From the NCBI GenBank assembly GCA_015065295.1, contig SVQN01000003.1, positions 1,735 to 65,734 of the forward strand: 64,000 nucleotides of DNA, read 5' to 3'. The notes under the pieces are model-generated. The model saw only the letters and a list, made by a program, of their open reading frames with translations. It was not told the origin of the DNA and made no database searches. The translations under genes were made by a program, and so were the position numbers. The stretch is from Oscillospiraceae bacterium. Its GTDB lineage: Bacteria; Bacillota; Clostridia; Oscillospirales; CAG-272. Below, one piece after another: positions 1 through 64,000 of this stretch; within the stretch, counting starts at the first letter, position 1, and each line of letters begins with the position of its first letter.

Positions 1-702
1 CACCTCTCCAACCTTGATATCTGTAAGTCAAGCGGTAAGATTGCCGAGGATGCGGCGGCAAGATTCAGCACAATCATTGAAAGTGAACTGGGAACGATCT
101 TCGATGAAAATGGTATTGATATCTATACCGCCATGAACGAGAATGCTATCATTCTCTTTATCCTGAATCCCCTTATCTATCCCGAAGTATCACAGTTGAT
201 GGGACGATTAATTCTTATTGACGCAAAAAAGGCGGTCAGCAAACTGTTTGCAAATCCACAACCGCGTATCTTCTACATCATGGACGAAATCAATGTTTAC
301 GCTTCTCCTACTCTCATCGACCTTATCAATAAATCCAGAAGTGCCAACGTAACCTGTATCGCCGCAACACAGAGTTTATCCGACCTTGAATACAATGCCG
401 GAGATGCTTTCAAACAGCAGTTGATTGAGAACTGCAACAACTACATCGTCATGCGGCAGAACAGCGCAAAATCCGCAGAAGAATGGGCGAATATCCTCGG
501 TACACGTCAGGCTATCGAAATCACACATCAGCTTGGAAGCAATCAAAATATATCGGCTCCGACGGGGTACGGGTCAGCAAAAAGAACAAGAAAGTATCAC
601 TATCACCCTGACGAAATAAAGGAACTCAAAACAGGCGAAGCAATCTATATGTCAAAGGATACGTTTACTCATACAAGAATCAAAGTACGAAAGGGATTTT
701 AA
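1..702 (+). CDS. T4SS coupling protein (TraG/TraD/VirD4 family), C-terminal part; the 5' end is outside the window
   Basis: Frame 1 is open from base 1 into ORF 133..702. 'RIFYIMDEINVYA' (hhhhDE, Walker-B-like) and 'ANVTCIAATQSLSDL...NYIVMRQN' resemble the C-terminal half of coupling ATPases. Confidence 0.7.
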   Translation, partial: HLSNLDICKSSGKIAEDAAARFSTIIESELGTIFDENGIDIYTAMNENAIILFILNPLIYPEVSQLMGRLILIDAKKAVSKLFANPQPRIFYIMDEINVYASPTLIDLINKSRSANVTCIAATQSLSDLEYNAGDAFKQQLIENCNNYIVMRQNSAKSAEEWANILGTRQAIEITHQLGSNQNISAPTGYGSAKRTRKYHYHPDEIKELKTGEAIYMSKDTFTHTRIKVRKGF

Positions 703-1586
703 TGAAGGAAAGTATCTGGGACGGCAACTCCATATATTTTTTGTGGTTCAGCTTTTACTTTATGCTGACCGCCTATGTAATTTCGTTGTTTACCTTTAAT
801 ATGCTGAAAGCGATTGCAATAACATTTACGATCTATCTCATTCTGCTGTCGCTTGCATTTACTCCCGCAGGAGAAAAACTGTTCAAAATGTTAAACGGTG
901 TCCGACCTCTTTACACAAACCGCGAAAAGGAAAAAATCCTGCCTATCTTCCATGATGTACATAGCGATATAACGACAAGGATGCAGTTTCCTCAAACCGA
1001 TATAGAACTATGTATTTCCGATTCCCTGATACCAAATGCCTTTGCAATGGGAGAACGAACGATTGTAGTGACAAAAGGCTTGATGGAAAGTATGACGGAG
1101 GAACAGATCAAAGGAATCCTTGTGCATGAGTACGGTCATATCTTTCATGGAGATACACGGGCAATTGTGTTCACCTTTATAGGAAACGGCATACTGAATA
1201 TAACCATGGTAATCGTCCGGAAAGTTCTGCGGATGCTGATAAAGGTTATGGATTCCTTCTGCGTGGGCTGGCTCGGAACCACGGTATTCGGAATTCTGGG
1301 AGCAACTCTGCGGATGACGTTGTTCATAATTGAAATCATAGTGTACATCGTTCAGGAGTGCGGTGAAATTATCCTGATGGCAAAAAGCCGGTGGAACGAA
1401 TCCTGCGCCGATTATTTCGCCTACTATATGAATTATGGAGAGGAACTGGTATCGGCTTTATATGATTTTGAACTGATGGCGAATGGACGAACACTGACGA
1501 TTGAGGAACAGCTAAAGGTATCTCATCCGCATACGGCGCGGAGGATTGGCTGTCTGGAAGGATGGCTTGGGGTTAGTATGGACTGA
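702..1586 (+). CDS. Membrane zinc metallopeptidase, M48 (HtpX/Ste24)-like
   Basis: 294 aa. The start ATG overlaps the preceding stop (TAATG). The protein has hydrophobic helices at both ends and the motif 'LVHEYGHIFHGD' (HExxH). Confidence 0.7.
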   Translation: MKESIWDGNSIYFLWFSFYFMLTAYVISLFTFNMLKAIAITFTIYLILLSLAFTPAGEKLFKMLNGVRPLYTNREKEKILPIFHDVHSDITTRMQFPQTDIELCISDSLIPNAFAMGERTIVVTKGLMESMTEEQIKGILVHEYGHIFHGDTRAIVFTFIGNGILNITMVIVRKVLRMLIKVMDSFCVGWLGTTVFGILGATLRMTLFIIEIIVYIVQECGEIILMAKSRWNESCADYFAYYMNYGEELVSALYDFELMANGRTLTIEEQLKVSHPHTARRIGCLEGWLGVSMD

Positions 1587-1587
1587 A

Positions 1588-1616
1588 AGGGGCACATAAT
1601 TTTGTGTCCTTTTTTC
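1588..1616 (+). terminator. Possible intrinsic terminator after the M48-like gene
   Basis: Imperfect hairpin AGGGGCACA-taatttt-GTGTCCT followed by TTTTT. Confidence 0.35.
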
Positions 1617-1827
1617 CTTCAGGCGAGTTTTTTTGATTTAGTAGTAACAAAATATTGTATTTTGTCATATATTATGATATAGGTATTATTAGACACCCGG
1701 ATTTTCTTGGAAGGGGGAAGTAAAAAAGATCACGATGAACTAAAAAAGAAGATGAATAAAACGGGAAAAGTATTGTAAAATGGGCAGAACAGTGAACAAG
1801 CTGGGAATAGCGGTTTTTCCTGATACC

Positions 1828-2676
1828 AGCCATCGGCGGGAGCATCACGGCGGTGACGCGGAACACCGTGGCGATCACGCCGTCGCACAGCAGAAGCGCG
1901 AGCGGTTCCGGGAAAACGACAATCAGTCCGCGCCGGATCACGGCGGAGAGGACGGACAGTCCCGCATCGAGGGCATCGGAGAGGATTCCGCTTCCCGAGA
2001 GGGTCAGCCAGCAGACGAGCATCAGCAGAAGAAGCATCACCGGAGCCGCTGTGAACCGTCCGCAGAGAATGCGGTCGATTCTGCGGTCGCGTGCGGTCGG
2101 GTCGCGGTCATTTTTTACGGTCACACAGGCGCGGGCGGCGGTCTCCGCCAGTTCGGCAGGGGTACCGGAAACATCCGTGCGATTCCTCGGACGGTGGCGG
2201 ATCACAGCATTTTTTACCTCGTCCAGTCCGACGTTCTGCCGTGCCGCTGTGAAAACGACCGGACAGCCGGTGAGGGATTCGAGTGTATCGCGTTCAACGG
2301 CGATCCCTTTTTTCTCCGCCTCGTCGATGAGATTGACGCAGAGAATCACGTCGTCCGCGATCCCGCAGACCTGAAAAAAGAGGATCAGGCTCCGTTCGAG
2401 GCAGCAGGCATCGCACACGACGATCACGGTATCGGGCGGCGTTTTCGTCAGAAAATCGCGGGCGCATTCTTCCTCCGGCGAATGACTGGCGAGGGAATAG
2501 ATGCCCGGCAGGTCGGTCAGTTGAATCGTATGTTCGCCTGTGGAGACGGTTCCTTCCGCAAGACCGACGGTTTTTCCCGCCCAGTTGCCGGTATGCTGGT
2601 GCATTCCGGTGAGGGCGTTGAACACGGTGCTTTTTCCGACGTTCGGATTTCCGGCGAGGGCGGCGGTAACGGTCAT
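1828..2676 (-). pseudogene. feoB: feoB truncated by element insertion (N-terminal 283 codons only)
   Basis: G-domain motifs 'GNPNVGKST', 'DLPG' and 'NLID' are followed by the first membrane helices up to the conserved '...VMLPPMA'. After that the frame runs ~50 codons through AT-rich element DNA to a stop at 1672. Full-length FeoB is about twice this length. The start ATG (2676) overlaps the feoA stop. Confidence 0.75.
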
Positions 2677-2921
2677 CCGCGCACCCCCGTTCGTACGGAG
2701 ACAATTCCGGCATCGCGTCGGCGCAGCGCGATCACGGCCCCGCGGATGAGGTAGGCGCACGGATCGCCGAGAGGGCTTTGCATGGTACAGGTGACAGCGG
2801 AACCGGCGGTCAGACCAAGATCGCGGAGGCGGTCAGCGAGGGGATGCGCGGGATCGGCAACAGTATGGACAACGGCGGATTCGCCGGGACGGAGATCACA
2901 GAGTTTGAGAAAATCGGACAT
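2673..2921 (-). CDS. feoA: Ferrous iron transport protein A
   Basis: 82 aa with 'LCDLRPGESAVVHTV...RLRDLGLTAGSAVTC'. It lies directly upstream of and overlaps feoB. The start was taken at MSDFL. Confidence 0.85.
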   Translation of the reverse strand: MSDFLKLCDLRPGESAVVHTVADPAHPLADRLRDLGLTAGSAVTCTMQSPLGDPCAYLIRGAVIALRRRDAGIVSVRTGVRG

Positions 2922-3028
2922 GAGGTTCTCCCGTGGAATATTACAGACACACGCGGCATATCGTTTGCGTGAGGGCAACAAAGTTTACCTGCTATAAGTG
3001 TATGCCACAGGAAAAGGAGTGTGACGAA

Positions 3029-3472
3029 ATGGAAGAGAAGGAATTTCTGACCGACAGTGTGTACGCAGGAGAAATCCGGAAAAACGGCGGCATGACCCCG
3101 GCAGCGGAGGATTATCTGGAGATGATCTGCCGTCTGGCGAAGTCGGGCGAAGAGGGGGATGCCGAGGTACTGCGCCCCGTACGGATCGGTGAGCTGGCGG
3201 AGAAGCTGCACGTTTCGCCGTCGTCGGCCTCACGGATGGCACAGGCGATGGCACTGCGGGGGTACATCGACTTCAAGCGGTACGGGTTTATCACGCTGAC
3301 AACGGCGGGACAGGAGACGGGGGAATATCTGATCCGGCGGCACGCGGTAGTGACGCGGTTTCTGGAATGGCTGCGCGGCGATCCGGACGGGTTCGGGGAG
3401 GCGGAGCGGATCGAGCATCATTTATCGCGGGTGACGGTGGAGGCGATGGAGCGGAAGCTGGGAGGAATGTGA
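3029..3472 (+). CDS. DtxR/MntR-family metal-dependent transcriptional regulator
   Basis: 147 aa. AGGAG lies 9 nt upstream of the ATG at 3029. The protein has the HTH 'IGELAEKLHVSPSSASRMAQAMALRGYI' and the 'GEYLIRRHAVVTRFL' dimerisation/metal region. It is divergent from feoAB. Confidence 0.85.
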   Translation: MEEKEFLTDSVYAGEIRKNGGMTPAAEDYLEMICRLAKSGEEGDAEVLRPVRIGELAEKLHVSPSSASRMAQAMALRGYIDFKRYGFITLTTAGQETGEYLIRRHAVVTRFLEWLRGDPDGFGEAERIEHHLSRVTVEAMERKLGGM

Positions 3473-3494
3473 GGAGGATTGTAGCATCTGAAAC

Positions 3495-3523
3495 AAAAAG
3501 GCAACCGGGAGGTTGTCTTTTTT
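3495..3523. terminator. Bidirectional intrinsic terminator between the dtxR-like gene and the XRE gene
   Basis: AAAAAGGCAACC-ggga-GGTTGTCTTTTTT; A/T runs flank the stem on both sides. Confidence 0.7.
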
Positions 3524-3535
3524 GAATCATATCGT

Positions 3536-3838
3536 TTATTCCTTGTCTGCCTGCTCCTGCTGATTTATGACGGTTTGGGCGTATGTTTCTGCTTCTTCTA
3601 TAAGTGTAAGAATATCCAGACCATAGACCTTTCTGCCGATATCAAAAACTTCGGTAAGTCCAATACATAAGGAATTTTCTGATTTTGTTACGGTCGATAC
3701 CGGTTTGTTGATCCGTTTTGCCACTTCTTCTTTGGTCAGGCCCAGTTCCTCGCGCCGCTGACGGTAAACATGCGCTATGTATTTGCACATTTCAAGGCTT
3801 TTCTTATTCACTTGTTTTTTGTTTTTCTTGGGTTCCAT
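3536..3838 (-). CDS. XRE-family helix-turn-helix protein (in an AT-rich islet)
   Basis: 100 aa. GGAGGA lies 5-6 nt upstream of the ATG. The HTH is 'LTKEEVAKRINKPVSTVTKSEN'. The gene is clearly lower in GC than its flanks. Confidence 0.8.
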   Translation of the reverse strand: MEPKKNKKQVNKKSLEMCKYIAHVYRQRREELGLTKEEVAKRINKPVSTVTKSENSLCIGLTEVFDIGRKVYGLDILTLIEEAETYAQTVINQQEQADKE

Positions 3839-3869
3839 GATATTCCTCCAAATTTACGCTTGTTCCTTA

Positions 3870-4072
3870 TAAACCCGTTGAGTATCTCTAAAAGTGACAC
3901 CTCATCCGGCACTACGTGCCACCTTCCCCTCGAGGGGAAGGCTTGGAGAGTGCAATTTTTACCGTCAACCGACAAAATTTTGCTCTTATTTGGCTTCCCC
4001 TTGAGGGGAAGCTGGCACCGAAGGTGACTGATGAGGTGGAAAACTGAAAATTTGAAGAGACTAAACGGGTTC
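3870..4072. repeat. ~200-bp imperfect foldback upstream of the XRE gene
   Basis: The outer arms AACCCGTTGAGTATCTCT / AGAGACTAAACGGGTT pair, as do CACCTCATC / GATGAGGTG. Each arm carries its own palindrome (CTTCCCCTCGAGGGGAAG; CTTCCCCTTGAGGGGAAG). Confidence 0.7.
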
Positions 4073-4181
4073 TTACATATCACTAATTATAAACGATATT
4101 AAAACTGCGTAATTTGGTAATACCAATAATGGATTTTTTATTTTAGAAATGAACACCCCATCTTTTTGTTATACAAAAACC

Positions 4182-4211
4182 GGCATACAGCCATCCTCAC
4201 CCGCATACAAT
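4182..4211 (+). promoter_or_regulatory. Possible mother-cell (SigE/SigK-type) promoter for the DUF3794 gene
   Basis: GGCATAC-N15-CATACAAT; the -10 matches the CATACA-T sporulation sigma consensus. It lies ~40 nt upstream of the RBS TGGAGG. Confidence 0.3.
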
Positions 4212-4251
4212 GCAGTGAAACCGTATATTCCGAAACCAATGGAGGCAAAAA

Positions 4252-5715
4252 ATGAACCAGACGATTTATGTAAAGCGATTTGACACAGCCGCGACGTGCG
4301 ACGTGAGTGAAGATGTAGTCCTGCCGGATTACATACCGGAGGTGCGGCGGGTGATCGGCGTCCGGGCGTCGGTGTCCGCAGACGGGAAGTATCTGTCCGG
4401 CGACGAACTGGAGACGGACGGCGGCGTGACCTACAACGTCCTGTATGTCGGCGGGGACGGGGCGATCTGCATGACCTCGCACACGTCATCCTATACGGGG
4501 CACATTCCGGTGAAGGCGGAGGACGACCGGTTCACGCCGCAGGATATTGTGCTGTCGTGTACGGCGGAAAACGTGAACTGCCGGGTGACGGCTCCGCGGA
4601 AACTCACGCTGTCGTCGAAAGTGCGGATGAAAATCCTGTCCCAGAAGCCCGTGGATGTGACGATGAAGGCAGACGGGGACTGTCCGGTGCGGCGGAAGAC
4701 GGAGGTGCATCCGGCGGCGGTCATGGCGGAGTACCGGCAGACGGGGGAATGCGGCGGCGAGATCCGCGAACGGGAAGGAATGCAGGTGATCGCGGCGAAC
4801 GGGGAGCTTTGCCTGACGGAGGTGCGCGGAACCGGCGGGACGATGACCGTGAAGGGGGACGCTTATGTAACGGCGTTGCTGCTGTCGCCGGAAGGCAGTT
4901 ATGTAACGGCGAAGTCGCGGATTCCGGTGGAGGAAGAAATCCCGGTGCCGCTGCCGATATCGGAGGAAAAGCGGGAAGTCACCGGTCACGCGGCGGCGTT
5001 CGGGGAGGTTGTTCTGCTGGAAATGGAGGCGGCAGAGGACGGCGTACTGACGTGGCGGATGGAATACGACATCGACTGCGTGGTGCTGAAATGCACGGAG
5101 ACGTCGGTGGTGACGGACGCGTATCTGGTTGGCTGTACGGACAGTCCGGAAATGGCGGCGTACGATTCGGTCTATCCGGCGGGAGCGGTGAACGGCCGTC
5201 TGACGATTCAGGAAACGGCGAAGCTGAAGCCGGGGATGGCATACGTCTGCGCGTGGGGACGTGCGACGGCAGACCGGATCGAAACGTCGAAAAACCGGAT
5301 GATCCTGACGGGGAACGCAGTTCTGTCGATTGTGGAATCCGGCAACGGCGAAGCGATCCTCGACGAACTGACGCTCCCCTACCGCTACGAATGTGAAGCA
5401 CTGACCCCGGAGACGGTAGACCCGGCCTGTCTGCTCGGCAAGCACAGTGTCCGCGTGACGGACATTCAGGCGCGCGCCGACGGCGACGTTCTGACCCTGA
5501 CCGCCGAGCTTGCCCTATCCGCCGCCATTCTCGGCGTGGAGACGATCAAATGCGTTTCCTCTATCGCCCCTGTACCGGATGCCGCTTCCTCCCGGAAAAC
5601 CGACGTTCTCCTCCGTCTCTACGTTCCCGACGAGGGTGAGACTGCGTGGGATGTGGAGAAGCGGTTCCGTCTGGGGCGCGATGCGAAGGCGGAGGGGGCT
5701 GTGTATGTGATCTGA
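4252..5715 (+). CDS. DUF3794-like (sporulation-associated) protein
   Basis: 487 aa. A GGAGG RBS is present. The N-terminal 'VLPDYIPEVRRVIGV' resembles the DUF3794 signature. The frame is coherent and high in GC3. Confidence 0.6.
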   Translation: MNQTIYVKRFDTAATCDVSEDVVLPDYIPEVRRVIGVRASVSADGKYLSGDELETDGGVTYNVLYVGGDGAICMTSHTSSYTGHIPVKAEDDRFTPQDIVLSCTAENVNCRVTAPRKLTLSSKVRMKILSQKPVDVTMKADGDCPVRRKTEVHPAAVMAEYRQTGECGGEIREREGMQVIAANGELCLTEVRGTGGTMTVKGDAYVTALLLSPEGSYVTAKSRIPVEEEIPVPLPISEEKREVTGHAAAFGEVVLLEMEAAEDGVLTWRMEYDIDCVVLKCTETSVVTDAYLVGCTDSPEMAAYDSVYPAGAVNGRLTIQETAKLKPGMAYVCAWGRATADRIETSKNRMILTGNAVLSIVESGNGEAILDELTLPYRYECEALTPETVDPACLLGKHSVRVTDIQARADGDVLTLTAELALSAAILGVETIKCVSSIAPVPDAASSRKTDVLLRLYVPDEGETAWDVEKRFRLGRDAKAEGAVYVI

Positions 5716-5737
5716 GGTGGGGGGGGGCGGATTTCTT

Positions 5738-6406
5738 GGGGAAACCTTTTTGAGGAAAAGGTTTCCCCAAACCCCTTCCAAAACCTTTTTAGGCGGCGGT
5801 AGCCGGTTAGTATAGTTGATATGATGGGGAGGGGGAAAGAAGAAAAACTCCGTGGAGTTCGGCTTAAGAGTGTTCGGCCCGTTGACGTGGGGATGGTTTG
5901 AAATTCTACGAAAATTGTTCTGGGGAAGTCAGGGACCGCCCCCCTGACTTCCCACGCCATTTTACGACTGCGCGATATAGTACGTCAATTTTGAATTCAG
6001 CTACGGTTCGTTGGTTTTCCGCGCGGCTTGGCTCGCCCGCCGTCCGCGCTTTGCGATCGTTCGGTTGGCTGACATACAGTTGTTTGACACAAAGCACGAA
6101 CGGCGACAGCCAAGGAGTGCGGGGGATGATAAAATGTAGCTGAATTCAAACGTGGCGCACTTCATCAATGTATCTCCATACGGCGTGGGAAGTCAGGGTC
6201 TTGGCGGAGCCTGACTTCCCCAAAACGATTTTCGTGGAATTTCAAACCAACGTCATGTCAGCGGATGGGATCAACGAAATGTCAGCGCAGATACCCAAGA
6301 AAATCCCCAGAAAAGAAAAAATCTGCAATAACCAAATGGCTATAACAGATCAAAGAGGTTTGGAGGGGAGTTTGAGGGGAACCTTTCCTCTGAAAAGGTT
6401 CCCCTC
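5738..6406. repeat. Foldback element family F3, copy A (inverted dimer tipped by H1 hairpins)
   Basis: The H1 hairpin+tail at 5738-5792 is mirrored at 6352-6406. Both arms carry the internal conserved blocks TTGGTTTGAAATTCTACGAAAAT and GGAAGTCAGG...CCTGACTTCC. The element is homologous to 22402-23089 and 34983-35640. Confidence 0.9.
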
Positions 6407-6437
6407 AAGAATTTCAACCGTACAATATTTGATAGAA

Positions 6438-7400
6438 TTACTGACCGAGAACAGCAGCACCGATGATGCCGGCGTCGTTGCCGAGCTTGGCGATGAGGAT
6501 CTGGGTCTGGGGAGTGCCTTCGCGGGAGTAGGTTTCGGACCATACTTTTTCGAGAAGGGGCTTCATGAGGTTGTCGCCTTCGTTGCAGACACCGCCGCCG
6601 ATGGAGAGAACGTTGGGCTGGAAGATGTTGATGACGTTGACGATACCGGTAGCGAGGTAGCTGATGTATTCGTCTACGACTTCTGCGCCGAGAGCGTCGC
6701 CGGCCTTCTGGGCATTGAACGCGGTGCGTGCGGAAACCTTGTCGAGGTCGCCGCCGATCATTTCTTCCATCATGGTTTCGCGGCCGGATTCACGGGCAGC
6801 GAGGATCGCGTCCTTGGTCATGTTAACGAGACCGGTTGCGGAGGAGTAAGCTTCCCAGCAGCCCTTTCTGCCGCAGGAGCACTGACGGCCGCCCTTTTCG
6901 ATAACGATGTGGCCGAGTTCCGCACCGGCGAAGTTGAAGCCGGAGTATACCTTGCCGTTGATAACGATACCGCCGCCGAGACCGGTGCCGAGGGTAATCA
7001 TAACGGAGTAGGGTGCGCCCTTCGCTACGCCTGCCATAGCTTCTGCCTTGGCTGCTGCGTTTGCGTCGTTTTCAATGTAGACCGGCTTGCCGTCGAGGAG
7101 AGCGGAGAGCTTGTCTGCGAGGGGGTACTGCAGGAAGGGGATGTTGTTTGCGTATTCAACAACGCCGGTTTCGTTGTTCGCGGTACCGGGGGTTGCTACG
7201 CCTGCGGATGCGATGTCATCCATCGTGATGCCCATTTCTGCGATGAGCTTGCGGGAGAGTGCCGCCATATCTTCTACGATCGCGTCTGCACCGCGTTCGG
7301 GCTTGGTGGGGGTGCTGCCCTTCTTAACGATTTCGAAGTCTTCGTTTACGATACCGATGGCGATGTTGGTTCCGCCAAGGTCTACGCCAATGTAATACAT
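6438..7400 (-). CDS. glcK: ROK-family glucokinase
   Basis: 320 aa with 'IGVDLGGTN', 'ENDANAAA' and the ROK zinc motif 'CSCGRKGCWEAY'. Confidence 0.9.
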   Translation of the reverse strand: MYYIGVDLGGTNIAIGIVNEDFEIVKKGSTPTKPERGADAIVEDMAALSRKLIAEMGITMDDIASAGVATPGTANNETGVVEYANNIPFLQYPLADKLSALLDGKPVYIENDANAAAKAEAMAGVAKGAPYSVMITLGTGLGGGIVINGKVYSGFNFAGAELGHIVIEKGGRQCSCGRKGCWEAYSSATGLVNMTKDAILAARESGRETMMEEMIGGDLDKVSARTAFNAQKAGDALGAEVVDEYISYLATGIVNVINIFQPNVLSIGGGVCNEGDNLMKPLLEKVWSETYSREGTPQTQILIAKLGNDAGIIGAAVLGQ

Positions 7401-7459
7401 AATTGATCCTGCCTTTACAGAAATTTCGTTTTTTCGGCGGAAACCGCCGTTTTGTTTAT

Positions 7460-7489
7460 ATTATATATGAAACGAGGTATTTTTGTCAA
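7460..7489 (-). promoter_or_regulatory. Putative sigma-A promoter of glcK
   Basis: On the minus strand: TTGACA-18 nt-TATAAT, ~60 nt upstream of the ATG. Confidence 0.45.
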
Positions 7490-7526
7490 CAGCGGCGGAG
7501 GAATTTCATAAAGTTTTTATGGGAAA

Positions 7527-8021
7527 GGAAGAAAAAAGTACCGGAACGGTACTTTTTTCAAAATTTTATGTCCCTGCGCGGGACGGCGCATAAGCGGAGT
7601 TCACGAAGTGAACTCCACCGGTCGCGGCCCTCTTATGAATCTCCCCGACCAGAGGAGGTTTCCTCTGGACTCCTCTCGTTCGTGGGACTCGGCCTTAGGG
7701 CCTCAGACAGACAGCGGTTTGCCCGCATTCAGATTGTTAGGAAGAGACAAGGTACTGTGCAAACTTGTCCAAATCGTTCGTTCACTACAAACAGCCGTGA
7801 AGTATAACTAAAAATTTAGGTTCCACCTTTTTGATAAACCATATTTCTGTTCTTCCGTGCGATTTGCTGGGTGCAAACTGCTGTCTGTCTGAGCCCTCAA
7901 GGGCGAGTCCCCCGAACGCCAAGCCGGGAATTCATAAAGGGGCGGCGATTGAGCCCCTTTATGCGCCGTCCCGCGCAGGGACATAAAATTGAAAAATGAC
8001 CGGAACGGTCATTTTTCTTCC
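7527..8021. repeat. Foldback element family F2, full inverted copy
   Basis: Terminal hairpins are GAAAAAAGTACCGGAACGGTACTTTTTTC (left) and GAAAAATGACCGGAACGGTCATTTTTC (right). The arms share ATGTCCCTGCGCGGGACGGCGCATAA...GGGACTCG.CCTT.AGGGC.TCAGACAGACAGC.GTTTGC in inverted orientation. Confidence 0.9.
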
Positions 8022-8029
8022 TTTCCGCC

Positions 8030-8058
8030 TTGCACTTTCCGTCATTTTATTGTAAAAT
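8030..8058 (+). promoter_or_regulatory. Putative promoter of the cysteine desulfurase gene
   Basis: TTGCAC-17 nt-TAAAAT, ~28 nt upstream of the TTG start. Confidence 0.4.
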
Positions 8059-8085
8059 ACTATATTATAATAAAAAGGAAGTGTT

Positions 8086-9204
8086 TTGTTGAAAACCTAC
8101 GCCGATTACGCGGCGACAACCCCACTCTCCGAGCGGGTGTTCGATACCCTCTGCCGAACCTCCCGCGAGGTCTTCGGCAATCCCTCGTCCGCGCATTCCT
8201 TCGGCAGGGATGCCGCCGATGTCGTTTCCCGCGCACGGGAACAGACCGCCGCCCTTCTCGGCTGCGATCCCGATGAAATCGTCTTTACCTCCGGCGGAAC
8301 CGAGGCGGACAACCATGCCCTCCGCTGTGCCGCAGGGATGCCGGTGCTTATCTCCGCCATCGAACATCCTGCCGTGCTGAACGCCGCGCGTGCAATGGCA
8401 TCCCGCGTGTATTTCGCGGAACCGGATTCCGACGGATGCGTTTCCGCAGAGGAGATCGCGCACATTCTTCGGGGTGCGCCGGAGATCGCAATGGTCTCTT
8501 TGATGTATGCAAACAACGAAACCGGCGTGATTCAGCCGGTACGGGAAGCTGCCGACGCTGCTCATGCCGCCGGTGCGCTGTTCCACTGTGACGCCGTACA
8601 GGGTACCGGTCATGTTATGCCGGACGTGCGGACGCTGGACTGTGATCTTCTGTCGGTGTCAGGACACAAATTCCATGCTCCCAAGGGGATCGGCGCGCTT
8701 TATGTGAACAGACGGATTGCCGGACGAATTCCTCCGTTTCATTACGGCGGCGGTCAGGAACATGGTCTGCGGAGCGGGACGCTGCCGGTGCCGCTCATTG
8801 CCGCGTTCGGGGAAGCCTGCGCGGAAGCTCTGGAACGCCGGGACGACGATGACCGGCGGATCCGCTGTCTGCGTGACCGGATGGCGGACGAGCTGCTGAC
8901 GATTCCGGGAAGCCGGCGGATCGGGCAGGGAAGGACGATGCCCGGGATTCTCAACATCGCCTTTGAAGGAACCTACGGGGAAAACCTGATGCTGCTGTGC
9001 GACCTGCGCGGCGTTTCGCTGTCCACCGGTTCGGCGTGTCATGCCGGAGACGATACGCCCTCCCATGTCCTGACAGCGATGCGTGTTCCGGAGGAATACC
9101 GGACGTCGTCTGTCCGTATTTCCATCGGCCGTTACACGACGGACGAGGAGGCGGAACGGATCACAGAGACCCTGCGCGACTGTGTTATGCTGGCACGGGG
9201 ATGA
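8086..9204 (+). CDS. Cysteine desulfurase (NifS/IscS class V aminotransferase)
   Basis: 372 aa with a TTG start after AAAGGAAG. The PLP-lysine motif is 'SVSGHKFHAPKGIGALYV' and the catalytic Cys loop is 'STGSACHAG'. Confidence 0.9.
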   Translation: MLKTYADYAATTPLSERVFDTLCRTSREVFGNPSSAHSFGRDAADVVSRAREQTAALLGCDPDEIVFTSGGTEADNHALRCAAGMPVLISAIEHPAVLNAARAMASRVYFAEPDSDGCVSAEEIAHILRGAPEIAMVSLMYANNETGVIQPVREAADAAHAAGALFHCDAVQGTGHVMPDVRTLDCDLLSVSGHKFHAPKGIGALYVNRRIAGRIPPFHYGGGQEHGLRSGTLPVPLIAAFGEACAEALERRDDDDRRIRCLRDRMADELLTIPGSRRIGQGRTMPGILNIAFEGTYGENLMLLCDLRGVSLSTGSACHAGDDTPSHVLTAMRVPEEYRTSSVRISIGRYTTDEEAERITETLRDCVMLARG

Positions 9205-9267
9205 GCGGCTTCCAATGGGCTATTCTGCCTATAAAAACGGTAGTTTATATCGGTTTTGGGTGGATTT

Positions 9268-9289
9268 TACGGGAAATTCCCGTTTTTGG
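9268..9289 (+). terminator. Probable intrinsic terminator after the desulfurase gene
   Basis: ACGGGAAATTCCCGT followed by TTTTGG. Confidence 0.5.
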
Positions 9290-9690
9290 AGTGTAAAATC
9301 CTAATTTTCTGAAAATTTGTGCATTGTGCTTATGTGTAGAAAAACAAGTTTGATTTTTGTTATATTTCAACAAAAACAGCGAGCTGCTTGTCACAGGGAG
9401 TTCACTCAGCTCTTATCCCCATTACAGATGTAACGGTAAATAATAATTACTTAATCACAGTTTATTCACAATAATGTCACTGAGATTGCTGAAAATAAAC
9501 ATCAAATGGTGGGTATATTATAAAATATATTCTATTATGGTAAATTATATTTACTTATAGGAACGTGAGAAAGTGTTAAAAACAGGAGGAGCAGGTTTCC
9601 ACAGGGAAATCCAAAGTTTTTCCACAGGAAGCGTTGGGAAAGTTGACTTTTTTGAACGGACAATTATTCCCGCGCGCTCTATCGTCGTGC

Positions 9691-9719
9691 TTGACATTTT
9701 TGTGCGCTTATGATATTAT
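9691..9719 (+). promoter_or_regulatory. Putative sigma-A promoter of the carbohydrate-uptake operon
   Basis: TTGACA (9691-9696), 17 nt, TATTAT (9714-9719). Confidence 0.5.
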
Positions 9720-10045
9720 AATGTCATATAAATATCGGGATTCGTGTATATTTTACGCTTCCCGGGAGATTTTTGCGGAGGAAAACACCTCCGCGGTCTC
9801 CGTATATATGTTTTTTTGACTCGATGACGCACTTCGCAATCCAATGTGACTGTGCGTCTATAGTTAGCGCGGTTTCATCGGGGTTTTGCCGTAAAAGGCT
9901 TTCACGGAGGGCTTTTACGGCAAAAACAACCTTATTCTGCGTTTGCTTGGGGTCGGGAGAACATAAGATTCCCCGAATCGGGTGGAGCCCTGCCGCCGTC
10001 GGTCAGCGGTCGGTCCGGCTCAAAAATTAGCAGGAGGAAGGTTAT
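9720..10045 (+). promoter_or_regulatory. Long (~320 nt) structured 5' leader of the operon
   Basis: Stable hairpins GCGGAGG-aaaaca-CCTCCGC (~9776-9796) and TTTGCCGTAAAAG-N-CTTTTACGGCAAA (~9883-9924), followed by a GC-rich stretch before the RBS AGGAGGAAGG. I do not recognise a riboswitch class. Confidence 0.35.
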
Positions 10046-13000
10046 ATGAGAAAAACCACATGCAAAAAGCTGACGTGCCTCGGTCTGTCGCTTCTTATGT
10101 GTTCCGGTGTGTTTCCGTCGCTGATATCGGCGGCTGATACGACCGAAAAGACTGAGAAGTCGGCACTTCAGGAAATCAGCGAATCCTTCAAATTCATCTC
10201 CTACGCTGAGTATAAAGAAAAATACGCAGATGTGGCGAGAGGAACCGATACGGTTAAGATTTCTGCTGTCGATTACAAGGCTGACGAAACCGACGCGGAC
10301 GTTAAGGTCGTATCCGACTATCAGGGCAAAAGCGGTAAGGCCCTCCAGATCCCCGACGCAGGTAAGGTAACCTGGGAATTCAACGTTCCCAAGGCAGGTA
10401 TGTATGCGGTAGCAGTTGACTTCTGCTCCGTTACCGACAAGACCACCTCGATCGAACGTACCCTTTACATCAACGGTACGGTTCCGTGTTCCGAAGCAAG
10501 ATACCTTCTCATGAAGAAGACCTGGCGGAACAACTACATTGACGGCCGTTTCGAAAAGGACTTCAACGGCAACGAACTCCGTCCTACCTCGTATGTTGAC
10601 CACCAGTGGGGTACCTACGAGTTCATCGACTCCAACACCTATTACGCAAATCCCTTCGAGTTCTACTTCGAAAAGGGCGTGAACACCCTGTCTCTCGAAG
10701 CAGTCCGTGAAGACGTGGTAATCAGCGAAATCCGTATTTATCCGTACGAAGACAACATCTCCTACGAAGAATATGTGAGCGGCAAGTCTGAAGCTGCTGC
10801 TGAACCGATCCACATCCACGCAGAACTCCCCTCGGCTACATCCGACTATACTGTATATCCGATTTATGACCGTAAATCTCCTATCACAGAACCGCAGGAT
10901 GCATCCAAGATCATGCTCAACACGATCGGTAGTGAAAAGTGGACCACGCCCGGTCAGTGGGTGGAATACGAATTTGAAGTAGCTTCCGCAGGCCTCTACG
11001 AAATCGTACTCCGTTACAGACAGAACGAACTTCCCGGTATGTATACCTCCAGAAAGATCTACATCGACGGGGAAATTCCGTTTGAAGAAGCAAACTACGC
11101 CAAGTTCAACTACGATACCGAATGGCAGGTCGAAGCCCTCAACAACGGCGCGGATACCTTCCAGTTCTACTTTGAACCCGGCGTTCATACCGTAAGACTT
11201 GAAGTTACCCTCGGTGAAATGGGTGACGTTGTACGTCAGGTTTCTGAAATCATGACCTCCGTCAACGACGACTACCTTGAAATCCTCAAGCTCACCGGTT
11301 CCAGCCCCGACTCTTACCGTGACTACGGTTTCGGCCGTGTTCTTCCGGACGTTGTTGAAGACCTCGTTCTCCAGCACCTCGCTCTCGAAGAAGTTATTGG
11401 TTATGTCGAAGGTATGGCAAACATCAAGTCCCAGAGCTCCGCAACGCTTGATACCATCTCCCGTCTCCTTCTCAAGATGGGTACCGATGAAGACGAAATC
11501 GCTCCGAACCTGACCGAACTCAAGTCTCAGGTTGGTACGCTCGGTGAATGGATCAACGACGTTAAGAAGCAGCCGATCGAAATCGACTATATCAACGTCC
11601 AGCCCGCTTCCGCTGAAAAGCCGAAGGCAAACGCCAACTTCTTCAGCGCACTGTGGTTTGAAATCAAGAGCTTCATCGCATCCTTCTTCACCGACTATAA
11701 CTCCCTCGGCGGTTCCGGCGAAGTAGACGCAAATGCAAGCTCCATCGAAGTATGGTATACCGGTGGTCGTGACCAGGCTCAGATCATCCGTAACCTCATG
11801 GACAACGACTTCATGCCCACGACCGGCATCAACGCAAACCTTAAGCTCGTTGCCGGCGGTACTCTTCTCCCGTCCGTTCTCGCAGGCGTTGGTCCGGAAG
11901 TTGCACTTCCCGGTACCGGTGCTGACCCGATCCAGTACGCGATCCGTTCCGCAGTTCTTGCGCTGAACCCCGAAGCTTACGCCGATCAGGAAGGCGACGA
12001 CGAAGAAACCAAGGCTTACAACGCGAAGATGCGCGAAGCACTCTCCACCTTCGACGATGTAACCTCCCGCTTCACCGAAGCTGCTATGATTCCGATCACG
12101 CTGTACGGCAAGACCTACGCGCTTCCCGACACGCAGACCTGGAACATGATGTTCTACCGTACCGACATCATTGCCGAACTCGGTATGGAAATCCCGGAAA
12201 CCTGGGATGACCTCCTTGCAATGATCCCGGTTCTCCAGTTCAACAACATGGAAATCGGTATGTCTCAGGACTACCAGATGTATATGTACCAGATGGGCGA
12301 AGAACTCTGGGCAGACGATGGTATGAGAATCAACCTCGACTCCAACCTCTCCCTCGAATCCTTCGAAACCATGTGTAACATGTTCACTCAGTATTCTCTC
12401 CCCGTAACCTACGACTTCGCAAACCGTTTCAGAACCGGTGAAATGCCGATCTGCATCCAGCCTTACACTTCCTACAACAACATCATCATCTTCGCAACCG
12501 AAATCGCGGGTCTTTGGGACTTCGGTCCGATCCCGGGCTTCCTCAAGGACGATGGTACTGTTGACAACACCTCCATGTCCTCCGTTACCGCTCTCGTTAT
12601 GATGGCAGGTACCGAAGACGTTGCAGCTGCATGGAAGTTCATGGACTGGTACACCGACTCCAAGTTCCAGGTTGACTACTCCAACGAACTCGTTGCACTC
12701 CTTGGTCCGGCTGCGAAGAACGCAACCGCAAACATGGCAGCTCTCGAAGAACTTCCGTGGACCTCTCACGAGTATGGTCAGCTCATGAAGCAGATGGATC
12801 ACACCGAAGCCGTCGTTGCTTACCCGGGCTCCTACATCCTTGCTCGTTACACCAACTTCGCATTCCTCGATGCATACAACAACAACGCAGACCCGGTTGA
12901 ATCGCTCCTTTCCTACATCAACACGATCAATAAGGAAATCACGAGAAAGAGAATCGAATTTGAACTCGAAACTCTTGAAATCGGTGAGACCCTCGCCTCC

Positions 13001-13216
13001 AAGCGTCTCGGTCAGGCTGCTGCCGCAATCGATGAACTTGACGATGCTGCCAAGTCTTCTGCTCCCGTTGCAGCAGTTACCGCAGCAATCGCAAGCGAAA
13101 ACATCGAAGAAATCCGGAGTGCCGCTTCCGGTCTGAATACCTCCGATGCAGTTATGGCTGAAATCGCAGGCTACCTCACCGATGCCGCAAACGCTCTTGA
13201 ATCGTACATCGATTGA
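10046..13216 (+). CDS. Giant extracellular solute-binding protein: signal peptide, two CBM6/35-like beta-sandwich repeats, then a family-1 ABC substrate-binding domain
   Basis: 1056 aa. The signal peptide is 'LSLLMCSGVFPSLISAAD'. Tandem repeats are 'VTWEFNVPKAGMYAVAVDF...RTLYINGT...ISEIRIY' and 'WVEYEFEVASAGLYEIVLRY...RKIYIDGE...HTVRLEV'. The C-terminal ~650 aa are SBP-like. Confidence 0.85.
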   Translation: MRKTTCKKLTCLGLSLLMCSGVFPSLISAADTTEKTEKSALQEISESFKFISYAEYKEKYADVARGTDTVKISAVDYKADETDADVKVVSDYQGKSGKALQIPDAGKVTWEFNVPKAGMYAVAVDFCSVTDKTTSIERTLYINGTVPCSEARYLLMKKTWRNNYIDGRFEKDFNGNELRPTSYVDHQWGTYEFIDSNTYYANPFEFYFEKGVNTLSLEAVREDVVISEIRIYPYEDNISYEEYVSGKSEAAAEPIHIHAELPSATSDYTVYPIYDRKSPITEPQDASKIMLNTIGSEKWTTPGQWVEYEFEVASAGLYEIVLRYRQNELPGMYTSRKIYIDGEIPFEEANYAKFNYDTEWQVEALNNGADTFQFYFEPGVHTVRLEVTLGEMGDVVRQVSEIMTSVNDDYLEILKLTGSSPDSYRDYGFGRVLPDVVEDLVLQHLALEEVIGYVEGMANIKSQSSATLDTISRLLLKMGTDEDEIAPNLTELKSQVGTLGEWINDVKKQPIEIDYINVQPASAEKPKANANFFSALWFEIKSFIASFFTDYNSLGGSGEVDANASSIEVWYTGGRDQAQIIRNLMDNDFMPTTGINANLKLVAGGTLLPSVLAGVGPEVALPGTGADPIQYAIRSAVLALNPEAYADQEGDDEETKAYNAKMREALSTFDDVTSRFTEAAMIPITLYGKTYALPDTQTWNMMFYRTDIIAELGMEIPETWDDLLAMIPVLQFNNMEIGMSQDYQMYMYQMGEELWADDGMRINLDSNLSLESFETMCNMFTQYSLPVTYDFANRFRTGEMPICIQPYTSYNNIIIFATEIAGLWDFGPIPGFLKDDGTVDNTSMSSVTALVMMAGTEDVAAAWKFMDWYTDSKFQVDYSNELVALLGPAAKNATANMAALEELPWTSHEYGQLMKQMDHTEAVVAYPGSYILARYTNFAFLDAYNNNADPVESLLSYINTINKEITRKRIEFELETLEIGETLASKRLGQAAAAIDELDDAAKSSAPVAAVTAAIASENIEEIRSAASGLNTSDAVMAEIAGYLTDAANALESYID

Positions 13217-13261
13217 TTTCCGGATTCATCTATTAAGAAAATCTAACAAAGGAGAGAGCAC

Positions 13262-14206
13262 ATGTCTAAAAATACTGAAAAGCAAGCCAAGACTCGCAAA
13301 GAGATGACAAAGGCGGAGTGGACATGGTTCCTTGTGAAGAGAAATAAGACGGCATATTTCATGATCGCGCCGTTCATGATCCTGTTCTTCATCTTCACGA
13401 TCATCCCCGTTGCTCTGTCTCTCGTGCTGAGCTTTACGTCGTTCAATATGCTTGAATGGCCGAAGTTCATCTTCATGGATAACTACATCACGCTGTTCCT
13501 GGACGACGACCTCTTCATTACCGCTCTGAAGAATACCTTCATCTTCGCAGCAGTAACCGGTCCGGCTTCCTACCTCATTTCCTACATCGTAGCATGGTTC
13601 ATCAACGAGCTTCCTCCGAGAGTCCGTGCAATCGTAACCCTTATCTTCTACGCTCCGTCCATCGCCGGTAACGTATACCTTATCTGGGGTACTCTCTTCT
13701 CCGGTGACGCATACGGTTGGGTAAACGGTATCCTTCTTGATATGGGTATCATCGACACTCCGATCCTCTGGTTCCAGAATGCCGATTACGTTATGCCCCT
13801 TATCATCATGGTTGCGCTTTGGACCTCCCTCGGTACTTCGTTCCTTTCCTTCATCGCAGGTCTTCAGGGTATCAACAAGTCCCTCTTCGAAGCCGGTGCG
13901 ATCGACGGCGTAAAGAACAGATGGCAGGAACTCTGGTATATCACCCTTCCTTCCATGAAGCCGCAGCTGATGTTCGGTGCGATCCTTTCCATCACCGGTT
14001 CCTTCGGTTTCGGTGGTATCGTAACTGCCCTCGCCGGCAACCCGTCCGTTGACTACGTTGCATACACTCTGACTCACCATCTGGAAGAATATCAGAACAA
14101 CCGCTGGGAAGTTGGTTATGCTTCCGCGATTTCCTTCATTCTCTTCCTTATCATGATCGGATGTAACGTACTCATCTCGAAACTGATTTCTAAGTTGGGT
14201 GAATAA
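13262..14206 (+). CDS. Carbohydrate ABC transporter permease (MalF/UgpA-like)
   Basis: 314 aa, multi-TM, with the EAA loop 'EAGAIDGVKNRWQELWYITLPSMKP'. Confidence 0.9.
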   Translation: MSKNTEKQAKTRKEMTKAEWTWFLVKRNKTAYFMIAPFMILFFIFTIIPVALSLVLSFTSFNMLEWPKFIFMDNYITLFLDDDLFITALKNTFIFAAVTGPASYLISYIVAWFINELPPRVRAIVTLIFYAPSIAGNVYLIWGTLFSGDAYGWVNGILLDMGIIDTPILWFQNADYVMPLIIMVALWTSLGTSFLSFIAGLQGINKSLFEAGAIDGVKNRWQELWYITLPSMKPQLMFGAILSITGSFGFGGIVTALAGNPSVDYVAYTLTHHLEEYQNNRWEVGYASAISFILFLIMIGCNVLISKLISKLGE

Positions 14207-14207
14207 T

Positions 14208-15083
14208 ATGGCAAAGAAATTAAGAACAAGAAAACATGAGGTCGTCCTGAACCGATCCGTCGGCGGTGACGTGGGCATTACGATTGTGCTCACCATATTC
14301 GGTCTGTTCATGTTCCTTCCCATGTATTACACCGTAATTCAGGCTCTCAAGCCGATGAACGAACTCTTCTACTTCCCGCCTCGTTTCTACGTTATCCACC
14401 CGACCTTCGATAACTTCAAAGACCTGTTCAACCTGATGAGCGACTCCTGGGTTCCGTTCTCCCGTTACATCTTCAATACCGTCCTCATTTCCGTCGGCGG
14501 TACCTTCGGTAACCTCTGTCTCGCTTCCATCTGTGCGTACGCTCTTGCGAAGATCGACTTCCCGGGTGCAAAGCAGTTCTTCTGGCTCATTCAGAAGTCC
14601 CTGATGTTTACCGCTACCGTTACCGGTATCGTTAACTTCATCACCCTTTCCATGCTCGGCTGGATTGACACTTACCTTGCAATCATCGTTCCCGCATGGT
14701 GTTCTACCCTCGGTCTCTACCTCATGAAGCAGTTCATGGAATCCAACGTTACCACCGAAGTTCTTGAATCCGCACGTCTCGACGGTGCGAGCGAACTTCG
14801 TACCTTCTGGTCGATCGCGATGCCGATGGTTAAGCCCGGTTGGCTTACCCTGATCGTGTACTCCTTCCAGGGACTTTGGAATGCCGGTGCTTCTACGTTC
14901 ATCTATTCCGAACAGCTCAAGACCCTGAACTACGCAATCAGCCAGATCACCGCAGGCGGTATCGCCCGTTCCGGTGCGTCCGCAGCTGCTACCGTTGTCA
15001 TGATGATCGTCCCGATCCTCGTATTCGTTGTATCGCAGTCGAACATCATCGAAACCATGGGTTCGAGCGGCATGAAGGACTAA
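14208..15083 (+). CDS. Carbohydrate ABC transporter permease (MalG/UgpE-like)
   Basis: 291 aa from the ATG at 14208 (the ORF track starts at a GTG at 14199). The EAA loop is 'ESARLDGASELRTFWSIAMPMVKP'. Confidence 0.9.
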   Translation: MAKKLRTRKHEVVLNRSVGGDVGITIVLTIFGLFMFLPMYYTVIQALKPMNELFYFPPRFYVIHPTFDNFKDLFNLMSDSWVPFSRYIFNTVLISVGGTFGNLCLASICAYALAKIDFPGAKQFFWLIQKSLMFTATVTGIVNFITLSMLGWIDTYLAIIVPAWCSTLGLYLMKQFMESNVTTEVLESARLDGASELRTFWSIAMPMVKPGWLTLIVYSFQGLWNAGASTFIYSEQLKTLNYAISQITAGGIARSGASAAATVVMMIVPILVFVVSQSNIIETMGSSGMKD

Positions 15084-15093
15084 GGAGGAAAAC

Positions 15094-17226
15094 ATGAAAA
15101 AATATTTTAAGATTCTCCTTATCGCTGTCGCTGTCGTAATGATGCTCCCCTCCATCGTTTCCGCTGCTACCCCGTATGCTACCTACACCTACTCCGCTCA
15201 GGGTCAGGTTCTTACCTCTCCCGCAGCGTATGTGCCGGATACCGTCGTTGACGCAAGCTACATGGGTCTCACCGGTACCATCGATGACCCCCGTGACCTG
15301 TTTGTAGGTCCCGATGAGAGAGTTTACATCGTTGACGCTGCATCCGCAAGCGTTAAGGTTCTCGACCGTTACTACAAGTTCTTATTTGAAATCAATTCCT
15401 TTACAAACGAACACGGTGTTCCGGACGTTTTCCTGAATCCCTCGGGCGTTTTCGTAAATGAAGAAAACATCTACGTCTGCGATACCGACAACAACCGTAT
15501 CGTAATGTTCGACACGGAAGGCAACTACATCAAGATCATCGGCAAGCCCGAATCCAACCTCTTTGAAGAAGGCTCCATCTACAAGCCGGTAGCCTGCGCG
15601 GTTGACGACTACGGCCGTATCTTCGTCGTTTCCTCCACCACCTATCAGGGTATCATCGTTCTTAACGATGCCGGTGACTTCTTCGGTTTCATCGGTGCTC
15701 AGAAGGTTGCGATCTCTGCTCTCGAAATCCTCTGGAGAAACATCCAGACCGAAGAACAGCGCGCGCAGTCCGAAGAATACGTTTCTACCGAATTTAACAA
15801 CATCACCATCGATAAGGACAACTTCATCTACGTTACTACGTCCTCCATCGCCGAAAGCGACCAGCAGGGTGCTATCAACTCCAAGTCCAAGGCATCCGAC
15901 TACGCTCCGGTCAAGAAGCTCAATGCTTCCGGTTCCGACGTTATGAAGCGTAACGGCTTCTATCCGCCGTCCGGTGAAGTCCGTATCACCAACGTTTCCA
16001 CCGCCTCCATCACCGGTGCGTCCAAGATCATCGACGCAGCAGTTGGTCCGGAAGGCACCTGGTCCATCATCGACGAAAAGCGTTCCAAGGTATTTACCTA
16101 CGACGACAATGGTAACCTCCTCTTCACCTTCGGTGACAAGGGCACCCAGACCGGTAACATCGACTCCATCGAAGCAGTTGCTTATCAGGGTTCTACCATT
16201 CTTCTCCTTGACAAGACCAACGACAACATCATCACTTTCCGTCGTACCGAATACGGCGATCTCCTTCTGACCGCTCTCGAACACGACAACAACCGTCAGT
16301 ACGATGCAACCATCGACGACTGGACCGAAATCCTCAAGAGAAACAACAACTTCGACGCAGCGTACATCCAGATCGGTAAGGCTCTCTACCGTCAGGGTGA
16401 ATACGAAGAAGCTATGGACTATTACAAGTCTGCATACGAAACGGAAAACTATTCCGAAGCGTATAAGGAAGTCCGTAAGCAGTGGGCGAACAAGTTCTTC
16501 TGGATCATCCCGATCGTTATCGTTGTTGTATGCATCCTGATTGCGAAGTTCTTCGGTTTTGCCGGCAAGGTAAACAAGAGAACCGCTCTCAAGGTTGGCC
16601 GCAAGAGCCTCAAGGAAGAACTCCTCTACGCGTTCCACGTTATCTTCCATCCGTTCGATGGCTTCTGGGACCTCAAGCATGAAAAGCGCGGTTCCGTAAG
16701 AAGTGCATTCGTTATCCTCCTTATTACAATCGTTGTATACTTCTACAACAGCATTGGTCAGGGTTACATCTTCAACCCGCGTCCGTCCACCGCGATGAAC
16801 ATCATGGGTGCAGTCGGTGCCGTTCTCGCTCCGCTTCTCCTCTGGGTTGTTGCAAACTGGTGTCTCACGACCCTGTTTGAAGGCGAAGGCAGTATGAGTG
16901 ATATCTTTACAGCTTGCTGCTACTGTCTCACTCCTCTTCCGCTTCTCGTACTCCCTGTTACGATCGCCTCCAACTTCCTCACCGCGAATGAAGGCGGCCT
17001 CATCACGATGCTTTCCTCCTTCGCATATGTATGGCTGGGTCTCCTCCTCGTATTTGCGATGCAGGTAACGCACGACTACTCGGTTGGTAAGAACCTTCTT
17101 ACATGTGTGGCTACCATCGTTGGTATGGCATTCATCATGTTCCTTGGTATCCTCTTCTCCAGCCTTATGGCAAAAATCGTAAGCTTCGTCACCAATATTT
17201 TCGAAGAAATCTCATACCGGTTGTAA
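15094..17226 (+). CDS. Secreted NHL-repeat beta-propeller plus TPR-like segment fused to a C-terminal Yip1-type multi-pass membrane domain
   Basis: 710 aa with a signal peptide. NHL-like blades are 'RVYIVDAASASVKVLD', 'IYVCDTDNNRIVMFDTEGNYIKIIG' and 'RIFVVSSTTYQGIIVLND'. 'YIQIGKALYRQGEYEEAMDYYKSAY' is TPR-like. About 5 TM helices follow after residue ~470. Confidence 0.75.
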   Translation: MKKYFKILLIAVAVVMMLPSIVSAATPYATYTYSAQGQVLTSPAAYVPDTVVDASYMGLTGTIDDPRDLFVGPDERVYIVDAASASVKVLDRYYKFLFEINSFTNEHGVPDVFLNPSGVFVNEENIYVCDTDNNRIVMFDTEGNYIKIIGKPESNLFEEGSIYKPVACAVDDYGRIFVVSSTTYQGIIVLNDAGDFFGFIGAQKVAISALEILWRNIQTEEQRAQSEEYVSTEFNNITIDKDNFIYVTTSSIAESDQQGAINSKSKASDYAPVKKLNASGSDVMKRNGFYPPSGEVRITNVSTASITGASKIIDAAVGPEGTWSIIDEKRSKVFTYDDNGNLLFTFGDKGTQTGNIDSIEAVAYQGSTILLLDKTNDNIITFRRTEYGDLLLTALEHDNNRQYDATIDDWTEILKRNNNFDAAYIQIGKALYRQGEYEEAMDYYKSAYETENYSEAYKEVRKQWANKFFWIIPIVIVVVCILIAKFFGFAGKVNKRTALKVGRKSLKEELLYAFHVIFHPFDGFWDLKHEKRGSVRSAFVILLITIVVYFYNSIGQGYIFNPRPSTAMNIMGAVGAVLAPLLLWVVANWCLTTLFEGEGSMSDIFTACCYCLTPLPLLVLPVTIASNFLTANEGGLITMLSSFAYVWLGLLLVFAMQVTHDYSVGKNLLTCVATIVGMAFIMFLGILFSSLMAKIVSFVTNIFEEISYRL

Positions 17227-17250
17227 ACAGAGATATAGGAGAAATAAGAT

Positions 17251-20235
17251 ATGAATAGTAAAAGACTTATATCGGCGTTCTTGACTCTGGTTATGCTCAT
17301 CGGTACGCTCGCTGTTGGTGTTGATGCTGCGTGGGCTGATAAGGTAAATGAAGACGGTGAACCGATCATCAATTATCTTGCAGACGCTTACACCTCCCCC
17401 GAAGCGAAGCTCGCTGACATGATTATGGTCAAGGAGCAGAACGGTTACCAGCTTTGGTACGAAGAGTTCACCGGTGAAATCGCCGTTGTGGACCTCGCTA
17501 CCGGTCAGGTACACTTCTCCAACCCGTGGGATATTGCTTCCGGTTATCAGGCAATCTCCGACGCAGTTAAGGAAAAGCTCCTCTCCCAGCTCGTAATTAC
17601 TTTCCTTGAAAACGACGTTCAGAAGACCATGAACAGCTACACCGAAGCTGCTCTCCGCGGTCAGATCGTCAAGAAGAACATCAAGAACGGTATCCGTGTG
17701 GAATACGTTCTCGGTGAAGAACAGACCATCCGCCTTGTTCCCCGTATGATCCAGATGGCTCGTTTCGAAGAGCTCATCCTTGCGAACATCGAAGACGAAT
17801 GGCAGTACAACAAGCTCAACTCCTTCTATACCCCCAAGGACGCAAACGACCCGAACCTCACCGAACGTGGTGTTGCGGAAATGCAGGCAAAGTTCCCGAT
17901 CACCCTTGAAATGGCGGTTTACGTCTGTGACCCGGAAATCAAGGCCCGCGAACTTCGTGAACTTGAAGGTATTATCAAGTCCTACTGTCCCGAATATACA
18001 TACGAAGAACTCGACTATGACCACGACCTCACCCGTTACACCGGTGACGACGCTGCTCCGCCGAGATTCCGTATGGCTCTCGAATACACCCTCAGCGATA
18101 CCGGTCTTCAGGTAAGACTCCCTGCAAACGGTCTTTCCTTCGACGAATCTGCATACCAGTTCCAGGAAGTTGCTATGCTTCCGTACTTCGGTGCAGGCTC
18201 CAACGAATTTACCGGTTACTCGGTTATCCCGGACGGTTCCGGTGCGCTCATCCGCTTTGAAGACTTCGTAGGCAAGCCCGTTAACATCGCAGGTCAGATG
18301 TACGGTGCCGACTATGCTTACCATGAAATCAGCGGCGCACACGCGGAAACCATGAGAATGCCTTACTTCGGCGTTGTTACCAACTTCGATAAGGAACTCG
18401 TCAAGGCGACCGAAACCACTCCCGCAGAAGGCATCTTCTACTCCAACGGCTTCCTCGCAGTTGTTACCGAAGGTGACTCCCTCGCATCCTTCATGGCAGA
18501 ATGCGGTGGTACTCTCCATCCGTACAACACTGTATACGCAAAGTTCACTCCTCGTCCGTCCGACGAATACAACCTCGCAGACTCCATCTCCGTCAGCGGC
18601 AACGCTACATGGACGGTAACTTCCAAGAGAAAGTATACCGACAGCTACCGCATCCAGTATATCTTCCTCAAGGATGAAACCCTCGCAGAAGAAAACGGTC
18701 TCAAGAATTACTACGAAGCAGAATGGACCGGTATGGCTACCGCTTACCGTGACTATCTGATCGAAAAGGGCGAACTCACCAAGCTCGAGAACACCAAGGA
18801 AGACATCCCGCTCTTCATTGAAACCTTCGGTTCCATTGAAACCACCGAACGTCTCCTCTCCTTCCCGATCGAAGTGGATACTCCCCTTACCACCTTTGAA
18901 GACATCAAGACGATGCATGCCGAACTCACCGAACTCGGTGTCGGCAACATCAACTTCAAGCTCACCGGTTATGCAAACGGCGGTCTTGAAGGTACCGTTC
19001 CGTACCGTCTCGAATGGACCAAGGTTGTCGGCGGCGGTGAAGGATTTACCGACCTCGCCAAGTACGCAGCGGATAACGGCTTCAACGTATATCCGGACTT
19101 CGACTTCGCATACATCCGCAATCAGGAAATGTTTGACGGTGTAAGCCTCAAGAAGCACGCAGTTCGTACCATCGACGACCGTTTCACCACCAGACGTGCA
19201 TACGACGCAGCTACCCAGAGCTTCGACCGCTCCTTTGCGATCGCAATCTCCCCGGTATTCTACGAATATCTCTACAATAAGTTCGGTCCCAACTACCTTG
19301 AATACGGCAACGACGCAATTGCAGTTACCACTCTCGGTACCGACCTGAACTCCGACTTTGATGAAGACGAACCGTACCACCGCGAAGACAACAAGCAGTT
19401 CACCATCGAACTTCTTGAAAAGCTCGACGCAGACTACGAAAGCGTTATGATCGAAGGCGGTAACGCATACGCAGTAAAGTACGCAGACGTTATCCTCAAC
19501 GCTTCGCTTACCTCCTCCAAGTATGTGAAGGCAAGTGAATCCGTTCCGTTCCTCGGTATGGTATACCACGGCTCCAAGGTATTCACCGGTTCCGCTACCA
19601 ACATGGAAGGTGACGTAAACCAGGCGATCCTTCAGGCGATCGAAAACGGCGCGGCTATGTACTTCATCCTGTCTTATCAGAACACCAGCGAACTGAAGGA
19701 AGACTTCAGCCTCAGCAAGTACTACTCCGTATCTTACGATATCTGGAAGGAAGACGTTGCTGAATACTACACCACTCTGAACAACGCGATCAAGGATCTC
19801 CAGACCTCCTACATCGTTGACCACGAATTCCTCGATGCTGAACGTATTCCGGACGCAGACGAACTCGAAGCAGACCGTCTTGCTGAAGAAGCAGAAGCAG
19901 CAGCTCTCGCAGCAGCCGAAGAAGAAGCTCGTCTCGACGAAGAACGTAAGGCTCGTCTCGAAGCCCGTCTCGCAGCACAGGCTGGTGAAGTTGTAGAAGA
20001 ACCCGCAGCTGCTCCTGTTGAAGAAGAAGCTGACGAAACCGAAGAAGAAGTTGTTGAAGAAGAGGAAGAATACATCGTTCCCGATAAGTATAAGACCGTC
20101 ATCGGTTCCGTTGTACGTGTTGAATATGAAGGCGGCGTAAACTTCATCCTTAACTACAACTCTTACGATATTATTGTTGAGTACGACGGTCAGGAATACG
20201 AAATCGCAGGTCTTGGCTTCGTACGCATAGACTAA
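17251..20235 (+). CDS. DUF5696-like large secreted protein (possible glycoside-hydrolase-like barrel) with an acidic coiled-coil tail
   Basis: 994 aa with a signal peptide. 'YQLWYEEFTGEIAVVDLATGQVHFSNPWD', 'IPDGSGALIRFEDF' and 'MPYFGVV...GFLAVVTEGDSLA' resemble DUF5696 proteins. The tail is 'EADRLAEEAEAAALAAAEEEARLDEERKARLEARL...EEEADETEEEVVEEEEE'. Confidence 0.65.
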   Translation: MNSKRLISAFLTLVMLIGTLAVGVDAAWADKVNEDGEPIINYLADAYTSPEAKLADMIMVKEQNGYQLWYEEFTGEIAVVDLATGQVHFSNPWDIASGYQAISDAVKEKLLSQLVITFLENDVQKTMNSYTEAALRGQIVKKNIKNGIRVEYVLGEEQTIRLVPRMIQMARFEELILANIEDEWQYNKLNSFYTPKDANDPNLTERGVAEMQAKFPITLEMAVYVCDPEIKARELRELEGIIKSYCPEYTYEELDYDHDLTRYTGDDAAPPRFRMALEYTLSDTGLQVRLPANGLSFDESAYQFQEVAMLPYFGAGSNEFTGYSVIPDGSGALIRFEDFVGKPVNIAGQMYGADYAYHEISGAHAETMRMPYFGVVTNFDKELVKATETTPAEGIFYSNGFLAVVTEGDSLASFMAECGGTLHPYNTVYAKFTPRPSDEYNLADSISVSGNATWTVTSKRKYTDSYRIQYIFLKDETLAEENGLKNYYEAEWTGMATAYRDYLIEKGELTKLENTKEDIPLFIETFGSIETTERLLSFPIEVDTPLTTFEDIKTMHAELTELGVGNINFKLTGYANGGLEGTVPYRLEWTKVVGGGEGFTDLAKYAADNGFNVYPDFDFAYIRNQEMFDGVSLKKHAVRTIDDRFTTRRAYDAATQSFDRSFAIAISPVFYEYLYNKFGPNYLEYGNDAIAVTTLGTDLNSDFDEDEPYHREDNKQFTIELLEKLDADYESVMIEGGNAYAVKYADVILNASLTSSKYVKASESVPFLGMVYHGSKVFTGSATNMEGDVNQAILQAIENGAAMYFILSYQNTSELKEDFSLSKYYSVSYDIWKEDVAEYYTTLNNAIKDLQTSYIVDHEFLDAERIPDADELEADRLAEEAEAAALAAAEEEARLDEERKARLEARLAAQAGEVVEEPAAAPVEEEADETEEEVVEEEEEYIVPDKYKTVIGSVVRVEYEGGVNFILNYNSYDIIVEYDGQEYEIAGLGFVRID

Positions 20236-20253
20236 AGAAAGGGGAGTGCTTAA

Positions 20254-21255
20254 ATGAATTTAAACATTGACGCCGGCAAAGGCGGAAAGAAACAGAAGAT
20301 TCAAGTCGATGCTCCCGGCAAAAAGAAGAAGAGCACTGCTTCCCTTGAAGTGAAAAAGGCTAGAGCGGGATGGATTTTCATCCTCCCGTTCATCCTTGGA
20401 TTTGTGCTGATCTACATTCCGATCATTTTCGACTCCATCAAGTACAGCTTTAACGAAATCGACATTCTTGTCGGTGGTGGTTACGAGCTTACCTTCGTCG
20501 GCTGGAAGAACTACTCTGACGCGATCCTCGTCGATACCTCTTATGTAACGACGCTGGTTTCCGGTCTGAAGCAGCTCATCCTCGACATCCCCTCCATCGT
20601 TCTCTTCTCGCTGTTCATTGCGATCATCCTTAACCAGAAGATCGCAGGCCGTGCAGCATTCCGTGCAATCTTCTTTATCCCGGTTATCCTGTCCACCGGT
20701 CTTATCAGCGATATCGACGCAGCGAACTCCCTGTCTTCGTACATGGAAGAATCCGGCGGTATCGACGACGGTTCCGGTCAGGAATCCACCGCTACCGAAA
20801 TCATCTCCGTCATGGACGTTGAACGTCTCTTCGACAACATGATGATCGGTACGGAAATCGTTGAATACGTTGTCAGCATGGTTAACAACATCTTCAACAT
20901 CGTTAACCGTTGTGGTGTACAGATGCTGATCTTCCTCTCCGGTCTCCAGTCGATCTCTCCCGCGATTTACGAATCCTGCTCCATCGACGGTGCGTCCGGT
21001 TGGGAAAGCTTCTGGAAGGTAACCCTTCCGATGATGAGCCCGATGATTCTCGTAAACACCATTTACACGATCATCGACGCGTTCACCTCGAACGACAACC
21101 AGGTTATGGCCTATATTGCAACCGTATACGAACAGGCGGACGGTAACGTTCTCAGCTCCGCGATGTCCTGGATGTACTTCCTTGTTGTCATCGTCATCAT
21201 CGCAGCTGTTGCCGGTATCCTCAGCTCCTTCGTATTCTACCAGAGAAAAGACTAA
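20254..21255 (+). CDS. Carbohydrate ABC transporter permease (second pair, MalF-like)
   Basis: 333 aa with the EAA loop 'ESCSIDGASGWESFWKVTLPMMSP'. Confidence 0.9.
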   Translation: MNLNIDAGKGGKKQKIQVDAPGKKKKSTASLEVKKARAGWIFILPFILGFVLIYIPIIFDSIKYSFNEIDILVGGGYELTFVGWKNYSDAILVDTSYVTTLVSGLKQLILDIPSIVLFSLFIAIILNQKIAGRAAFRAIFFIPVILSTGLISDIDAANSLSSYMEESGGIDDGSGQESTATEIISVMDVERLFDNMMIGTEIVEYVVSMVNNIFNIVNRCGVQMLIFLSGLQSISPAIYESCSIDGASGWESFWKVTLPMMSPMILVNTIYTIIDAFTSNDNQVMAYIATVYEQADGNVLSSAMSWMYFLVVIVIIAAVAGILSSFVFYQRKD

Positions 21256-21273
21256 GAAAGGAGGTACTGATTC

Positions 21274-22332
21274 ATGAATAAAGCGCAAACTGCTCCTACT
21301 GTCAAGAAGGAAACCAAGAACACCATCCGGGTTGAATTCGACCGTACTCCGCTTCTGGAAAGACTGAAGGCGAAGCTCATCAACCTGTACACCCTGAAGA
21401 GAGTTGTATGGTATCTGTTCCGCTTCCTGCTCATGCTCGGTGTCTCTTACGTTATCCTTTTCCCGTTCTTCTCGAAGATCTCCTCTTCCTTCATGGCTCC
21501 GGAAGACTTCGTTGACGTAACCGTAAGACTTATCCCGAAGCACCCGACCCTCGAAACCTACAAGGCGATCATTGAAGACAACAGCTATCTGGAAGCACTC
21601 CTGAACACGTTCATCCTGTCTCTGGCGTGCGGCATCATCCAGACCTTCATCTGTTCCTTCATCGGTTACGGTTTCGCAAAGTTCAAGTTCAAGGGTAACA
21701 GCCTGTTCTTCCTCTGCGTAATCTTCACGATGATCGTTCCCCACGCAACCCTTCAGCTCTCTCTGTTCATGAAGTTCCGTTACTTCGATATCCTCGGTAT
21801 CGTCAACCTCCTCGGCGGCGGTGCGATTGACGCACTGAACGTTACAGGCGGCGTAACGTCGATCAACTTCATCAACTCCAACTGGCCGCTGTACATCCTC
21901 TCCTTCACCGGTCTGGCGTACAAGAACGGTCTGTACATCTTCCTCCTTCGTCAGTTCTACCGTGGTATTCCGGACGAACTGGAAGAATCCGCATACCTCG
22001 ATGGTTCCGGCGTATTCCGCACCTTCTTCGGCATCATCATCCCGCTTTCCGTAACGATGATGATTACCGTATTCATGTTCTCGTTCTGCTGGCAGTGGAC
22101 GGACAACTTCTACACCGAGCTCTTCTACACGACCGCCGGTGCGAAGCTCCTCCCCGACATCATCAAGGTTCCGAAATCCCTCGATACCAACTACGCCGGT
22201 CAGGCTCTCTACACCTCCGCAATCAACAACACTTGCGGTATCCTGATTATGGCTCCGCTGATCATTCTCTACCTCTTCGGTCAGAGATACATCGTTCAGG
22301 GTATCGAACGTTCCGGTCTTACTGCGGACTGA
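21274..22332 (+). CDS. Carbohydrate ABC transporter permease (second pair, MalG-like)
   Basis: 352 aa with the EAA loop 'ESAYLDGSGVFRTFFGIIIPLSV'. GGAGG RBS present. Confidence 0.9.
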   Translation: MNKAQTAPTVKKETKNTIRVEFDRTPLLERLKAKLINLYTLKRVVWYLFRFLLMLGVSYVILFPFFSKISSSFMAPEDFVDVTVRLIPKHPTLETYKAIIEDNSYLEALLNTFILSLACGIIQTFICSFIGYGFAKFKFKGNSLFFLCVIFTMIVPHATLQLSLFMKFRYFDILGIVNLLGGGAIDALNVTGGVTSINFINSNWPLYILSFTGLAYKNGLYIFLLRQFYRGIPDELEESAYLDGSGVFRTFFGIIIPLSVTMMITVFMFSFCWQWTDNFYTELFYTTAGAKLLPDIIKVPKSLDTNYAGQALYTSAINNTCGILIMAPLIILYLFGQRYIVQGIERSGLTAD

Positions 22333-22350
22333 TCTCCTGCACTCCTTCCT

Positions 22351-22386
22351 CCAAGGGGAACCGTTTCTGGTTCCCCTTGGTTTTTT
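22351..22386 (+). terminator. Intrinsic terminator of the uptake operon
   Basis: CCAAGGGGAACC-gtttct-GGTTCCCCTTGG followed by TTTTTT. Confidence 0.8.
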
Positions 22387-22401
22387 CTTTTTGTTTTTCT
22401 T

Positions 22402-23089
22402 GGGGGAACCTTTTTGAGGAAAAGGTTCCCCCAAACCCCTTCCAAAACCTTTTTAGGCGGTTGTTGCCGGTTTGTTTGGTTTATATGATGGGGAGGGGAA
22501 AAAGGAAAAAACTCCGTGGAGTACAGCTGAAATTTGTTAGACCTGTTGACATGGGGCTGGTTTGAATTTCTACGAAAATCGTTATGGGGAAGTCAGGCTC
22601 CGCCAAGACCCTGACTTCCCTCGCCATGCAGCGACTGCGCGATTTAATACGCCACGATTGAATTCAGCTACATTTTATTGGTTTTCCGCGCGGCTTGGCT
22701 CGCCCGCCGTCCGCGCTTTTCGTCAGTGAGAGCGGCTGACATACAGTTTTCTTCGAAAAGCACGAACGGCGTCAGCCAAGGAGTGCGGGGGATGACGATA
22801 TGTAGCTGAATTTTGACGTGACGCACTTCATCGATGTATCTCCATACGGCGTGGGAAGTCAGGGTTGGAGTTGCGAAGCAATCTCCTGCGGAGCCTGACT
22901 TCCCCAGAACGATTTTCATAGAATTTCAAACCAACGAAATGTCAGTGGATGGGATGCACAAAATGGCTACGCACAGACCCAAGAAAATCCCCCAGAAAAG
23001 AAAAAATCTGCACAGTTGAAATCACTGTAGCAGATGAAAAAGGTTTGGGAAGGGGTTTGGGGGAACCTTTTCCTCAAAAAGGTTCCCCC
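22402..23089. repeat. Foldback element family F3, copy B
   Basis: H1 tips lie at 22402-22456 and 23036-23089. It aligns along its whole length with copies A and C, and the right flank AAGAAAAAGAAACCCGCACTC is shared with copy C. Confidence 0.9.
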
Positions 23090-23114
23090 AAGAAAAAGAA
23101 ACCCGCACTCAACA

Positions 23115-24056
23115 TCATTCCCCCGGAATAACATCCTCCGGAAGCGGCTCCAGAGCGGCGGAACTTTTGAGCTTGAAAGAAACGGGGAGATAGACAATCG
23201 TGCCTTCCTCTTCGTTGGAGGCAGACTCGTCGATCATGCGGGAGATGAGGACTTTGGATTTGCGCTCGTCGTATTGGCAGGAAAGGTTGTTCATGTAGTC
23301 GGTCAGGAAAGTCGAGGAAACCCAAACTTCCGTGCCGCGGAGAATGTTCGGGATCTCGAGCTGGGCGGTCTGACCGTTGATTTCGATGATCTGTCCGCCG
23401 ATCGGGAAGACGATCATTTCTTCGCGGCCCGTGCCGGCAGCGGTGGGGGGGAGACTTTCGGCCATCGGGAGGATGAATTTCATCGCTTCCGCCGAACCGC
23501 TTTCCATCATGCCCAGATAGTCCGCTACGTCGTTGAAGCAGACGTAGACAACGCCGTCCGCAATGGCTTCTTCGATCGGTGCTTTCCGGATTTCGCTGCC
23601 GCCGTAGGTGTAGGTGATCGTGCCTGTCGTGTCCGGCTTGTCCGGCGCATGGTTGAAAAAGATCAGGAATACCAGCCCGAACAGGAGACAGAGAATGACC
23701 AGAATGATGAAGAATACCAGAAGGCGGCCGCCTAAAATTGCCAGATTCCTCTTGAATTGGCGTTCGCGTTCCGCTTTCTTCCGCTGCTTTTCACGCCGTT
23801 CGTGATCCCGCATCGCCTGACGGCGCGCCTCTGCCTGACGGCGTTCCAGCTCACGGCGGCGTCGGGTCGCTTCCGATTCCGGATAAACTCCGTCCTGACG
23901 CGGATACGGGCGCGGAGGTACGCCGTATCCGTTTCCGACCGGATTTTGCGGCGGCCGGTTATTCTTCGGACGGGGGACGCCGGCGTTTCCGCGACGCTGC
24001 GGAGGTCTGCCGCCGCGATTGTTCGGCCGCTGACCCCGGTTGGGATTGTTGTTCAT
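23115..24056 (-). CDS. Membrane-anchored protein: Arg/Pro-rich disordered N-terminus, one TM helix, extracellular copper-amine-oxidase-N-like (stalk) domain
   Basis: 313 aa. The N-terminus is 'NRGQRPNNRGGRPPQRRGN...', the TM helix is 'LLVFFIILVILCLLFGLVFLIFF', and 'IIEINGQTAQLEIPNILRGTEVWVSSTFLTDYM' fits the stalk-domain pattern. Confidence 0.6.
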   Translation of the reverse strand: MNNNPNRGQRPNNRGGRPPQRRGNAGVPRPKNNRPPQNPVGNGYGVPPRPYPRQDGVYPESEATRRRRELERRQAEARRQAMRDHERREKQRKKAERERQFKRNLAILGGRLLVFFIILVILCLLFGLVFLIFFNHAPDKPDTTGTITYTYGGSEIRKAPIEEAIADGVVYVCFNDVADYLGMMESGSAEAMKFILPMAESLPPTAAGTGREEMIVFPIGGQIIEINGQTAQLEIPNILRGTEVWVSSTFLTDYMNNLSCQYDERKSKVLISRMIDESASNEEEGTIVYLPVSFKLKSSAALEPLPEDVIPGE

Positions 24057-24072
24057 AGCCGTCCTCGCTTTG

Positions 24073-24633
24073 TCACTTGGTTTCGATAATCATGAAAAAC
24101 GGGCTTTCGGGGGAGTTGAGCATCCGGAACTGCGAAATGCTGTACTTGAAGCGCGAGATCGTGGAGAAATATTCCGTCAGTTCCCGGCCTTCCGCCGCGC
24201 CTTCCGGATGTCCGGGATAAACCGCAACGAGAAGAACCGCGTTTTCACCGAGCATTTCCATCGCTCTCTGCACCGCCGGAAGGGTCGTCGAACGCTTGGT
24301 CGTGAGCTGCTTGTTGCCCGCTCCCGGCAGATAGCCGAGATTGAACATCCCCGCCTTGATTTTCTCGCCACCGGTCACGAACTCGTTCGCGCGGTCGTGC
24401 GACGCACAGATCAGCCGCCAGTTGTCCGGACAGCCGTTCTTGCGGAGATTCTGCTCAGTCGAAACAAGAGCCTTTTCCTGGATGTCAAACGCGATCACGC
24501 GACCGGTCGGGCCGACGGTTTTGGAGAGAAAAACGGTGTCGTAGCCATTGCCCATCGTAAAATCGACGGCGGTGTCGCCCTCACCGAGGTGCGCGAGAAT
24601 AAATTTTTTCTGTAAATCAAGTAATTCTACCAT
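24073..24633 (-). CDS. Class I SAM-dependent methyltransferase, YtqB/MnmM-like (putative tRNA/rRNA methylase family)
   Basis: 186 aa from MVELLDL; the ORF-track N-terminal extension runs into an H1 repeat. The SAM motif is 'AVDFTMGNGYDTVFL', and 'FNLGYLPG' is present. Confidence 0.75.
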   Translation of the reverse strand: MVELLDLQKKFILAHLGEGDTAVDFTMGNGYDTVFLSKTVGPTGRVIAFDIQEKALVSTEQNLRKNGCPDNWRLICASHDRANEFVTGGEKIKAGMFNLGYLPGAGNKQLTTKRSTTLPAVQRAMEMLGENAVLLVAVYPGHPEGAAEGRELTEYFSTISRFKYSISQFRMLNSPESPFFMIIETK

Positions 24634-24650
24634 GATGAAATAAAGTTTCT

Positions 24651-24706
24651 CGGGGAAACCTTTTATAGAAAAACGTTTTCCCCGAACCCCTTTCAAAAAA
24701 TTTTAG
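24651..24706 (+). repeat. H1 hairpin-plus-tail repeat
   Basis: CGGGGAAACCTTTT-atag-AAAAACGTTTTCCCCG followed by AACCCCTTTCAAAAAATTTTAG. Confidence 0.85.
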
Positions 24707-24724
24707 ACTATATGGAGAAATATA

Positions 24725-24780
24725 GGCTGTACAATCGGTTTGATATTCCCAGTTCCGCACCAAACCTTATCAATCCATAT
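24725..24780 (-). repeat. Module M4 (ATATGGATTGAYAAGGTT.GGTGC...), inverted partner of 25509-25562
   Basis: The reverse complement ATATGGATTGATAAGGTTTGGTGCGGAACTGGGAATATCAAACCGATTGTACAGCC aligns with 25509-25562. Confidence 0.75.
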
Positions 24781-24786
24781 CGTGTA

Positions 24787-24839
24787 AAAGTTTTTGAAAA
24801 GGGGTTTGGGGAGAAACTTTTTTCAAAAAGTTTCTCCCC
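24787..24839 (-). repeat. H1 hairpin-plus-tail repeat
   Basis: AAAAGTTTTTGAAAAGGGGTTT followed by GGGGAGAAACTTTTTTCAAAAAGTTTCTCCCC. Confidence 0.85.
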
Positions 24840-24850
24840 AATTGCCCCAA

Positions 24851-25420
24851 TTACTTACTCAATTCGTACCCCTTGTCGAAGGCGGCCATGTTGATGTCGA
24901 GTGCCTTTGCGGGAACGCAGGCAGCAACCGCATTGCGGAGGACTTCATGGTCGAAGCCGAGGACGTTTGCCGCGAGACCGATGAGCGCAACGTTGGACGC
25001 GCGTTCGTTGCCGACTTCGCGTGCGATCGCGGGAGCGTCAACCGCGCGGATATCCACGCCGAGAGCCTTGATGTCTTCGACGATTTCCGCCGGATATGCC
25101 GCCGCGCCCGTGATGACGGGCATCGGGTTGATCTGCTGCGTGGAGGTCACGATCGTGCCGCCGTTCTTGAGGTTCGGGAGCCAGCGTGCCGCTTCCAGAA
25201 GCTCAAAGCTCAGGATCACGTCCGCGTCGCCCTTGCCGATTACGGGAGAATACACTTCTTCCCCGAAACGAACGTAGGTCACAACGGAACCGCCTCTCTG
25301 CGACATCCCGTGAACTTCCGAAACCTTTACGTCGCAGCCGCTGTCCATCGCAGCCTTCCCCAGAATTTTCGACGCCAGCAGCGATCCCTGTCCGCCAACG
25401 CCAACAATCATTATATTCAT
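24851..25420 (-). CDS. iorB: Indolepyruvate:ferredoxin oxidoreductase, beta subunit
   Basis: 189 aa from 'MNIMIVGVGGQGSLLASKIL'. GAAAGGAAG RBS present. It lies downstream of iorA. Confidence 0.85.
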   Translation of the reverse strand: MNIMIVGVGGQGSLLASKILGKAAMDSGCDVKVSEVHGMSQRGGSVVTYVRFGEEVYSPVIGKGDADVILSFELLEAARWLPNLKNGGTIVTSTQQINPMPVITGAAAYPAEIVEDIKALGVDIRAVDAPAIAREVGNERASNVALIGLAANVLGFDHEVLRNAVAACVPAKALDINMAAFDKGYELSK

Positions 25421-25448
25421 AGTAGTTCTTCCTTTCAATGTTTTTTCT

Positions 25449-25505
25449 CGGGGAGGGACTTTTTGAAAAAAGTCCCTCCCCGAACCCCTCTTCAAAAACT
25501 TTTAA
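25449..25505 (+). repeat. H1 hairpin-plus-tail repeat
   Basis: CGGGGAGGGACTTTTTGAAAAAAGTCCCTCCCCG followed by AACCCCTCTTCAAAAACTTTTA. Confidence 0.85.
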
Positions 25506-25508
25506 CCT

Positions 25509-25562
25509 ATATGGATTGACAAGGTTGGGTGCAGATTTAGGATACCAAACCGGCGATGAAGC
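25509..25562 (+). repeat. Module M4, inverted partner of 24725-24780
   Basis: ATATGGATTGACAAGGTTGGGTGCAGATTTAGGATACCAAACCGGCGATGAAGC. Confidence 0.75.
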
Positions 25563-25615
25563 TGACAAAATTATGTTCCTTCAAATTTGCACTTACTTTG
25601 TCATCCTAATTGTTT

Positions 25616-25666
25616 GAAGTTTTTTGGAAGGGGTTTGGGGAAACCTTTTTGCAAAAAGGTTTCCCC
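25616..25666 (-). repeat. H1 hairpin-plus-tail repeat (preceded by an F2-type fragment TTCAAATTTGCACTTACTTTGTC)
   Basis: GAAGTTTTTTGGAAGGGGTTT followed by GGGGAAACCTTTTTGCAAAAAGGTTTCCCC. Confidence 0.85.
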
Positions 25667-25678
25667 AATAAATCCCCA

Positions 25679-27406
25679 TTACAGCGCGCCGAACTTGCAC
25701 ATCTGCTTGCAGAGGCCGCAGCCTACGCACATGGAGGCGTCGATCTTTGCCTTCTTGTCGGTGACGGAGATGCAGGGGCAGCCGATCTTCATGCACGCCT
25801 TGCAGCCGACGCACTTCGATTCGTCAACGACGAGCGCGGGCTGACGCTTCACGGACTTCAGGAGCGCGCACGGACGGCGGCAGATGATGACAGAAGCGCA
25901 CTTTGCGGCGGTTTCTTCCTTGAGGATGGCTTCGAGAGCCGGGAGGTCGTTCGGGTCAACCGCGCGGATGTGGTCGCGGGATACGCCGAGGGACGCGCAG
26001 ATGTCTTCCAGACAGAGATTCGGGGTCGGTTCGCCCTTCAGGGTCTTGCCGGTCAGCGGGTTTTCCTGGTGACCGGTCATGCCCGTGATGCTGTTGTCGA
26101 GGATGAGCGTGGTCGTGTTGCCGCCGTTGTATACGACGTTTACGAGACCCGTCAGACCGCTGTGCATGAAGGTGGAGTCGCCGATGACGGAAACGTACTT
26201 GTCTTCTTCGCCGCGTACCTTGACGGTGCCGTGGAGGGACGAGATGGACGCACCCATGCAGTATACGGTATCAATGGCGTTCAGCGGAGCAACGGCTCCG
26301 AGGGTGTAGCAGCCGATGTCGCCGGAAACGCGCAGCTTCAGCTTGGACAGCGTGTAGAATACGCCGCGGTGAGGACAACCGGGGCAGAGTACCGGCGGAC
26401 GCATCGGGATCGGATCGCCGATTTCACAGTAGTCCGGTTCGATGCCGAGCAGCTTTTCCTTCAGCAGTTCTTCGGAATATTCGCCGCAGAGCGGGAGGCC
26501 TTCCTTCTTGCCGATCACGTTCAGACCGAGCGCACGGCAGTGATTTTCGATCACCGGATCAAGTTCTTCGATGACGATAACGGTTTCGTAGTTTGCCGCA
26601 AAGTCGAGGAGGAGCTGCTTCGGAAGGGGATTCAGCAGACCGAGCTTGAGGTAGGACGCATTCTTACCGAAGGTTTCCTTCGCGTAGTTCCAGCAGTTGC
26701 CGGCGGTGATGATGCCGACGGTGGTGCCTTCGTTCGCTTCCACGGTGTTCAGCGGGCAGGTTTCCGCATATTCCGCGAGAGCCGCGAGGTGTTCTTCCAC
26801 AACAACGTGACGCTTCTTCGCGTTTGCGGGCATCATAACGTGCTTTGCGGGGTTCTTTTCGTAGGGCTTGACTTCGTATTCGGTGCGGTCGCAGAGTTCC
26901 ACCGGGGAACGGCTGTGGCTCACACGGGTCGTCAGGCGGAGGAGAACAGCGGTGTCAAACTGTTCGGAGAGGTCGTAAGCGATCTTGGTGTATTCCTTGC
27001 ATTCCGCAGAGGATGCGGGTTCCACCATCGGCAGTTTTGCCGCGATCGCGTAGTGACGGCTGTCCTGTTCGTTCTGGGACGAGTGCATACCCGGGTCGTC
27101 GGCAACGCCGATTACGAGACCGCCGGATACACCGGTCTGCGCCATGACAAACAGCGGGTCAGCGGCAACGTTCAGACCGACGTGCTTCATTGCACAGAAG
27201 GAACGTCCGCCGCCGATGGATGCGCCGAGAGCAGCTTCCGCCGCAACTTTTTCATTCGGAGCCCATTCTGCGTAGATTTCGTCGTATTCTGCCGCGAATT
27301 CGGTGATTTCAGTGCTGGGCGTTCCGGGATAGCTTGAAACGAAACGTACGCCGGCTTCGTAAAGACCGCGCGCAACGGCTTCGTTTCCGAGGAGTAACTT
27401 TTTCAT
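25679..27406 (-). CDS. iorA: Indolepyruvate:ferredoxin oxidoreductase, alpha subunit
   Basis: 575 aa from 'MKKLLLGNEAVARGLYEAGV'. The TPP motif is 'GDSTFMHSG' and the C-terminal 2x[4Fe-4S] is 'CVGCKACMKIGCP...CVGCGLCKQMC'. Confidence 0.9.
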   Translation of the reverse strand: MKKLLLGNEAVARGLYEAGVRFVSSYPGTPSTEITEFAAEYDEIYAEWAPNEKVAAEAALGASIGGGRSFCAMKHVGLNVAADPLFVMAQTGVSGGLVIGVADDPGMHSSQNEQDSRHYAIAAKLPMVEPASSAECKEYTKIAYDLSEQFDTAVLLRLTTRVSHSRSPVELCDRTEYEVKPYEKNPAKHVMMPANAKKRHVVVEEHLAALAEYAETCPLNTVEANEGTTVGIITAGNCWNYAKETFGKNASYLKLGLLNPLPKQLLLDFAANYETVIVIEELDPVIENHCRALGLNVIGKKEGLPLCGEYSEELLKEKLLGIEPDYCEIGDPIPMRPPVLCPGCPHRGVFYTLSKLKLRVSGDIGCYTLGAVAPLNAIDTVYCMGASISSLHGTVKVRGEEDKYVSVIGDSTFMHSGLTGLVNVVYNGGNTTTLILDNSITGMTGHQENPLTGKTLKGEPTPNLCLEDICASLGVSRDHIRAVDPNDLPALEAILKEETAAKCASVIICRRPCALLKSVKRQPALVVDESKCVGCKACMKIGCPCISVTDKKAKIDASMCVGCGLCKQMCKFGAL

Positions 27407-27420
27407 TTTTTGGGGTATAT

Positions 27421-27486
27421 GCGAGGGAAACTGAGATTCGTTCCACGAACTCAGTTTCCCTCGCGCTCCTTTCAAAACCTTTTTAG
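27421..27486 (+). repeat. H1 variant (different stem, conserved tail) in the iorA 5' UTR
   Basis: GCGAGGGAAACTGAG-N13-CTCAGTTTCCCTCGC followed by GCTCCTTTCAAAACCTTTTTAG. Confidence 0.75.
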
Positions 27487-27547
27487 GCTGATATAAGAAT
27501 AAAATCTGCTTGTGTTTGATGTTTCGGATTCTATTGCTTTACCCTAT

Positions 27548-27577
27548 ATTATACTATAAATTAGTGTACGCCGTCAA
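27548..27577 (-). promoter_or_regulatory. Putative sigma-A promoter of iorAB
   Basis: On the minus strand: TTGACG-18 nt-TATAAT, ~140 nt upstream of the iorA ATG. Confidence 0.45.
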
Positions 27578-27603
27578 TAGAGCGGCGGGGATTTTGCAGA
27601 AAT

Positions 27604-29499
27604 TTACAGAATCGCGCGGAAACGTGCGGCGAGGGATTCGCGGTCGAGTCCGGCGATTTTTTTGATGTGATCCAGCGATCCGTGCGGGATCAGCGGGTTG
27701 TCCACGGCGAAAATGTGCGTTTTTACGGGAAGAATTGCCGCGGCCGCTTCGCCGATGCCGCCGGAAGTCACGCCTTCCTCGACAACAACGGCAGCCGTAC
27801 AGGGCACGGAATCCGCTATTTTTTTCAGTTCATCCGCCGGAAGGGGAAGAATACGGTCGAGGACGACCAGTTCGGCGGGGATGTTTTCGTCTGCGAGAAC
27901 GGCGGCGACATCATGGGAAATGCGGCCGTAGGTCACGACGAGAATTTTGGGAGATGCGCCGAAGGAGGCACGTTTGTAAATGCCGTTTTCCTCCGTGAAG
28001 CGGACATTTCCCCATTCCTGCACGGTATCCTTCGGATAGCGGATGACGCACAGACCGTCTCCCGAAAGCGCGCGGTCGAAATCCCGGCGGAGGTCGTCGG
28101 CAGCGGCGGGGGAATATACGGTGATCTCCGGAATCGAGCGGAACAGAGACACGTCGTACAGCCCCTGATGGGTCACACCGTCGCCGGGAACGAGTCCGCA
28201 GTGGCTCAGGACGAGCACGGTATGGACGTTCTGGAGACGGATATCGTGCCAGAGCTGGTCGAATACGCGCTGTGCGAACGTGGAATACAGGACGAGAACG
28301 GGCGTCATCCCGGCGATCGCCAGACCTCCGGCGAGTGCGGCGGCGTGTTCTTCGGCAATTCCGACATCAAAGAAGCGGTCGGGAAAACGGCGTGAGAATT
28401 CCGCAAGTCCGCACCCCTCCGTCATGGCGGCGGTGATGGCGCAGATACGGCTGTCCTGTCCGGCGAGGGAGCAGAGGTTTTCCGAGAAAACGGACGTGAA
28501 CGTCGTGCCGGAGGAGGATTTTTTCGGCTGTCCGGTTGCAAGGTCGAACGGCGCGGCACTGTGGAAGCGTTCGGGATGCTCCATGGCGGGCGGATAACCC
28601 ATGCCCTTTTTCGTCTTTATATGGACGATGACCGGTCCCGGCTTGGATTTTGCTTCCTCAAGAACGTGCAGCATCCGCCGGTAATCGTTGCCGTCCGCCG
28701 GGCCGATGTACTCCAGTCCGAGGTTTTCGAAGAACGTTTCGGAGTTGGTGACACGCTTGAGAAAATCGCGGACAGCGCGTGCGGCGCGGACAAAGCCGTT
28801 TCCGACGAGGGGAAGGGCAGAAAATAGCCGTTTGAGGATGAGCTTGAAGGTGAAATAGCTTTCGCTGGTGCGGATGTAGGCGAGATATTTCGACAATCCG
28901 CCGACATTTCTGGAGATGGACATCTCGTTGTCGTTCAGCAGAATGATGAGGTTCAGCGGATGTCCCGCGAGGGAGTTGAGTGCTTCATAAATCATCCCGT
29001 TGGTGAACGAACCGTCTCCGACAACGGCAACCGTCCACGGAGCGTCCTTTCCAACGCCGTAGTTCAGGCGGTTTGCCTCGGCAATGCCCATGGCGGCAGA
29101 GATCGACGAACCGCTGTGTCCGCAGGTCATGGCATCATACGGACTTTCCGAACGGTTGGTAAAGCCGGATAACCCGTTATTCTGACGGATGGTGCGGAAC
29201 CGGTCGTAACGTCCGGTCAGGAGCTTGTGCGTGTAGCACTGGTGTCCTACGTCGAAAACGATGGTGTCGGTGCGTTCTTCCGCCGTACAGGAAAATGTCC
29301 GGTGCAGAGCCAGCGTTGCCTCGACCATGCCGAGATTGGACGCAAGGTGCCCGCCGTTTTCGGACAGCGTTCCGATGATTTCCTGCCGGATCTCGTCCGC
29401 GAGTGCAGGAATATCGCGGTCGGGGACAGCTTTCAGATCGGCGGGGGAGTTGATTTTCGGGAGAAATCGGATGTTCGGGAGAAATTGATCCTGTTTCAT
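27604..29499 (-). CDS. dxs: 1-deoxy-D-xylulose-5-phosphate synthase
   Basis: 631 aa from the ATG at 29499 (the ORF track begins at a TTG at 29508). Motifs are 'GGHLASNLGMVEATLALH', 'VVGDGSFTNGMIYEALN' and 'IAEEHAAALAGGLA'. Confidence 0.92.
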   Translation of the reverse strand: MKQDQFLPNIRFLPKINSPADLKAVPDRDIPALADEIRQEIIGTLSENGGHLASNLGMVEATLALHRTFSCTAEERTDTIVFDVGHQCYTHKLLTGRYDRFRTIRQNNGLSGFTNRSESPYDAMTCGHSGSSISAAMGIAEANRLNYGVGKDAPWTVAVVGDGSFTNGMIYEALNSLAGHPLNLIILLNDNEMSISRNVGGLSKYLAYIRTSESYFTFKLILKRLFSALPLVGNGFVRAARAVRDFLKRVTNSETFFENLGLEYIGPADGNDYRRMLHVLEEAKSKPGPVIVHIKTKKGMGYPPAMEHPERFHSAAPFDLATGQPKKSSSGTTFTSVFSENLCSLAGQDSRICAITAAMTEGCGLAEFSRRFPDRFFDVGIAEEHAAALAGGLAIAGMTPVLVLYSTFAQRVFDQLWHDIRLQNVHTVLVLSHCGLVPGDGVTHQGLYDVSLFRSIPEITVYSPAAADDLRRDFDRALSGDGLCVIRYPKDTVQEWGNVRFTEENGIYKRASFGASPKILVVTYGRISHDVAAVLADENIPAELVVLDRILPLPADELKKIADSVPCTAAVVVEEGVTSGGIGEAAAAILPVKTHIFAVDNPLIPHGSLDHIKKIAGLDRESLAARFRAIL

Positions 29500-29510
29500 A
29501 GCAATCAAGA

Positions 29511-30848
29511 TTATTCCACCATGGCGTCCTTCGCCAGTGTGGTGAATTTTGTATATCGTCCGATCCAGCCGAGCTTGACTTTTTCGAGGGAACCGTGACG
29601 GTTTTTCGCCACGATGACTTCGGCGACGCTCTGTTCGACGGTTTCTTCTTTATAATACTCGTCGCGGTACAGGAACAAAACGATGTCCGCGTCCTGTTCG
29701 ATCGCACCGGAGTCACGGAGGTCGGACAGCATCGGGCGTTTGTCGGGACGGTTTTCGGGGCCACGGGAAAGCTGAGCGCAGCAGATGACGGGAACGTTCA
29801 GTTCCTTCGCAAGAAGTTTCAGACCGCGGGAGATATCCGCGACTTCCTGAACGCGGTTGTCGCTGTGCCGGTCGCCCTGCATGAGCTGTAGGTAGTCGAT
29901 GACGACCAGACCGAGGTCTTTCACGCGGCGGAGCTTGGACTTCATCGCGGTGACAGTCACGCCGGGAGTATCGTCGATGTAAATTTCGGCTTCCGACAGC
30001 TTGCTGGAAGCGTAGGCAATGGCTTTCCAGTCCTCGTTTTCGAGTTTGCCGGAGCGCATTTTATAGCTGTCGATCTGCGCTTCGCTGGACAGCATACGGT
30101 TGGCAAGCTGTTCGGCGGACATTTCGAGAGAGAAGACGCAGACGGCTTTCTGAGTCTTGAGCGCGGCGGCAACGGCGATGTTCATCGCAAAACTGGTTTT
30201 CCCCATCCCGGGACGTGCACCGATGAGGACAAGGTCACTGTTGCCCATACCGACGATGACGTTGTCAAGGTCATCGTAACCGGTCGGGGTACCGCGGAGT
30301 TCGTCGGGATTTTCAGCGAGTTTGGTCAGGCGTTCGTACACCTGAAGAAGCGCGTCGCGGATATGGACGAAATTCTTGTTTTCGCGTCCTTCGGCAATGC
30401 GGAAGATTTTGGATTCCGCGTATTCGACGAGGTTTTCGGCTTCGTCATCACCGGCGTAGGCGGCTTCGGAGATGTCTTCGCTCGCGCCGATGAGCTGGCG
30501 GAGGATGGCCTTATCGCGGACAATTCGTGCGTAGTCCCGTGCATTGACGGCGGCGGGGACAGCTTCGGCGATGAGTTTGAGGTACTCACGGCCGCCGGCC
30601 TCGTCATAGGTTCCGCTCTGGACGAGCTCTTCGATAAGGGTGACAACGTCGATGTTTTTGCTTTTGAGGTACATCGACTGCATTGCGGAATAGATTTCGC
30701 TGTGCTCGGGCATACAGAAGTCCTCGGCGGACAGGAGAGGAGCGATGTCGTCGAGGCAATTGGGGTTGATGAGGATGGAGCCGAGGAGTGACTGCTCGGC
30801 TTCGAGGGAAAACGGCATTCGCCGTTCGGAGAGGATATCGTTGTTCAT
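29511..30848 (-). CDS. dnaB: Replicative DNA helicase
   Basis: 445 aa. 'PFSLEAEQSLLGSIL', Walker A 'GARPGMGKTSFAMNIA', and 'LRDSGAIEQDADIV'. Confidence 0.95.
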   Translation of the reverse strand: MNNDILSERRMPFSLEAEQSLLGSILINPNCLDDIAPLLSAEDFCMPEHSEIYSAMQSMYLKSKNIDVVTLIEELVQSGTYDEAGGREYLKLIAEAVPAAVNARDYARIVRDKAILRQLIGASEDISEAAYAGDDEAENLVEYAESKIFRIAEGRENKNFVHIRDALLQVYERLTKLAENPDELRGTPTGYDDLDNVIVGMGNSDLVLIGARPGMGKTSFAMNIAVAAALKTQKAVCVFSLEMSAEQLANRMLSSEAQIDSYKMRSGKLENEDWKAIAYASSKLSEAEIYIDDTPGVTVTAMKSKLRRVKDLGLVVIDYLQLMQGDRHSDNRVQEVADISRGLKLLAKELNVPVICCAQLSRGPENRPDKRPMLSDLRDSGAIEQDADIVLFLYRDEYYKEETVEQSVAEVIVAKNRHGSLEKVKLGWIGRYTKFTTLAKDAMVE

Positions 30849-30865
30849 GGAATACCTCAGGTGGG

Positions 30866-31225
30866 TTCAAACTGTTCGTTTGAATTGATTAGGAAGAAAA
30901 ATGACCGTTCCGGTCATTTTTCAATTTTATGTCCCTACGCGGGACGGCGCACAAAGGGGCTCAGTCGCCGCCCCTTTGTGAATTCCCGGCTTGGCGTTCG
31001 GGGGACTCGCCCTTAAGGGCTCGGACAGACAGCGGTTTGCCCGCATTCAGACTTTTAGGAAGAAACGAGGTTTGGGTGCAAATCTGTCCAAATCGTACGT
31101 TCAGTAGAAACAGCCGTGGAGTGTTCTTCAAATTTGCACTTGCTTTGTCTGTCTTTTTCAGATGGAAGCTTTTTGAAAGGGGTTCGGGGAAAACTTTTTC
31201 TCGAAAAAGTTTTCCCCGAGGACTT
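30866..31225. repeat. F2 partial foldback plus H1 hairpin, filling the rplI-dnaB spacer
   Basis: CAAACTGTTCGTTTG, the terminal hairpin GAAAAATGACCGTTCCGGTCATTTTTC, and ATGTCCCTACGCGGGACGGCGCACAAAGGGGC...GGACAGACAGCGGTTTGC...GCACTTGCTTTGTCTGTC, followed by H1 at 31165-31220. Confidence 0.9.
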
Positions 31226-31232
31226 CATTTAT

Positions 31233-31679
31233 TCAGTTCGCTGCGACGACGACGTTGATCTTGCCGGAGATTTCGGGGTAGAGCTTGACGTCGACGGAGT
31301 ATGTACCGTAGGCTTTGATCGGGGAGTCGAGGACGATTTTGCGGCGGTCGATTTCGATCTTATGCTGTGCGGCGAGGGCTTCGCCGATGTCCTTGGTGGT
31401 GACGGAGCCGTAGAACTTGCCGTCCGCGCCCTGCTGGATCTTCAGCTTGACGACGATCGACTGGAGCTTTTCGGCGGTTTCGCGTGCGGCTTTCTTTTCC
31501 TGCTCGATCTTGTATTCGCGTGCGGCTTCCTTGTTCTTGATATCGTTCATGACCTTCGCGTCGGCGATGGCGGCGAGCTTCTTCGGGAAGAGGAAGTTGC
31601 GTGCATATCCGTCGGATACTTCGACGATCTGGTCCTTTTTGCCCTGTCCTTTGACATCCTGTAACAGTACGACTTTCAT
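31233..31679 (-). CDS. rplI: 50S ribosomal protein L9
   Basis: 148 aa; '[36 protein letters not shown]'. Confidence 0.95.
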
Positions 31680-31728
31680 TGTGGTGATACCTCCAAAATT
31701 GGTTGATTTGTTTGTTTACGGCATCCCG

Positions 31729-33753
31729 TTATTTGAGATGCTTGTCAATCGCGGCTTTCAATGCGGTGAGCATTTCCGCCGAGGATTTGTCTTTGATCTG
31801 TGCGCCGGCAGCCGCAAAGTGACCGCCGCCGCCGAGTTCTTCCACGATCAGCTGGACGTTGATCGCTCCCGAAGAACGTGCGGAGAGATGCAGGGTATCG
31901 CCGATCCGCACAACGGCGAAGGAAGCCCGGATTCCGTTGACCATCAGCAGGTTGTCTGCGGCCTTCGACGCGATGATGCGGTCGGCAGCCGAGGATTCGT
32001 CATCCTCGACCACGGTGATGGCGACTTTTTCACGGTAAATTTCCACGTTGGAGCGGAAACGTGCCTCGCGCATATAATCGCTGTAGCTTTCGCGGAACAG
32101 GCTCTGTACCACGGTCGGGTCAGCCCCGCGGTCACGCAGGTACATTGCCGCCGAGAAGGTACGCGTACCGGTGTCTTTGGCGAAATGCTTGGTATCGAGC
32201 GTGATCCCGGCGAGCATGAGCGTAGCTTCGGCGGCACTCAGTTCGTCGTTCGGGAGAACCTGCTCGAGCATTTCCGCGACGATTTCGCACGTTGCGGATG
32301 CGGACGGTTCGATGTATTCCACATCCGGCGCGCGATCGAATTCCGCGGTCTTGCGGTGGTGGTCGATGACGGCAAGGAGTTCCGTCCGGTAGGCAAGCTC
32401 CGGAAGCTCCGCGATTTTCAGGTTATTCACATCCGCGACGACGACGAGGGTTCCCGTTTCGAGAAGATCCAGCGCGTCGGCGGTATCGACGAAGATGCTG
32501 CGGTATTCGCTGGCGGATTCGAGCAGATTCCGGCAGTCGATGAGGTTGCGGTCGGCCATATTGATGACGATATTGACCGGCGCGCCGCAGTAGAGAGCGA
32601 TCTGTGCCAGACCGACGCAGGCACCGAAGGCATCAAAGTCGGCGAATTTATGACCCATGATGAGGACATTGGACGCCTTTTTCATGGCGGACATGAGTTC
32701 GTTGGAAATCACGCGGGAGCGGACGTTGGTACGCTTCTGGACGGTCTTGGTGATGCCGCCGTAGAAGTCGATGCCGGTATCGCCCTTGACCGCCGCCTGG
32801 TCCCCGCCTCGCTGGAGAGCCATATCGAGGGCGGCGTGCGCGGTACGTTCTTTTTCCTCGTAGGAGCCGTGGATATTGGATACGCCCATCGAAATGGTGA
32901 GGGGAAGGTTGGTATCCCCCACACGGACGGCGCGGACACGGTCGAGAATATCGAATTTCTGGACGATCAGCTCATCGAGAACGCGGGCTTCGGTGATGAA
33001 AATATACTTATCGCGCTCGTATTCCTTGAGGATGCCGCCGTACTCGTCCGCCCAGTCGCGGAGGACTTCGTCGATCTGCGAGGAAGCGGGGCGGTAGATT
33101 TCGCTGTCGTACTGGAGCATTTCGCCGAGGTTGTCGATGATGATGTATGCAACGATCAGTTCGTCGCCTGCCATTTTTTCGGTGAGTGCATCGAGTTCGG
33201 TGGTTTCGGTGGTCATGACGAGAGAATAATCGTCGTTATCGGTTTTTATGTGGTTGAATTTTGCGCGGAACGAGCGGCCGTCGCAGGTCAGACGTGCGCC
33301 TTCATCGCTGCGGTTGGAGCGGATTTCGGCGAGCGTAACGCCGAACAGCTCGGAAACGGACTCGCCGTAGAGCTTGTTCCGGTCGGAATGGAGTTCCTCG
33401 GTGGTATTGTTGTACCAGATGATCCGTTCGGAGGAGTCGCAGAGGAAGACGGGAGTTGACATCTTGACGACGGCATCGAACATGATGCGTCCCATGACGG
33501 GGGCGAGAGCTTCGTCGAGGGTACCGGCCTTGCTTCGTTTTTCAAAGAAGTAATAGGAGAATACGGAAACGCTTCCGTGGAGAACGAGGCAGATAGCGGC
33601 GAGCAGGAGAACCTTCGGCGCGGTGACTTCTTGCAGGAGAAGCACACCGGCGGCGAACAGGAGGACGCAGACCATGCCGCTGATGGCGAACACCAGTGCG
33701 GTTTCCTTGCGGATCGCACGCAGGTCGTTCTTCTGTTTGGAATTCTTAGCCAT
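31729..33753 (-). CDS. gdpP: GdpP/YybT-type cyclic-di-AMP phosphodiesterase (TM, PAS-like, degenerate GGDEF, DHH/DHHA1)
   Basis: 674 aa. Two N-terminal TM helices, 'VIDHHRK' (DHH) and 'GGGGHFAAAGAQ' (DHHA1). It sits in the conserved position between the yybS-like gene and rplI. Confidence 0.85.
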   Translation of the reverse strand: MAKNSKQKNDLRAIRKETALVFAISGMVCVLLFAAGVLLLQEVTAPKVLLLAAICLVLHGSVSVFSYYFFEKRSKAGTLDEALAPVMGRIMFDAVVKMSTPVFLCDSSERIIWYNNTTEELHSDRNKLYGESVSELFGVTLAEIRSNRSDEGARLTCDGRSFRAKFNHIKTDNDDYSLVMTTETTELDALTEKMAGDELIVAYIIIDNLGEMLQYDSEIYRPASSQIDEVLRDWADEYGGILKEYERDKYIFITEARVLDELIVQKFDILDRVRAVRVGDTNLPLTISMGVSNIHGSYEEKERTAHAALDMALQRGGDQAAVKGDTGIDFYGGITKTVQKRTNVRSRVISNELMSAMKKASNVLIMGHKFADFDAFGACVGLAQIALYCGAPVNIVINMADRNLIDCRNLLESASEYRSIFVDTADALDLLETGTLVVVADVNNLKIAELPELAYRTELLAVIDHHRKTAEFDRAPDVEYIEPSASATCEIVAEMLEQVLPNDELSAAEATLMLAGITLDTKHFAKDTGTRTFSAAMYLRDRGADPTVVQSLFRESYSDYMREARFRSNVEIYREKVAITVVEDDESSAADRIIASKAADNLLMVNGIRASFAVVRIGDTLHLSARSSGAINVQLIVEELGGGGHFAAAGAQIKDKSSAEMLTALKAAIDKHLK

Positions 33754-33813
33754 AATAGATCCTTGAGTTTTTTTATATTTAAAATTGAGTTGTCATTTTC
33801 GGTTGGGGCCATT

Positions 33814-34842
33814 TTACTGCCATTCGCGGTTGGCACGATCGCGCTGTTTTCTGCGTTTTTTGAGAAAATCGGCGATCACGAAATACGCGCCGGCGACGGA
33901 GAGGATCATGGCGGCATTGACGATGCCGAGAGCAGCGAACGCCATGACCATCAGCAGGGCGGTGAGGGCACGTTTCCGGCTGGCGTAGTACATCCGTGCA
34001 CGGATTTTGCGGAGGGTGATGGAGATTCCGACCGCCGTACAGGGGAGCATCATGGCAATCATGACGCTGTTGAGGAGGGTATAGAGGAGCGGTGCCTGTT
34101 CGGGTGCAGTCATCATGGTGAGCAGGAACGCGGACGCATAGATGACGGCGAACGGTACGGGGAGGGTGATGCGGTGGGTGATGCCGATAAACAGGTCGGT
34201 ACAGGCGAGGAGGCGGAACATACTTTTTGCGAGGAGTTCGGTAAACCACGCGAACGCGGTTGCGAGAACGACGGTAAGGGCGGGGGTAAGCACGAGGATC
34301 CCGCGCGCGGCTTCGCGGACATAGGATTCCGTGGCGGGCATTCCGTAGGCATTTCCGAGCAGGGCGGACAGTCCGTCCATGCAGAGAGTGACAAACGCTT
34401 CATACGATTCCGCGCGGAACCCGGCAAACGCCACGGCTGTCAGGGCGAGGCATACCGCTGCGGCTGCCGTCAGCGACCCGATTCGTTTGAATTTCGGTTC
34501 CCGGGAAATCAGGGACACCGCGAACACATACGACATGAGCAGGGTAGACAGTGTGATCGTCACGGCGGCGAACAGCGACGAACCGGACAGGATCATGGCG
34601 GCGAAGGTCAGCGGCGTTGCACACAGGGAAGCGGCCTTCCGCCAGAGCAGGATGATGAGCGCATACAGGCAGGTGGCTACCGCGACAAACGGCAGTGCTG
34701 CCGCCGCACCGGGCAGATCCTCGGAGGCAAGCCGTCCGGCGGCCGACGCCAGCACAAGGGTACCCGCCGTCATGAGAACCACCAGCGGGATCGTCATCTC
34801 CGGCAGGTCGTCCCGTTTCCTCATTACGGAGAACATTCGCAT
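33814..34842 (-). CDS. YybS-like polytopic membrane protein (DUF2232)
   Basis: 342 aa from the ATG at 34842 (GGGAGG lies 7 nt upstream). It is highly hydrophobic and upstream of gdpP, as in Bacillus yybS-yybT-rplI-dnaC. Confidence 0.7.
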   Translation of the reverse strand: MRMFSVMRKRDDLPEMTIPLVVLMTAGTLVLASAAGRLASEDLPGAAAALPFVAVATCLYALIILLWRKAASLCATPLTFAAMILSGSSLFAAVTITLSTLLMSYVFAVSLISREPKFKRIGSLTAAAAVCLALTAVAFAGFRAESYEAFVTLCMDGLSALLGNAYGMPATESYVREAARGILVLTPALTVVLATAFAWFTELLAKSMFRLLACTDLFIGITHRITLPVPFAVIYASAFLLTMMTAPEQAPLLYTLLNSVMIAMMLPCTAVGISITLRKIRARMYYASRKRALTALLMVMAFAALGIVNAAMILSVAGAYFVIADFLKKRRKQRDRANREWQ

Positions 34843-34982
34843 TTCCGCACCTCCCTTGCTTTTCCATCGGCATACTTTTTCCATTTTAGTTTACTTCTTA
34901 TTATACCATATTTGCGGGAAGATATCTACGGGTACATGAAAAATTTACATCATGGGGGTGAGGTGGATTCTTGGGGAAACCT

Positions 34983-35640
34983 TTTTGAGGAAAAGGTTTC
35001 CCCAAACCCCTTCCAAAACCTTTTTAATCGGTTGTTGCCGGTTTGTTTGGCTGATATGATGGGGAGGGGGCTTTTTGAAATATACCGTGGAGTTCGGCTG
35101 AAATTTGTTAGACCTGTTGACATGGGGTTGGTTTGAATCTCTACGAAAATCGTTTTGGGGAAGTCAGGCTCCGCCAAGACCCTGACTTCCCACGCCATGT
35201 TGCGACTGCATGATATAGTACGCCACGATTGAATTCAGCTACGGTTTATTGGGTTTCCGCGCGTCTTGGCTCGCCCGCCGTCCGCGCTTTGCGTTCGTTT
35301 GGTCGGCTGACATACAGTCTTCTTTGAAAAGCACGAACGGCGTCAGCCAAGGAGTGCGGGGGATGACGGTATGTAGCTGAATTTTGACGTGACGCACTTC
35401 ATTAACGTATCCCTTCCGGCAACGGAAGTCAGGGTCTTGGCGGAGCCTGACTTCCCCGTTATAATTTTCGTAGAATTTCAAACCAACATCATGTCAGCGG
35501 ATGGGATCAACCAAATGGCTACGCACAGACCCATGAAAATCCCCCTCCAAACAAAAAATCTGCACATCCTATATTTGATAGCAGATGAAAAAGGTTTTGG
35601 AAGGGGTTTGGGGGAACCTTTTCCTCAAAAAGGTTCCCCC
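34983..35640. repeat. Foldback element family F3, copy C
   Basis: H1 tips lie at 34983-35036 and 35587-35640. It aligns with copy B over the full length. Confidence 0.9.
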
Positions 35641-35727
35641 AAGAAAAAGAAACCCGCACTCTCTTGATTTTCCCCGCCAACTATGATAAACTAATACCGA
35701 CAAAACATCCCACGAAAGGAAAAGAAC

Positions 35728-37491
35728 ATGGGAATTATTACTTATAACGACAAAGCGTTTCTGATGGACGGGAAGGAATATACCATCGTGTCCGGCGCGA
35801 TGCATTACTTCCGGATTCCGCGCGAGTATTGGACGGATCGGCTCACGAAGCTGAAGGAGTGCGGCTTCAATACCGTGGAAACGTATACCTGCTGGAACCT
35901 GCATGAACCCAAGGAAGGCGAGTTTGACTTTACCGGAATGCTCGACCTCGCGGCGTATGTGGACGAGGCTGCAAAACTGGGGCTGAACGTCATTCTTCGT
36001 CCGGGTCCGTATATCTGCAGCGAGTGGGAGTTCGGCGGACTGCCCGCATGGCTTCTCAGCTACGAAAACATCGCCATCCGCTGCAACGACGAACGCTTCC
36101 TTGAAAAGGTTCGCCGCTACTATCATGCGCTGTTTGAACATCTCGGTACCGGCCGTCTTGCAACCCACGGCGGCAATATCGTCATGGTGCAGATCGAAAA
36201 CGAATACGGCTCCTATGGTGACGATAAGGAATACCTCAACGCCGTTGTCGATATCTACCGCGAATGCGGCGTCGACTGCACGCTGTTCACCTCCGACGGT
36301 GCCTGCGACTGGATGCTCTCCGGCGGTACCCTGCCCGGATACCTCTGCGTTGCCAACTTCGGTTCCCATCCGAAGGAAAATTTCGCCGAACTGAAGAAGT
36401 TCCGCGATAATCAGCCTTCCATGTGCGGCGAATACTGGTGCGGCTGGTTCGATCACTGGTACGAAGAACACCACGTCCGCGAAGCCGAAGAACTCGCCGG
36501 CCTGTTCCGCGATATGCTGAACGCGGGCGCGTCCCTCAACTTCTATATGTTCCACGGCGGTACCAACTTCGGCTTCATGAACGGTGCAAACCACGGCGGC
36601 AAGTATGAACCCACCATCACCAGCTACGACTACAACGCGCTCCTCAGCGAAGCCGGCGATATGACACCCGCGTATTACGCTGTCCGTAAGATCAACGAAG
36701 AATTCTTCGGCAGCGTTCCCGAAATCACCACCAAGAATTCCGAAAAGAAGGCGTACGGCAAGGTAACGCTCACCGAAAAGGCGTTTGTCCTCGATACCGT
36801 GGACTCCATTTCCGCTCCCGTACATACCGCCGCTCCGAAGTTCATGGAAGAAATCGGTCAGGGCTACGGCTTCACGCTGTACTCCACCACCGTCAAGGGA
36901 CCGATGGGTGAAAACGGCGGTCTGCCGCTCCGTTATGACTGCGTTCACGACCGCGCGATCGTTTTCGTGAACGGCGAAAAGAAGGGTTGGATCGAACGTT
37001 CCCGCCACGCGGACGACATCCGTCTGTCCGTCAAGACCGGCGAAGAAGTCAAGGTCGATATCCTTGTCGAAAACATGGGACGCATCAACTACGGACCCGA
37101 AATGCGCGACAAGAAGGGTATGACCGGCATCCGCTTCGGTCAGCGCAACCACTACGGCTGGGATATGTACCCCATGGAAATGAAGGATCTCTCCGGCGTG
37201 AAGTACGAAGCGTGTGACGGCGGCGTGGATGCGTCCTCCTTCCTGCGCGGTACGCTCACCATCGAAGGCGAACCCTGCGATACCTTCATCAAGCTCGACG
37301 GCTTCCACCACGGCTTTGTGACCGTCAACGGCTTCAACCTCGGCCGCTACTACAACGACGCAGGCCCGCAGAAGACCCTGTACTGCCCCGCACCGATGCT
37401 CAAATCCGGCGACAACGAAATTATTGTATTCGAAATGGACTCCAGCGACAGAAACGTCATCGAATTCGTGGACGTTCCGGAACTGGGTTAA
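35728..37491 (+). CDS. Beta-galactosidase, glycoside hydrolase family 35
   Basis: 587 aa. 'GAMHYFRIPREYWTDRLTKLKECGFNTVETY', 'RPGPYICSEWEFGGLPAWL' and 'QIENEYGSYG'. Confidence 0.9.
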   Translation: MGIITYNDKAFLMDGKEYTIVSGAMHYFRIPREYWTDRLTKLKECGFNTVETYTCWNLHEPKEGEFDFTGMLDLAAYVDEAAKLGLNVILRPGPYICSEWEFGGLPAWLLSYENIAIRCNDERFLEKVRRYYHALFEHLGTGRLATHGGNIVMVQIENEYGSYGDDKEYLNAVVDIYRECGVDCTLFTSDGACDWMLSGGTLPGYLCVANFGSHPKENFAELKKFRDNQPSMCGEYWCGWFDHWYEEHHVREAEELAGLFRDMLNAGASLNFYMFHGGTNFGFMNGANHGGKYEPTITSYDYNALLSEAGDMTPAYYAVRKINEEFFGSVPEITTKNSEKKAYGKVTLTEKAFVLDTVDSISAPVHTAAPKFMEEIGQGYGFTLYSTTVKGPMGENGGLPLRYDCVHDRAIVFVNGEKKGWIERSRHADDIRLSVKTGEEVKVDILVENMGRINYGPEMRDKKGMTGIRFGQRNHYGWDMYPMEMKDLSGVKYEACDGGVDASSFLRGTLTIEGEPCDTFIKLDGFHHGFVTVNGFNLGRYYNDAGPQKTLYCPAPMLKSGDNEIIVFEMDSSDRNVIEFVDVPELG

Positions 37492-37528
37492 GCGGATTTT
37501 ATAAAAAAAGAATAGGGTAGAATTCCCT

Positions 37529-37668
37529 GTAGGGAGCGGCGCCCCCGTCGCTCCGTCGAACGATATAAGCCAAACCGGATTTTGTAGAAAAACTGTAGTG
37601 CAGATATTTTACAAAATAATGTATGGCTTATATGATATAGACGGAGCGACGGGGGCGCCGCTCCCTAC
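37529..37668. repeat. 140-bp foldback between convergent gene ends (possible bidirectional terminator)
   Basis: 29-bp perfect arms GTAGGGAGCGGCGCCCCCGTCGCTCCGTC / GACGGAGCGACGGGGGCGCCGCTCCCTAC, with inner pairings GATATAAGCCA/TGGCTTATATG and TTTTGTA/TACAAAA. Confidence 0.8.
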
Positions 37669-37689
37669 GAGTTTGTTTTAATATAGACT

Positions 37690-39555
37690 TTATCCGTTGA
37701 CCGTTACTTCATTCGTATCAAAGTTGACCGTGATGGTGGTGCCGTCCGCGAATGTTGTCCGCTGGGTGCGGCGGTCTGCTGTCACAAATTCATGCTTCAG
37801 CATCGGCTGGAGCGCGAGTTTTTCCGCGTTTGCACAGGTTGCCGTGACTTCCGCAATCGCTTCTTCGTCCGCGTTGATCGACAGATACTGCGGGCCGCCG
37901 TTGAGCCATGCGTGTGCGTACGCGCTGTCATTGCCCGGAATGCCCCATCCGCCGCGGCTGTTCTTGCGGCCGATCCACGGAATGACCACACAGTCATGAT
38001 AAACGAGGTTCAGGAGCGGGATCGGGATGCCCACCGGCTTTGCTTCACTGGAACCGAGGTTCGACGTGAAGAACGGTGCGTGGTGGCAGAGTACCTGGGA
38101 CGGCAGGATGCAGTCGAGGACTTCTTCCGAACTCGGGATGATTCCGCGGTCGGTCAGAACGTCGAGACATTCGCGGCGGTACTGCGCGCACTGTTCGCGG
38201 GTCGCGGGATGCGCCGGGTTGAAGCATTCGTCGAGCTGGACGACGGAGAATACGTCGAGATAGGACGCTTCCACGCCGATGCCGAGTTCCTCGAAGGTCG
38301 CATAATTGCGGCGGACATAGTCGCGCGCTACGGACGAGCAGAGGAACGAGTGCTTGCCGCCGTACCAGACCGAGCAGAACGGATGCGTTCCGTCCGCGTA
38401 CATGATGGCGTTGTCCATCGAGAAGGTCGGGCCGTCGTAATAATAATCGCGGTACTGGTCGTGGATGCCGAAGATAAATCCGGAACCGGTCGTTGCTTCT
38501 GCCAGTTCGCGCATACCTTCCACGCCGCCGGCTGCTTCATGCGGCGGGAACGGATCGGGATGCAGGTTGTCGTAGCCGTGATTGCCCCAGCCGTCGAAGT
38601 GCGTGTACGCCTTTTTCACGCCGCGGGATGCGAGAGCCTTGATCTGTTCCGCGCGGGTGTGGAACGAGGTGAAATAGTCGTTGTGTGCCGGATCGTCCGG
38701 TTTGTAGTAGTCCGAGTCGGGGGAAATGTGGGTGGCGATGCCTTCGTGAATGACCGGACATCCGAGGAGCTTTTCCACGTTCGGGTTGCGGGCGATTTTT
38801 TCACGGAGGGTAATCAGGCGGCCGCGCTGTTTGACGTAGGCACGGTAGGACTGCGCGAAATCGTTGTAATCGCAGTTTTCCATGAAGCGGTACAGCATCC
38901 GGCGGGGATATGCCATGTGGCCGAGAGACGTGATCCACAGCGGTGCGACCTTTTCGCCGCCGTTTTCGTAGCGCAGTTCGTAACGAACGTCAAACGGGGT
39001 GTCGTAGATCGCCAGATAGCCGGTATTGCCGCGCACCTGACCGTAGATCGGCATATAGCCGTCGCGTTCCATGATCTGACCGCCGGAGATCCGGATCTGC
39101 GTGCCTGCCGGAACGAGCGTTCCCTGCATACGGGAGAGAACGGTGTAGGATTCCGGAAGGTTGGCGGTAGTATTGTCGGGCTTGTCGCCGTACGCGGTGC
39201 CGAAATCGAACGGCGCGGGGAAGCTGACGCGGTCGATTTCGCACTTGTCATCCCCTTCCACGAGAAGGGTGAAGTATACGTCGTCGGTGATCGTTTCGAT
39301 TTCCGCCTTGGTGCGGACGGTGATTCTGTGGCTGCCGAAGTCCGTGTAGACGGCGGCGATGCCTTCGGTGGTGCCGGTTCTGCAGGGGCCTTCGGTTTCC
39401 GGAGCCGGGAAGGGAACGACGGTTCCGTCCGTGAACCGGACATACGGGCGTTCGGTCATGGACCACGTCTGTCCGGCGATTTCCACGGTGTAGGTGCACA
39501 TGGACGGATTGCCGGAGAGGGTGATGCTGCGGCCTTTGACGAGGTAGTTTGCCAT
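37690..39555 (-). CDS. Putative glycoside hydrolase of unassigned family (GH101/GH129/DUF5696-like architecture)
   Basis: 621 aa from the ATG at 39555 (AAGGAGGA RBS). An N-terminal beta-rich region is followed by a barrel-like region: 'THFDGWGNHGYDNLHPDPFP', 'IFGIHDQYRDYYYD', 'SYLDVFSV'. The family assignment is a guess. Confidence 0.45.
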   Translation of the reverse strand: MANYLVKGRSITLSGNPSMCTYTVEIAGQTWSMTERPYVRFTDGTVVPFPAPETEGPCRTGTTEGIAAVYTDFGSHRITVRTKAEIETITDDVYFTLLVEGDDKCEIDRVSFPAPFDFGTAYGDKPDNTTANLPESYTVLSRMQGTLVPAGTQIRISGGQIMERDGYMPIYGQVRGNTGYLAIYDTPFDVRYELRYENGGEKVAPLWITSLGHMAYPRRMLYRFMENCDYNDFAQSYRAYVKQRGRLITLREKIARNPNVEKLLGCPVIHEGIATHISPDSDYYKPDDPAHNDYFTSFHTRAEQIKALASRGVKKAYTHFDGWGNHGYDNLHPDPFPPHEAAGGVEGMRELAEATTGSGFIFGIHDQYRDYYYDGPTFSMDNAIMYADGTHPFCSVWYGGKHSFLCSSVARDYVRRNYATFEELGIGVEASYLDVFSVVQLDECFNPAHPATREQCAQYRRECLDVLTDRGIIPSSEEVLDCILPSQVLCHHAPFFTSNLGSSEAKPVGIPIPLLNLVYHDCVVIPWIGRKNSRGGWGIPGNDSAYAHAWLNGGPQYLSINADEEAIAEVTATCANAEKLALQPMLKHEFVTADRRTQRTTFADGTTITVNFDTNEVTVNG

Positions 39556-39593
39556 TATAGTTTCCTCCTTTGTGGGGGTATGAAATGACGGGG

Positions 39594-41006
39594 TTACGGA
39601 AGCTGTTCCGCTTCGAGCAGTTTCTTCGAGCAGTTGACATCCGAATAGCTGAGGCATTCGTCGGAGTATTCGATTTCGCCGGACTGGTTGTCGTAGGGGT
39701 CGAGGCGCATGAACGTCTTCGCCGGATCGAGCTGACGCTGGAATTCCGTGCAGCAGACGTACCGGTGCGGATCGAGGTTGCCGAAGTACCAGTTCCACGC
39801 TTCCGTATCGCCGCGCCGTTTTGCTCCGCCGCCGTAGGATGGGTCACAGTACAGCCAGCCGTAGGGCGCGATGTAGAACAGTGCCCAGTCGTGGCTGCCG
39901 ACGCGGCCGGAATTGCCGTTTCTCGGCGGATGTACCGCGTTGCCGGACTGCCAGCGTGCGGGAACTCCCGCGATCCGGCAGAGCGTGATGAAAAGAAGTG
40001 CCTGTACGCCGCAGTCACCTCGTCCGTTGACCGCCGCGTACATCGGAATGTTGTCGAACAGACGGTATTCGCGGGTGTAGGAATACTTGACGTGCGAGGT
40101 CACATAGTCGTAGATGCGGCGCGCTTTGACGAGGGGATTGTCTGTTCCTTCCGTCAGGTACGCCGCCAGTTTTTTCAGATACGGCGTGAACACGATATGC
40201 GGCTCGACTTCCGCGAGATAGGGAAGAACCTCCGCCGGGATTTCGCCGGTTACATCTTCTTCATGGAGATCGTGATACACCGCCGTGTTCGTGAATTCCA
40301 GCGTGATTTCCAGACGGTCGCCTGCGTGATATTCAAATTCCGCGTACGCCGTGCGGATCGGACCGTCGGTGATATAGACCGGATGGGACGATTCGATCAG
40401 ACGGATGCCGCTCTGTTCGGGCGTGATTGCAGGGAACGGGAGCCATATCCGGACGGTTTCGCCGGGACGTTCATGCTGTTCGTCGGGTTCAATCCATTCG
40501 CGGATTCTGTACCGCCACGAACTGCGGCCGTGTTCGCGCATATATGCCATGGCTTCATGCTGTTCGCCGTTCGGATTGGGTGAGGACACGAAATCGGGAT
40601 TTTCGAGTTTGGCGAGATAGTTTCCGCAGCATTCGCGGAGGTTCGAATAGGCGGCATTTTCAAAATAGATGCCGTCGGTCTTGACCATGAAGTCCGCGTG
40701 ACCGGAATTGACGAGATCGACTAAGTTCTTTTCGGTGAAGTTCGGGTACTTTTCGCGGAAATTTTCGACCATATCCTCAAAGGGAACCTGATAATCGTGG
40801 GCAAGCCCGACGGCGAGGAAGCGTTCAAGCTCCAGCCGCCTGACCATGATGGGTTCGAAATTCGGGTGGGTATTGTCGGAAAGAAGGCGGTCGATTTCAC
40901 AGAGAACGTGGTCGAAGCGGCCGCTGTAGCGAAGATTTTTGATGGAGTCGGGAAGCTCAACGGTGAGCAGGGCGAGGTCATCGTAGTTGAAGGGAGTGTT
41001 TTTCAT
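39594..41006 (-). CDS. Transglutaminase-like (papain-fold Cys-His-Asp) domain protein
   Basis: 470 aa from the ATG at 41006. The core is 'GRGDCGVQALLFITLCRIAGVPARW...GSHDWALFY...WLYCDPS'. Confidence 0.7.
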   Translation of the reverse strand: MKNTPFNYDDLALLTVELPDSIKNLRYSGRFDHVLCEIDRLLSDNTHPNFEPIMVRRLELERFLAVGLAHDYQVPFEDMVENFREKYPNFTEKNLVDLVNSGHADFMVKTDGIYFENAAYSNLRECCGNYLAKLENPDFVSSPNPNGEQHEAMAYMREHGRSSWRYRIREWIEPDEQHERPGETVRIWLPFPAITPEQSGIRLIESSHPVYITDGPIRTAYAEFEYHAGDRLEITLEFTNTAVYHDLHEEDVTGEIPAEVLPYLAEVEPHIVFTPYLKKLAAYLTEGTDNPLVKARRIYDYVTSHVKYSYTREYRLFDNIPMYAAVNGRGDCGVQALLFITLCRIAGVPARWQSGNAVHPPRNGNSGRVGSHDWALFYIAPYGWLYCDPSYGGGAKRRGDTEAWNWYFGNLDPHRYVCCTEFQRQLDPAKTFMRLDPYDNQSGEIEYSDECLSYSDVNCSKKLLEAEQLP

Positions 41007-41064
41007 GGGGGATACCTCGTGGATAGATAGTGAAGAGTGAAAAGAGAAGAGAGAAGAGAAAAGG

Positions 41065-41093
41065 AATATTTTTGACCGGAGGTCAAAAATATT
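41065..41093. repeat. Solo 13-bp-stem hairpin resembling the F2 terminal hairpin
   Basis: AATATTTTTGACC-gga-GGTCAAAAATATT; compare GAAAAATGACCGGAACGGTCATTTTTC. Confidence 0.6.
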
Positions 41094-41209
41094 GAATTTG
41101 ATGGGAGATTGGTGTGGGGACGGATATGTGAGAGCTTGCAGGAAAACGAAAAAAAGCCTGCCATCCGGAAACGGTGACAAGCTCATTTGCAAGATGGCTT
41201 TGGTGGGAA

Positions 41210-41842
41210 TTAATCGACGGAAACGACTTCGACCGTGAGGTCGAGTTCGCTGAAAAATTCCCGGATGGATTCGGGGGAATCCGTGTTCAGTTCTTCGGCG
41301 ATAAGGAAGGTTCCGGTTGCGGTGACAGTGCTGCTTTCCCCGACAGTGAACGATACGGCGACGGGAACGGCATCCTCAAACGTATACAGATAGATCGTGT
41401 CGGAGGAGATTTCATCGCTCACGAAGGTTCTGCCGACGGTGCAGATACTGGTTGCCGCAAGAGCCGTGGAGCCGCCGCGCGCATTGGCGATATTGATAAT
41501 CGACGCCTGCACCCGACCTTCGAGAAAATCCTGAAGTTTGGGGGAAAGCGAGGTAAGAACATCGGTTCCGCACAGGGATTTCACGTTTTCTTCCGAGAGG
41601 GTGAGCCGGTAGATTATTTTCGGATCGGAATGATCGCCTTCCGCGAAGGTGGCAATGATGTTCAGAAGTTCCGGATCGGCACTGTAGATACTCAGGTACT
41701 CTTCGCTTTCCGCGATTTCTTCCAGCATGGACACGATCTGCATTCCTCGGACTTCCAGTGAAGGCAGTTCCGACTCCGTCACGCCGCAGGAAGACAGCAG
41801 CACAGCCCCCAGACAAGCGGCGAGGATGTTTCTGAATCTCAT
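41210..41842 (-). CDS. Lipoprotein of unknown function
   Basis: 210 aa. GGAGG RBS present. The signal and lipobox are 'LGAVLLSSCGV'. Confidence 0.7.
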   Translation of the reverse strand: MRFRNILAACLGAVLLSSCGVTESELPSLEVRGMQIVSMLEEIAESEEYLSIYSADPELLNIIATFAEGDHSDPKIIYRLTLSEENVKSLCGTDVLTSLSPKLQDFLEGRVQASIINIANARGGSTALAATSICTVGRTFVSDEISSDTIYLYTFEDAVPVAVSFTVGESSTVTATGTFLIAEELNTDSPESIREFFSELDLTVEVVSVD

Positions 41843-41886
41843 AAAAAAACCTCCAATCTGAAATATACCCTATTATACAACAGATT

Positions 41887-41942
41887 GAAGTTTTTTGAAA
41901 GGGGTTCGGGGAAAACTTTTTCGAAAAAAAGTTTTCCCCGAG
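41887..41942 (-). repeat. H1 hairpin-plus-tail repeat
   Basis: GAAGTTTTTTGAAAGGGGTT followed by CGGGGAAAACTTTTTCGAAAAAAAGTTTTCCCCGAG. Confidence 0.85.
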
Positions 41943-41961
41943 AAACTATATTTTATAAAAT

Positions 41962-42732
41962 TTACGCCTGAGCAGCGTCTACGATCTTTGCGAACTTTTC
42001 GGGAACGAGGGACGCACCGCCGATGAGGCCGCCGTCTACGTTGACCTTGGAGAGGAGTTCGGCAGCGTTGCCGTCGTTCATGGAGCCGCCGTACTGGATG
42101 GTCATTGCTTCCGCAACTGCATCGCCGTAGAGCTTTGCAACGGTTGCGCGGATGAGGGCGCAGACTTCTTCTGCCTGTTCGGGAGTAGCGGTGAGACCGG
42201 TACCGATTGCCCAAACGGGTTCGTAAGCGATAATGACGTTTGCGATCTGGTCAGCGGGAATGCCTGCGAGGTCGAGCTTGGTCTGCATAGCAACGATTTC
42301 TTCGGTGATGCCGGCCTGTCTTTCTGCGAGAACTTCGCCGAGGCAGAGGATAACCTTCATGCCTGCGTCGAGAGCAGCCTTGGTGCGGAGGTTAACGGTG
42401 GTATCGGTTTCACCGAAGTACTGTCTGCGTTCGGAGTGGCCGACGATAACGTATTCAACGCCGCATTCAACGAGCATATCGGCAGCGATTTCACCGGTGA
42501 ACGCGCCCTTCTTTTCGAAGTGGACGTTCTGAGCACCGATCTTTACGTTGGTACCCTTGGTTGCTTCCATAGCGGCAGCGATGTCTACGAACGGTACGCA
42601 GAGGACAACTTCGCAGCCGTTCTTGCCGGCGGTGAGTTCAGCGGTCTTGGCAGCGGTTTCTGCAGCAGCCTTGGGGGTCATGTTCATCTTCCAGTTACCG
42701 GCGATGATAACCTTGCGGGATTCCTTTTTCAT
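41962..42732 (-). CDS. tpiA: Triose-phosphate isomerase
   Basis: 256 aa; 'IAGNWKMN', 'VGHSERR', 'IAYEPVWAIGTG'. Confidence 0.95.
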   Translation of the reverse strand: MKKESRKVIIAGNWKMNMTPKAAAETAAKTAELTAGKNGCEVVLCVPFVDIAAAMEATKGTNVKIGAQNVHFEKKGAFTGEIAADMLVECGVEYVIVGHSERRQYFGETDTTVNLRTKAALDAGMKVILCLGEVLAERQAGITEEIVAMQTKLDLAGIPADQIANVIIAYEPVWAIGTGLTATPEQAEEVCALIRATVAKLYGDAVAEAMTIQYGGSMNDGNAAELLSKVNVDGGLIGGASLVPEKFAKIVDAAQA

Positions 42733-42782
42733 TTTTCTATACCTCTATATATTATTTCTTTGGGCTTATCAAATGGGGAATA

Positions 42783-43154
42783 CCAAACTGTTCGTTTGGA
42801 TTAATAGGTAGAAAAATGACCGGAACGGTCATTTTTCAATTTTTATGTCCTACGCGGACGGCGCACAAAGGGGCTCAAACGCCGCCCCTTTGTGAATTGC
42901 TGGCTTGGAAATCGTTCGGGGGACTCGGCCTTAGGGCCTCGGACAGACAGCGGTTTGCACGCGGCAGACCGTTCGGAAGGGACAAGGTTTGGGTGCAGAG
43001 CTGTCCAAAACGGTCGTTCAGTAGAAACAGCCGTGGAGTGTGGCGTTGTTTTTACTTTTTTCTTTCGATCTGCACTCGCTTTGTCTGTCCTTTTTATTAA
43101 AAAGGTTTTTGGAGGGGTGCGGGGAACCTTTTTCCTTAAAAAAGGTTCCCCGCG
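42783..43154. repeat. F2 partial foldback plus H1 hairpin, filling the pgk-tpiA spacer
   Basis: Same module order as 30866-31225: CAAACTGTTCGTTTG, GAAAAATGACCGGAACGGTCATTTTTC, ...GGACAGACAGCGGTTTGCAC...GCACTCGCTTTGTCTGTCC, then H1 at 43098-43154. Confidence 0.9.
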
Positions 43155-43171
43155 AAAATATCATTAATTAA

Positions 43172-44464
43172 TTACTTGTCGAGAAGGCAAGCGATGCCGG
43201 GGAGTTCGAGACCTTCGAGGAATTCGAGGGATGCGCCGCCGCCGGTGGAGATGTGGGTCATCTTGTCTGCGTAGCCGAGCTGTTCTACGGCTGCTGCGGA
43301 GTCGCCGCCGCCGATGATGGAGATCGCGCCGGATTCTGCAACGGCCTTAGCAACTGCGCGGGTACCGCCTGCGAAGTTTTCCCATTCGGAAACGCCCATC
43401 GGGCCGTTCCATACAACGGTGCCTGCACCTGCGATGCTCTTGGAGTAGAGTTCCTGAGTCTTTTCGCCGATGTCGAGACCCATCCAGCCGTCCGGAATGG
43501 AGTCGGAGTAGATTCTCATGAAGGTTGCGTCTTCCTTGTATTCACGAGCGATGACGTTGTCAACGGGGAGGAGGAAGTTTACGCCCTTTTCCTTCGCCTT
43601 AGCGAGGAGGTCGAGAGCGAGTTCGAGCTTGTCGTCTTCGCAGATGGAAGTGCCGATCGGGTTGCCGAGAGCGCGGAAGAAGGTATAAGCCATACCGCCG
43701 CCGATGATGAGGGTATCAACCTTTTCGATGAGGTTGTTGATAACGCCGATCTTATCGGAAACCTTTGCGCCGCCGAGGATGGCTACGAAGGGTCTCTTGG
43801 GATCGTCGAGGGCCTTACCCATAACGTCGATTTCCTTCTGGATCAGGTAGCCGCAGACTGCGGGGAGGTAGTCAGCTACGCCGGCGGTGGAACCGTGAGC
43901 GCGGTGAGCGGTACCGAAAGCGTCGTTTACATAGATTTCAGCGAGGGAAGCGAGAGCCTTTGCGAATTCGGGATCGTTCTTTTCTTCAGCAGCGTGGAAA
44001 CGAACGTTTTCGAGAAGCATAACTTCGCCGTCCTTGAGGGCAGCAGCCTTAGCCTGTGCGTCGGGACCGATAACGTCAGCAGCGAGAGTTACCGGGATGC
44101 CCTTCTTGGTGAGGTCGTCAGCAACGATCTTGAGGGAGAGCTTGGTGATGTCTTTTGCGCCCTTTTCGAGAGCAGCAGCGGTAGCAGCTTCCTGTTCTTC
44201 TGCGGGAAGAGCTTCGATCTTCTTCTTTTCCTTCTTGTCGAGCTTGAGCTTTTCGTCAAGAACGTTGTGGGGTCTGCCCATGTGAGAGCAGAGGATAACC
44301 TTTGCGCCCTGAGCAACGAGGTACTGAATGGTCTTCATTGCGCCGACGATACGCTTGTCGTCGGTGATTACGCCGTCCTTAACCGGAACGTTAAAGTCGC
44401 ATCTTACGAGGACTTTTTTGCCGGCAACGTCGATATCTTCAACGGATTTCTTGTTGTAAGTCAT
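43172..44464 (-). CDS. pgk: Phosphoglycerate kinase (with a ~35-aa lysine/alanine-rich insertion after the SHMGRP motif)
   Basis: 430 aa from the ATG at 44464. '[10 protein letters not shown]', 'SHMGRP', '[16 protein letters not shown]' and '[13 protein letters not shown]'. Confidence 0.93.
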
Positions 44465-44597
44465 GTGATGATCCCTTTCTTCTTTGAAGGATTGAAAATA
44501 TAAATTTTTTCCATCCATTAATATACCACAAATTGCGTCTATAATCAATGGTTTTTGAAAAATTTACAGGGAATTTTCATTTTTGGAAAGGGAGAAA

Positions 44598-45191
44598 TCA
44601 ATCATTTTCGGAGAAAAAATCATACACATCGCTTTCCGTAATACGGTCTTCATAAGCGATCCAGTTTTCGGGGAGATTTTCGCGGATGATTTCAAAGGTT
44701 TCGGGGTCATAATGAAGAATGGGAATCTGTTTCTGCTGTGCGATGGCGAGGAGTTCGGCGGTTTCGGAATCAATCCGGCCGGAAGGATAGACGACGAACA
44801 GGAGATCGGTTTCCTCGCGGCAATACTGACAGAGCATCCGGTGCGCTGTGCCTTGGGAAGAGGAAATATGTTGGTGGCGGGTACATCTGCCGTTGATGTA
44901 GTTCATTCGCTTGATGTCGGCGGCATTCGGACAGAAATTATTGGAATAGACGGTTCGGAGACGGATGAAAAACCTGTCTTCAATTCCGGGATCCGACAAT
45001 ATAGTTGCGAGAAGTTCTCCCGTGTAAATTTCGTTGCGGTTTCGCAGAGGAATACTGAATCCACAGCGGTTCAGAACCATTTCTTGCAGCGGACAGTAAA
45101 TATGCAGGCCAAGCCGTATTTCTTCACGGGAATCCGGTATGGGACAGGGGAAAGTTTCTTCGGATGTACTGATTACGAGACAATTTTTCAT
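44598..45191 (-). CDS. Hypothetical protein in an AT-rich islet (possibly a Rossmann/SLOG-like fold; unassigned)
   Basis: 197 aa with no recognisable catalytic motif. The C-terminal 'DLLFVVYPSGRIDSETAELLAIAQQKQIPILHYD' is reminiscent of YpsA/SLOG-type proteins. It is divergent from an XRE gene. Confidence 0.55.
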   Translation of the reverse strand: MKNCLVISTSEETFPCPIPDSREEIRLGLHIYCPLQEMVLNRCGFSIPLRNRNEIYTGELLATILSDPGIEDRFFIRLRTVYSNNFCPNAADIKRMNYINGRCTRHQHISSSQGTAHRMLCQYCREETDLLFVVYPSGRIDSETAELLAIAQQKQIPILHYDPETFEIIRENLPENWIAYEDRITESDVYDFFSEND

Positions 45192-45254
45192 GAGCAGATG
45201 TCCTTTCTTTGGTTAAGCAATTATATATTTCTGGTATACCGATGATATACTAAT

Positions 45255-45291
45255 AATTTGTAAACTTTAGTCAACTATAAGTGGACTGAGG
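45255..45291 (+). repeat. Direct repeat / candidate operator, copy 1 (upstream of the XRE gene)
   Basis: ATATACTAATAATTTGTAAACTTTAGTCAACTATAAG; shares TATACTAAT...TTTAGTCAACTA.AAG with 45601-45644. Confidence 0.6.
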
Positions 45292-45300
45292 TGATACAGA

Positions 45301-45591
45301 ATGACGTATTTCAAAACCGGAGAACGGATTAAAGAATTGAGACAATCACACAAGATGACACAAAAACAGTTGGGCGAGCGTGTTGGGGTGACAAAAGGAG
45401 CAATATCCATATATGAAGCGGGAGATCGTTATCCTTCCTACGAAGTTTTATTACGAATTGCGGCGGTATTTCATGTCAGCACGGATTATCTGCTGGGGCT
45501 GGAGGATACGCCGAAGGTCAGTCTGGAAGGATTATCGGAGAATAATGTGAGACTGGTACTGGATTTGGTAGAGGCGTTGCGGGATAAATAA
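45301..45591 (+). CDS. XRE-family transcriptional regulator
   Basis: 96 aa; 'IKELRQSHKMTQKQLGERVGVTKGAISIYEAGDRYPS...LLRIAAVFHVSTDYLLG'. Confidence 0.85.
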   Translation: MTYFKTGERIKELRQSHKMTQKQLGERVGVTKGAISIYEAGDRYPSYEVLLRIAAVFHVSTDYLLGLEDTPKVSLEGLSENNVRLVLDLVEALRDK

Positions 45592-45600
45592 GAGATTTTG

Positions 45601-45644
45601 TATACTAATTGTATCATATATATGATATTTAGTCAACTAAAAGA
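45601..45644 (+). repeat. Direct repeat / candidate operator, copy 2 (downstream of the XRE gene)
   Basis: GTATACTAATTGTATCATATATATGATATTTAGTCAACTAAAAG. Confidence 0.6.
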
Positions 45645-45734
45645 AAACTATTGGATGGACTTGTAGGGAGTGGTACTTTCGACACAAATATTGATTACGG
45701 AAAACGATCTGTAAACAAGCCGAACGCTACCCTT

Positions 45735-46050
45735 TGTCATTCCGAGGACTTATCTCTATAAATTATAGCTGAAGTTCTTGTCCGAGGAATCTTTGCACTC
45801 CCCTGTGTCAGCCGTAAGAGATGTCTGTGGTTATCATACAGTTTTAGCTCCAGAGGTTACACTTTGTTATAACAAATAGTTTGCTGTTCCTATATTGGTA
45901 CACAATGTTTATAAGGACAAAGTTGAACCTCTGAAGCTGAAATTTTATCACAACCACGGACATTTTTTACGGCTGACACAGGGGAGTGCAAAGATTCCTC
46001 GGACAAGAACTTCAGTTGTAATTTATAGAGATAAGTCCTCGGAATGACAA
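45735..46050. repeat. 316-bp near-perfect palindrome (unique family in this window)
   Basis: The outer ~84-bp arms TTGTCATTCCGAGGACTTATCTCTATAAATTA..GCTGAAGTTCTTGTCCGAGGAATCTTTGCACTCCCCTGTGTCAGCCGTAA are repeated in inverse at 45967-46050 with about 3 mismatches. The inner arms are more diverged, and the centre is near 45892. Confidence 0.9.
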
Positions 46051-46235
46051 CGTTGAGTGCGAGGGGAAAGTTTAACTTATCTTCCGTTCGTTATGACAAA
46101 GGGAAATTGAAGGGTATAGAAATCCATCGAACTTACGTTATTTTATAAAATTTCCCCGAAATCGGTAGATTCTGCGCGGGTTCTGTGGTATAATATCCCC
46201 ATCATTTATTTATGTACTGCGAAAGGATTCCATTT

Positions 46236-49193
46236 ATGGCTATCAATATCAAAAGCAGCGCGGAACTCGCCCCCAATCCCGCGTACGAACTGATGTATGA
46301 AGAATACCTCGACGACATCAAGGCTGCCGGTATTGTGCTCCGTCACAAAAAGTCCGGTGCGCGCGTCTGCGTTCTCTCCAACGACGACGAGAACAAGATG
46401 TTCTGCGCCGCATTCCGTACCCCGCCGGAAAATTCCACCGGCGTGCCGCACATCATTGAACACACCGTTCTCTGCGGCTCCAAAAATTATCCCTCCCGCG
46501 ATCCGTTCATGCAGCTGGCGAAGGGTTCGCTCAATACCTTCCTCAACGCGATGACCTACGCGGACAAGACCCTCTATCCCGTCGCGTCCTGCAACGACAA
46601 GGACTTCAACAACCTTATGAACGTCTACATGGATGCGGTCTTCTATCCGAACATCTACAAATACCGTCAGATCTTCATGCAGGAAGGCTGGCACTACGAA
46701 ATGGAAGACGCGGACAGCGATCTCGAAATCAACGGCGTCGTTTACAGCGAAATGAAGGGCGCGACCTCTTCTCCGGAAAGCGCGATCTGGGATGCGCTCG
46801 GCAAGGCGATCTTCCCGGACAACACCTACGGCGTGAACTCCGGCGGCGATCCGAAGGTGATTCCCGAGCTGACCTACGAATACTACCTCGACTTCCACCG
46901 CCGCTTCTATCATCCGTCCAACTCCTACATCTTTGTATACGGGAACTGCGACATGGATGAACGTCTGGCGTGGATGGACGAAAACTATCTCTCCTCCTTT
47001 GACGAAATTACCCCGAATTCCGAAATCCCCTGCCAGAAGCACTTCGGTTCTCCGGAACCCAAGCGGATTACTGAAAAGTACTCCATCGGCGCGGAAGACG
47101 ATCCGGAAGGAAAGGCATACTTTGCGTTTGCGGCTCTCTGCGGCTCCAACCTCGACATTCTCGACTGCCGTGCATGGGGCATTCTCTCCGACGTGCTGAT
47201 TTACTCTCCCGGCGCACCCGTCAAGCAGGCACTTCTCGACGCGGGCATCGGTCAGGACGTATTCGGCGGCTACGATACCCACATGATCGAGGACGATTTC
47301 TCCGTCATCGTCAAGAATGCGAAGGCGGAAGACCTCGACAAGTTCTACAATATTGTCATTGACACGCTGAAAAAGCAGGTCGAAGAAGGCATTTCCGAAA
47401 AGGCACTGCTGGCGTGCATCAACCGCGACGAATTCTATTTCCGCGAAGCCGATTACGGCGGAAGCCCGCGCGGTCTGGACTACGCGATCACGATGCTCCA
47501 GTCGTGGCTGTACGACGATGACGCGGCGTTCGCTTATATGCACTTCCTGAACGACTGTGCGGAACTCAAGGCGCGCATCGGCACCGGCTACTACGAAAAC
47601 CTCATCAGGAAGTACATCCTTGAATCCGACCACTGTGTTCTGATCGAATCCCTGCCGGAACCCGGTCTGGTGGAAAAGGAAAACGAAGCCCTGAAGAAGC
47701 AGCTTGCGGACTACAAGGCATCGCTGACGAAGGAAGAAATCGACCACATCGTCGAAGAAACGAAGCTGCTCCGCGAATATCAGGAACACGAGCCGACCGA
47801 AGAAGAGCTGAACTGCATCCCGTCGCTCAGGAGAACCGATATTCCGCGCGAAACCGTACCGTTCTACAATGAAGAACGCACAGTCGGCGGCGCGAAGACG
47901 GTTTACCACGACATCGAAACGAACGGCATCACCTACCTGAACATCCTGTTCGACGTGAACGGTCTGCCGAAGGAATACATCCCCTACGTCGGTCTGCTCG
48001 GCGCGATTCTCGGCAAGGTGGACACGGCGGATCACAGCTATGCCGATCTCGTCATGGACATCAAGCTGAACACCGGCAGTCTGTCCTTCGGCGCACCGAC
48101 CTACCGCATCCACGGTACGCAGGACGAATTCCGTCCGATGTACGGTCTGTACACGAAGATGCTCGCCGACAAGGTGGACTTTGCGCTTGAAACGGCGGCG
48201 GAAATCATCACGTCCTCGAAGTTTGAAGACACCAAGCGTCTGCGCGAAATTATCGGCGAAGTGAAGTCGGGCAAGCAGCGCGGCATCATGGGCAGCGGCC
48301 ATTCCGTCGGCATTGCGCGCGCAACGTCGTATTTCTCGAAGGCGGCGTGCTATCAGGAACTGCTGTCCGGTCTGGATTACTACTTCTTCCTCTGCGATCT
48401 GCACGCGAACTTTGACGAAAAGGCGGACGAAATCACCGCGAAGCTGCGTGAAGTGACGAACTACATCTTCAATCCGGAACGCATGATCGTGAGCCTTGCG
48501 GCGGATGACGCGGGCTATGCGGCGGTGGAAGCGGCACTTCCGGCGTTCATGGACAAGTGCGCGGGTCTGGAACGGAAATATCTCGGTGAGGCGGCAGTCT
48601 TTGTTCCGGAAAAGAAGAACGAAGGCGTTATGATTCCGTCGCAGGTACAGTATGTCTGCCGCGCGGGCAATCTGATGGCGGCGGGTATCGAATACACCGG
48701 CGCGATGCAGGTTGTACGGACGGCGGTCAACTACGACTACCTGTACCAGAACATCCGCGTCAAGGGCGGCGCGTACGGCTGCGGCTGCGGTTTTGCGGGC
48801 GACAGCGGCAACGCACACTTCCACAGCTACCGTGACCCGAACCTTGCGGCGACCGAAAAGGTTTACGAAGGCACCGGCGATTACGTCCGCAATCTGAATC
48901 CGGACGAAACGGAGCTGACGAAGTACATCATCGGCACGTTCTCCGGCTACGAACGTCCGATCTCCCGTTACGGCAAGATGGCGCGTTCGTTTGACGCCTA
49001 CATTACCGGCAACACCTACGAAGACGTTCTCCGCCGCCGTGCGGAAATGCTCGACATCACCGCAGAACAGTTTGCGGCAGTCGGCGACGCATTCGACGCC
49101 ATCCTCGCACAGGGCTGCCTCTGCGCGGTCGGCAACGAAAAGAACATCGCCGACAACAAGGATATGTTCGACAATCTGATCAGTGTGAATTGA
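46236..49193 (+). CDS. M16-family (pitrilysin/PreP-like) zinc metallopeptidase
   Basis: 985 aa from the ATG at 46236 (AAAGGA RBS). The inverted zinc motif is 'HIIEHTVLCGS' (HxxEH), with 'NAMTYADKTLYPV'. Confidence 0.88.
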   Translation: MAINIKSSAELAPNPAYELMYEEYLDDIKAAGIVLRHKKSGARVCVLSNDDENKMFCAAFRTPPENSTGVPHIIEHTVLCGSKNYPSRDPFMQLAKGSLNTFLNAMTYADKTLYPVASCNDKDFNNLMNVYMDAVFYPNIYKYRQIFMQEGWHYEMEDADSDLEINGVVYSEMKGATSSPESAIWDALGKAIFPDNTYGVNSGGDPKVIPELTYEYYLDFHRRFYHPSNSYIFVYGNCDMDERLAWMDENYLSSFDEITPNSEIPCQKHFGSPEPKRITEKYSIGAEDDPEGKAYFAFAALCGSNLDILDCRAWGILSDVLIYSPGAPVKQALLDAGIGQDVFGGYDTHMIEDDFSVIVKNAKAEDLDKFYNIVIDTLKKQVEEGISEKALLACINRDEFYFREADYGGSPRGLDYAITMLQSWLYDDDAAFAYMHFLNDCAELKARIGTGYYENLIRKYILESDHCVLIESLPEPGLVEKENEALKKQLADYKASLTKEEIDHIVEETKLLREYQEHEPTEEELNCIPSLRRTDIPRETVPFYNEERTVGGAKTVYHDIETNGITYLNILFDVNGLPKEYIPYVGLLGAILGKVDTADHSYADLVMDIKLNTGSLSFGAPTYRIHGTQDEFRPMYGLYTKMLADKVDFALETAAEIITSSKFEDTKRLREIIGEVKSGKQRGIMGSGHSVGIARATSYFSKAACYQELLSGLDYYFFLCDLHANFDEKADEITAKLREVTNYIFNPERMIVSLAADDAGYAAVEAALPAFMDKCAGLERKYLGEAAVFVPEKKNEGVMIPSQVQYVCRAGNLMAAGIEYTGAMQVVRTAVNYDYLYQNIRVKGGAYGCGCGFAGDSGNAHFHSYRDPNLAATEKVYEGTGDYVRNLNPDETELTKYIIGTFSGYERPISRYGKMARSFDAYITGNTYEDVLRRRAEMLDITAEQFAAVGDAFDAILAQGCLCAVGNEKNIADNKDMFDNLISVN

Positions 49194-49210
49194 ATGAGAT
49201 GAAGTTTTTC

Positions 49211-49270
49211 GTGGGGAGAACCTTTTTGAGGAAAAGGTTCTCCCCACACCCCACTCCAAAACCTTTTTGG
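49211..49270 (+). repeat. H1 hairpin-plus-tail repeat
   Basis: GTGGGGAGAACCTTTTTGAGGAAAAGGTTCTCCCCAC followed by ACCCCACTCCAAAACCTTTTTGG. Confidence 0.85.
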
Positions 49271-49308
49271 AGAAGGAATTTTGACAGGGAAAGTGCAGAG
49301 TTATTATA

Positions 49309-49956
49309 ATGAAAAGAAATATTATGAAGTTTAAGTCGCTGGCGTTGGTACTGGCGTTGGTTCTGCCGCTTCTGGGGCTGACGTTTGCCGGATGTACGGC
49401 GCAGGATGCCGTGGACATTGCGGCGAGTGTGGCGGAAGTCGCGCTGGAAGTGATGGAAGAGGCAGATGCGGCGGATGAATCCCCGGCGGATGTGGCGGAA
49501 CTTCCGGAGGAAGAACCGGAGCCGGAACCGATCCCGGAGGAATTGCCGGAGGAAGAACCTGTTCCCGAACCTGAGCCGGAGCCGATTCCCGAACCGGAAG
49601 AGCCGGCGATTGACGAAAACGGATCGTATGACGATCGGGACAGCGTTGCGCTGTACATTTATACTTACGGAAAGTTGCCGCCGAACTATATTTCCAAGGC
49701 AGACGCGCAGGATCTCGGCTGGGAAGGCGGTTCCGTGGAACGGTATGCGCCGGGGAAGTGCATCGGCGGATCGAAATTCGGTAATTATGAGGGGCTTCTC
49801 CCGAAGAAGAGCGGACGGCAGTATTACGAATGCGACATTGACACGCTGGGCGAAAGCTCGCGCGGTGCGAAGCGGATCGTGTACTCGAACGACGGGTTGA
49901 TCTACTACACGGATGACCATTACGAATCGTTTACGCTGCTGTACGGGGAAGAATAA
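49309..49956 (+). CDS. Barnase-family (N1/T1/Sa-type) extracellular ribonuclease, lipoprotein with a Pro/Glu-rich linker
   Basis: 215 aa with the lipobox 'LTFAGC' and the linker 'ELPEEEPEPEPIPEELPEEEPVPEPEPEPIPEPEEP'. The C-terminal domain aligns with barnase: 'YGKLPPNYISKADAQDLGW', 'PGKCIGGSKFGNYEGLLPKKSGRQYYECDI', 'RIVYSNDGLIYYTDDHYESF'. Confidence 0.88.
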   Translation: MKRNIMKFKSLALVLALVLPLLGLTFAGCTAQDAVDIAASVAEVALEVMEEADAADESPADVAELPEEEPEPEPIPEELPEEEPVPEPEPEPIPEPEEPAIDENGSYDDRDSVALYIYTYGKLPPNYISKADAQDLGWEGGSVERYAPGKCIGGSKFGNYEGLLPKKSGRQYYECDIDTLGESSRGAKRIVYSNDGLIYYTDDHYESFTLLYGEE

Positions 49957-49983
49957 AATTTAAAAGAAATTTCAAAAAATGTA

Positions 49984-50012
49984 TTGACAAACGGGTGCGC
50001 GTGTGCTATAAT
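49984..50012 (+). promoter_or_regulatory. Consensus sigma-A promoter of the tRNA cluster
   Basis: TTGACA-17 nt-TATAAT, ~30 nt upstream of tRNA-Gly. Confidence 0.7.
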
Positions 50013-50042
50013 AATCAAGCGTTAAGTGAGCGTACCCAATAC

Positions 50043-50113
50043 GCGGGTGTAGTTCAGTGGTAGAATTCCAGCCTTCCAAGCTGGTTATGTGGGTTCGATT
50101 CCCATCACCCGCT
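50043..50113 (+). tRNA. tRNA-Gly (anticodon UCC)
   Basis: Acceptor GCGGGTG/CACCCGC; anticodon arm CCAGC-cTTCCaa-GCTGG; T-loop TTCGATT; no encoded CCA. Confidence 0.9.
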
Positions 50114-50139
50114 TCTCCACGAAAACTGGAGATTCCTAT

Positions 50140-50216
<77 letters not shown>

Positions 50217-50349
50217 TCGCCTCACTAAGGCGAACCGGAGCAGACCGATTACGGAATGCTTTCGGGATTCCGCTTGCACCGGGATGTAATCATGTCCCTG
50301 AAACGTGTGCGGCGTTCTTATACGCTGTGGATTTATCCCAGCGATTCAC

Positions 50350-50424
50350 GGTGGACGTAGCTCAGTTGGTTAGAGCGCCAGGTTGTGGCCCTGGAGGTCG
50401 TGGGTTCGACTCCCATCGTTCACC
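50350..50424 (+). tRNA. tRNA-His (anticodon GUG) with encoded G-1
   Basis: An extra 5' G precedes the acceptor GTGGACG/CGTTCAC; anticodon arm CCAGG-tTGTGgc-CCTGG; T-loop TTCGACT. Confidence 0.9.
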
Positions 50425-50431
50425 CTTCCAA

Positions 50432-50457
50432 AGATCGTACATGTACGGTCTTTTTTC
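50432..50457 (+). terminator. Intrinsic terminator after the tRNA cluster
   Basis: AGATCGTACATGTACGGTCT followed by TTTTTT. Confidence 0.65.
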
Positions 50458-50487
50458 TTGCTTCCGGCATCCGTGTTTTGTTTTCCG

Positions 50488-50517
50488 AATAAAAAACAGG
50501 AGTACAGCGTACTCCTG
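50488..50517 (-). terminator. Intrinsic terminator of the Cys-rich protein gene
   Basis: On the minus strand: CAGGAGTAC-gct-GTACTCCTG followed by TTTTTTATT. Confidence 0.7.
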
Positions 50518-50544
50518 TCGGGGGATGGAATATTGGGTGCCGGA

Positions 50545-50817
50545 TTATTTTTCCTTTCCGGTGAGGATGCCGAACCATGCGGCGTGCATTTCCGTGAGAA
50601 ATTCTTTGGTGATGGGATAGCCGGAACTTTCGCCGAGAACGGCATCCACACCACAGTGCGGGCAAAGAGCGGTTCCTGTTTTGTCGCTGATCCATTTTGT
50701 GATTTCTGCGGGGGAGTAGATGTTCAGACAATAAAAGCAGCCGCAGATTTTGTCATGAGAGAGAGCTTCACGATGATTGGTACAGAATCCGTGAGCGTTT
50801 TTTAAGGTTTCGTTCAT
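50545..50817 (-). CDS. Small Cys-rich (zinc-ribbon-like) cytoplasmic protein of unknown function
   Basis: 90 aa from the ATG at 50817 (GGAGGTA RBS). 'CTNH...CGCFYCLNIY...CPHCGVD' provides up to six Cys/His ligands. Confidence 0.65.
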   Translation of the reverse strand: MNETLKNAHGFCTNHREALSHDKICGCFYCLNIYSPAEITKWISDKTGTALCPHCGVDAVLGESSGYPITKEFLTEMHAAWFGILTGKEK

Positions 50818-50904
50818 TGAAAATACCTCCGTGAATGTCCTCATGCAAAACAGATTTATATTTTGGAATACCATGAAGGGGTACGGCGTACTCCTTTTTT
50901 CGGA

Positions 50905-51924
50905 TTATTGACGGTACAGTTCGTCAAGATTGTAAGAGATTATTTCCGCATCCGGTGAAGTTTGTTCGAAGAACGCGGTCAGTGCATCGTACAGTTCCGT
51001 GAACCGTTCGCGGGAGATGCCGAAATTCTGCACAAATTCCGCGATACTCCAGTTTTCCGGAGAGGTATAGCCGTGACCGGTCATCCATACGGTGTAGGTT
51101 TCCGCGTCAATTTCCCGGGTCAGGGCAAGTTTCAGCTCGGATTCAAAGGATGTAGTCCCGCTTTGCGGCGCAGCTTCTTCAACAACACATTCTTCGACCG
51201 CTTCCTCAACAACACATTCCTCGACGACCTCTTCTTCGATCAGGTCTTCCGCAGGTGCTTCTTCCGCGACCGCTTCCTCAACAACCGCTTCCTCAACGAT
51301 CGCATCTTCCGCGACCGGTTCTTCGGCAGTCGGTGCGGGAGCCATCATGACCATCGGAGCTTCCGGTTCGGGAACTTCGGCGGAATCTACGTCATCCATA
51401 ACCTCTTCCGCTTCAATTGCCGCAGAATATGCCGCCGCAGCCGCCGGTTCTTCTATTATGATTTCATCTTCGGCTTCCTCCGGAGTTGCATCCGTTGTGG
51501 TGCTGTCGGTCAGAACCGCTTTGTACAGGAAGGGGGCACCGTTTTTCGTACCGCCTGCCGCTGCCTGCGTTTCCGCGGAAGTTTCTTCCATCGGGGATTC
51601 CGGCGCGGCTCCGTCGGTATAAGCCATATCTGCCGTGAACATTGCGTTTTCGGTTTCCATGACGGCATCCTTGGTCATCATCGGAAGTACGCGGAATCCG
51701 AGAGTCACGAGGAGGACGAAGCACGCCGCGATGCTGCCGTATTTTACAAACCGGTTCCGGAATGCAGGCGTGAGAATTTTCGCTTTTTTCCGGGATTGTG
51801 CCGCTTCTGCCGTGACCTGTGCCATGACAGCGGCGTGAATGTCCTTTTTGGGGGACGGGTATGCCTCCGCGATGAGCCGCTTGTACTCGGCATCGGAGGC
51901 ATTCTGCAAATTATGATCCATCAT
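50905..51924 (-). CDS. Putative anti-sigma factor (single-pass membrane protein with acidic repeats)
   Basis: 339 aa, immediately downstream of the ECF sigma gene. The TM helix is 'YGSIAACFVLLVTLGFRVL'. The extracytoplasmic part has 'EEAVVEEAVAEEAPAEDLIEEEVVEECVVEEAVEECVVEE'. No zf-HC2 motif was seen, so the call is by position only. Confidence 0.55.
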   Translation of the reverse strand: MMDHNLQNASDAEYKRLIAEAYPSPKKDIHAAVMAQVTAEAAQSRKKAKILTPAFRNRFVKYGSIAACFVLLVTLGFRVLPMMTKDAVMETENAMFTADMAYTDGAAPESPMEETSAETQAAAGGTKNGAPFLYKAVLTDSTTTDATPEEAEDEIIIEEPAAAAAYSAAIEAEEVMDDVDSAEVPEPEAPMVMMAPAPTAEEPVAEDAIVEEAVVEEAVAEEAPAEDLIEEEVVEECVVEEAVEECVVEEAAPQSGTTSFESELKLALTREIDAETYTVWMTGHGYTSPENWSIAEFVQNFGISRERFTELYDALTAFFEQTSPDAEIISYNLDELYRQ

Positions 51925-51995
51925 AAATACTTCAAAACCACCATATATGTTATAAAACGTCTGAAATAAGGGTTTGTCAAAACTTTCTCTACCCC

Positions 51996-52670
51996 TTAGA
52001 CGTCATGAGACGGGAAAAAGTTCCCGTTTTTTAAGATTTTTTTAAGATTTGTCCGACCGCGGTTGATGCGGGATTTGATCGTGCCGACTTCCGCGCCGAG
52101 AATGCGGGAGATTTCGTCGTAGGGCAGACCGTGGATGTCGCGGAGGACGATGGCCTGACGCTGGTCGTCCGGGAGGGATTCCACCGCGCGCCGTACCGCT
52201 TCGATGGTTTCCCGGCGTTCTGCCGCTTCTTCGGGGATTTCGTCGCCGGAGGTCACGGGAACGTCCCAGATTTCGGGTTCCTCGTCGTCATCCTCCGACC
52301 GTGTCAGCGAGACGACCGGACGCCGTGCGTTTGTCCGGATGACGTCCCGCGCGGTGTTGACCGTCACGCGGAACAGCCACGTCGAGAAGCTGCACTCTCC
52401 GCGGAAGGTCGAGATTGACCGCCACGCCTTGATGAGCGAGTCCTGCGCGATATCGTCCGCGTCCGCGACGGACAGTCCCGATGCCGTCAGTACGCGGCAG
52501 GCGGTGTTGTAGACGAACCGTTCATAGCAGGTCACGATCTCCGAGAATGCGTCCGTGTCCCCCGATTTTGCCCGCTTTACCAGTGCATCCACATTTTTAT
52601 CCGGTGCGTGCAGCTCTTCCGGAGGTGCCTGCGGTTCCACCGAAAGCATATCAATTAATAAGGTAAACAT
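51996..52670 (-). CDS. ECF-type RNA polymerase sigma-70 family factor
   Basis: 224 aa. Region 2 is 'DAFSEIVTCYERFVYNTACRVL...AQDSLIKAWRSISTFRGECSFSTWLFRVTVN'. Region 4 is 'LPDDQRQAIVLRDIHGLPYDEISRILGAEVGTIKSRINRGR'. The start codon is uncertain. Confidence 0.85.
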   Translation of the reverse strand: MFTLLIDMLSVEPQAPPEELHAPDKNVDALVKRAKSGDTDAFSEIVTCYERFVYNTACRVLTASGLSVADADDIAQDSLIKAWRSISTFRGECSFSTWLFRVTVNTARDVIRTNARRPVVSLTRSEDDDEEPEIWDVPVTSGDEIPEEAAERRETIEAVRRAVESLPDDQRQAIVLRDIHGLPYDEISRILGAEVGTIKSRINRGRTNLKKILKNGNFFPSHDV

Positions 52671-52855
52671 CGGTTGTTCTTTATATCCTGTATGTTTTGA
52701 TTTTATTTTATTCCTTTAATTATTATAGCATCCCCCTGCGGAAAAGTCAATCGAATCTGTATGTTTTATACTTGACAAATTTACTTGTGTAGTGTATAAT
52801 GAAGAAAAAATGACATTCGCAAAACGTAAAATATAGAACAAAGGAGGAAATGGAT

Positions 52856-55150
52856 ATGAAAAACTTCCGCAATCGGATGACGCTGCTGTTTTGTGCGGCG
52901 ATGCTGGGGATGGTTTCATGTACGAACGGGACACCTGCGGAACCGAGTGCCGCAGCAGAAACAACAGAAACGTTGGAAACTGCGCCGGTTCTCACAAATG
53001 TATTTCTCGGAACGGAGTATTCGCTTTCCGAAGGATGGACGGCGAACGGCAGAGTGAAGCCGTATTATAATCCGTCAGACCATACGCTGACCCTGCTGTG
53101 CGAGCGGAAAGGGGAGACGGTTCTCGCCGTACTGGAGGAATCCGGAAAAGTTGTCCGGGAAACGGTGGTCGGGCTGGAGGAAGATGTCCTGCTGAGTCTG
53201 ACCGGCGGATTGATTACGGAAGAAGGATTGTATTATATCCGTTCGCAGTTCAACGGGCAGAAGCAGGCAGCCGAAACCTACGCAGGAATGTACCGTCCGG
53301 ACAGCGGAACGGTGACGGTTTCCGAAGAAATTTCGTCGATGTTCACGACGGCGCAGGGGTATTTCTCGGTCAGCGGCATGGCAGCGGACAGGGACGGCGG
53401 ACTGTACCTTATCTATAACTCCGAAATCGTGGTTTTGGATGAACATCTCCGGTTCGATTTCAACATTGCTGCGGACGACTGGATCGAGGAACTGATCCTT
53501 TCGCCGGACGGAACGGTGTACGCGCGGGACTTCCGTTCGCTGATGGAAATCGACCGTGCGGCGAAAATGTTCGGAGACAGCCGGAATCTGCCCGGCGGAT
53601 TTGACGCGAAGCAGTACCTGTTCGGCGAGGGTTATGACCTGTATTATTCCGGAACGGCCGGATTGTACGGATATGATTTTGCGTCCGGCGAAAAAACGCT
53701 GGTGATGGATTATCTGAATTCCAGCTTGATCGCTGACAATCTGACGATTGCGGCGGTTCCGTCGCCGGACTGTGTTCTTCTGTACGATGGGTACGGGGAA
53801 ACTCCTGCGGTCTATCGCCGGACGGAGGATATTGACCTTTCGCAGACGACGCTTCTGGAAATTGCGTTCGTTCACGAGGACAGCGGATTGAATGCCGCCG
53901 TGGTAGAGTTCAACCGGACGCATCCCGATATCCGGGCGGTGGTGCGGAATTACGGGGTTTACATGACCTCGGAAGACCCGACCGGCGGGGAACGGCGGCT
54001 TATCAATGACCTGCTGAACGGGCTGTATCAGCCGGATATCGTTGCCGGATGGGGACTGTACGACCAGGTTCTGCTGGAAATTTATGAAAACGGGCTGTAT
54101 ACCGATCTGTACCCGCTGATGGAAGCGGATGAGGATTCACCGGTGAAAAAGGACGATCTGCTGAACAGTGTCCGTCGGATGTTCGAGTCGGAAAACGGCG
54201 AGTTGATGGGAATCGCAGGCAGTATGCGGGTGACAACGGTGAGCGCGAAGACGGAAATTGTCGGGGACAACGTGTGCTGGACGCTTCCGGAGCTGCTCGA
54301 TGTGGCGGAAAATCTGCCCGAAGGAAGCCGGCTGCTGCGGGAACTGGCACAGGAAAATGCAGCACAGTATTTGCTTGGAAACGGCGGGTACGATACGTTT
54401 GTGGATTTTGAAACCGGGACATGCCGGTTTGAGAGTGAGGATTTTCTGCGGTATCTGGAGTTTCTGAAAACGCTTCCCGCGTCGTATTCGGAAGCACTTG
54501 CGGCGTTCGGATCGGATCGCGGTATATTGGCACAGGCTTATCACGATGGAACGCTGGTGCTGAACACGGAATATTTCATGAACGGCGATATCGTGCCGAC
54601 GTGGATGTTGGGATACGGACGGTTCGGTACGGACGAAATCGTGCGGATCGGGTATGCTTCGCCGGAGGATACGGTCGGAAATGCGACGATTCTGCTGAGT
54701 CCGTATGTGATGACCTCGTACTGCGACTGTTCGGAAGAAGCATGGGATTTTCTTTCGGCGATCGTTGAAAAGGAAGTGCGCGATAAATTGGAAGGAATTC
54801 CGGTATTGCGGTCGGTTCTGAAGGAACGGTGTGTGTTCTACGACGGGATGTGGTTTGAACTGTACACGGACGGAAGTATGGATATGTTCGGGCAGAAGAT
54901 GAATTACGATCCCGGACGGACGCTGCCGAAACCGGGGATTGCTGTACCGTTCACGGAAGAAACGGCGGAGGAAATTGTCGGGTGGTTCGATGATGCGATC
55001 GGTCTGCCGGTGCGGGATCATGCGGACAGCGAGGTGTCCGGCATCGTGAACGAAGAAATCACGGCGTATCTGGCCGGAACGAAGTCAGCGGCAGACTGTG
55101 CAAGGGTGATCCAGTCGCGCGTGTCGGTCTGGCTGGCGGAACATCAGTGA
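52856..55150 (+). CDS. Large lipoprotein, paralogue 1: N-terminal propeller-like domain plus C-terminal family-1 solute-binding-like domain
   Basis: 764 aa from the second ATG (AGGAGG lies 8 nt upstream). The lipobox is 'LGMVSC'. It is homologous along its full length to 55389-57749 (e.g. 'LTNVF.GT', 'VKPYYN', 'GLYGY.FA', 'YRR.EDIDLSQ', 'AADCAR.IQSRVS.WL.EH'). Confidence 0.8.
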   Translation: MKNFRNRMTLLFCAAMLGMVSCTNGTPAEPSAAAETTETLETAPVLTNVFLGTEYSLSEGWTANGRVKPYYNPSDHTLTLLCERKGETVLAVLEESGKVVRETVVGLEEDVLLSLTGGLITEEGLYYIRSQFNGQKQAAETYAGMYRPDSGTVTVSEEISSMFTTAQGYFSVSGMAADRDGGLYLIYNSEIVVLDEHLRFDFNIAADDWIEELILSPDGTVYARDFRSLMEIDRAAKMFGDSRNLPGGFDAKQYLFGEGYDLYYSGTAGLYGYDFASGEKTLVMDYLNSSLIADNLTIAAVPSPDCVLLYDGYGETPAVYRRTEDIDLSQTTLLEIAFVHEDSGLNAAVVEFNRTHPDIRAVVRNYGVYMTSEDPTGGERRLINDLLNGLYQPDIVAGWGLYDQVLLEIYENGLYTDLYPLMEADEDSPVKKDDLLNSVRRMFESENGELMGIAGSMRVTTVSAKTEIVGDNVCWTLPELLDVAENLPEGSRLLRELAQENAAQYLLGNGGYDTFVDFETGTCRFESEDFLRYLEFLKTLPASYSEALAAFGSDRGILAQAYHDGTLVLNTEYFMNGDIVPTWMLGYGRFGTDEIVRIGYASPEDTVGNATILLSPYVMTSYCDCSEEAWDFLSAIVEKEVRDKLEGIPVLRSVLKERCVFYDGMWFELYTDGSMDMFGQKMNYDPGRTLPKPGIAVPFTEETAEEIVGWFDDAIGLPVRDHADSEVSGIVNEEITAYLAGTKSAADCARVIQSRVSVWLAEHQ

Positions 55151-55388
55151 ATTTTAAGCAAATCTTAATCTGTCCGATCTTATGCTATTCATATTTGTAT
55201 GCTATACTGATTCCGTCATTGAAATGTGTTTGATGACCGACCGGACAACCGGAATCGTGAATATTCTGCGAAAGAATTGTTAAAAATATTGGATTCTGAA
55301 AGAAATTCCGGGAAAATTTCGTTTATCCAAATTGAGAGAATAAGGGAAAGCGATCGAATTCATCATTTATAGTAAGGAGAAAATGCTT

Positions 55389-57749
55389 ATGAAACATTTC
55401 CGCAGACTGTGTGTCCTGCTTCTGGCGGCACTCGTTCTCGGTACGTCCTGCGCGAAGACCGGGACGGAAACCGATGCCGGAGAAGCGGTCGAAAAAACCG
55501 AAATTCTGACCAACGTATTCAAAGGAACGGGGATTTCTCTGCCGGAGGAATATTCCCTCAACACGCAGGTCAAGCCGTATTACAATGCGGAGACCGGTGA
55601 AATGCGGGTATTCTGTACATGGTGGCACGAAACGGACGAGGTGAACGAAGAAGGCTACAAGGAAACCGTGCGCGACAACCTCCTTCTGACCATCGGTACG
55701 GATGGGAACATCGTTGACGAACGGCTTCTCGACCTCGGGGAATATGTCAACCACGGCGTTCTCACCGCAGACCGGTTCTATTTTGTCTACAACACCTACG
55801 ATCAGGCTACAATGACGGAATCCTACCATGCGGCGATCTATGACCTTGCGGAAAACAAAATTGCCGCTTCCTCCGATGATCTGTCGGGACTGTTTGCCCA
55901 GCAGGAGGGCGGATGGTTCTACGTTGACAAAATTGCCGTGGACGGGGACGGGATGATCTATATTTCGTCCGATCAGGAAATTCTTGTGACGAACGAGGCG
56001 TTCGTGAAGCAGTTCTCCGTGACGGCATCGAACTGGGTGGAAGAAATGGTGACGGCGGCGGACGGAACAGTGTACATCGCGGGCTATATGGACAACGGCT
56101 ACGGCTTCACACCGATTGACAAGGCGGCGAAGGCGTTCGGCGAAACGAAGAATCTTCCGTCGAATCTCAACGCACAGCAGTATCTGCTCGCCGACGGGTA
56201 CGATATTTTCCTCTCTGCGGACGACGGGCTGTACGGCTACAATTTCGCGGAAGAAGCACCGGAAATGGTCTTCAGCTACGCCAATTCCGACCTGTTCGGG
56301 AACAATCTGGACATTGCGTCCATTGTGGATACCGACTGCGTGATCCTGTACGAGCGCGATCCGGACACCTACGAGATGACTCCCGCGATCTACCGCCGTT
56401 CGGAGGACATTGATCTGTCGCAGGTGAAGGTGCTGGAAATCGCGTATACAAGCTCCGACTGGCAGATGTCGTCGGATATCGTAAAATTCAACAAGGCGAA
56501 CGACGGTGTGCGGATCGTTGCGAGGGACTACAGCCAGTACAACACCGACGAGGATTACAATGCCGGTACGACCAGACTGGTGAACGACATCCTTCTCGGA
56601 CTGTACAAGCCCGATCTGGTGACGGGGTACAGCGTCACGGATGACGTGATTGCGGAGGTATACGCGAACGGACTTTACGCCGACCTGTACCCGCTGATGG
56701 AAGCGGACGGAACGATTTCAAAGGACGATCTGCTCGGATGCGTGAAGCGGTCGTTTGAATCGGCGGACGGAAAGCTGTGGGTACTCGGGGATTCTGTGGC
56801 CGTACAGACGCTCATGGGAACGAAGGAGATGCTCGGCGACCGGAAGGGATGGACGCTGTCGGAGATGATCGACTTTGCGGAAGGTCTGCCGGAAGGGACA
56901 AGTCTGAAACGCGGGCTGAATCAGCAAACGGCGTTGTATGATCTGCTCGGACGAAACGGGTATGGAATGTTCATTGATACGGAAGCAAATACCTGTGATT
57001 TTGAATCGGAAGATTTTATTCGTTATCTGGAATATCTCACGACTCTTCCGGCATCCAAAAAACCTGCCAACCGTGCGGAAGCGGAAGCCATGGCAGTTGC
57101 AAGCAGCGGAAATGACGACGGATATCTGGCGTATCATAATGGACAGATTGCACTTACAGAAATGTATTATCACGGCGTAAATGACTGGGTTCGGATGGAA
57201 GCGACGTTCAACACGCCCGACGTAGTCAACATCGGTTATCCGACGGCGGACGGGAAGACCAACGGCGCGCAGATGGATATCACGCCGTACATGATTACCT
57301 CGTTCTGCGAATATCCGGACGAAGCGTGGGACTTTATCGAGTTCATCATCGGGCCGGAGGAGAAACTCAGTGAGTATGGCAGTCACAACGGTCTGCCGGT
57401 ACTGAAGGACAAGTTCATGCAGGTGTGTGAGAGTGAGTACGACTCGCTGTTTGAAGTTCATTTCAGCGGCGGGATGTCGTGGGGAACGTACAATCCGGAA
57501 TACGACGATCTGAACGCGGAAATGCGCGAACCCGGCATCCGGAAGTTCTTCACGGAAGAGGATGCCAAAGCGATGCTGAAATGGTTCGACGAGGAACTCG
57601 GCGCACCGGCGGCGGAAGCGGTGGACGCGGAAATCACGGAAATCGTGAACGAGGAAATCACGACCTATCTCGGCGGCGCGAAATCGGCGGCGGACTGTGC
57701 GCGGATCATCCAGTCCCGCGTGTCGATCTGGCTCTCGGAACACGAATAA
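55389..57749 (+). CDS. Large lipoprotein, paralogue 2 (same architecture)
   Basis: 786 aa. The lipobox is 'LVLGTSC'. See paralogue 1. Confidence 0.8.
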   Translation: MKHFRRLCVLLLAALVLGTSCAKTGTETDAGEAVEKTEILTNVFKGTGISLPEEYSLNTQVKPYYNAETGEMRVFCTWWHETDEVNEEGYKETVRDNLLLTIGTDGNIVDERLLDLGEYVNHGVLTADRFYFVYNTYDQATMTESYHAAIYDLAENKIAASSDDLSGLFAQQEGGWFYVDKIAVDGDGMIYISSDQEILVTNEAFVKQFSVTASNWVEEMVTAADGTVYIAGYMDNGYGFTPIDKAAKAFGETKNLPSNLNAQQYLLADGYDIFLSADDGLYGYNFAEEAPEMVFSYANSDLFGNNLDIASIVDTDCVILYERDPDTYEMTPAIYRRSEDIDLSQVKVLEIAYTSSDWQMSSDIVKFNKANDGVRIVARDYSQYNTDEDYNAGTTRLVNDILLGLYKPDLVTGYSVTDDVIAEVYANGLYADLYPLMEADGTISKDDLLGCVKRSFESADGKLWVLGDSVAVQTLMGTKEMLGDRKGWTLSEMIDFAEGLPEGTSLKRGLNQQTALYDLLGRNGYGMFIDTEANTCDFESEDFIRYLEYLTTLPASKKPANRAEAEAMAVASSGNDDGYLAYHNGQIALTEMYYHGVNDWVRMEATFNTPDVVNIGYPTADGKTNGAQMDITPYMITSFCEYPDEAWDFIEFIIGPEEKLSEYGSHNGLPVLKDKFMQVCESEYDSLFEVHFSGGMSWGTYNPEYDDLNAEMREPGIRKFFTEEDAKAMLKWFDEELGAPAAEAVDAEITEIVNEEITTYLGGAKSAADCARIIQSRVSIWLSEHE

Positions 57750-57768
57750 ACGACGGAATTTTATCGGA

Positions 57769-57800
57769 AACCGGTACGAATGTGCCGGTTTTCTGTATTT
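57769..57800 (+). terminator. Intrinsic terminator after paralogue 2
   Basis: AACCGG-tacgaatgtg-CCGGTT followed by TTCTGTATTT. Confidence 0.55.
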
Positions 57801-57814
57801 CTTACGCTTTCCCC

Positions 57815-57843
57815 TTGCTAAAATTTTATTTCTGTGCTATACT
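57815..57843 (+). promoter_or_regulatory. Putative sigma-A promoter of the ABC exporter pair
   Basis: TTGCTA-17 nt-TATACT, followed by a ~200-nt GC-rich leader before the ATG at 58051. Confidence 0.5.
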
Positions 57844-58050
57844 GCCTCATGGTATGGATTGTCGGCGGCACGGTTCCTGTTGTCCCAGAGAGCCGGCAAT
57901 TCTCTCTCCACCAGCCCGGAAGGCCGGGCGGCCGGACTCGGCGTTTGTTTGCTGAAGGGTGTGGCTGTCCCCCGACCGTGGAGTTCGTATTATGAATATT
58001 TCCGGACGTTCCACTCGTGTCCGGATGAGAAAACGGTATTCAATCGACTT

Positions 58051-59913
58051 ATGAAACAGAAACATTCAACCAAAAACCGGGAGACCGCCCGGTTCAACCG
58101 GCAGATGCTCCTTTCTTTTCTGCGCGGATGCCGGCATTTTTTCGTCATCAGCATTGCGGCTTCGGTGCTGGCGTCGCTCTGTGAACTGGTGATTCCGAAG
58201 ATCATCAGCTTTACGGTGGACTCCGTTCTCGGCGGCGAACCGTATGAACTTCCCGCGCCTCTCGGATGGGCGGAAGAGATTTTCCGGAGTATGAATGTCG
58301 GGAAGCTCCTCACCCTTTTGGCGGGGCTGATTCTCGTCATTGCCGTCCTGATGGGGCTTTGTAAGTACCTCGAGAACGTATTCAACCGGAAGGGATCGGA
58401 AACCCTGGTCGAAACCATGCGGAACCGTCTGTACGGCCATATCGGACGGCTGCCGTTCGCGTGGTTTATGAAAAATCAGACCGGCGATATCATCCAGCGG
58501 TGTACTTCCGATGTGGAGACGGTCAAGGCATTCCTTTCGGAACAGCTTACTTCTGTGGTCAGTACGACATTATTGATCGTGATGTCCCTTGCGTTCATGT
58601 TCGGCATCAATACGACGTTGGCGTGCATTGCGCTGGTGTCGATTCCGGTTGTGATTGCATATTCCGCGTTTTTCCATGGAAAAATCGGCGCACGGTTCCA
58701 GTACTGCGATGAAAACGAGGGGAAGTTGTCCTCGATTGTACAGGAAAATCTGACCGGTGTGCGGGTCGTCCGTGCATTCGGACGGGAAAAGTATGAAGTG
58801 GACAAGTTCACCGCGCAGAACGACGTGTACTGCAATGCATGGGTGAAGCTCAGCTTCCTGATGTCCATGTTCTGGTGCGCCGGCGACCTCATTTCCGGCT
58901 TGCAGGTGATGATTATTCTTGTGACCGGCGCGGTTCTCTGCGTGGACGGCAGTCTGTCCACGGGGGATTTTATTGCAATCATGTCCTACAACGGGATGCT
59001 GACGTGGCCGGTGCGTTCGCTCGGACGTGTGATTTCCGAAATGAGCAAGACGGGCGTTTCCATCGGGCGAATCGGCGAAATCATGGCGGCGGAGGAAGAA
59101 ACGGACGTTCCCGGCGCGGTGGATGCAGATTTGTCCGGCGACATTGTGTTCGATCATGTGTCGTTCGGCTATGACAGCCGGACATCGTCGGACGGTGCGG
59201 TGCATGAAATTCTGCACGATCTGTCGCTGGAAATCAAAAAAGGCTCTACGGTCGGCATTCTCGGCATGACGGGCAGCGGCAAGTCCACGCTCGTTTCACT
59301 TCTGTGCCGTCTGTACGAACTGCCGGAAGGAAACGGAAAAATCACGCTGTCCGGACGGGATATCCGCGAAATCAAGGCGTCGTCTCTCCGGAAAAACATC
59401 GGAATTGTATTGCAGGAACCGTTCCTGTTCTCGCGTACGCTCCGTGAAAATATCGGTATGACGTTCGACGACGTGAACGCGAACGAAGAAGCGATTACGG
59501 AAGCGGCGCGTGCGGCGTGTCTAGACGAGACGATCCGCAATTTCACGAACGGTTACGAAACCACCGTCGGCGAACGCGGCGTAACGCTGTCCGGCGGTCA
59601 GAAACAGCGGACGGCGATTGCCAGACTGCTTGCGGCGGCTCCTCCGGTGATGATCTTCGACGACAGTTTATCTGCCGTGGACAGTGAGACGGACGCAAAA
59701 ATCCGCGCCGCGCTCCGTGAAAAGACGGCGGATTCCACGGTGATTCTGATTTCCCACCGGATTCAGACCCTCATGTCGGCGGACAAAATCGTTGTCATGG
59801 CGGGCGGACGGATCACGGAAATGGGGACGCACGAAGAATTGCTGAAGCAGAACGGCATTTATAAGAAAATCAACGACATCCAGACGGGACTTCCCGAGGA
59901 AATTGCAGGATAA
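58051..59913 (+). CDS. ABC exporter, fused permease/ATPase, subunit with the degenerate Walker-B neighbour (type I exporter, MdlA/TM287-like)
   Basis: 620 aa from 'MKQKHSTKN'. Six TM helices. Walker A 'GMTGSGKST', signature 'LSGGQKQR', Walker B 'VMIFDDSLSAVD' (Asp in place of the catalytic Glu). Confidence 0.88.
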   Translation: MKQKHSTKNRETARFNRQMLLSFLRGCRHFFVISIAASVLASLCELVIPKIISFTVDSVLGGEPYELPAPLGWAEEIFRSMNVGKLLTLLAGLILVIAVLMGLCKYLENVFNRKGSETLVETMRNRLYGHIGRLPFAWFMKNQTGDIIQRCTSDVETVKAFLSEQLTSVVSTTLLIVMSLAFMFGINTTLACIALVSIPVVIAYSAFFHGKIGARFQYCDENEGKLSSIVQENLTGVRVVRAFGREKYEVDKFTAQNDVYCNAWVKLSFLMSMFWCAGDLISGLQVMIILVTGAVLCVDGSLSTGDFIAIMSYNGMLTWPVRSLGRVISEMSKTGVSIGRIGEIMAAEEETDVPGAVDADLSGDIVFDHVSFGYDSRTSSDGAVHEILHDLSLEIKKGSTVGILGMTGSGKSTLVSLLCRLYELPEGNGKITLSGRDIREIKASSLRKNIGIVLQEPFLFSRTLRENIGMTFDDVNANEEAITEAARAACLDETIRNFTNGYETTVGERGVTLSGGQKQRTAIARLLAAAPPVMIFDDSLSAVDSETDAKIRAALREKTADSTVILISHRIQTLMSADKIVVMAGGRITEMGTHEELLKQNGIYKKINDIQTGLPEEIAG

Positions 59914-59926
59914 GGGGGATGACATC

Positions 59927-61756
59927 ATGGATGAAAACACAACGAAAATCACACATCTGAAACTGTTCGGGCTTCCGAAGCTCCTGCCGCATCTGAAGCC
60001 CCACGCGCCGATGATGATTGGAATGATCCTGCTCGGCATTGCCGGATCGGTGGTGGACATCATTTTCCCGAAGTATCAGGAATATGCGATCAACCACTTT
60101 ATCGGCGGAAATACGCTCGACACGATTGTCCCGTTCACGGTGACATACCTGCTGTTTCTGATTATGAAAATCATTTTTGACATGAACAGCACCTATATGT
60201 CGTCCAAGATCGAGATGTACATCGGGCGCGACCTCAAGAAAAAATCGTTCGACCACCTCCAGACGCTGTCGTTCTCGTACTTCAACCGGAACAGCGTCGG
60301 GTACGTTCACGCGCGCGTCATGAGCGATACGGGGCGTATCGGAACGCTTGTTTCGTGGTATCTGATGGACTGCGTGTGGAATATCACCTACATGGTCGGC
60401 GCGCTGGCGGTCATGCTCCGGACGAACTGGAAGCTGACGCTGATTGTGCTGGTCGTCATTCCGATTGTATCGGCGATTGTTGCGCTGATGCAGAAGAAGC
60501 TGACCGACGCGAACCGGCAGATCCGCGAGATGAATTCGAAGATCACGGGCAGCTTCAACGAAGGCATCACCGGCGCGAAAACGGTGAAAACGCTCGTGAC
60601 GGAAGACAAAATGTACAACCGGTTCACGGAGGAAACCTCCGGCATGAAGCGGGTATCCGTGGCGGAATCCCGGTACCGCGGAATTCTGTGGACCTCGCTG
60701 ACGGCGGCTTCGTACATTGCGCTCGCGCTGGTTCTCTATCGCGGCGGCATTCTGAACGTGGAAGGCGTGATGGCTCTCGGTACGCTGTCGCTGTTCATGT
60801 CCTATGCCATGGGCATCATGCAGCCGATCCGATGGATCGTGAACAGCCTGTCGCAGCTCATCACGGTGCAGGTCAACATCGAACGTCTGACGGGGCTTCT
60901 GGAAACCGCGTCGGATGTGGCGGATTCGGAGGAAGTTATTGCAAAATACGGCGATATGTTCGAGCCGAAGCGGGAAAACTGGGAAGAACTGTCCGGCGAC
61001 ATCGAATTTGAAAACGTATCGTTCAAGTATCCGGACGGGGACGAATACGTCCTGCGCGACTTCAATCTGAAAATTCCGCACGGGACGAACGTGGCGATTG
61101 TCGGAGAAACGGGCGCGGGAAAATCGACGCTCGTGAATCTGGTCTGCCGGTTTTTCGAGCCGACCTCCGGACGATTGCTGATCGACGGACGGGATGCAAG
61201 GGAGCGTTCCCAGCTCTGGCTGCACTCGAACATCGGGTACGTCCTCCAGACGCCGCATCTGTTCTCCGGAACGATCCGCGACAACCTGAAATACGGTGCG
61301 CCGGACGCGACGGATGAAGAAATCATGGCGGCACTGGAAACCGTATCGGCGGCGGGGATCGTCAAAAAGAGCGAAAAGGGGCTGGACACCGAAGTCGGGG
61401 AAGGCGGCGACCTGCTTTCGACCGGGGAAAAGCAGCTGATTTCGTTCGCGCGGGCGATTTTATGTCAGCCGAAGATTCTGGTGCTGGACGAAGCAACCTC
61501 GTCGATTGACACGTTCACGGAGCAGCTGATCCAGAACGCGATCGAAAAGGTGATCGAGGGACGGACGACGTTCATGATCGCGCACCGGTTATCGACGGTG
61601 CGGAATGCGGATATTATTCTGGTTGTACGCGACGGCGTGATCGTGGAATCCGGCACCCACCGGGAACTGATTGCGAAAAAGGGCTATTACCACAGCCTGT
61701 ACACCAGACAGTACGAACGCGAAGCAACGGATTCCGCCTTTGCGGAGATGAAATAA
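59927..61756 (+). CDS. ABC exporter, fused permease/ATPase, partner subunit (MdlB/TM288-like)
   Basis: 609 aa from the ATG at 59927 (AAGGGGGA RBS). Walker A 'GETGAGKST', non-canonical signature 'LSTGEKQL', Walker B 'ILVLDEATSSID'. Confidence 0.88.
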   Translation: MDENTTKITHLKLFGLPKLLPHLKPHAPMMIGMILLGIAGSVVDIIFPKYQEYAINHFIGGNTLDTIVPFTVTYLLFLIMKIIFDMNSTYMSSKIEMYIGRDLKKKSFDHLQTLSFSYFNRNSVGYVHARVMSDTGRIGTLVSWYLMDCVWNITYMVGALAVMLRTNWKLTLIVLVVIPIVSAIVALMQKKLTDANRQIREMNSKITGSFNEGITGAKTVKTLVTEDKMYNRFTEETSGMKRVSVAESRYRGILWTSLTAASYIALALVLYRGGILNVEGVMALGTLSLFMSYAMGIMQPIRWIVNSLSQLITVQVNIERLTGLLETASDVADSEEVIAKYGDMFEPKRENWEELSGDIEFENVSFKYPDGDEYVLRDFNLKIPHGTNVAIVGETGAGKSTLVNLVCRFFEPTSGRLLIDGRDARERSQLWLHSNIGYVLQTPHLFSGTIRDNLKYGAPDATDEEIMAALETVSAAGIVKKSEKGLDTEVGEGGDLLSTGEKQLISFARAILCQPKILVLDEATSSIDTFTEQLIQNAIEKVIEGRTTFMIAHRLSTVRNADIILVVRDGVIVESGTHRELIAKKGYYHSLYTRQYEREATDSAFAEMK

Positions 61757-61764
61757 GAGACATT

Positions 61765-61817
61765 GGGGGAAACTTTTTTTCAAAAAAGTTTCCCCCAAAC
61801 CCCTTTCAAAAAACTTC
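61765..61817 (+). repeat. H1 hairpin-plus-tail repeat
   Basis: GGGGGAAACTTTTTTTCAAAAAAGTTTCCCCC followed by AAACCCCTTTCAAAAAACTTC. Confidence 0.85.
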
Positions 61818-61838
61818 AATCTGTGAAAAGGAGATTCA

Positions 61839-62459
61839 ATGATGAAGAAAATCATCGTGAGCGCGTTTGAGCCGTTCGGCGGGAGCGGGCGGAATTCGTC
61901 GCTGGATACGCTGAACGAACTGCCGGATGTGCTGAACGGATGTGAGATCGTGAAGGTGATGCTTCCCGTGGTGTACGGGGAATGCGGACGGGTTCTGTGC
62001 GGAAAAATCGCGGAATATGTGCCGGAAGAAATCGCGGCGGTAGTTTGTCTCGGACAGGCCGCCGGACGGGGAAGCATTACGCCGGAATATGTCGCGGTGA
62101 ACGTGCGTCATGCAGGTTCGGCGGACAATGCGGGGGTGAAGTATGAGCTGACCCCGATCGGAGACGGTGCGGATGCGTATATCACGGGACTGCCGGCCGG
62201 CGCGATGGTAGAAAAAATGAAAGAAGCGGACGTTCCTGCGGCGGTATCGTTCACGGCGGGGACGTATGTGTGCAACGATCTGATGTACGCGGCGGTGGAA
62301 TACTGCCGTCCGCGCGGGATTCCGGCGGGATTCGTGCATCTGCCGCTGTCGGAAGAGATTGCCGAACTGGAAGGGAAAACGGGGAAGATTGCCGCACTTC
62401 CGCAGGCGATGCTGACGAGAGGGATTACCGCGGCGGTGGAAGCAGTTGTACGGAAATAA
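61839..62459 (+). CDS. pcp: Pyroglutamyl-peptidase I (pyrrolidone-carboxylate peptidase)
   Basis: 206 aa; 'VSAFEPFGG', 'GTYVCNDLMY' (nucleophile Cys), 'GFVHLP'. Confidence 0.9.
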   Translation: MMKKIIVSAFEPFGGSGRNSSLDTLNELPDVLNGCEIVKVMLPVVYGECGRVLCGKIAEYVPEEIAAVVCLGQAAGRGSITPEYVAVNVRHAGSADNAGVKYELTPIGDGADAYITGLPAGAMVEKMKEADVPAAVSFTAGTYVCNDLMYAAVEYCRPRGIPAGFVHLPLSEEIAELEGKTGKIAALPQAMLTRGITAAVEAVVRK

Positions 62460-62461
62460 AA

Positions 62462-62499
62462 GAAACCCGGCAGGGGTGCGAATCCTGTCGGGTTTCTTT
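62462..62499 (+). terminator. pcp terminator; also copy 1 of a ~50-bp direct repeat
   Basis: AAACCCGGCAGG-ggtgcgaat-CCTGTCGGGTTT followed by CTTT. Nearly identical to 62934-62972. Confidence 0.75.
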
Positions 62500-62736
62500 G
62501 ATATGTGTCGGTTGTTCGCCGCCCACCAAGCGGACGAACGGAGTGGATCAATATGATGATACCATTTGCACTTGTATTATACCGCATCTTTTCAGATGTG
62601 TCAAGGGGCAGACAAAAAACGGTGTGGAAATACATCATTGCAAGTAAAGTGACTGTTTCGCGGACAGTCTGCGGTGCAGGAAATTGGTGGTTTCCTATCC
62701 GTAATCCGACACCGTTTTTTTGTTGTCTGCTATGTA

Positions 62737-62847
62737 TTACTTATCTTTGTGATAAGTTTTCCATGCCGCAATTGCGGCTGCAACGGTTGCAGATGCCAGA
62801 ACAAGCTGACAAACTGCATTCACAATGCTGCAAATGGTTTCGATCAT
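62737..62847 (-). CDS. 36-aa hydrophobic peptide with a lysine-rich tail (type-I-toxin / holin-like small membrane peptide candidate)
   Basis: MIETICSIVNAVCQLVLASATVAAAIAAWKTYHKDK. It has its own promoter (62881-62909), the RBS GGAAAGGGA 6-8 nt upstream, and a long stem downstream (62606-62729). Confidence 0.5.
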   Translation of the reverse strand: MIETICSIVNAVCQLVLASATVAAAIAAWKTYHKDK

Positions 62848-62880
62848 ACAGGTTCCCTTTCCGCAAGCACCGCAGGGAAT

Positions 62881-62909
62881 AGTATAACATGATGCAGAGG
62901 ATTTTGCAA
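62881..62909 (-). promoter_or_regulatory. Putative sigma-A promoter of the small peptide gene
   Basis: On the minus strand: TTGCAA-17 nt-TATACT, ~30 nt upstream of the ATG at 62847. Confidence 0.5.
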
Positions 62910-62923
62910 GAGTGGCGATGTTT

Positions 62924-62962
62924 AAAATAAAAGAAGTCCGGCAGGGGTGCGAATCCTGCCGG
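62924..62962 (-). terminator. Terminator of the 106-aa membrane protein gene; also copy 2 of the ~50-bp direct repeat
   Basis: On the minus strand: CCCGGCAGG-attcgcacc-CCTGCCGG followed by ACTTCTTTTATTTT. Confidence 0.7.
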
Positions 62963-62977
62963 GTTTCTGTGGTTGTG

Positions 62978-63298
62978 TCAGATTTCATTTTTGCTGTTTA
63001 GTGCAGTCACGATTACCGCTATGATACCCAGAACGGGAGTTCCAAGAAACCACCCGGAGATTCCACCAATACCATAATTGAAATAGGTACCATTGGGGTA
63101 GTAGATGACTGCCCATACAAGATCGACGATGACTTCCGCGATCAGCAGCCCGATTATGGTGGTTCGGACGCCGTTTTTGGTGCGGTTCGGCTTTATCATA
63201 AGACAGATTCCCAGATATCCGATTACGCCGAGCAGCCACAACAGTAGCCATATTTCGGCACCGTGGACGTAGGGAAAGGAATAGATGGCAGTTACCAT
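62978..63298 (-). CDS. Small integral membrane protein (3-4 TM helices), unknown function
   Basis: 106 aa from the ATG at 63298 (AGAGG RBS). 'IWLLLWLLGVIGYLGICLMI...IIGLLIAEVIVDLVWAVIYY...VLGIIAVIVTAL'. Confidence 0.65.
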   Translation of the reverse strand: MVTAIYSFPYVHGAEIWLLLWLLGVIGYLGICLMIKPNRTKNGVRTTIIGLLIAEVIVDLVWAVIYYPNGTYFNYGIGGISGWFLGTPVLGIIAVIVTALNSKNEI

Positions 63299-63318
63299 AA
63301 AAAAACACCTCTGTGTTG

Positions 63319-63840
63319 TCAGTTGTTCGCCAGATACAGCATCAGGATCAGCAGACCCAATAATATCGTGGCGGTCAGTGCCAGAATGCAGAAAATTTTG
63401 TTGATCTTCGTCTGATTTTTGAAAAGTCGGAGGATGAGCAGGTGCAGACATACACCCGCAGCCGTACCGGCGGTGTTGGTGATGAGGTCGGTGATGTCGC
63501 AGGCTCCCAGAGCGAACGCAAGCTGACCGAGTTCCAGCGCGAGACTGAAAAGGAAACCGTACAGGATAGATTTCCGGACGGGGATATCCAGCATTTTCAG
63601 ATACACACCGAAGGGGAAAAAGAGGACGGCGTTCATCAGGACTTCCTGAATATGGAATCGGACGCTGATTTCGCAGTCGTAATAGAAGGGGATGAGATTG
63701 AGACTGCGCGGGCGGATCATATCCGAAAGTTCATGGAAGGAGAAGGTGTTTTTGAAGAGGACGGTCCAGACGATGAACAGGCAGTAGAAGATGAACAGGG
63801 CGTGGGTGAGGGTAAATTTCGGCTTGGAGCGGGATGTCAT
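63319..63840 (-). CDS. VanZ-family membrane protein
   Basis: 173 aa from the ATG at 63840 (AAGGAG RBS). 'NLIPF', 'NAVLFFPFGVYL' and 'SLALELGQL...CDITDLITNTAGTAAG' are typical of VanZ-like proteins. Confidence 0.8.
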   Translation of the reverse strand: MTSRSKPKFTLTHALFIFYCLFIVWTVLFKNTFSFHELSDMIRPRSLNLIPFYYDCEISVRFHIQEVLMNAVLFFPFGVYLKMLDIPVRKSILYGFLFSLALELGQLAFALGACDITDLITNTAGTAAGVCLHLLILRLFKNQTKINKIFCILALTATILLGLLILMLYLANN

Positions 63841-63854
63841 GGGGAAACTCCTTA

Positions 63855-64000
63855 TCAATCAATGGGAACTTGGGATTTGTACGCGTGATAATATTTATTG
63901 AAACGCGGTTTGTTGAAGATAATCATTCTGTATTCTTCGCCGCTGTTCATGCGGAAGGCTGCTACGGGAAAGAGAATCCACTTCCATGTGAGAGTCTGGA
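63855..64000 (-). CDS. 3' end of an unidentified gene continuing beyond the window
   Basis: Hand translation of the minus strand gives an open frame ...QTLTWKWILFPVAAFRMNSGEEYRMIIFNKPRFNKYYHAYKSQVPID* ending at TGA 63855-63857. It is too short to identify. Confidence 0.35.
   Translation of the reverse strand, partial: QTLTWKWILFPVAAFRMNSGEEYRMIIFNKPRFNKYYHAYKSQVPID

Follow-up and report, generated by a model that had tools for sequence, protein, structure and literature searches.

H1, a dispersed hairpin with a co-varying mirror tail in gut Clostridia, looks like a relative of the BoxC/triplex motif repeats

Introduction

The closest described counterparts of the repeat reported here are the BoxC/PIT/TM_ECO sequences, intrastrand triplex motif repeats known from Proteobacteria, E. 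coli among them (Hoyne et al., 2000; Holder et al., 2015, PMC4666352). Their layout comprises a purine arm, a pyrimidine arm, a 3-nt loop and a third strand; they are intergenic, occur as inverted pairs of two types and form triplexes in vitro, and for E. coli TM_ECO a triplex was not detected by in vivo DMS footprinting (PMC4666352). The loops admitted between triplex blocks measure 1-6 nt in ITxF and 0-10 nt in Hoyne et al.

Here we describe H1, a repeat found in the 64-kb stretch of DNA that was analysed (hereafter, the window). Its hosts are a clade of uncultured gut Clostridia (Oscillospiraceae/Ruminococcaceae-like), and it is sporadic in other phyla. H1 appears to be a hitherto undescribed relative of the BoxC/"triplex motif" repeats of E. 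coli rather than a switchable RNA hairpin or a terminator; the likeness is drawn because a hairpin followed by a mirror tail has the layout of a strand that could form a triple helix. On balance we lean, with some reserve, towards the reading that H1 is the end module of proliferating non-coding foldback repeats, in the style of MITEs and BoxC, whose triplex fold would be under selection.

Structure of the H1 unit

The 16 copies and orientations listed in the initial annotation are all present in the window, and scans with an nhmmer profile and a covariance model returned exactly 16 full units and no further ones, the remaining model matches being reverse-strand matches on the palindromic H1 hairpins. 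In contrast with these 16 units in 64 kb, no copy was found in the 964 kb of contigs searched from distant relatives, which excludes a chance origin. The unit, first taken to be about 55 nt long, measures about 69 nt (65-70) and consists, in this order, of a T-rich leader (TTTCTY), a hairpin of 15-17 bp, a linker of 1-3 nt, the tail and a conserved WAWCTG. The hairpin is made up of two closing pairs, G4-6, A2-5, C1-3, T4-7 and a small loop, its stem having a median length of 16 bp and an energy of -22 to -37 kcal/mol with RNA parameters. The consensus reads (TC)GGGGAAAAC-T5-6-loop-A5-6-GTTTTCCCC(GA)-A-CCCCTTTCAAAAAAC.

That both arms of the stem change together, as had been proposed by eye, is borne out by the statistics: 151 cells are changed on both sides against 59±7 in shuffled data (0/500), and stems are perfect in 96 of the 124 distinct copies, with 86 different 5′ arms. 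Co-variation extends to the closing pairs (TC/GA, TT/AA and GC/GC). Stem mismatches on the sense strand comprise 19 of G.T type and 27 of A.C type, and this lack of a G.U excess points to DNA rather than RNA as the working form of H1. Furthermore, only tRNAs reached the Rfam gathering score in the window, with no H1 family among the matches, and at E<=5 there appeared nothing but generic hairpin matches below threshold.

Relation of the tail to its hairpin

The tail had been regarded as preserved at the sequence level and as a near copy of the 5′ arm. Instead, it co-varies with its own hairpin and is the parallel complement of the 5′ half, that is, the mirror image of the 3′ arm. Four possible relations between tail and hairpin were tested by permutation, over 122 distinct copies taken from many genomes, and a positive score was obtained for the parallel complement alone (mean of 16.8 for own tails vs 13.1 with permuted tails; z=12.2, 0/2000), and the direct, inverted and mirror-of-5′-half relations gave nothing comparable; the rule is also recovered from the copies of the window alone (z=4.3-4.5) and with one representative for each of 30 arm types (z=-8.2 for edit distance, 0/20000), all these permutation p-values being inflated because H1 copies share kinship.

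At the level of single bases, A in the arm corresponds to T in the tail (480/611), G to C (569/670) and T to A (614/716), while C at the junction corresponds to C and C in the apical stem to G. The blocks co-vary separately: the length of the A-run in the arm is correlated with that of the T-run in the tail (rho 0.72), that of the T-run in the arm with that of the A-run in the tail (rho 0.60), the count of junction C residues in one with that in the other (rho 0.94), and the three apical nucleotides also correspond (z=7.4); the tail is consistently 1 nt shorter than the purine block, which counts against a triplex. The polarity of the relation is set by the pairs that are not homopolymers, such as GAGGGG/CTCCCC, GGGAGGGGAAAC/CCCTCCCCTTC and CTTTCG/GAAAGC. 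Moreover, ACC arms that have GAAA loops retain TTCC tails, and thus the tail follows the arm and not a Watson-Crick partner in the loop. The match between ACC arms and AACC tails seen by eye does exist as a resemblance within that subtype, but it is a side effect of the parallel-complement rule, to which the copies once listed as exceptions (e.g., the one at 25616) conform.

The same coordination is visible between orthologous sites. The pgk-tpiA copy of the window and its orthologue in L189 differ in the 5′ arm, the 3′ arm and the tail all together, as do the copies of L013 and L036 (flanking proteins 54-97% identical) and those of L025 and L083 (64-99%). Matched arms and tails could have been carried along by ectopic gene conversion of whole units.

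A candidate triple helix

At the sequence level, H1 provides the three blocks of a triplex motif, namely a purine block, its complement and a Hoogsteen or reverse-Hoogsteen third block of the right polarity, with matching tails in 30 arm types. The pyrimidine arm and the third strand are joined by a loop of 3 nt, the length that it has in TM_ECO; this linker shrinks to 1 nt if the co-varying closing pairs form, which counts against the triplex reading. Purine and pyrimidine blocks lie about 20 nt apart, and the stretch between them forms a further A/T helix.

In single-stranded DNA, the tail would fold back, enter the major groove of the hairpin to which it belongs and read the purine of every base pair. 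This would generate an intramolecular triple helix of the alternate-strand kind, since stems that are mixed, G/A and then T, oblige the third strand to cross from one strand to the other. On the G-rich strand the predicted triples are G.GC and A.AT followed by T.AT, which would be independent of pH, and on the C-rich strand C+.GC and T.AT followed by A.AT. T.CG and G.TA triples and alternate-strand triplexes have been documented, as judged from titles in the reference list of PMC2532714, and C.C-G and U.C-G triples have also been described (PMC7583470). Since a run of four C+.GC triples is disfavoured at neutral pH (PMC7583470), only the G-rich strand would be a comfortable candidate. Such a fold may be the trait that selection maintains, most likely as the substrate of a machinery that acts in trans to copy or move the element or, as a second possibility, as a structure that stalls polymerases.

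Genomic setting

All H1 copies are intergenic, and the initial annotation rightly placed them within operons and on the tips of the larger foldbacks. They constitute the outer ends of foldback elements of about 136-260 bp and about 690 bp (up to 700), and also occur as solo or truncated units. These terminal inverted repeats bound short non-coding elements, E1 to E3 and the paired elements, the latter being inverted and heterotypic, i.e., with a left hairpin unlike the right one. The elements fill the stretch between a stop codon and the following ribosome-binding site, where they insert or exclusively persist, with the hairpin outermost. TTGACA promoter-like boxes are observed inside the paired elements.

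E1 (690 bp) is bounded on the left by the unit 5729..5797 (+, 82.8 bits), whose hairpin foot lies about 20 nt past the stop of a 487-aa gene, and on the right by 6345..6413 (-, 56.3 bits), with a GAGGGGAACC arm and a CTCCCCTCC tail, behind the stop of a ROK gene on the minus strand. The ends of E2 are 22393..22461 (+, 84.8 bits), directly behind the canonical terminator of an ABC permease gene, and 23030..23098 (-, 82.1 bits), behind the stop of a 313-aa gene; another canonical terminator of the window is at 30896-30922. E3 extends from 34964..35032 (+, 83.8 bits), with a hairpin starting at 34970, to 35581..35649 (-, 83 bits); its left copy had been placed at 34983-35036, a register off by about 13 nt.

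Two paired elements flank iorB. The first (24643-24847, 205 bp) joins 24643..24712 (+), antisense and with the foot of its hairpin 18 nt 5′ of the rRNA methylase start, to 24779..24847 (-), sense and with its hairpin 12 nt past the iorB stop. The second (25442-25674) joins 25442..25510 (+), of the GGGGAGGGAC type and 5′ of the iorB ribosome-binding site, to 25608..25674 (-), of the GGGGAAACC type with a GC loop, 13 nt past the iorA stop; this site is empty in the relatives L189, L190 and L197. In the 5′ UTR of iorA, the antisense unit 27414..27491 (+, 39.6 bits) has orthologous copies in L006, L189 and L195, and its apex is replaced by another palindrome in this strain.

Two sense units are joined in the window to a 235-nt repeat: 31157..31225 (-), 13 nt past the rplI stop, to the one at 30890-31124, 5′ of dnaB, and 43092..43160 (-), 18 nt past the pgk stop, to the one at 42805-43041. 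Solo units are 41879..41947 (-), sense and 20 nt past the tpiA stop, whose tail coincides in part with a promoter-like match (TTCAAA-16-TATAAT) for the gene that follows; 49204..49274 (+), 18 nt past the stop of an M16/PreP-type peptidase gene and followed by a ribonuclease gene; and 61757..61825 (+), 9 nt past the stop of an ABC transporter gene and directly abutting the ribosome-binding site of a pyroglutamyl peptidase gene.

Of 88 solo copies, 29 have the foot of the hairpin no more than 40 nt from a gene end and 12 have it that near to a gene start, and the tail side comes within 40 nt of any gene in only 13; in the window, five of the six solo copies are sense and right behind a stop, and their orientation flips with the gene strand under a GC skew that is positive throughout 24-64 kb. 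This preference speaks for an element acting at the RNA level, in which a post-stop hairpin would shield the upstream cistron from 3′ exonucleases or mark a processing site, in the manner of the REP hairpins of E. coli operons, and would tune relative expression within operons. The great stability of the hairpins is in keeping with it, and the sense strand has the order purine-pyrimidine-pyrimidine of the sole RNA triplex type known (PMC4666352), so that a CCCCUUU tail might add a major-groove triple helix of U.A-U and C+.G-C. We nevertheless hold this account to be unlikely. The sense strand does not tolerate G.U; the A-run block of the tail and the apical stem also co-vary, which requires purine-motif triples, reported not to form in RNA (PMC4666352), and in cells RNA triplexes are destabilised by runs of two or more C+.GC triples (PMC7583470). 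Besides, many copies are antisense or between convergent or divergent genes (E1 to E3), the sense bias is explicable if selection removes those copies, half of all, that would interfere with a ribosome-binding site, and the sites are not conserved among close relatives.

Gain, loss and the search for a mover

Close relatives, whose DnaB proteins are 94-96% identical, carry H1 at other intergenic sites or not at all; empty sites are found among them, as well as a copy in opposite orientation at iorA-iorB. The elements come and go over the times in which species diverge. Beyond Clostridia, scattered copies turn up in genomes with 38-61% GC that bear the submitter labels Thermoguttaceae, Thermodesulfobacteriota and Desulfovibrionaceae.

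No target duplication was seen at the filled and empty sites iorA-iorB, GdpP-rplI and DUF2232-GdpP, where diverged flanks could hide one of 2 nt. Among the inverted H1 pairs at most 6 kb apart at the loci, there was no autonomous IS with H1 ends; no repeated ORF was seen in the about 690 kb around copies, and no link of H1 to phages or plasmids was found. As neither a transposase nor a target duplication nor an autonomous element was found, the label "mobile" derives solely from the patterns of presence and absence. These patterns between close relatives, and the lack of coding capacity, make the REP/BIME-like unit mobilised in trans the closest in spirit of the three roles initially suggested.

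A specific version of that role would have the hairpin bound on single-stranded DNA by a Y1 (HUH) transposase or RAYT, as a REP/REPIN- or IS200/IS605-type substrate, with tail and leader serving for cleavage or as guides, and the mirror rule arising as a by-product of enzyme recognition. It overlaps with the explanation that we prefer and agrees with hairpin ends that lack target duplications, with REPIN-like inverted doublets, with the short conserved motifs outside the hairpin (TTTCTY and WAWCTG) and with heterotypic left and right hairpins resembling LE and RE. Still, we regard it as rather improbable, even more so than an action at the RNA level. No Y1 transposase or recurrent protein family adjoins H1 in about 690 kb, and no RAYT or IS200/IS605 gene was seen in the window or in the H1 loci of relatives. 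The hallmark of REP and REPIN sequences is an imperfect palindrome preceded by a conserved tetranucleotide of the GTAG kind; such a tetranucleotide is absent from H1, whose 5′ flank is TTTCTY. Known guide interactions in the IS200/IS605-type family span about 4 nt, against a parallel complement of about 20 nt here, and the orientation of H1 goes with transcription and not with the inferred direction of replication.

Alternative pairing and termination

The initial annotation also envisaged an RNA switch with two exclusive hairpins, in which the 5′ arm and the tail compete for the 3′ arm. In copies of the ACC/GAGG subtype, the tail does end in a stretch (AAAACCTTTTT) that looks like the 5′ arm, and the alternative helix is worth -6 to -9 kcal/mol, but in most subtypes it amounts to just -0.2 to -3 kcal/mol, and the main hairpin is 17-30 kcal/mol stronger. 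Over the whole tail, the direct-repeat relation fits the own hairpin no better than foreign ones (z=-2.5), and the A-run of the tail follows the T-run of the arm (rho 0.60) far more than its A-run (rho 0.24), all of which renders the switch scarcely credible. An intrinsic terminator, ordinary or unusual, is just as improbable: a GC-rich hairpin does begin 5-20 nt past stop codons, but the window copies lack a T-run (U-tract) 3′ of the hairpin in both orientations, as initially observed in describing a non-terminator repeat, canonical terminators occur in the same genome, many copies are antisense or inside operons, and PIT/TM_ECO elements showed no terminator activity (PMC4666352).

Comparison with known repeats

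As a putative triplex-capable foldback repeat, H1 shares features with several families. Like the MITEs (Correia/NEMIS, ERIC, RUP, Bcr1), its elements are short non-coding foldbacks with long terminal inverted repeats that adjoin genes, possibly with promoter-like boxes and co-transcription with neighbours. Unlike them, they have no target-site duplication, and a cognate IS sharing their ends was not found; moreover, every terminal repeat forms a hairpin of its own, followed by a mirror tail matched to it, and left and right hairpins differ. With REP/BIME and REPIN-RAYT systems, H1 has in common a palindromic, intergenic unit, often within operons, solo or as inverted doublets, numerous in some genomes and missing in close relatives, and inserted with no target duplication. 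It departs from these systems in lacking a GTAG-type 5′ motif and a RAYT in the window and loci, and its mirror tail has no counterpart in REPs. Elements derived from IS200/IS605 differ in turn, since solo H1 units are oriented by gene strand while GC skew is constant, and no TnpA or TnpB was seen in the window and loci.

The BoxC/PIT/TM_ECO repeats show no sequence similarity to H1, and the TM_ECO consensus CCCTCNCCC-N3-6-GGGNGAGGG-N3-GGGNGAGGG is absent from it, which indicates a separate family of the same kind. Further differences are that the third strand of H1 adjoins the pyrimidine arm (class III/I, not II/IV), that its stems are mixed, G/A and then T, and would call for a bipartite, alternate-strand third strand, and that the spacing of about 20 nt between purine and pyrimidine blocks exceeds the loop limits of published searches. 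Whereas TM_ECO copies are nearly identical, those of H1 are diverse, with three-way covariation; H1 also forms the ends of foldback elements of 136-700 bp, and its hosts are gut Clostridia. Nevertheless, like these repeats, H1 could be tied to no known transposon, phage or plasmid, and its loci vary between close relatives. Both are dispersed, intergenic, multi-copy units of a few tens of nucleotides, solo or in inverted pairs of two different types, in which a hairpin is followed over a 3-nt loop by a third block mirroring one arm, and in both one strand would be capable of a purine-motif and the other of a pyrimidine-motif triplex.

The H1 unit and its hairpin

All 16 copies of the H1 repeat listed in the initial annotation are present in the window in the orientations reported there, and their coordinates hold with the exception of 34983-35036, displaced by about 13 nt from a unit that spans 34964-35032. 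A profile HMM built from the 16 copies and run on the window returned the same 16 and no others above noise, its only extra matches being reverse-strand ones to the palindromic hairpins. The covariance model that had been proposed agrees, with the same 16 copies, and redraws the unit at about 69 nt, so that it takes in both a T-rich leader (TTTCTY) and, 3′ of the tail, a conserved WAWCTG. The window has a GC content of 53% and its proteins match contigs of JGI and ENA metagenome assemblies, on whose gene calls every H1 copy is intergenic; relatives of its DnaB are 83-98% identical, the few named ones being Clostridia, Eubacteriales or Ruminococcaceae/Oscillospiraceae bacteria.

With RNA parameters, a single hairpin dominates the fold of each copy, its energy lying between -22 and -37 kcal/mol except at 24651, where it is weaker (-14). 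A comparison set of 124 distinct copies was assembled from the window and from at least about 100 loci of GTDB genomes found through the tail pattern; stems are perfect in 96 of them, with a median of 16 paired positions and 86 distinct 5′ arm strings. In a covariance-model alignment of 150 copies, both sides change at 11 of 15 pairs and 151 cells are doubly changed versus 59±6.8 in shuffles (0/500), it being understood that variation in stem length shifts the register of this alignment and leads to overcounting of “unpaired” cells. Since the arm/arm double changes exceed those of the shuffles, the compensatory stem changes initially proposed are real. Palindromes can alter both arms at once by templated mutation, and therefore arm/arm covariation alone is no proof of selection. 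Between two strains 97.7% identical, the copy upstream of iorA (27414-27491 in the window, 16264-16326 in locus L006) has had its whole hairpin apex swapped, TTTTTAAGGAAAA being replaced by an unrelated 22-nt palindrome, TGAGATTCGTTCCACGAACTCA, with the same foot and tail. As the related locus L189 has the L006 form of the apex, the window state is derived.

The tail mirrors the 3′ arm

In the larger data set the tail varies between copies and, read 5′ to 3′, is a same-direction (parallel) complement of the hairpin's 5′ half, that is, the mirror image of the 3′ arm. Four relations between 5′ half and tail were examined by aligning every half with every tail and setting own against permuted pairs. 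For the parallel complement, own pairs have a mean of 16.8 and permuted pairs one of 13.1 (z 12.2; 0/2000 permutations reaching the own value); for the direct repeat (z -2.5), the mirror of the 5′ half (z 2.2) and the reverse complement (z 1.6), own and permuted means are all negative. The direct, inverted and mirror-of-5′-half relations of the tail to the hairpin thus have an absent or weak signal, and the tail does not copy the 5′ arm. A direct repeat of the 3′ arm is also a much poorer fit (edit distance 5.6 vs 1.4). The parallel-complement signal is found in the window by itself (z 4.3-4.5), and it survives when the data are collapsed to one representative for each of 30 arm types, where own tails differ from the predicted ones by a mean edit distance of 1.40 and permuted ones by 2.48 (z -8.2, 0/20000).

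From hairpin to tail, A becomes T (480/611), G becomes C (569/670) and T becomes A (614/716); the C, single or CC, at the junction between purine block and T-run remains C in the tail, and apical-stem C becomes G. Every block co-varies independently with its tail counterpart, the tail systematically falling one nucleotide short of the purine block. Matched examples are GGGGAAAAC-T6-G with CCCCTTT-C-A6-C, GGGGAAACC with CCCCTTCC, GGGGAAAAAC with CCCCTTTTC, GAGGGGAACC with CTCCCCTCC, GGGAGGGGAAAC with CCCTCCCCTTC, and GGGGGGAAAC-T7 with CCCCCCTTC-A7, together with the apical pairs CTTTCG with GAAAGC and a CGAG loop with GCT. Moreover, in orthologous copies of related genomes the 5′ arm, the 3′ arm and the tail differ together.

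A candidate triple helix and its rivals

To our knowledge, no copying process yields parallel complements, and we know of no gain that mirror symmetry would give a duplex-binding protein. Judging from the sequences, the one known structural logic that would predict the tail rule is a triple helix whose third strand recognises, in each base pair, the purine. For purines on the 5′ arm (GGGGAAAA), a pyrimidine third strand running parallel would form C+.GC and T.AT triples; for those on the 3′ arm (the A-run), the third strand would be antiparallel and form purine-motif A.AT and G.GC triples. The complementary strand, with equal geometry, would give G.GC and A.AT followed by T.AT, none of them requiring protonation.

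The order purine arm, loop, pyrimidine arm, 3-nt linker and third strand corresponds to the “class III” intrastrand triplex, the other strand of such a layout being class I (Holder et al., 2015, PMC4666352). Alternate-strand triplexes as well as T.CG and G.TA triples have been established in vitro, according to the titles in a reference list (PMC2532714), and so have pyrimidine-in-Hoogsteen triples at C-G pairs (PMC7583470). The matched hairpin and mirror tail are what would be expected if an intramolecular, alternate-strand triple helix were the selected structure, which would form most plausibly in single-stranded DNA. Covariation that is three-way and extends over dozens of variants from several phyla also invites a wider reading, to which we give rather less than even weight: H1 might be the first repeat family with comparative sequence data showing selection for an intramolecular DNA triple helix, bipartite and alternate-strand, serving as the recognition structure of a novel mobilisation or copying system by which elements are set precisely between a stop codon and the next ribosome-binding site.

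Among the main rivals stands recognition of H1 by a Y1-type transposase; in about 690 kb there is no recurrent protein family adjoining H1, and no autonomous element or transposase was found there. Whole-unit gene conversion would co-inherit a matched arm and tail, but an origin would still be needed for each of the approximately 30 matched variants. H1 could also act as an RNA-level intercistronic stabiliser, yet the mismatches in the sense-strand stem come without the G.U excess that RNA-level constraint alone would leave. As for other pairings, a Watson-Crick pseudoknot of the tail (UUUCAAAAAA) with the arm T-run and loop is ruled out because the nucleotide following the A-run of the tail varies as the complement to the first loop base and does not track the junction C, and because TTCC tails persist where an ACC arm has a GAAA loop. 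The switch initially envisaged, with the 3′ arm choosing between the 5′ arm and the tail, is energetically non-competitive at only -0.2 to -9 kcal/mol.

Larger elements and neighbouring repeats

The presence of H1 at the ends of larger foldback elements, already annotated, is borne out by E1 (5729-6413), E2 (22393-23098) and E3 (34964-35649), of about 690 bp and about 84% mean column identity, in which H1 forms the terminal inverted repeats and additional inverted repeats lie inside (e.g., 5879-5940 with 6203-6264). An 83-aa ORF without a Pfam match was called by JGI in E2, and an E-type left end also exists in MAG RGIG1778 (locus L022, ~1836). Shorter paired elements fill the iorB-methylase gap (~205 bp) and the iorA-iorB gap (~233 bp), and paired elements of 136-259 bp with a common internal palindrome, TGACAAAG..GTGCAGATTTG, recur in other MAGs. 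Some “solo” copies are truncated pairs or fusions with another, 235-nt repeat, others being truly solo. This second family (30890-31124, 42805-43041, and inverted at 7677-8037) is fused on the tail side of H1 after rplI and pgk, and its end is formed by a hairpin, GAAAAATGACCGGAACGGTCATTTTTC, that resembles a canonical bidirectional terminator and lies just 5′ of the ribosome-binding sites of dnaB and tpiA; the pgk-tpiA site of L189 is without it.

Further repeats of the window were recorded. An inverted repeat with 150-nt arms, 87% complementary across a 17-nt spacer and without H1, lies upstream of an M16 peptidase gene (45734-46050). The gap between the DUF5696 and GH35 genes (37506-37690) holds a long GC-rich inverted repeat (GTAGGGAGCGGCGCCCCCGTCGCTCCGTC ...), the matching site carrying an H1 pair in the relative L195 and an extra 123-aa ORF in L006. 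Coding repeats with 12- and 15-nt periods, unrelated to H1, occur in a ribonuclease-domain gene and an adjoining ORF (49494-49589 and 51163-51324).

Position relative to genes

On approximate gene calls for 88 solo copies, the distance from hairpin foot to a gene end is 40 nt or less in 29 cases (sense orientation) and that to a gene start in 12; tail sides come this near to any gene in only 13. The stop codon is typically 5-20 nt from the hairpin, and at truly solo copies the ribosome-binding site of the next gene comes directly 3′ of WAWCTG. For several downstream genes the leader read in reverse complement, GAGAAA(C), occupies the Shine-Dalgarno position; where the hairpin foot is 10-18 nt from the start codon (24633-24650; L195, ~7030; L196, ~15308-15340), this is the only Shine-Dalgarno-like sequence, and in L196 the conserved iorB ribosome-binding site, GAAAGGAA, is absent after the insertion. 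H1 reshapes intercistronic regions, sometimes replacing the native ribosome-binding site.

The orientation of solo copies switches with gene strand under a GC skew that is positive throughout 24-64 kb, and therefore tracks transcription or gene polarity, not replication. At 8000-24000, over an ABC sugar-uptake operon, the skew is negative (about -0.12), the remainder of the window being positive, which may be due to inversion or to foreign origin; the window opens with the terminal part of a gene for a TraG/TrwB-type coupling protein. From 24 to 44 kb, promoter-like matches are more numerous than expected (19 vs 8.7±3.1), several of them in or adjoining H1 elements: TTGACA/TTGTCA boxes face inward within the iorA-iorB paired element (25410-25568), and TTCAAA-16-TATAAT begins within the tail of the copy after tpiA (41872-41899). 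In a terminator scan H1 was not terminator-like, and terminator-like sites were not enriched.

Distribution, gain and loss

Among the matches listed for the tail pattern in GTDB genomes, most belong to MAGs of Clostridia from the guts of herbivores and humans, frequently where a contig ends, and the genomes range from 38 to 61% GC. By submitters' labels, well-formed, rule-obeying units also occur in a 1.1-Mb Thermoguttaceae contig, two Thermodesulfobacteriota MAGs, and Desulfovibrionaceae and Defluviitaleaceae MAGs. IMG/VR gave two matches and PLSDB (plasmids) and INPHARED (phages) none, so that carriage by phages or plasmids was set aside.

Copies were counted between species in the syntenic GdpP-rplI-dnaB-dxs-iorAB region. 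The window species has 12; L195 (DnaB 96%) has 10, some at other sites; L196 (95%) has 5-6, one of them after GdpP, where the window is empty, and an iorA-iorB element in opposite orientation with different flanks; L189 (94%) has 2 strong copies; L197 (94%) and L190-L192 (83-87%) have 0. A metagenome DnaB scan added 80 contigs (964 kb, DnaB ≤61% identity) with 0 copies, usable as a negative control and unsuited to defining insertion boundaries. No target duplication was seen in the filled and empty sites compared, and no 1-3 kb coding elements bounded by H1 were found; the window protein at 52850-55150 is not on record. At L017 4285-4330, orthologous to a filled site in L082, an H1-like hairpin (AGGGGCGC-TTTTTGAAAAA-GCGCCCCT) directly follows the stop codon without a mirror tail and may be a tail-less relative or precursor of the module.

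Gain and loss among close relatives, together with the scattered phyletic distribution, indicate mobility, and H1 is a proliferating non-coding intergenic module. It reaches one copy per 4 kb in the window and disrupts metagenome assemblies, as the many matches at contig ends attest; being dense in abundant uncultured gut Clostridia, it deserves masking or annotation in such genomes.

Relation to known intrastrand triplex repeats

The closest likeness is to the E. coli BoxC repeat, re-described as PIT elements and TM_ECO: a dispersed intergenic repeat whose single strand adopts a stable triplex in vitro, and which occurs solo or in inverted pairs always made of two types. It has not been linked to known mobile elements, although it is associated with locus variability; no promoter, terminator or other function has been demonstrated, and DMS footprinting did not detect the triplex in vivo (PMC4666352).

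H1 strings were not found in the literature searched, and Rfam gave no match at gathering or permissive thresholds. H1 shares all the architectural points of TM_ECO, including a hairpin with a mirror third block across a 3-nt loop and heterotypic pairs, but there is no sequence similarity, the pair of triplex classes is the other one, and H1 has a bipartite build in which the strand is switched. Its purine and pyrimidine blocks lie about 20 nt apart, exceeding the loop limits of published genome searches, which would therefore probably have missed it. The description that fits H1 best is a new, diverse family of the BoxC/PIT kind.

The in-cell role of intrastrand triplex motifs is a question dating from the 1990s. 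BoxC/TM_ECO copies are near-identical and offer no evolutionary read-out, whereas those of H1 are diverse: the match between hairpin and third strand across many independent variants provides a covariation argument like that which establishes RNA structures, and the variants themselves constitute a natural set of “compensatory mutants” for biophysics.

Follow-up and report, generated by a model that had tools for sequence, protein, structure and literature searches.

The question raised by this locus is what kind of element is represented by F3, a family of three non-coding, palindrome-rich repeats lying in the 64-kb stretch of DNA analysed here (the window). The three copies are real elements, and the original prediction of their number was confirmed, with limits, taken from hairpin foot to hairpin foot, that fall within a few bases of those first proposed. 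Copy A lies at 5736-6408, copy B at 22400-23091 (from the foot of its left H1 hairpin to the foot of the right one) and copy C at 34971-35642, none of them being assigned to a strand. All three have a size of about 670 bp and are intergenic, and any two of them are 78-81% identical over their full length. Their settings are also as first described, with A and B between gene 3' ends and C between gene 5' ends. Copy A is flanked by a SipL-like gene (4252-5715, + strand) and a ROK kinase gene (6438-7400, - strand), copy B by an ABC permease gene and an unnamed gene, and copy C by a DUF2232 gene (33814-34884, - strand) and a GH35 beta-galactosidase gene (35728-37491, + strand). The permease gene upstream of copy B has an intrinsic terminator of the ordinary type at 22351-22380 (+ strand), just outside the element.

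Every module that had been claimed for the elements was located, and the positions are given here for copy B, where only the H1 units and the shared outer flank carry a strand. At the left tip, the H1 unit (22400-22453, + strand) consists of the hairpin TTGGGGGAACCTTTT-TGAGG-AAAAGGTTCCCCCAA (22400-22434) and then the pyrimidine tail ACCCCTTCCAAAACCTTTTT (22434-22453). The right H1 unit (23038-23091, - strand) is its inverse, with the tail at 23038-23057 and the hairpin at 23057-23091, and the two units form an inverted repeat of 65 nt that is 97% complementary. Just past the right tip, B and C have AAGAAAAAGAAACCCGCACTC in common, as had been noticed, and the repeat matches at 99% over 83 nt; this common outer flank (23092-23110, - strand) ends in the GAGTGCGGG box (23102-23110). 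The pattern GAGTGCRRG is seen 8 times against 1.8 expected, and 7 of the 8 occurrences are at element tips or centres.

Moving inward from the H1 units, the next stretch of about 100 bp was said to be unlike between the two arms and kept among the copies, and this was found to be the case. The left outer arm carries module T1 (22456-22557), and the right outer arm carries module T2 in reverse complement (22934-23037), which bears GCTGACAT-type motifs. The conserved block TGGTTTGAAWTTCTACGAAAAT / TGGTTTGAATTTCTACGAAAAT comes next (22558-22579, with its reverse complement at 22912-22933), and in outward reading TGGTTTGAATTTCTACGAAAAT contains a weak promoter-like CTGACT-18-TAGAAT. It is followed by the inner hairpin GGAAGTCAGG-loop-CCTGACTTCC, at 22588-22619 on the left and at 22854-22903 on the right, where an 18-nt additional stem-loop is present in copy B only. 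The central unit (22660-22813) comprises GAATTCAGCTAC (22660-22671), the GC-rich quasi-palindromic centre (22686-22791, with its apex GGCTGACATACAG at 22734-22746) and GTAGCTGAATTT (22802-22813); in copy B the centre is bracketed by 12-nt inverted repeats, GAATTCAGCTAC and its inverse.

Both strands of copy B are predicted to fold as a long rod (-372 and -377 kcal/mol, with z-scores of -17.5 and -24), which agrees with the fold-back capacity claimed earlier. Over 21 full copies from the window and from related genomes, the palindromy varies from -256 to -524 kcal/mol. The long-range pairs number 25-100 in the RGIG1778 copies, whose arms are quite unequal, and up to 225 in those of RGIG7288. 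The module maps of the 21 copies consist of shuffled parts around a fixed centre, namely the outer arms T1/T2, an inner X1 or GGAAGTCAGG hairpin, and terminal hairpins of three types; the shuffling is seen between copies and between genomes, and arm modules swap sides between copies. Two parts of the original prediction were not borne out. The tail-to-tail inverted dimer is not a family trait, as modules are shuffled and arms unequal elsewhere, and the inverted-dimer shape is specific to the window genome. The element is also not a single indivisible unit; its H1 tips occur independently, and a doublet or a lone hairpin may replace the full copy. The tips are the most variable part and the centre is the best-conserved part, with a mean pairwise identity of 0.84-0.93 in the centre compared to 0.3-0.75 in the arms. 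The centre stem is invariant in 32 copies, including two U.G pairs on one strand, and no compensatory pairs were seen in the centre of these 32 copies. The orientation of the centre, relative to both arms and flanks, differs between genomes.

For the distribution of the family, a first centre pattern (window, + strand) gave only chance matches in high-GC genomes, and a search with the hairpin pattern gave two true loci; it was a pattern from the other half of the centre that revealed the family. A 22-nt centre pattern has 53 loci among 185,579 species genomes, almost all of which are accounted for by the MAGs RGIG1778 (about 30) and RGIG7288 (about 22), with 1 in RGIG2226, and many of the matches fall at contig ends. 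Further copies outside the window, as the original prediction required, number at least 50 in two related ruminant-gut MAGs, with at least 20-30 in each. A metagenome scan added only 4 copies, all truncated, and plasmid, phage and viral-contig collections gave no match. The range of F3 is limited to uncultured Clostridia from the gut of herbivores, a small clade of Oscillospirales-like MAGs. Rfam at gathering thresholds identified only 3 tRNAs in the window and no match to F3, and only hairpin noise was obtained for the element at E<=10. A literature search for a described equivalent repeat in Clostridia or the rumen found none.

Several sites can be compared between genomes. Site C is filled with F3 in the window, in RGIG7288 (L063) and in fecal_MAG_213 (L086). 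In RGIG1778 (L085) it holds only a perfect hairpin of 42 nt that joins the outer half of one terminal hairpin to that of the other, with the GAGTGCGGG box still present. The three species are roughly equidistant, so that parsimony cannot decide between target and scar, and the hairpin-only site of L085 could be an unoccupied target instead of a deletion scar. Five more sites are filled in both RGIG1778 and RGIG7288. Site A is found in three states: the full element in the window, an H1 doublet of about 200 bp without the centre in L075, and a solo H1 in L079. Site B in the distant relative L173 has an ordinary terminator only. Vertical persistence is also seen for the H1 doublets beside POR genes, which are kept in relatives whose neighbour protein is only 62% identical.

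The sequences at these sites do not evolve independently of each other. Two orthologous F3 pairs have identities of 0.61 and 0.50 between flanks that are 80-90% identical, and the identities within a genome are 0.74, 0.68 and 0.80 compared to 0.50-0.60 between genomes. Since paralogues in one genome are closer to each other than orthologues at the same site, the copies have been homogenised within each genome, that is, they are in concerted evolution. A strain variant with an identical ROK protein has 46 differences from copy A, and 30 of the 46 match copy C, in blocks; this signal of gene conversion could originate in part from chimeric short-read assembly of repeats.

The H1 unit was found to be a separate repeat, far commoner than F3, which occurs as solo units and as doublets of about 150-220 bp in the window and at related loci. 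The hairpin pattern has 12 matches in the window with 0 expected, far above chance, and 14 H1 hairpins are present in the 64 kb. We collected 84 distinct units, and in 63 of them an ORF of at least 100 codons ends 6-40 nt (median 16) before the hairpin. The units begin with YYC-GGGG next to a C-poor outer flank, and their order is purine arm, loop, pyrimidine arm, 3-nt linker and mirror-image pyrimidine tail. Tail and 5' arm covary, the tail being the parallel complement of the arm: between stem and tail, G corresponds to C in 308/333 cases, A to T in 192/212 and C to C in 106/107. The gapless stem-tail match is 0.767 compared to 0.684 +/- 0.019 after shuffling, and none of 2000 shuffles attains the observed match. 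Models in which the tail copies a stem arm, directly or in inverted form, scored 0.19-0.25 and were rejected in favour of the parallel-complement model, which scored 0.66. Judged from the sequence, this layout would fit an intrastrand pyrimidine-motif triplex with C+.G-C and T/U.A-T/U triplets, of which the C+.G-C triplets require protonated cytosine. Copying errors yield direct or inverted repeats and cannot produce mirror covariation; selection on Hoogsteen pairing is therefore indicated. H1 likely affects either the upstream transcript, at its 3' end, or the structure of the DNA nearby. As an intrinsic terminator it was rejected, having no U-tract and being missed by the terminator scan.

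The explanation that we favour, with modest confidence, is that F3 is a large, mosaic, non-coding and non-autonomous repeat acting at the DNA level, similar to REP/BIME/REPIN and confined to its clade, in which a conserved GC-rich centre is combined with interchangeable arms and H1 caps. The H1 unit, adjoining gene stop codons, would be the link of F3 to the host. H1 hairpins already in place would probably be where new copies are seeded, through recombination or through a hypothetical hairpin-recognising enzyme of the HUH/Y1 type, as in REPINs. The family may be homogenised by gene conversion, both from copy to copy and from arm to arm within a copy, which would also explain why the window copies look like inverted dimers. 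The centre may have been flipped by recombination between inverted arms, and the doublets and single hairpins are probably products of internal deletion. Several observations count against this explanation. No mobilising enzyme was found, either in the window or in a crude regular-expression scan for HUH/Y1 signatures over 584 kb of related DNA. Tips that vary around a most conserved centre are the opposite of what REPINs display, and therefore a function of the centre is indicated that goes beyond this explanation. A form that is single-stranded and strand-specific would be in keeping with the two U.G pairs that never vary on one strand.

We consider next whether F3 acts through a product. 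The claim that it is non-coding holds, as the open stretches that read outward are in different frames from one copy to the next, and all three frames are often free of stops simultaneously. The 'MAWEVR...' ORFs were rejected as protein genes, their frames shifting between copies because of 1-nt indels. A 5-codon ORF after AAGGAG in the centre is not kept in relatives. A group II intron, considered for its GTGCG-like ends, was also rejected; the box is inverted at both ends and Rfam finds no intron domains.

The alternative that survives best, which we nevertheless regard as unlikely, is that F3, or at least its centre and H1 tips, acts as RNA. The hairpin and triple helix of H1 would guard or define the mRNA 3' end, and the rod would be a processed or regulatory dsRNA in read-through transcripts. 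The conservation of the centre and the one-strand U.G pairs speak for this, together with the position of the 63 of 84 H1 units just past stop codons, where the strand of the incoming transcript always has the purine-pyrimidine-pyrimidine order. This order gives a pyrimidine-type triplex, which is able to form in RNA, and purine-motif triple helices cannot (PMC4666352). The apparent solo H1 units lean the same way, 9 having a gene only in the hairpin-to-tail direction and 4 only in the reverse, and weak promoter-like outward sites are kept in the arms. However, the energy difference between strands has a mean of -0.1 kcal/mol over 21 copies, with 9/21 favouring one strand, and this lack of asymmetry led us to reject a strand-specific RNA rod. 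In addition, 3 of 5 orthologous pairs have centres that lie in opposite orientations with respect to the flanks, and the swapping of arm modules between sides, the centre without compensatory changes and the lack of an Rfam family all argue against this reading. Moreover, the H1 hairpins are not called as terminators, and copy C sits between two gene starts. In a variant of this proposal, equally tentative and drawn from sequence patterns, H1 would be a bacterial RNA triple-helix module about 16 nt past stop codons that defines or protects the mRNA 3' end. It would fold in the mRNA from the purine arm, the pyrimidine arm and, by Hoogsteen pairing, the pyrimidine tail. On this view, two such modules would enclose F3, a selfish or regulatory expansion whose centre would have a role of its own, for instance as a small RNA or a binding site. 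If true, the H1 module would be a prokaryotic counterpart of ENE/MALAT1-type triple helices.

It is less probable, and in our judgement rather improbable, that F3 is an ordinary MITE that arose from an IS by internal deletion and is moved by the DDE transposase of that IS, acting on terminal inverted repeats of about 60 bp. A loose definition of MITEs is indeed fitted by multi-copy, intergenic, fold-back elements of about 670 bp with inverted ends of 62-65 nt (95-97%; the overall range of the terminal inverted repeats is 59-65 nt, 95-98% complementary), and, as happens at IS elements and MITEs, the copies are places where the contigs of related MAGs are interrupted. On the other hand, no direct repeat that could be a target-site duplication was detected in the flanks of A, B, C and 18 related copies, where the bases adjoining the tips are inverted, not direct, repeats to the last base. 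A GRATTTC repeat at copy A was examined as such a duplication and rejected, being part of the outer consensus of H1 and absent at B and C. It also counts against a MITE that one family has three terminus types and a constant centre. No repeat of more than 900 bp is common to non-syntenic loci in about 580 kb of related DNA, and the absence of a transposase from the window was confirmed, where only housekeeping genes are found. Finally, most of the compared copies are at orthologous sites in different species, and recent transposition is therefore not evident.

It is very improbable that F3 is an invertible switch, in which a site-specific recombinase flips the centre at the GAATTCAGCTAC inverted repeats and causes phase variation of the neighbouring genes. 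The 12-nt inverted repeats do bracket the centre, and both of its orientations are found relative to the arms and, in orthologous pairs, to the flanks. However, a single orientation is present in 10/10 site-A contigs from at least 9 samples of one species, no recombinase gene is nearby, the bracketing repeats in the RGIG MAGs are often non-complementary (GAATTCAGCTAC compared to GTAGAAGGATTTC), and rare flips, over evolutionary time, are accounted for by homologous recombination of one long inverted arm with the other.

The same ten contigs address the concern, raised with the original prediction, that the palindromes are assembly artefacts. Copy A with both unique flanks has 100% identity over 830 bp in the five spanning contigs, and two contigs breaking inside copy A have 100% identity over the 731-754 bp present, so that 7/10 are identical over all the element sequence that they contain; the other three, which also break inside, match at 99.5%, 97% and 91%. 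Short-read assemblies of relatives often break inside the element, but copy A is reproduced by independent metagenome assemblies and orthologous copies exist in MAGs of other species, and therefore chimeric joins by the assembler have a negligible probability as the source of the F3 palindromes.

We now return to the favoured reading of F3 as a REP/BIME/REPIN-like mosaic and compare it with known systems. That F3 lies outside the described repeat classes was only partly upheld. Rfam, the plasmid, phage and viral-contig collections and the literature searched gave no counterpart, but the behaviour of F3 is nearest to REP/BIME/REPIN, and H1 is nearest to BoxC/PIT. F3 resembles REP/BIME/REPIN in being intergenic and non-coding, in having no target-site duplication, in being often at gene 3' ends, and in having short palindromic units that occur singly, as hairpin-forming inverted doublets and in mosaics with other motifs. 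REP/BIME/REPIN stay at orthologous sites by vertical inheritance (PMC3116915, PMC8266576, 10.1101/2021.07.10.451892), and F3 likewise persists at site C and five more sites in different species. It differs in being 5-20 times larger and in having a host among the Clostridia instead of a proteobacterium. The best-conserved part is the internal GC-rich centre, whereas in REPINs it is the terminal palindromes, and H1 and its flank have no GTAG/CGTC head motif of the REP type. REP/BIME/REPIN are associated with RAYT (TnpA-REP), and no RAYT-like gene was found in the regular-expression scan of 584 kb.

The intrastrand-triplex repeats BoxC/PIT/TMECO are an established class of bacterial repeats in E. 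coli and others (Holder et al. 2015, PMC4666352), in an account that leaves Clostridia and Firmicutes unmentioned. Like them, H1 is dispersed and intergenic, has three consecutive blocks able to form an intrastrand triplex (PMC4666352), and is associated with deletions and local rearrangements where it occurs. The purine motif of TMECO consists of G and C only, in the order CCCTCNCCC, loop, GGGNGAGGG, N3, GGGNGAGGG (PMC4666352). H1, unlike TMECO, has a mixed G/A purine arm and a pyrimidine third strand (C+.G-C, T.A-T), runs on into an A/T stem, and caps larger elements. F3 as a whole is much larger than the REP/BIME/REPIN and BoxC/PIT repeats, and its sequences are different.

Two further groups are similar mainly in form. 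Correia, ERIC, RUP, BOX and Nezha-type MITEs have a target-site duplication or defined ends that correspond to those of a parent IS, if not both. By general description, F3 is like them in being multi-copy and non-coding, with inverted ends, long stem-loops and sometimes promoter-like sites; it is set apart by having neither of the two traits, and by variable termini around a conserved centre. Eukaryotic Foldback (FB) transposons are similar in form only, with long modular inverted arms of varying make-up. The FB arms are built of subrepeats in tandem array, and there are FB copies with transposase genes and target-site duplications.

Bacterial dispersed repeats are known mostly from Proteobacteria and a few pathogens. 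The F3 family means that uncultured gut Clostridia carry a large, modular, palindrome-rich repeat system, the palindromes of which break short-read assemblies at dozens of sites per genome. It also offers a natural example in which three processes are cleanly seen: the concerted evolution of dispersed repeats, the symmetrisation of palindrome arms and, at orthologous sites, the decay to hairpin scars. The covariation in H1 makes the long-suspected role of intrastrand triplexes in bacteria directly testable, whether in DNA or at mRNA 3' ends.

F3, the palindromic intergenic repeat family, is best read as a large repeat of composite build, of the REP/BIME/REPIN type, a best-supported reading that we regard as somewhat probable. 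Two H1 units (hairpin plus pyrimidine tail) enclose a conserved central hairpin unit and arm modules that can be exchanged; the copies occupy fixed intergenic sites common to different species, and paralogues from one genome resemble each other more closely than orthologues do.

The three related elements expected in the window were found at 5736-6408 (copy A), 22400-23091 (copy B) and 34971-35642 (copy C), each taken between the feet of its two outer hairpins, with 78-81% pairwise identity over the full length. Their internal symmetry was confirmed by aligning the three copies together with their reverse complements. The modules shared in the alignment comprise an H1 hairpin with its tail at both ends, the block TGGTTTGAAWTTCTACGAAAAT, the hairpin GGAAGTCAGG/CCTGACTTCC, GAATTCAGCTAC and a quasi-palindromic GC-rich centre; about 100 bp per arm are unlike between the two arms, yet kept from copy to copy. 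Both strands of copy B are predicted to fold as a rod (-372 kcal/mol, z -17.5; -377 kcal/mol, z -24). As in the original prediction, convergent 3' gene ends flank A and B, and divergent 5' ends flank C. The reported lack of a nearby transposase extends to the whole 64-kb window, in which no transposase or recombinase gene was found; the gene content is that of an ordinary chromosome (DnaB, L9, GdpP, DXS, TIM, PGK, POR subunits, ABC transporters and one sigma factor).

When the genomes of 185,579 species were searched with a 22-nt pattern of the F3 centre, 53 loci were obtained, many at contig ends and nearly all in Clostridia MAGs from ruminant gut (RGIG1778, about 30; RGIG7288, about 22; RGIG2226, one). 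The window's species is also represented by the NCBI MAG GCA_017620495.1. Four further copies, all truncated, came from a metagenome collection; there was no match in plasmid, phage or viral-contig collections, and nothing was found for F3 in Rfam.

For 21 full copies, compared with the centre set in one common orientation, it was found that the non-centre modules are shuffled. T1 and T2, the modules of the outer arms, are homologous to each other but diverged; the inner position is taken by the GGAAGTCAGG hairpin or by X1, an unrelated segment, and the terminal hairpin is of three types (H1w, H1a and H1b). For example, the window copies have the order H1-T2-hairpin-centre-hairpin-T1-H1 while those of RGIG1778 have H1-T1-X1-centre-hairpin-T2-H1, so that T1 is on the opposite side of the centre; in most RGIG7288 copies, T2 flanks the centre on both sides. 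Because arm, inner and terminal modules are shuffled, palindromy varies from -256 to -524 kcal/mol and from 25 to 225 long-range pairs. The description as an inverted dimer therefore suits the symmetry of the window copies and fails for the family, being a state found in some genomes and not a defining trait. Averaged over pairs of copies, identity peaks in the centre (0.84-0.93; of the two best segments, one lay outside the search pattern), is 0.3-0.75 in the arms and reaches its minimum at the tips. A degenerate GAGTGCRRG box stands 4-12 nt beyond many tips and again next to the centre (8 occurrences against 1.8 expected), and GCTGACAT is repeated in arms and centre (9 against 1.3 expected).

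In the window, the box occurs at 6115, 22336, 22781, 23102, 35352, 35653 and 46055, in settings that comprise the sides of F3 centres, positions beyond F3 tips, the neighbourhood of the terminator upstream of copy B and a position after a separate palindrome. This palindrome (45734-46050; 150-nt arms, 87% complementary, 17-nt spacer) is placed at a gene-strand switch from - to +, shares GCACTCC and GTCAGCCG motifs with the F3 centre, and has a GAGTGCGAG box after it at 46055-46063.

The capping unit H1 is far commoner than F3: the window has 14 of its hairpins, among them solo units and two doublets; its pattern was matched 12 times there against 0 in shuffles, and H1-like units also occur in more distant Eubacteriales MAGs. 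Five single hairpins lie from several bases to some tens of bases past the stop codons of L9 (31183-31220), TIM (41905-41942), PGK (43118-43154), an M16 peptidase (49210-49245) and an ABC transporter (61762-61799), the hairpin preceding the tail along transcription. Short doublets at 24651-24838 (about 190 bp) and 25449-25666 (about 220 bp) flank the POR gamma-subunit gene, and two related loci, L172 and L173, have doublets at both intergenic sites with different yet compensated stems. Compensatory changes also distinguish the stems of the 84 distinct units surveyed, whose outer 25 nt are C-poor. In 63 of them an ORF of at least 100 codons, in the hairpin-to-tail sense, stops 6-40 nt (median 16) before the hairpin; the 23 apparent solo units have a gene in sense alone (9), in reverse alone (4) or in both (7). 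A second GC-rich, structured-looking repeat family (e.g. GGACGGCGCACAAAGGGGCTC...GCCGCCCCTTTGTGAAT), for which Rfam gave no match, forms an inverted pair at 7560-8040 and has further copies in the L9-DnaB and PGK-TIM intervals (30890-31140 and 42805-43041), each with a hairpin AAAAATGACCGnnCGGTCATTTTT on one side and an H1 unit on the other.

The idea that the H1 tail copies one of the stem arms, directly or in inverted form, was rejected (scores of 0.19-0.25). The tail fits the 5' purine arm in parallel (G to C, A to T, C to C; score 0.66) and is thus a mirror repeat of the 3' arm, with correspondences of 308/333 for G-C, 192/212 for A-T and 106/107 for C-C. For 38 unique arm/tail pairs, the ungapped match was 0.767 against 0.684 +/- 0.019 with shuffled tails, and 0 of 2000 shuffles reached 0.767; position-specific association was seen at variable positions 2, 4 and 5 (p ~0.001-0.005). 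Purine arm, loop, pyrimidine arm, 3-nt linker and mirror pyrimidine strand follow one another as in a classical intrastrand triplex of the pyrimidine motif, whose triplets are C+.G-C and T.A-T. Since replication errors give direct or inverted repeats and not mirror repeats, the covariation, as a sequence pattern, speaks for selection acting on Hoogsteen pairing. Bacteria are known to have dispersed intrastrand-triplex repeats, BoxC/PIT/TMECO, a purine-type, G/C-only motif linked with local instability (PMC4666352).

Pyrimidine-type triplexes are possible in RNA and purine-motif triple helices are not (PMC4666352), and the H1 strand that an incoming transcript would carry is of the pyrimidine type. 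An RNA-level function of H1, the F3 centre or both is the main rival explanation, though we consider it rather improbable. Judged from the sequences, strand energies, stem and reading frames favour F3 as a DNA-level repeat, and an RNA role for the centre would still be compatible with them. Folding energies of the two strands are alike over 21 copies (mean difference -0.1 kcal/mol, Wilcoxon p = 0.97; one strand favoured in 9), and no compensatory change shows in the centre stem, which does not vary across 32 copies; the stem retains two U.G pairs on one strand. Stop-free stretches reading outward are frequent, often with all three frames open, and the frames change from copy to copy via 1-nt indels. 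The 'MAWEVR' ORFs are thus non-coding and indel-broken, as proposed, the 'MAWEVR...PDF' peptide being a mere translation of the conserved inner hairpin.

A classical MITE is a poorer candidate, and a doubtful one. The search for target-site duplications returned junctions that are inverted, not direct, repeats up to the final base, which argues against such duplication; moreover, the termini are variable and the related DNA examined held no parent element.

At site C (DUF2232/GH35), RGIG7288 (L063) and fecal_MAG_213 (L086) hold an H1b-tipped F3. The same site in RGIG1778 (L085) has solely a 42-nt perfect hairpin, GGGGAAACGGTCGCTTTCTT-GA-AAGAAAGCGACCGTTTCCCC, made of both outer halves of H1b tips, with the right-hand CCGCAC box retained; because the three species are roughly equidistant by flank identity, this could be a deletion scar or an unoccupied target. 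Site A (ROK/SipL-like) has a full F3 in the window, a ~200-bp H1a...H1b doublet retaining the outermost arm parts alone in RGIG7288 (L075), and a solo H1 and tail in a more distant relative (L079/L080). At site B, L173 (neighbouring protein 62% identical) has a 95-bp gap with an ordinary bidirectional terminator and no H1; the closer relative L172 has H1, where its contig breaks.

Five more sites carry F3 in RGIG1778 and RGIG7288 alike, with the centre oriented oppositely relative to the flanks in three, two of these being contig-end fragments; F3 as an invertible switch, the reading that such orientations concern, is unlikely. Unlikely too is an assembly artefact, because the ten contigs found (at least nine samples) include five that span copy A and agree fully across 830 bp of it and its two unique flanks, and two that break inside it and agree over the part that they contain, so that the palindrome is reproduced in independent assemblies.

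Identity among F3 copies is 0.74, 0.68 and 0.80 within genomes against 0.50-0.60 between genomes, and orthologous pairs reach 0.61 (L047/L057) and 0.50 (window C/L063) with flanks 80-90% identical. In other strains of the window's species, F3 at site A (L074 and L073) is 91% or 97% identical beside an identical ROK protein. Of the 46 differences between L074 and copy A, 30 match copy C, in blocks, and L073 has one block matching B and C. Paralogue likeness and block differences form the pattern typical of gene conversion among dispersed copies, with short-read chimeras in repeats possible. As a composite repeat, F3 would be homogenised through gene conversion, its arms would become symmetrical, its centre would flip through recombination between arms, and it would decay through internal deletion. 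New copies might arise, at a guess, through a hairpin-recognising enzyme or recombination at existing H1 hairpins.

Beyond the repeats, an ORF at 133-702, at the window edge and adjoining an M48 peptidase gene, encodes the C-terminal portion of a coupling protein of TraG/TrwB type and may mark the end of a conjugative element. Three tRNA genes cluster at 50043-50424, and in-frame short tandem repeats lie within coding regions at 49494-49589 (periods 12-18 nt; the Pro/Glu-rich stretch of a secreted ribonuclease-domain protein) and 51163-51324 (15 nt). Homologues of the 23115-24056 protein are on public contigs of merely 1-3 kb in nearly all cases, which suggests that repeats at which assemblies break enclose this gene in many relatives' genomes.

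No description of the F3 family was found in the literature searched, and F3 is a variant, not previously described, of REP/BIME-like mosaics and intrastrand-triplex repeats. It is notable for its unusual size, for a conserved centre with variable tips (inverted conservation) and for the mirror-type covariation in its capping units.
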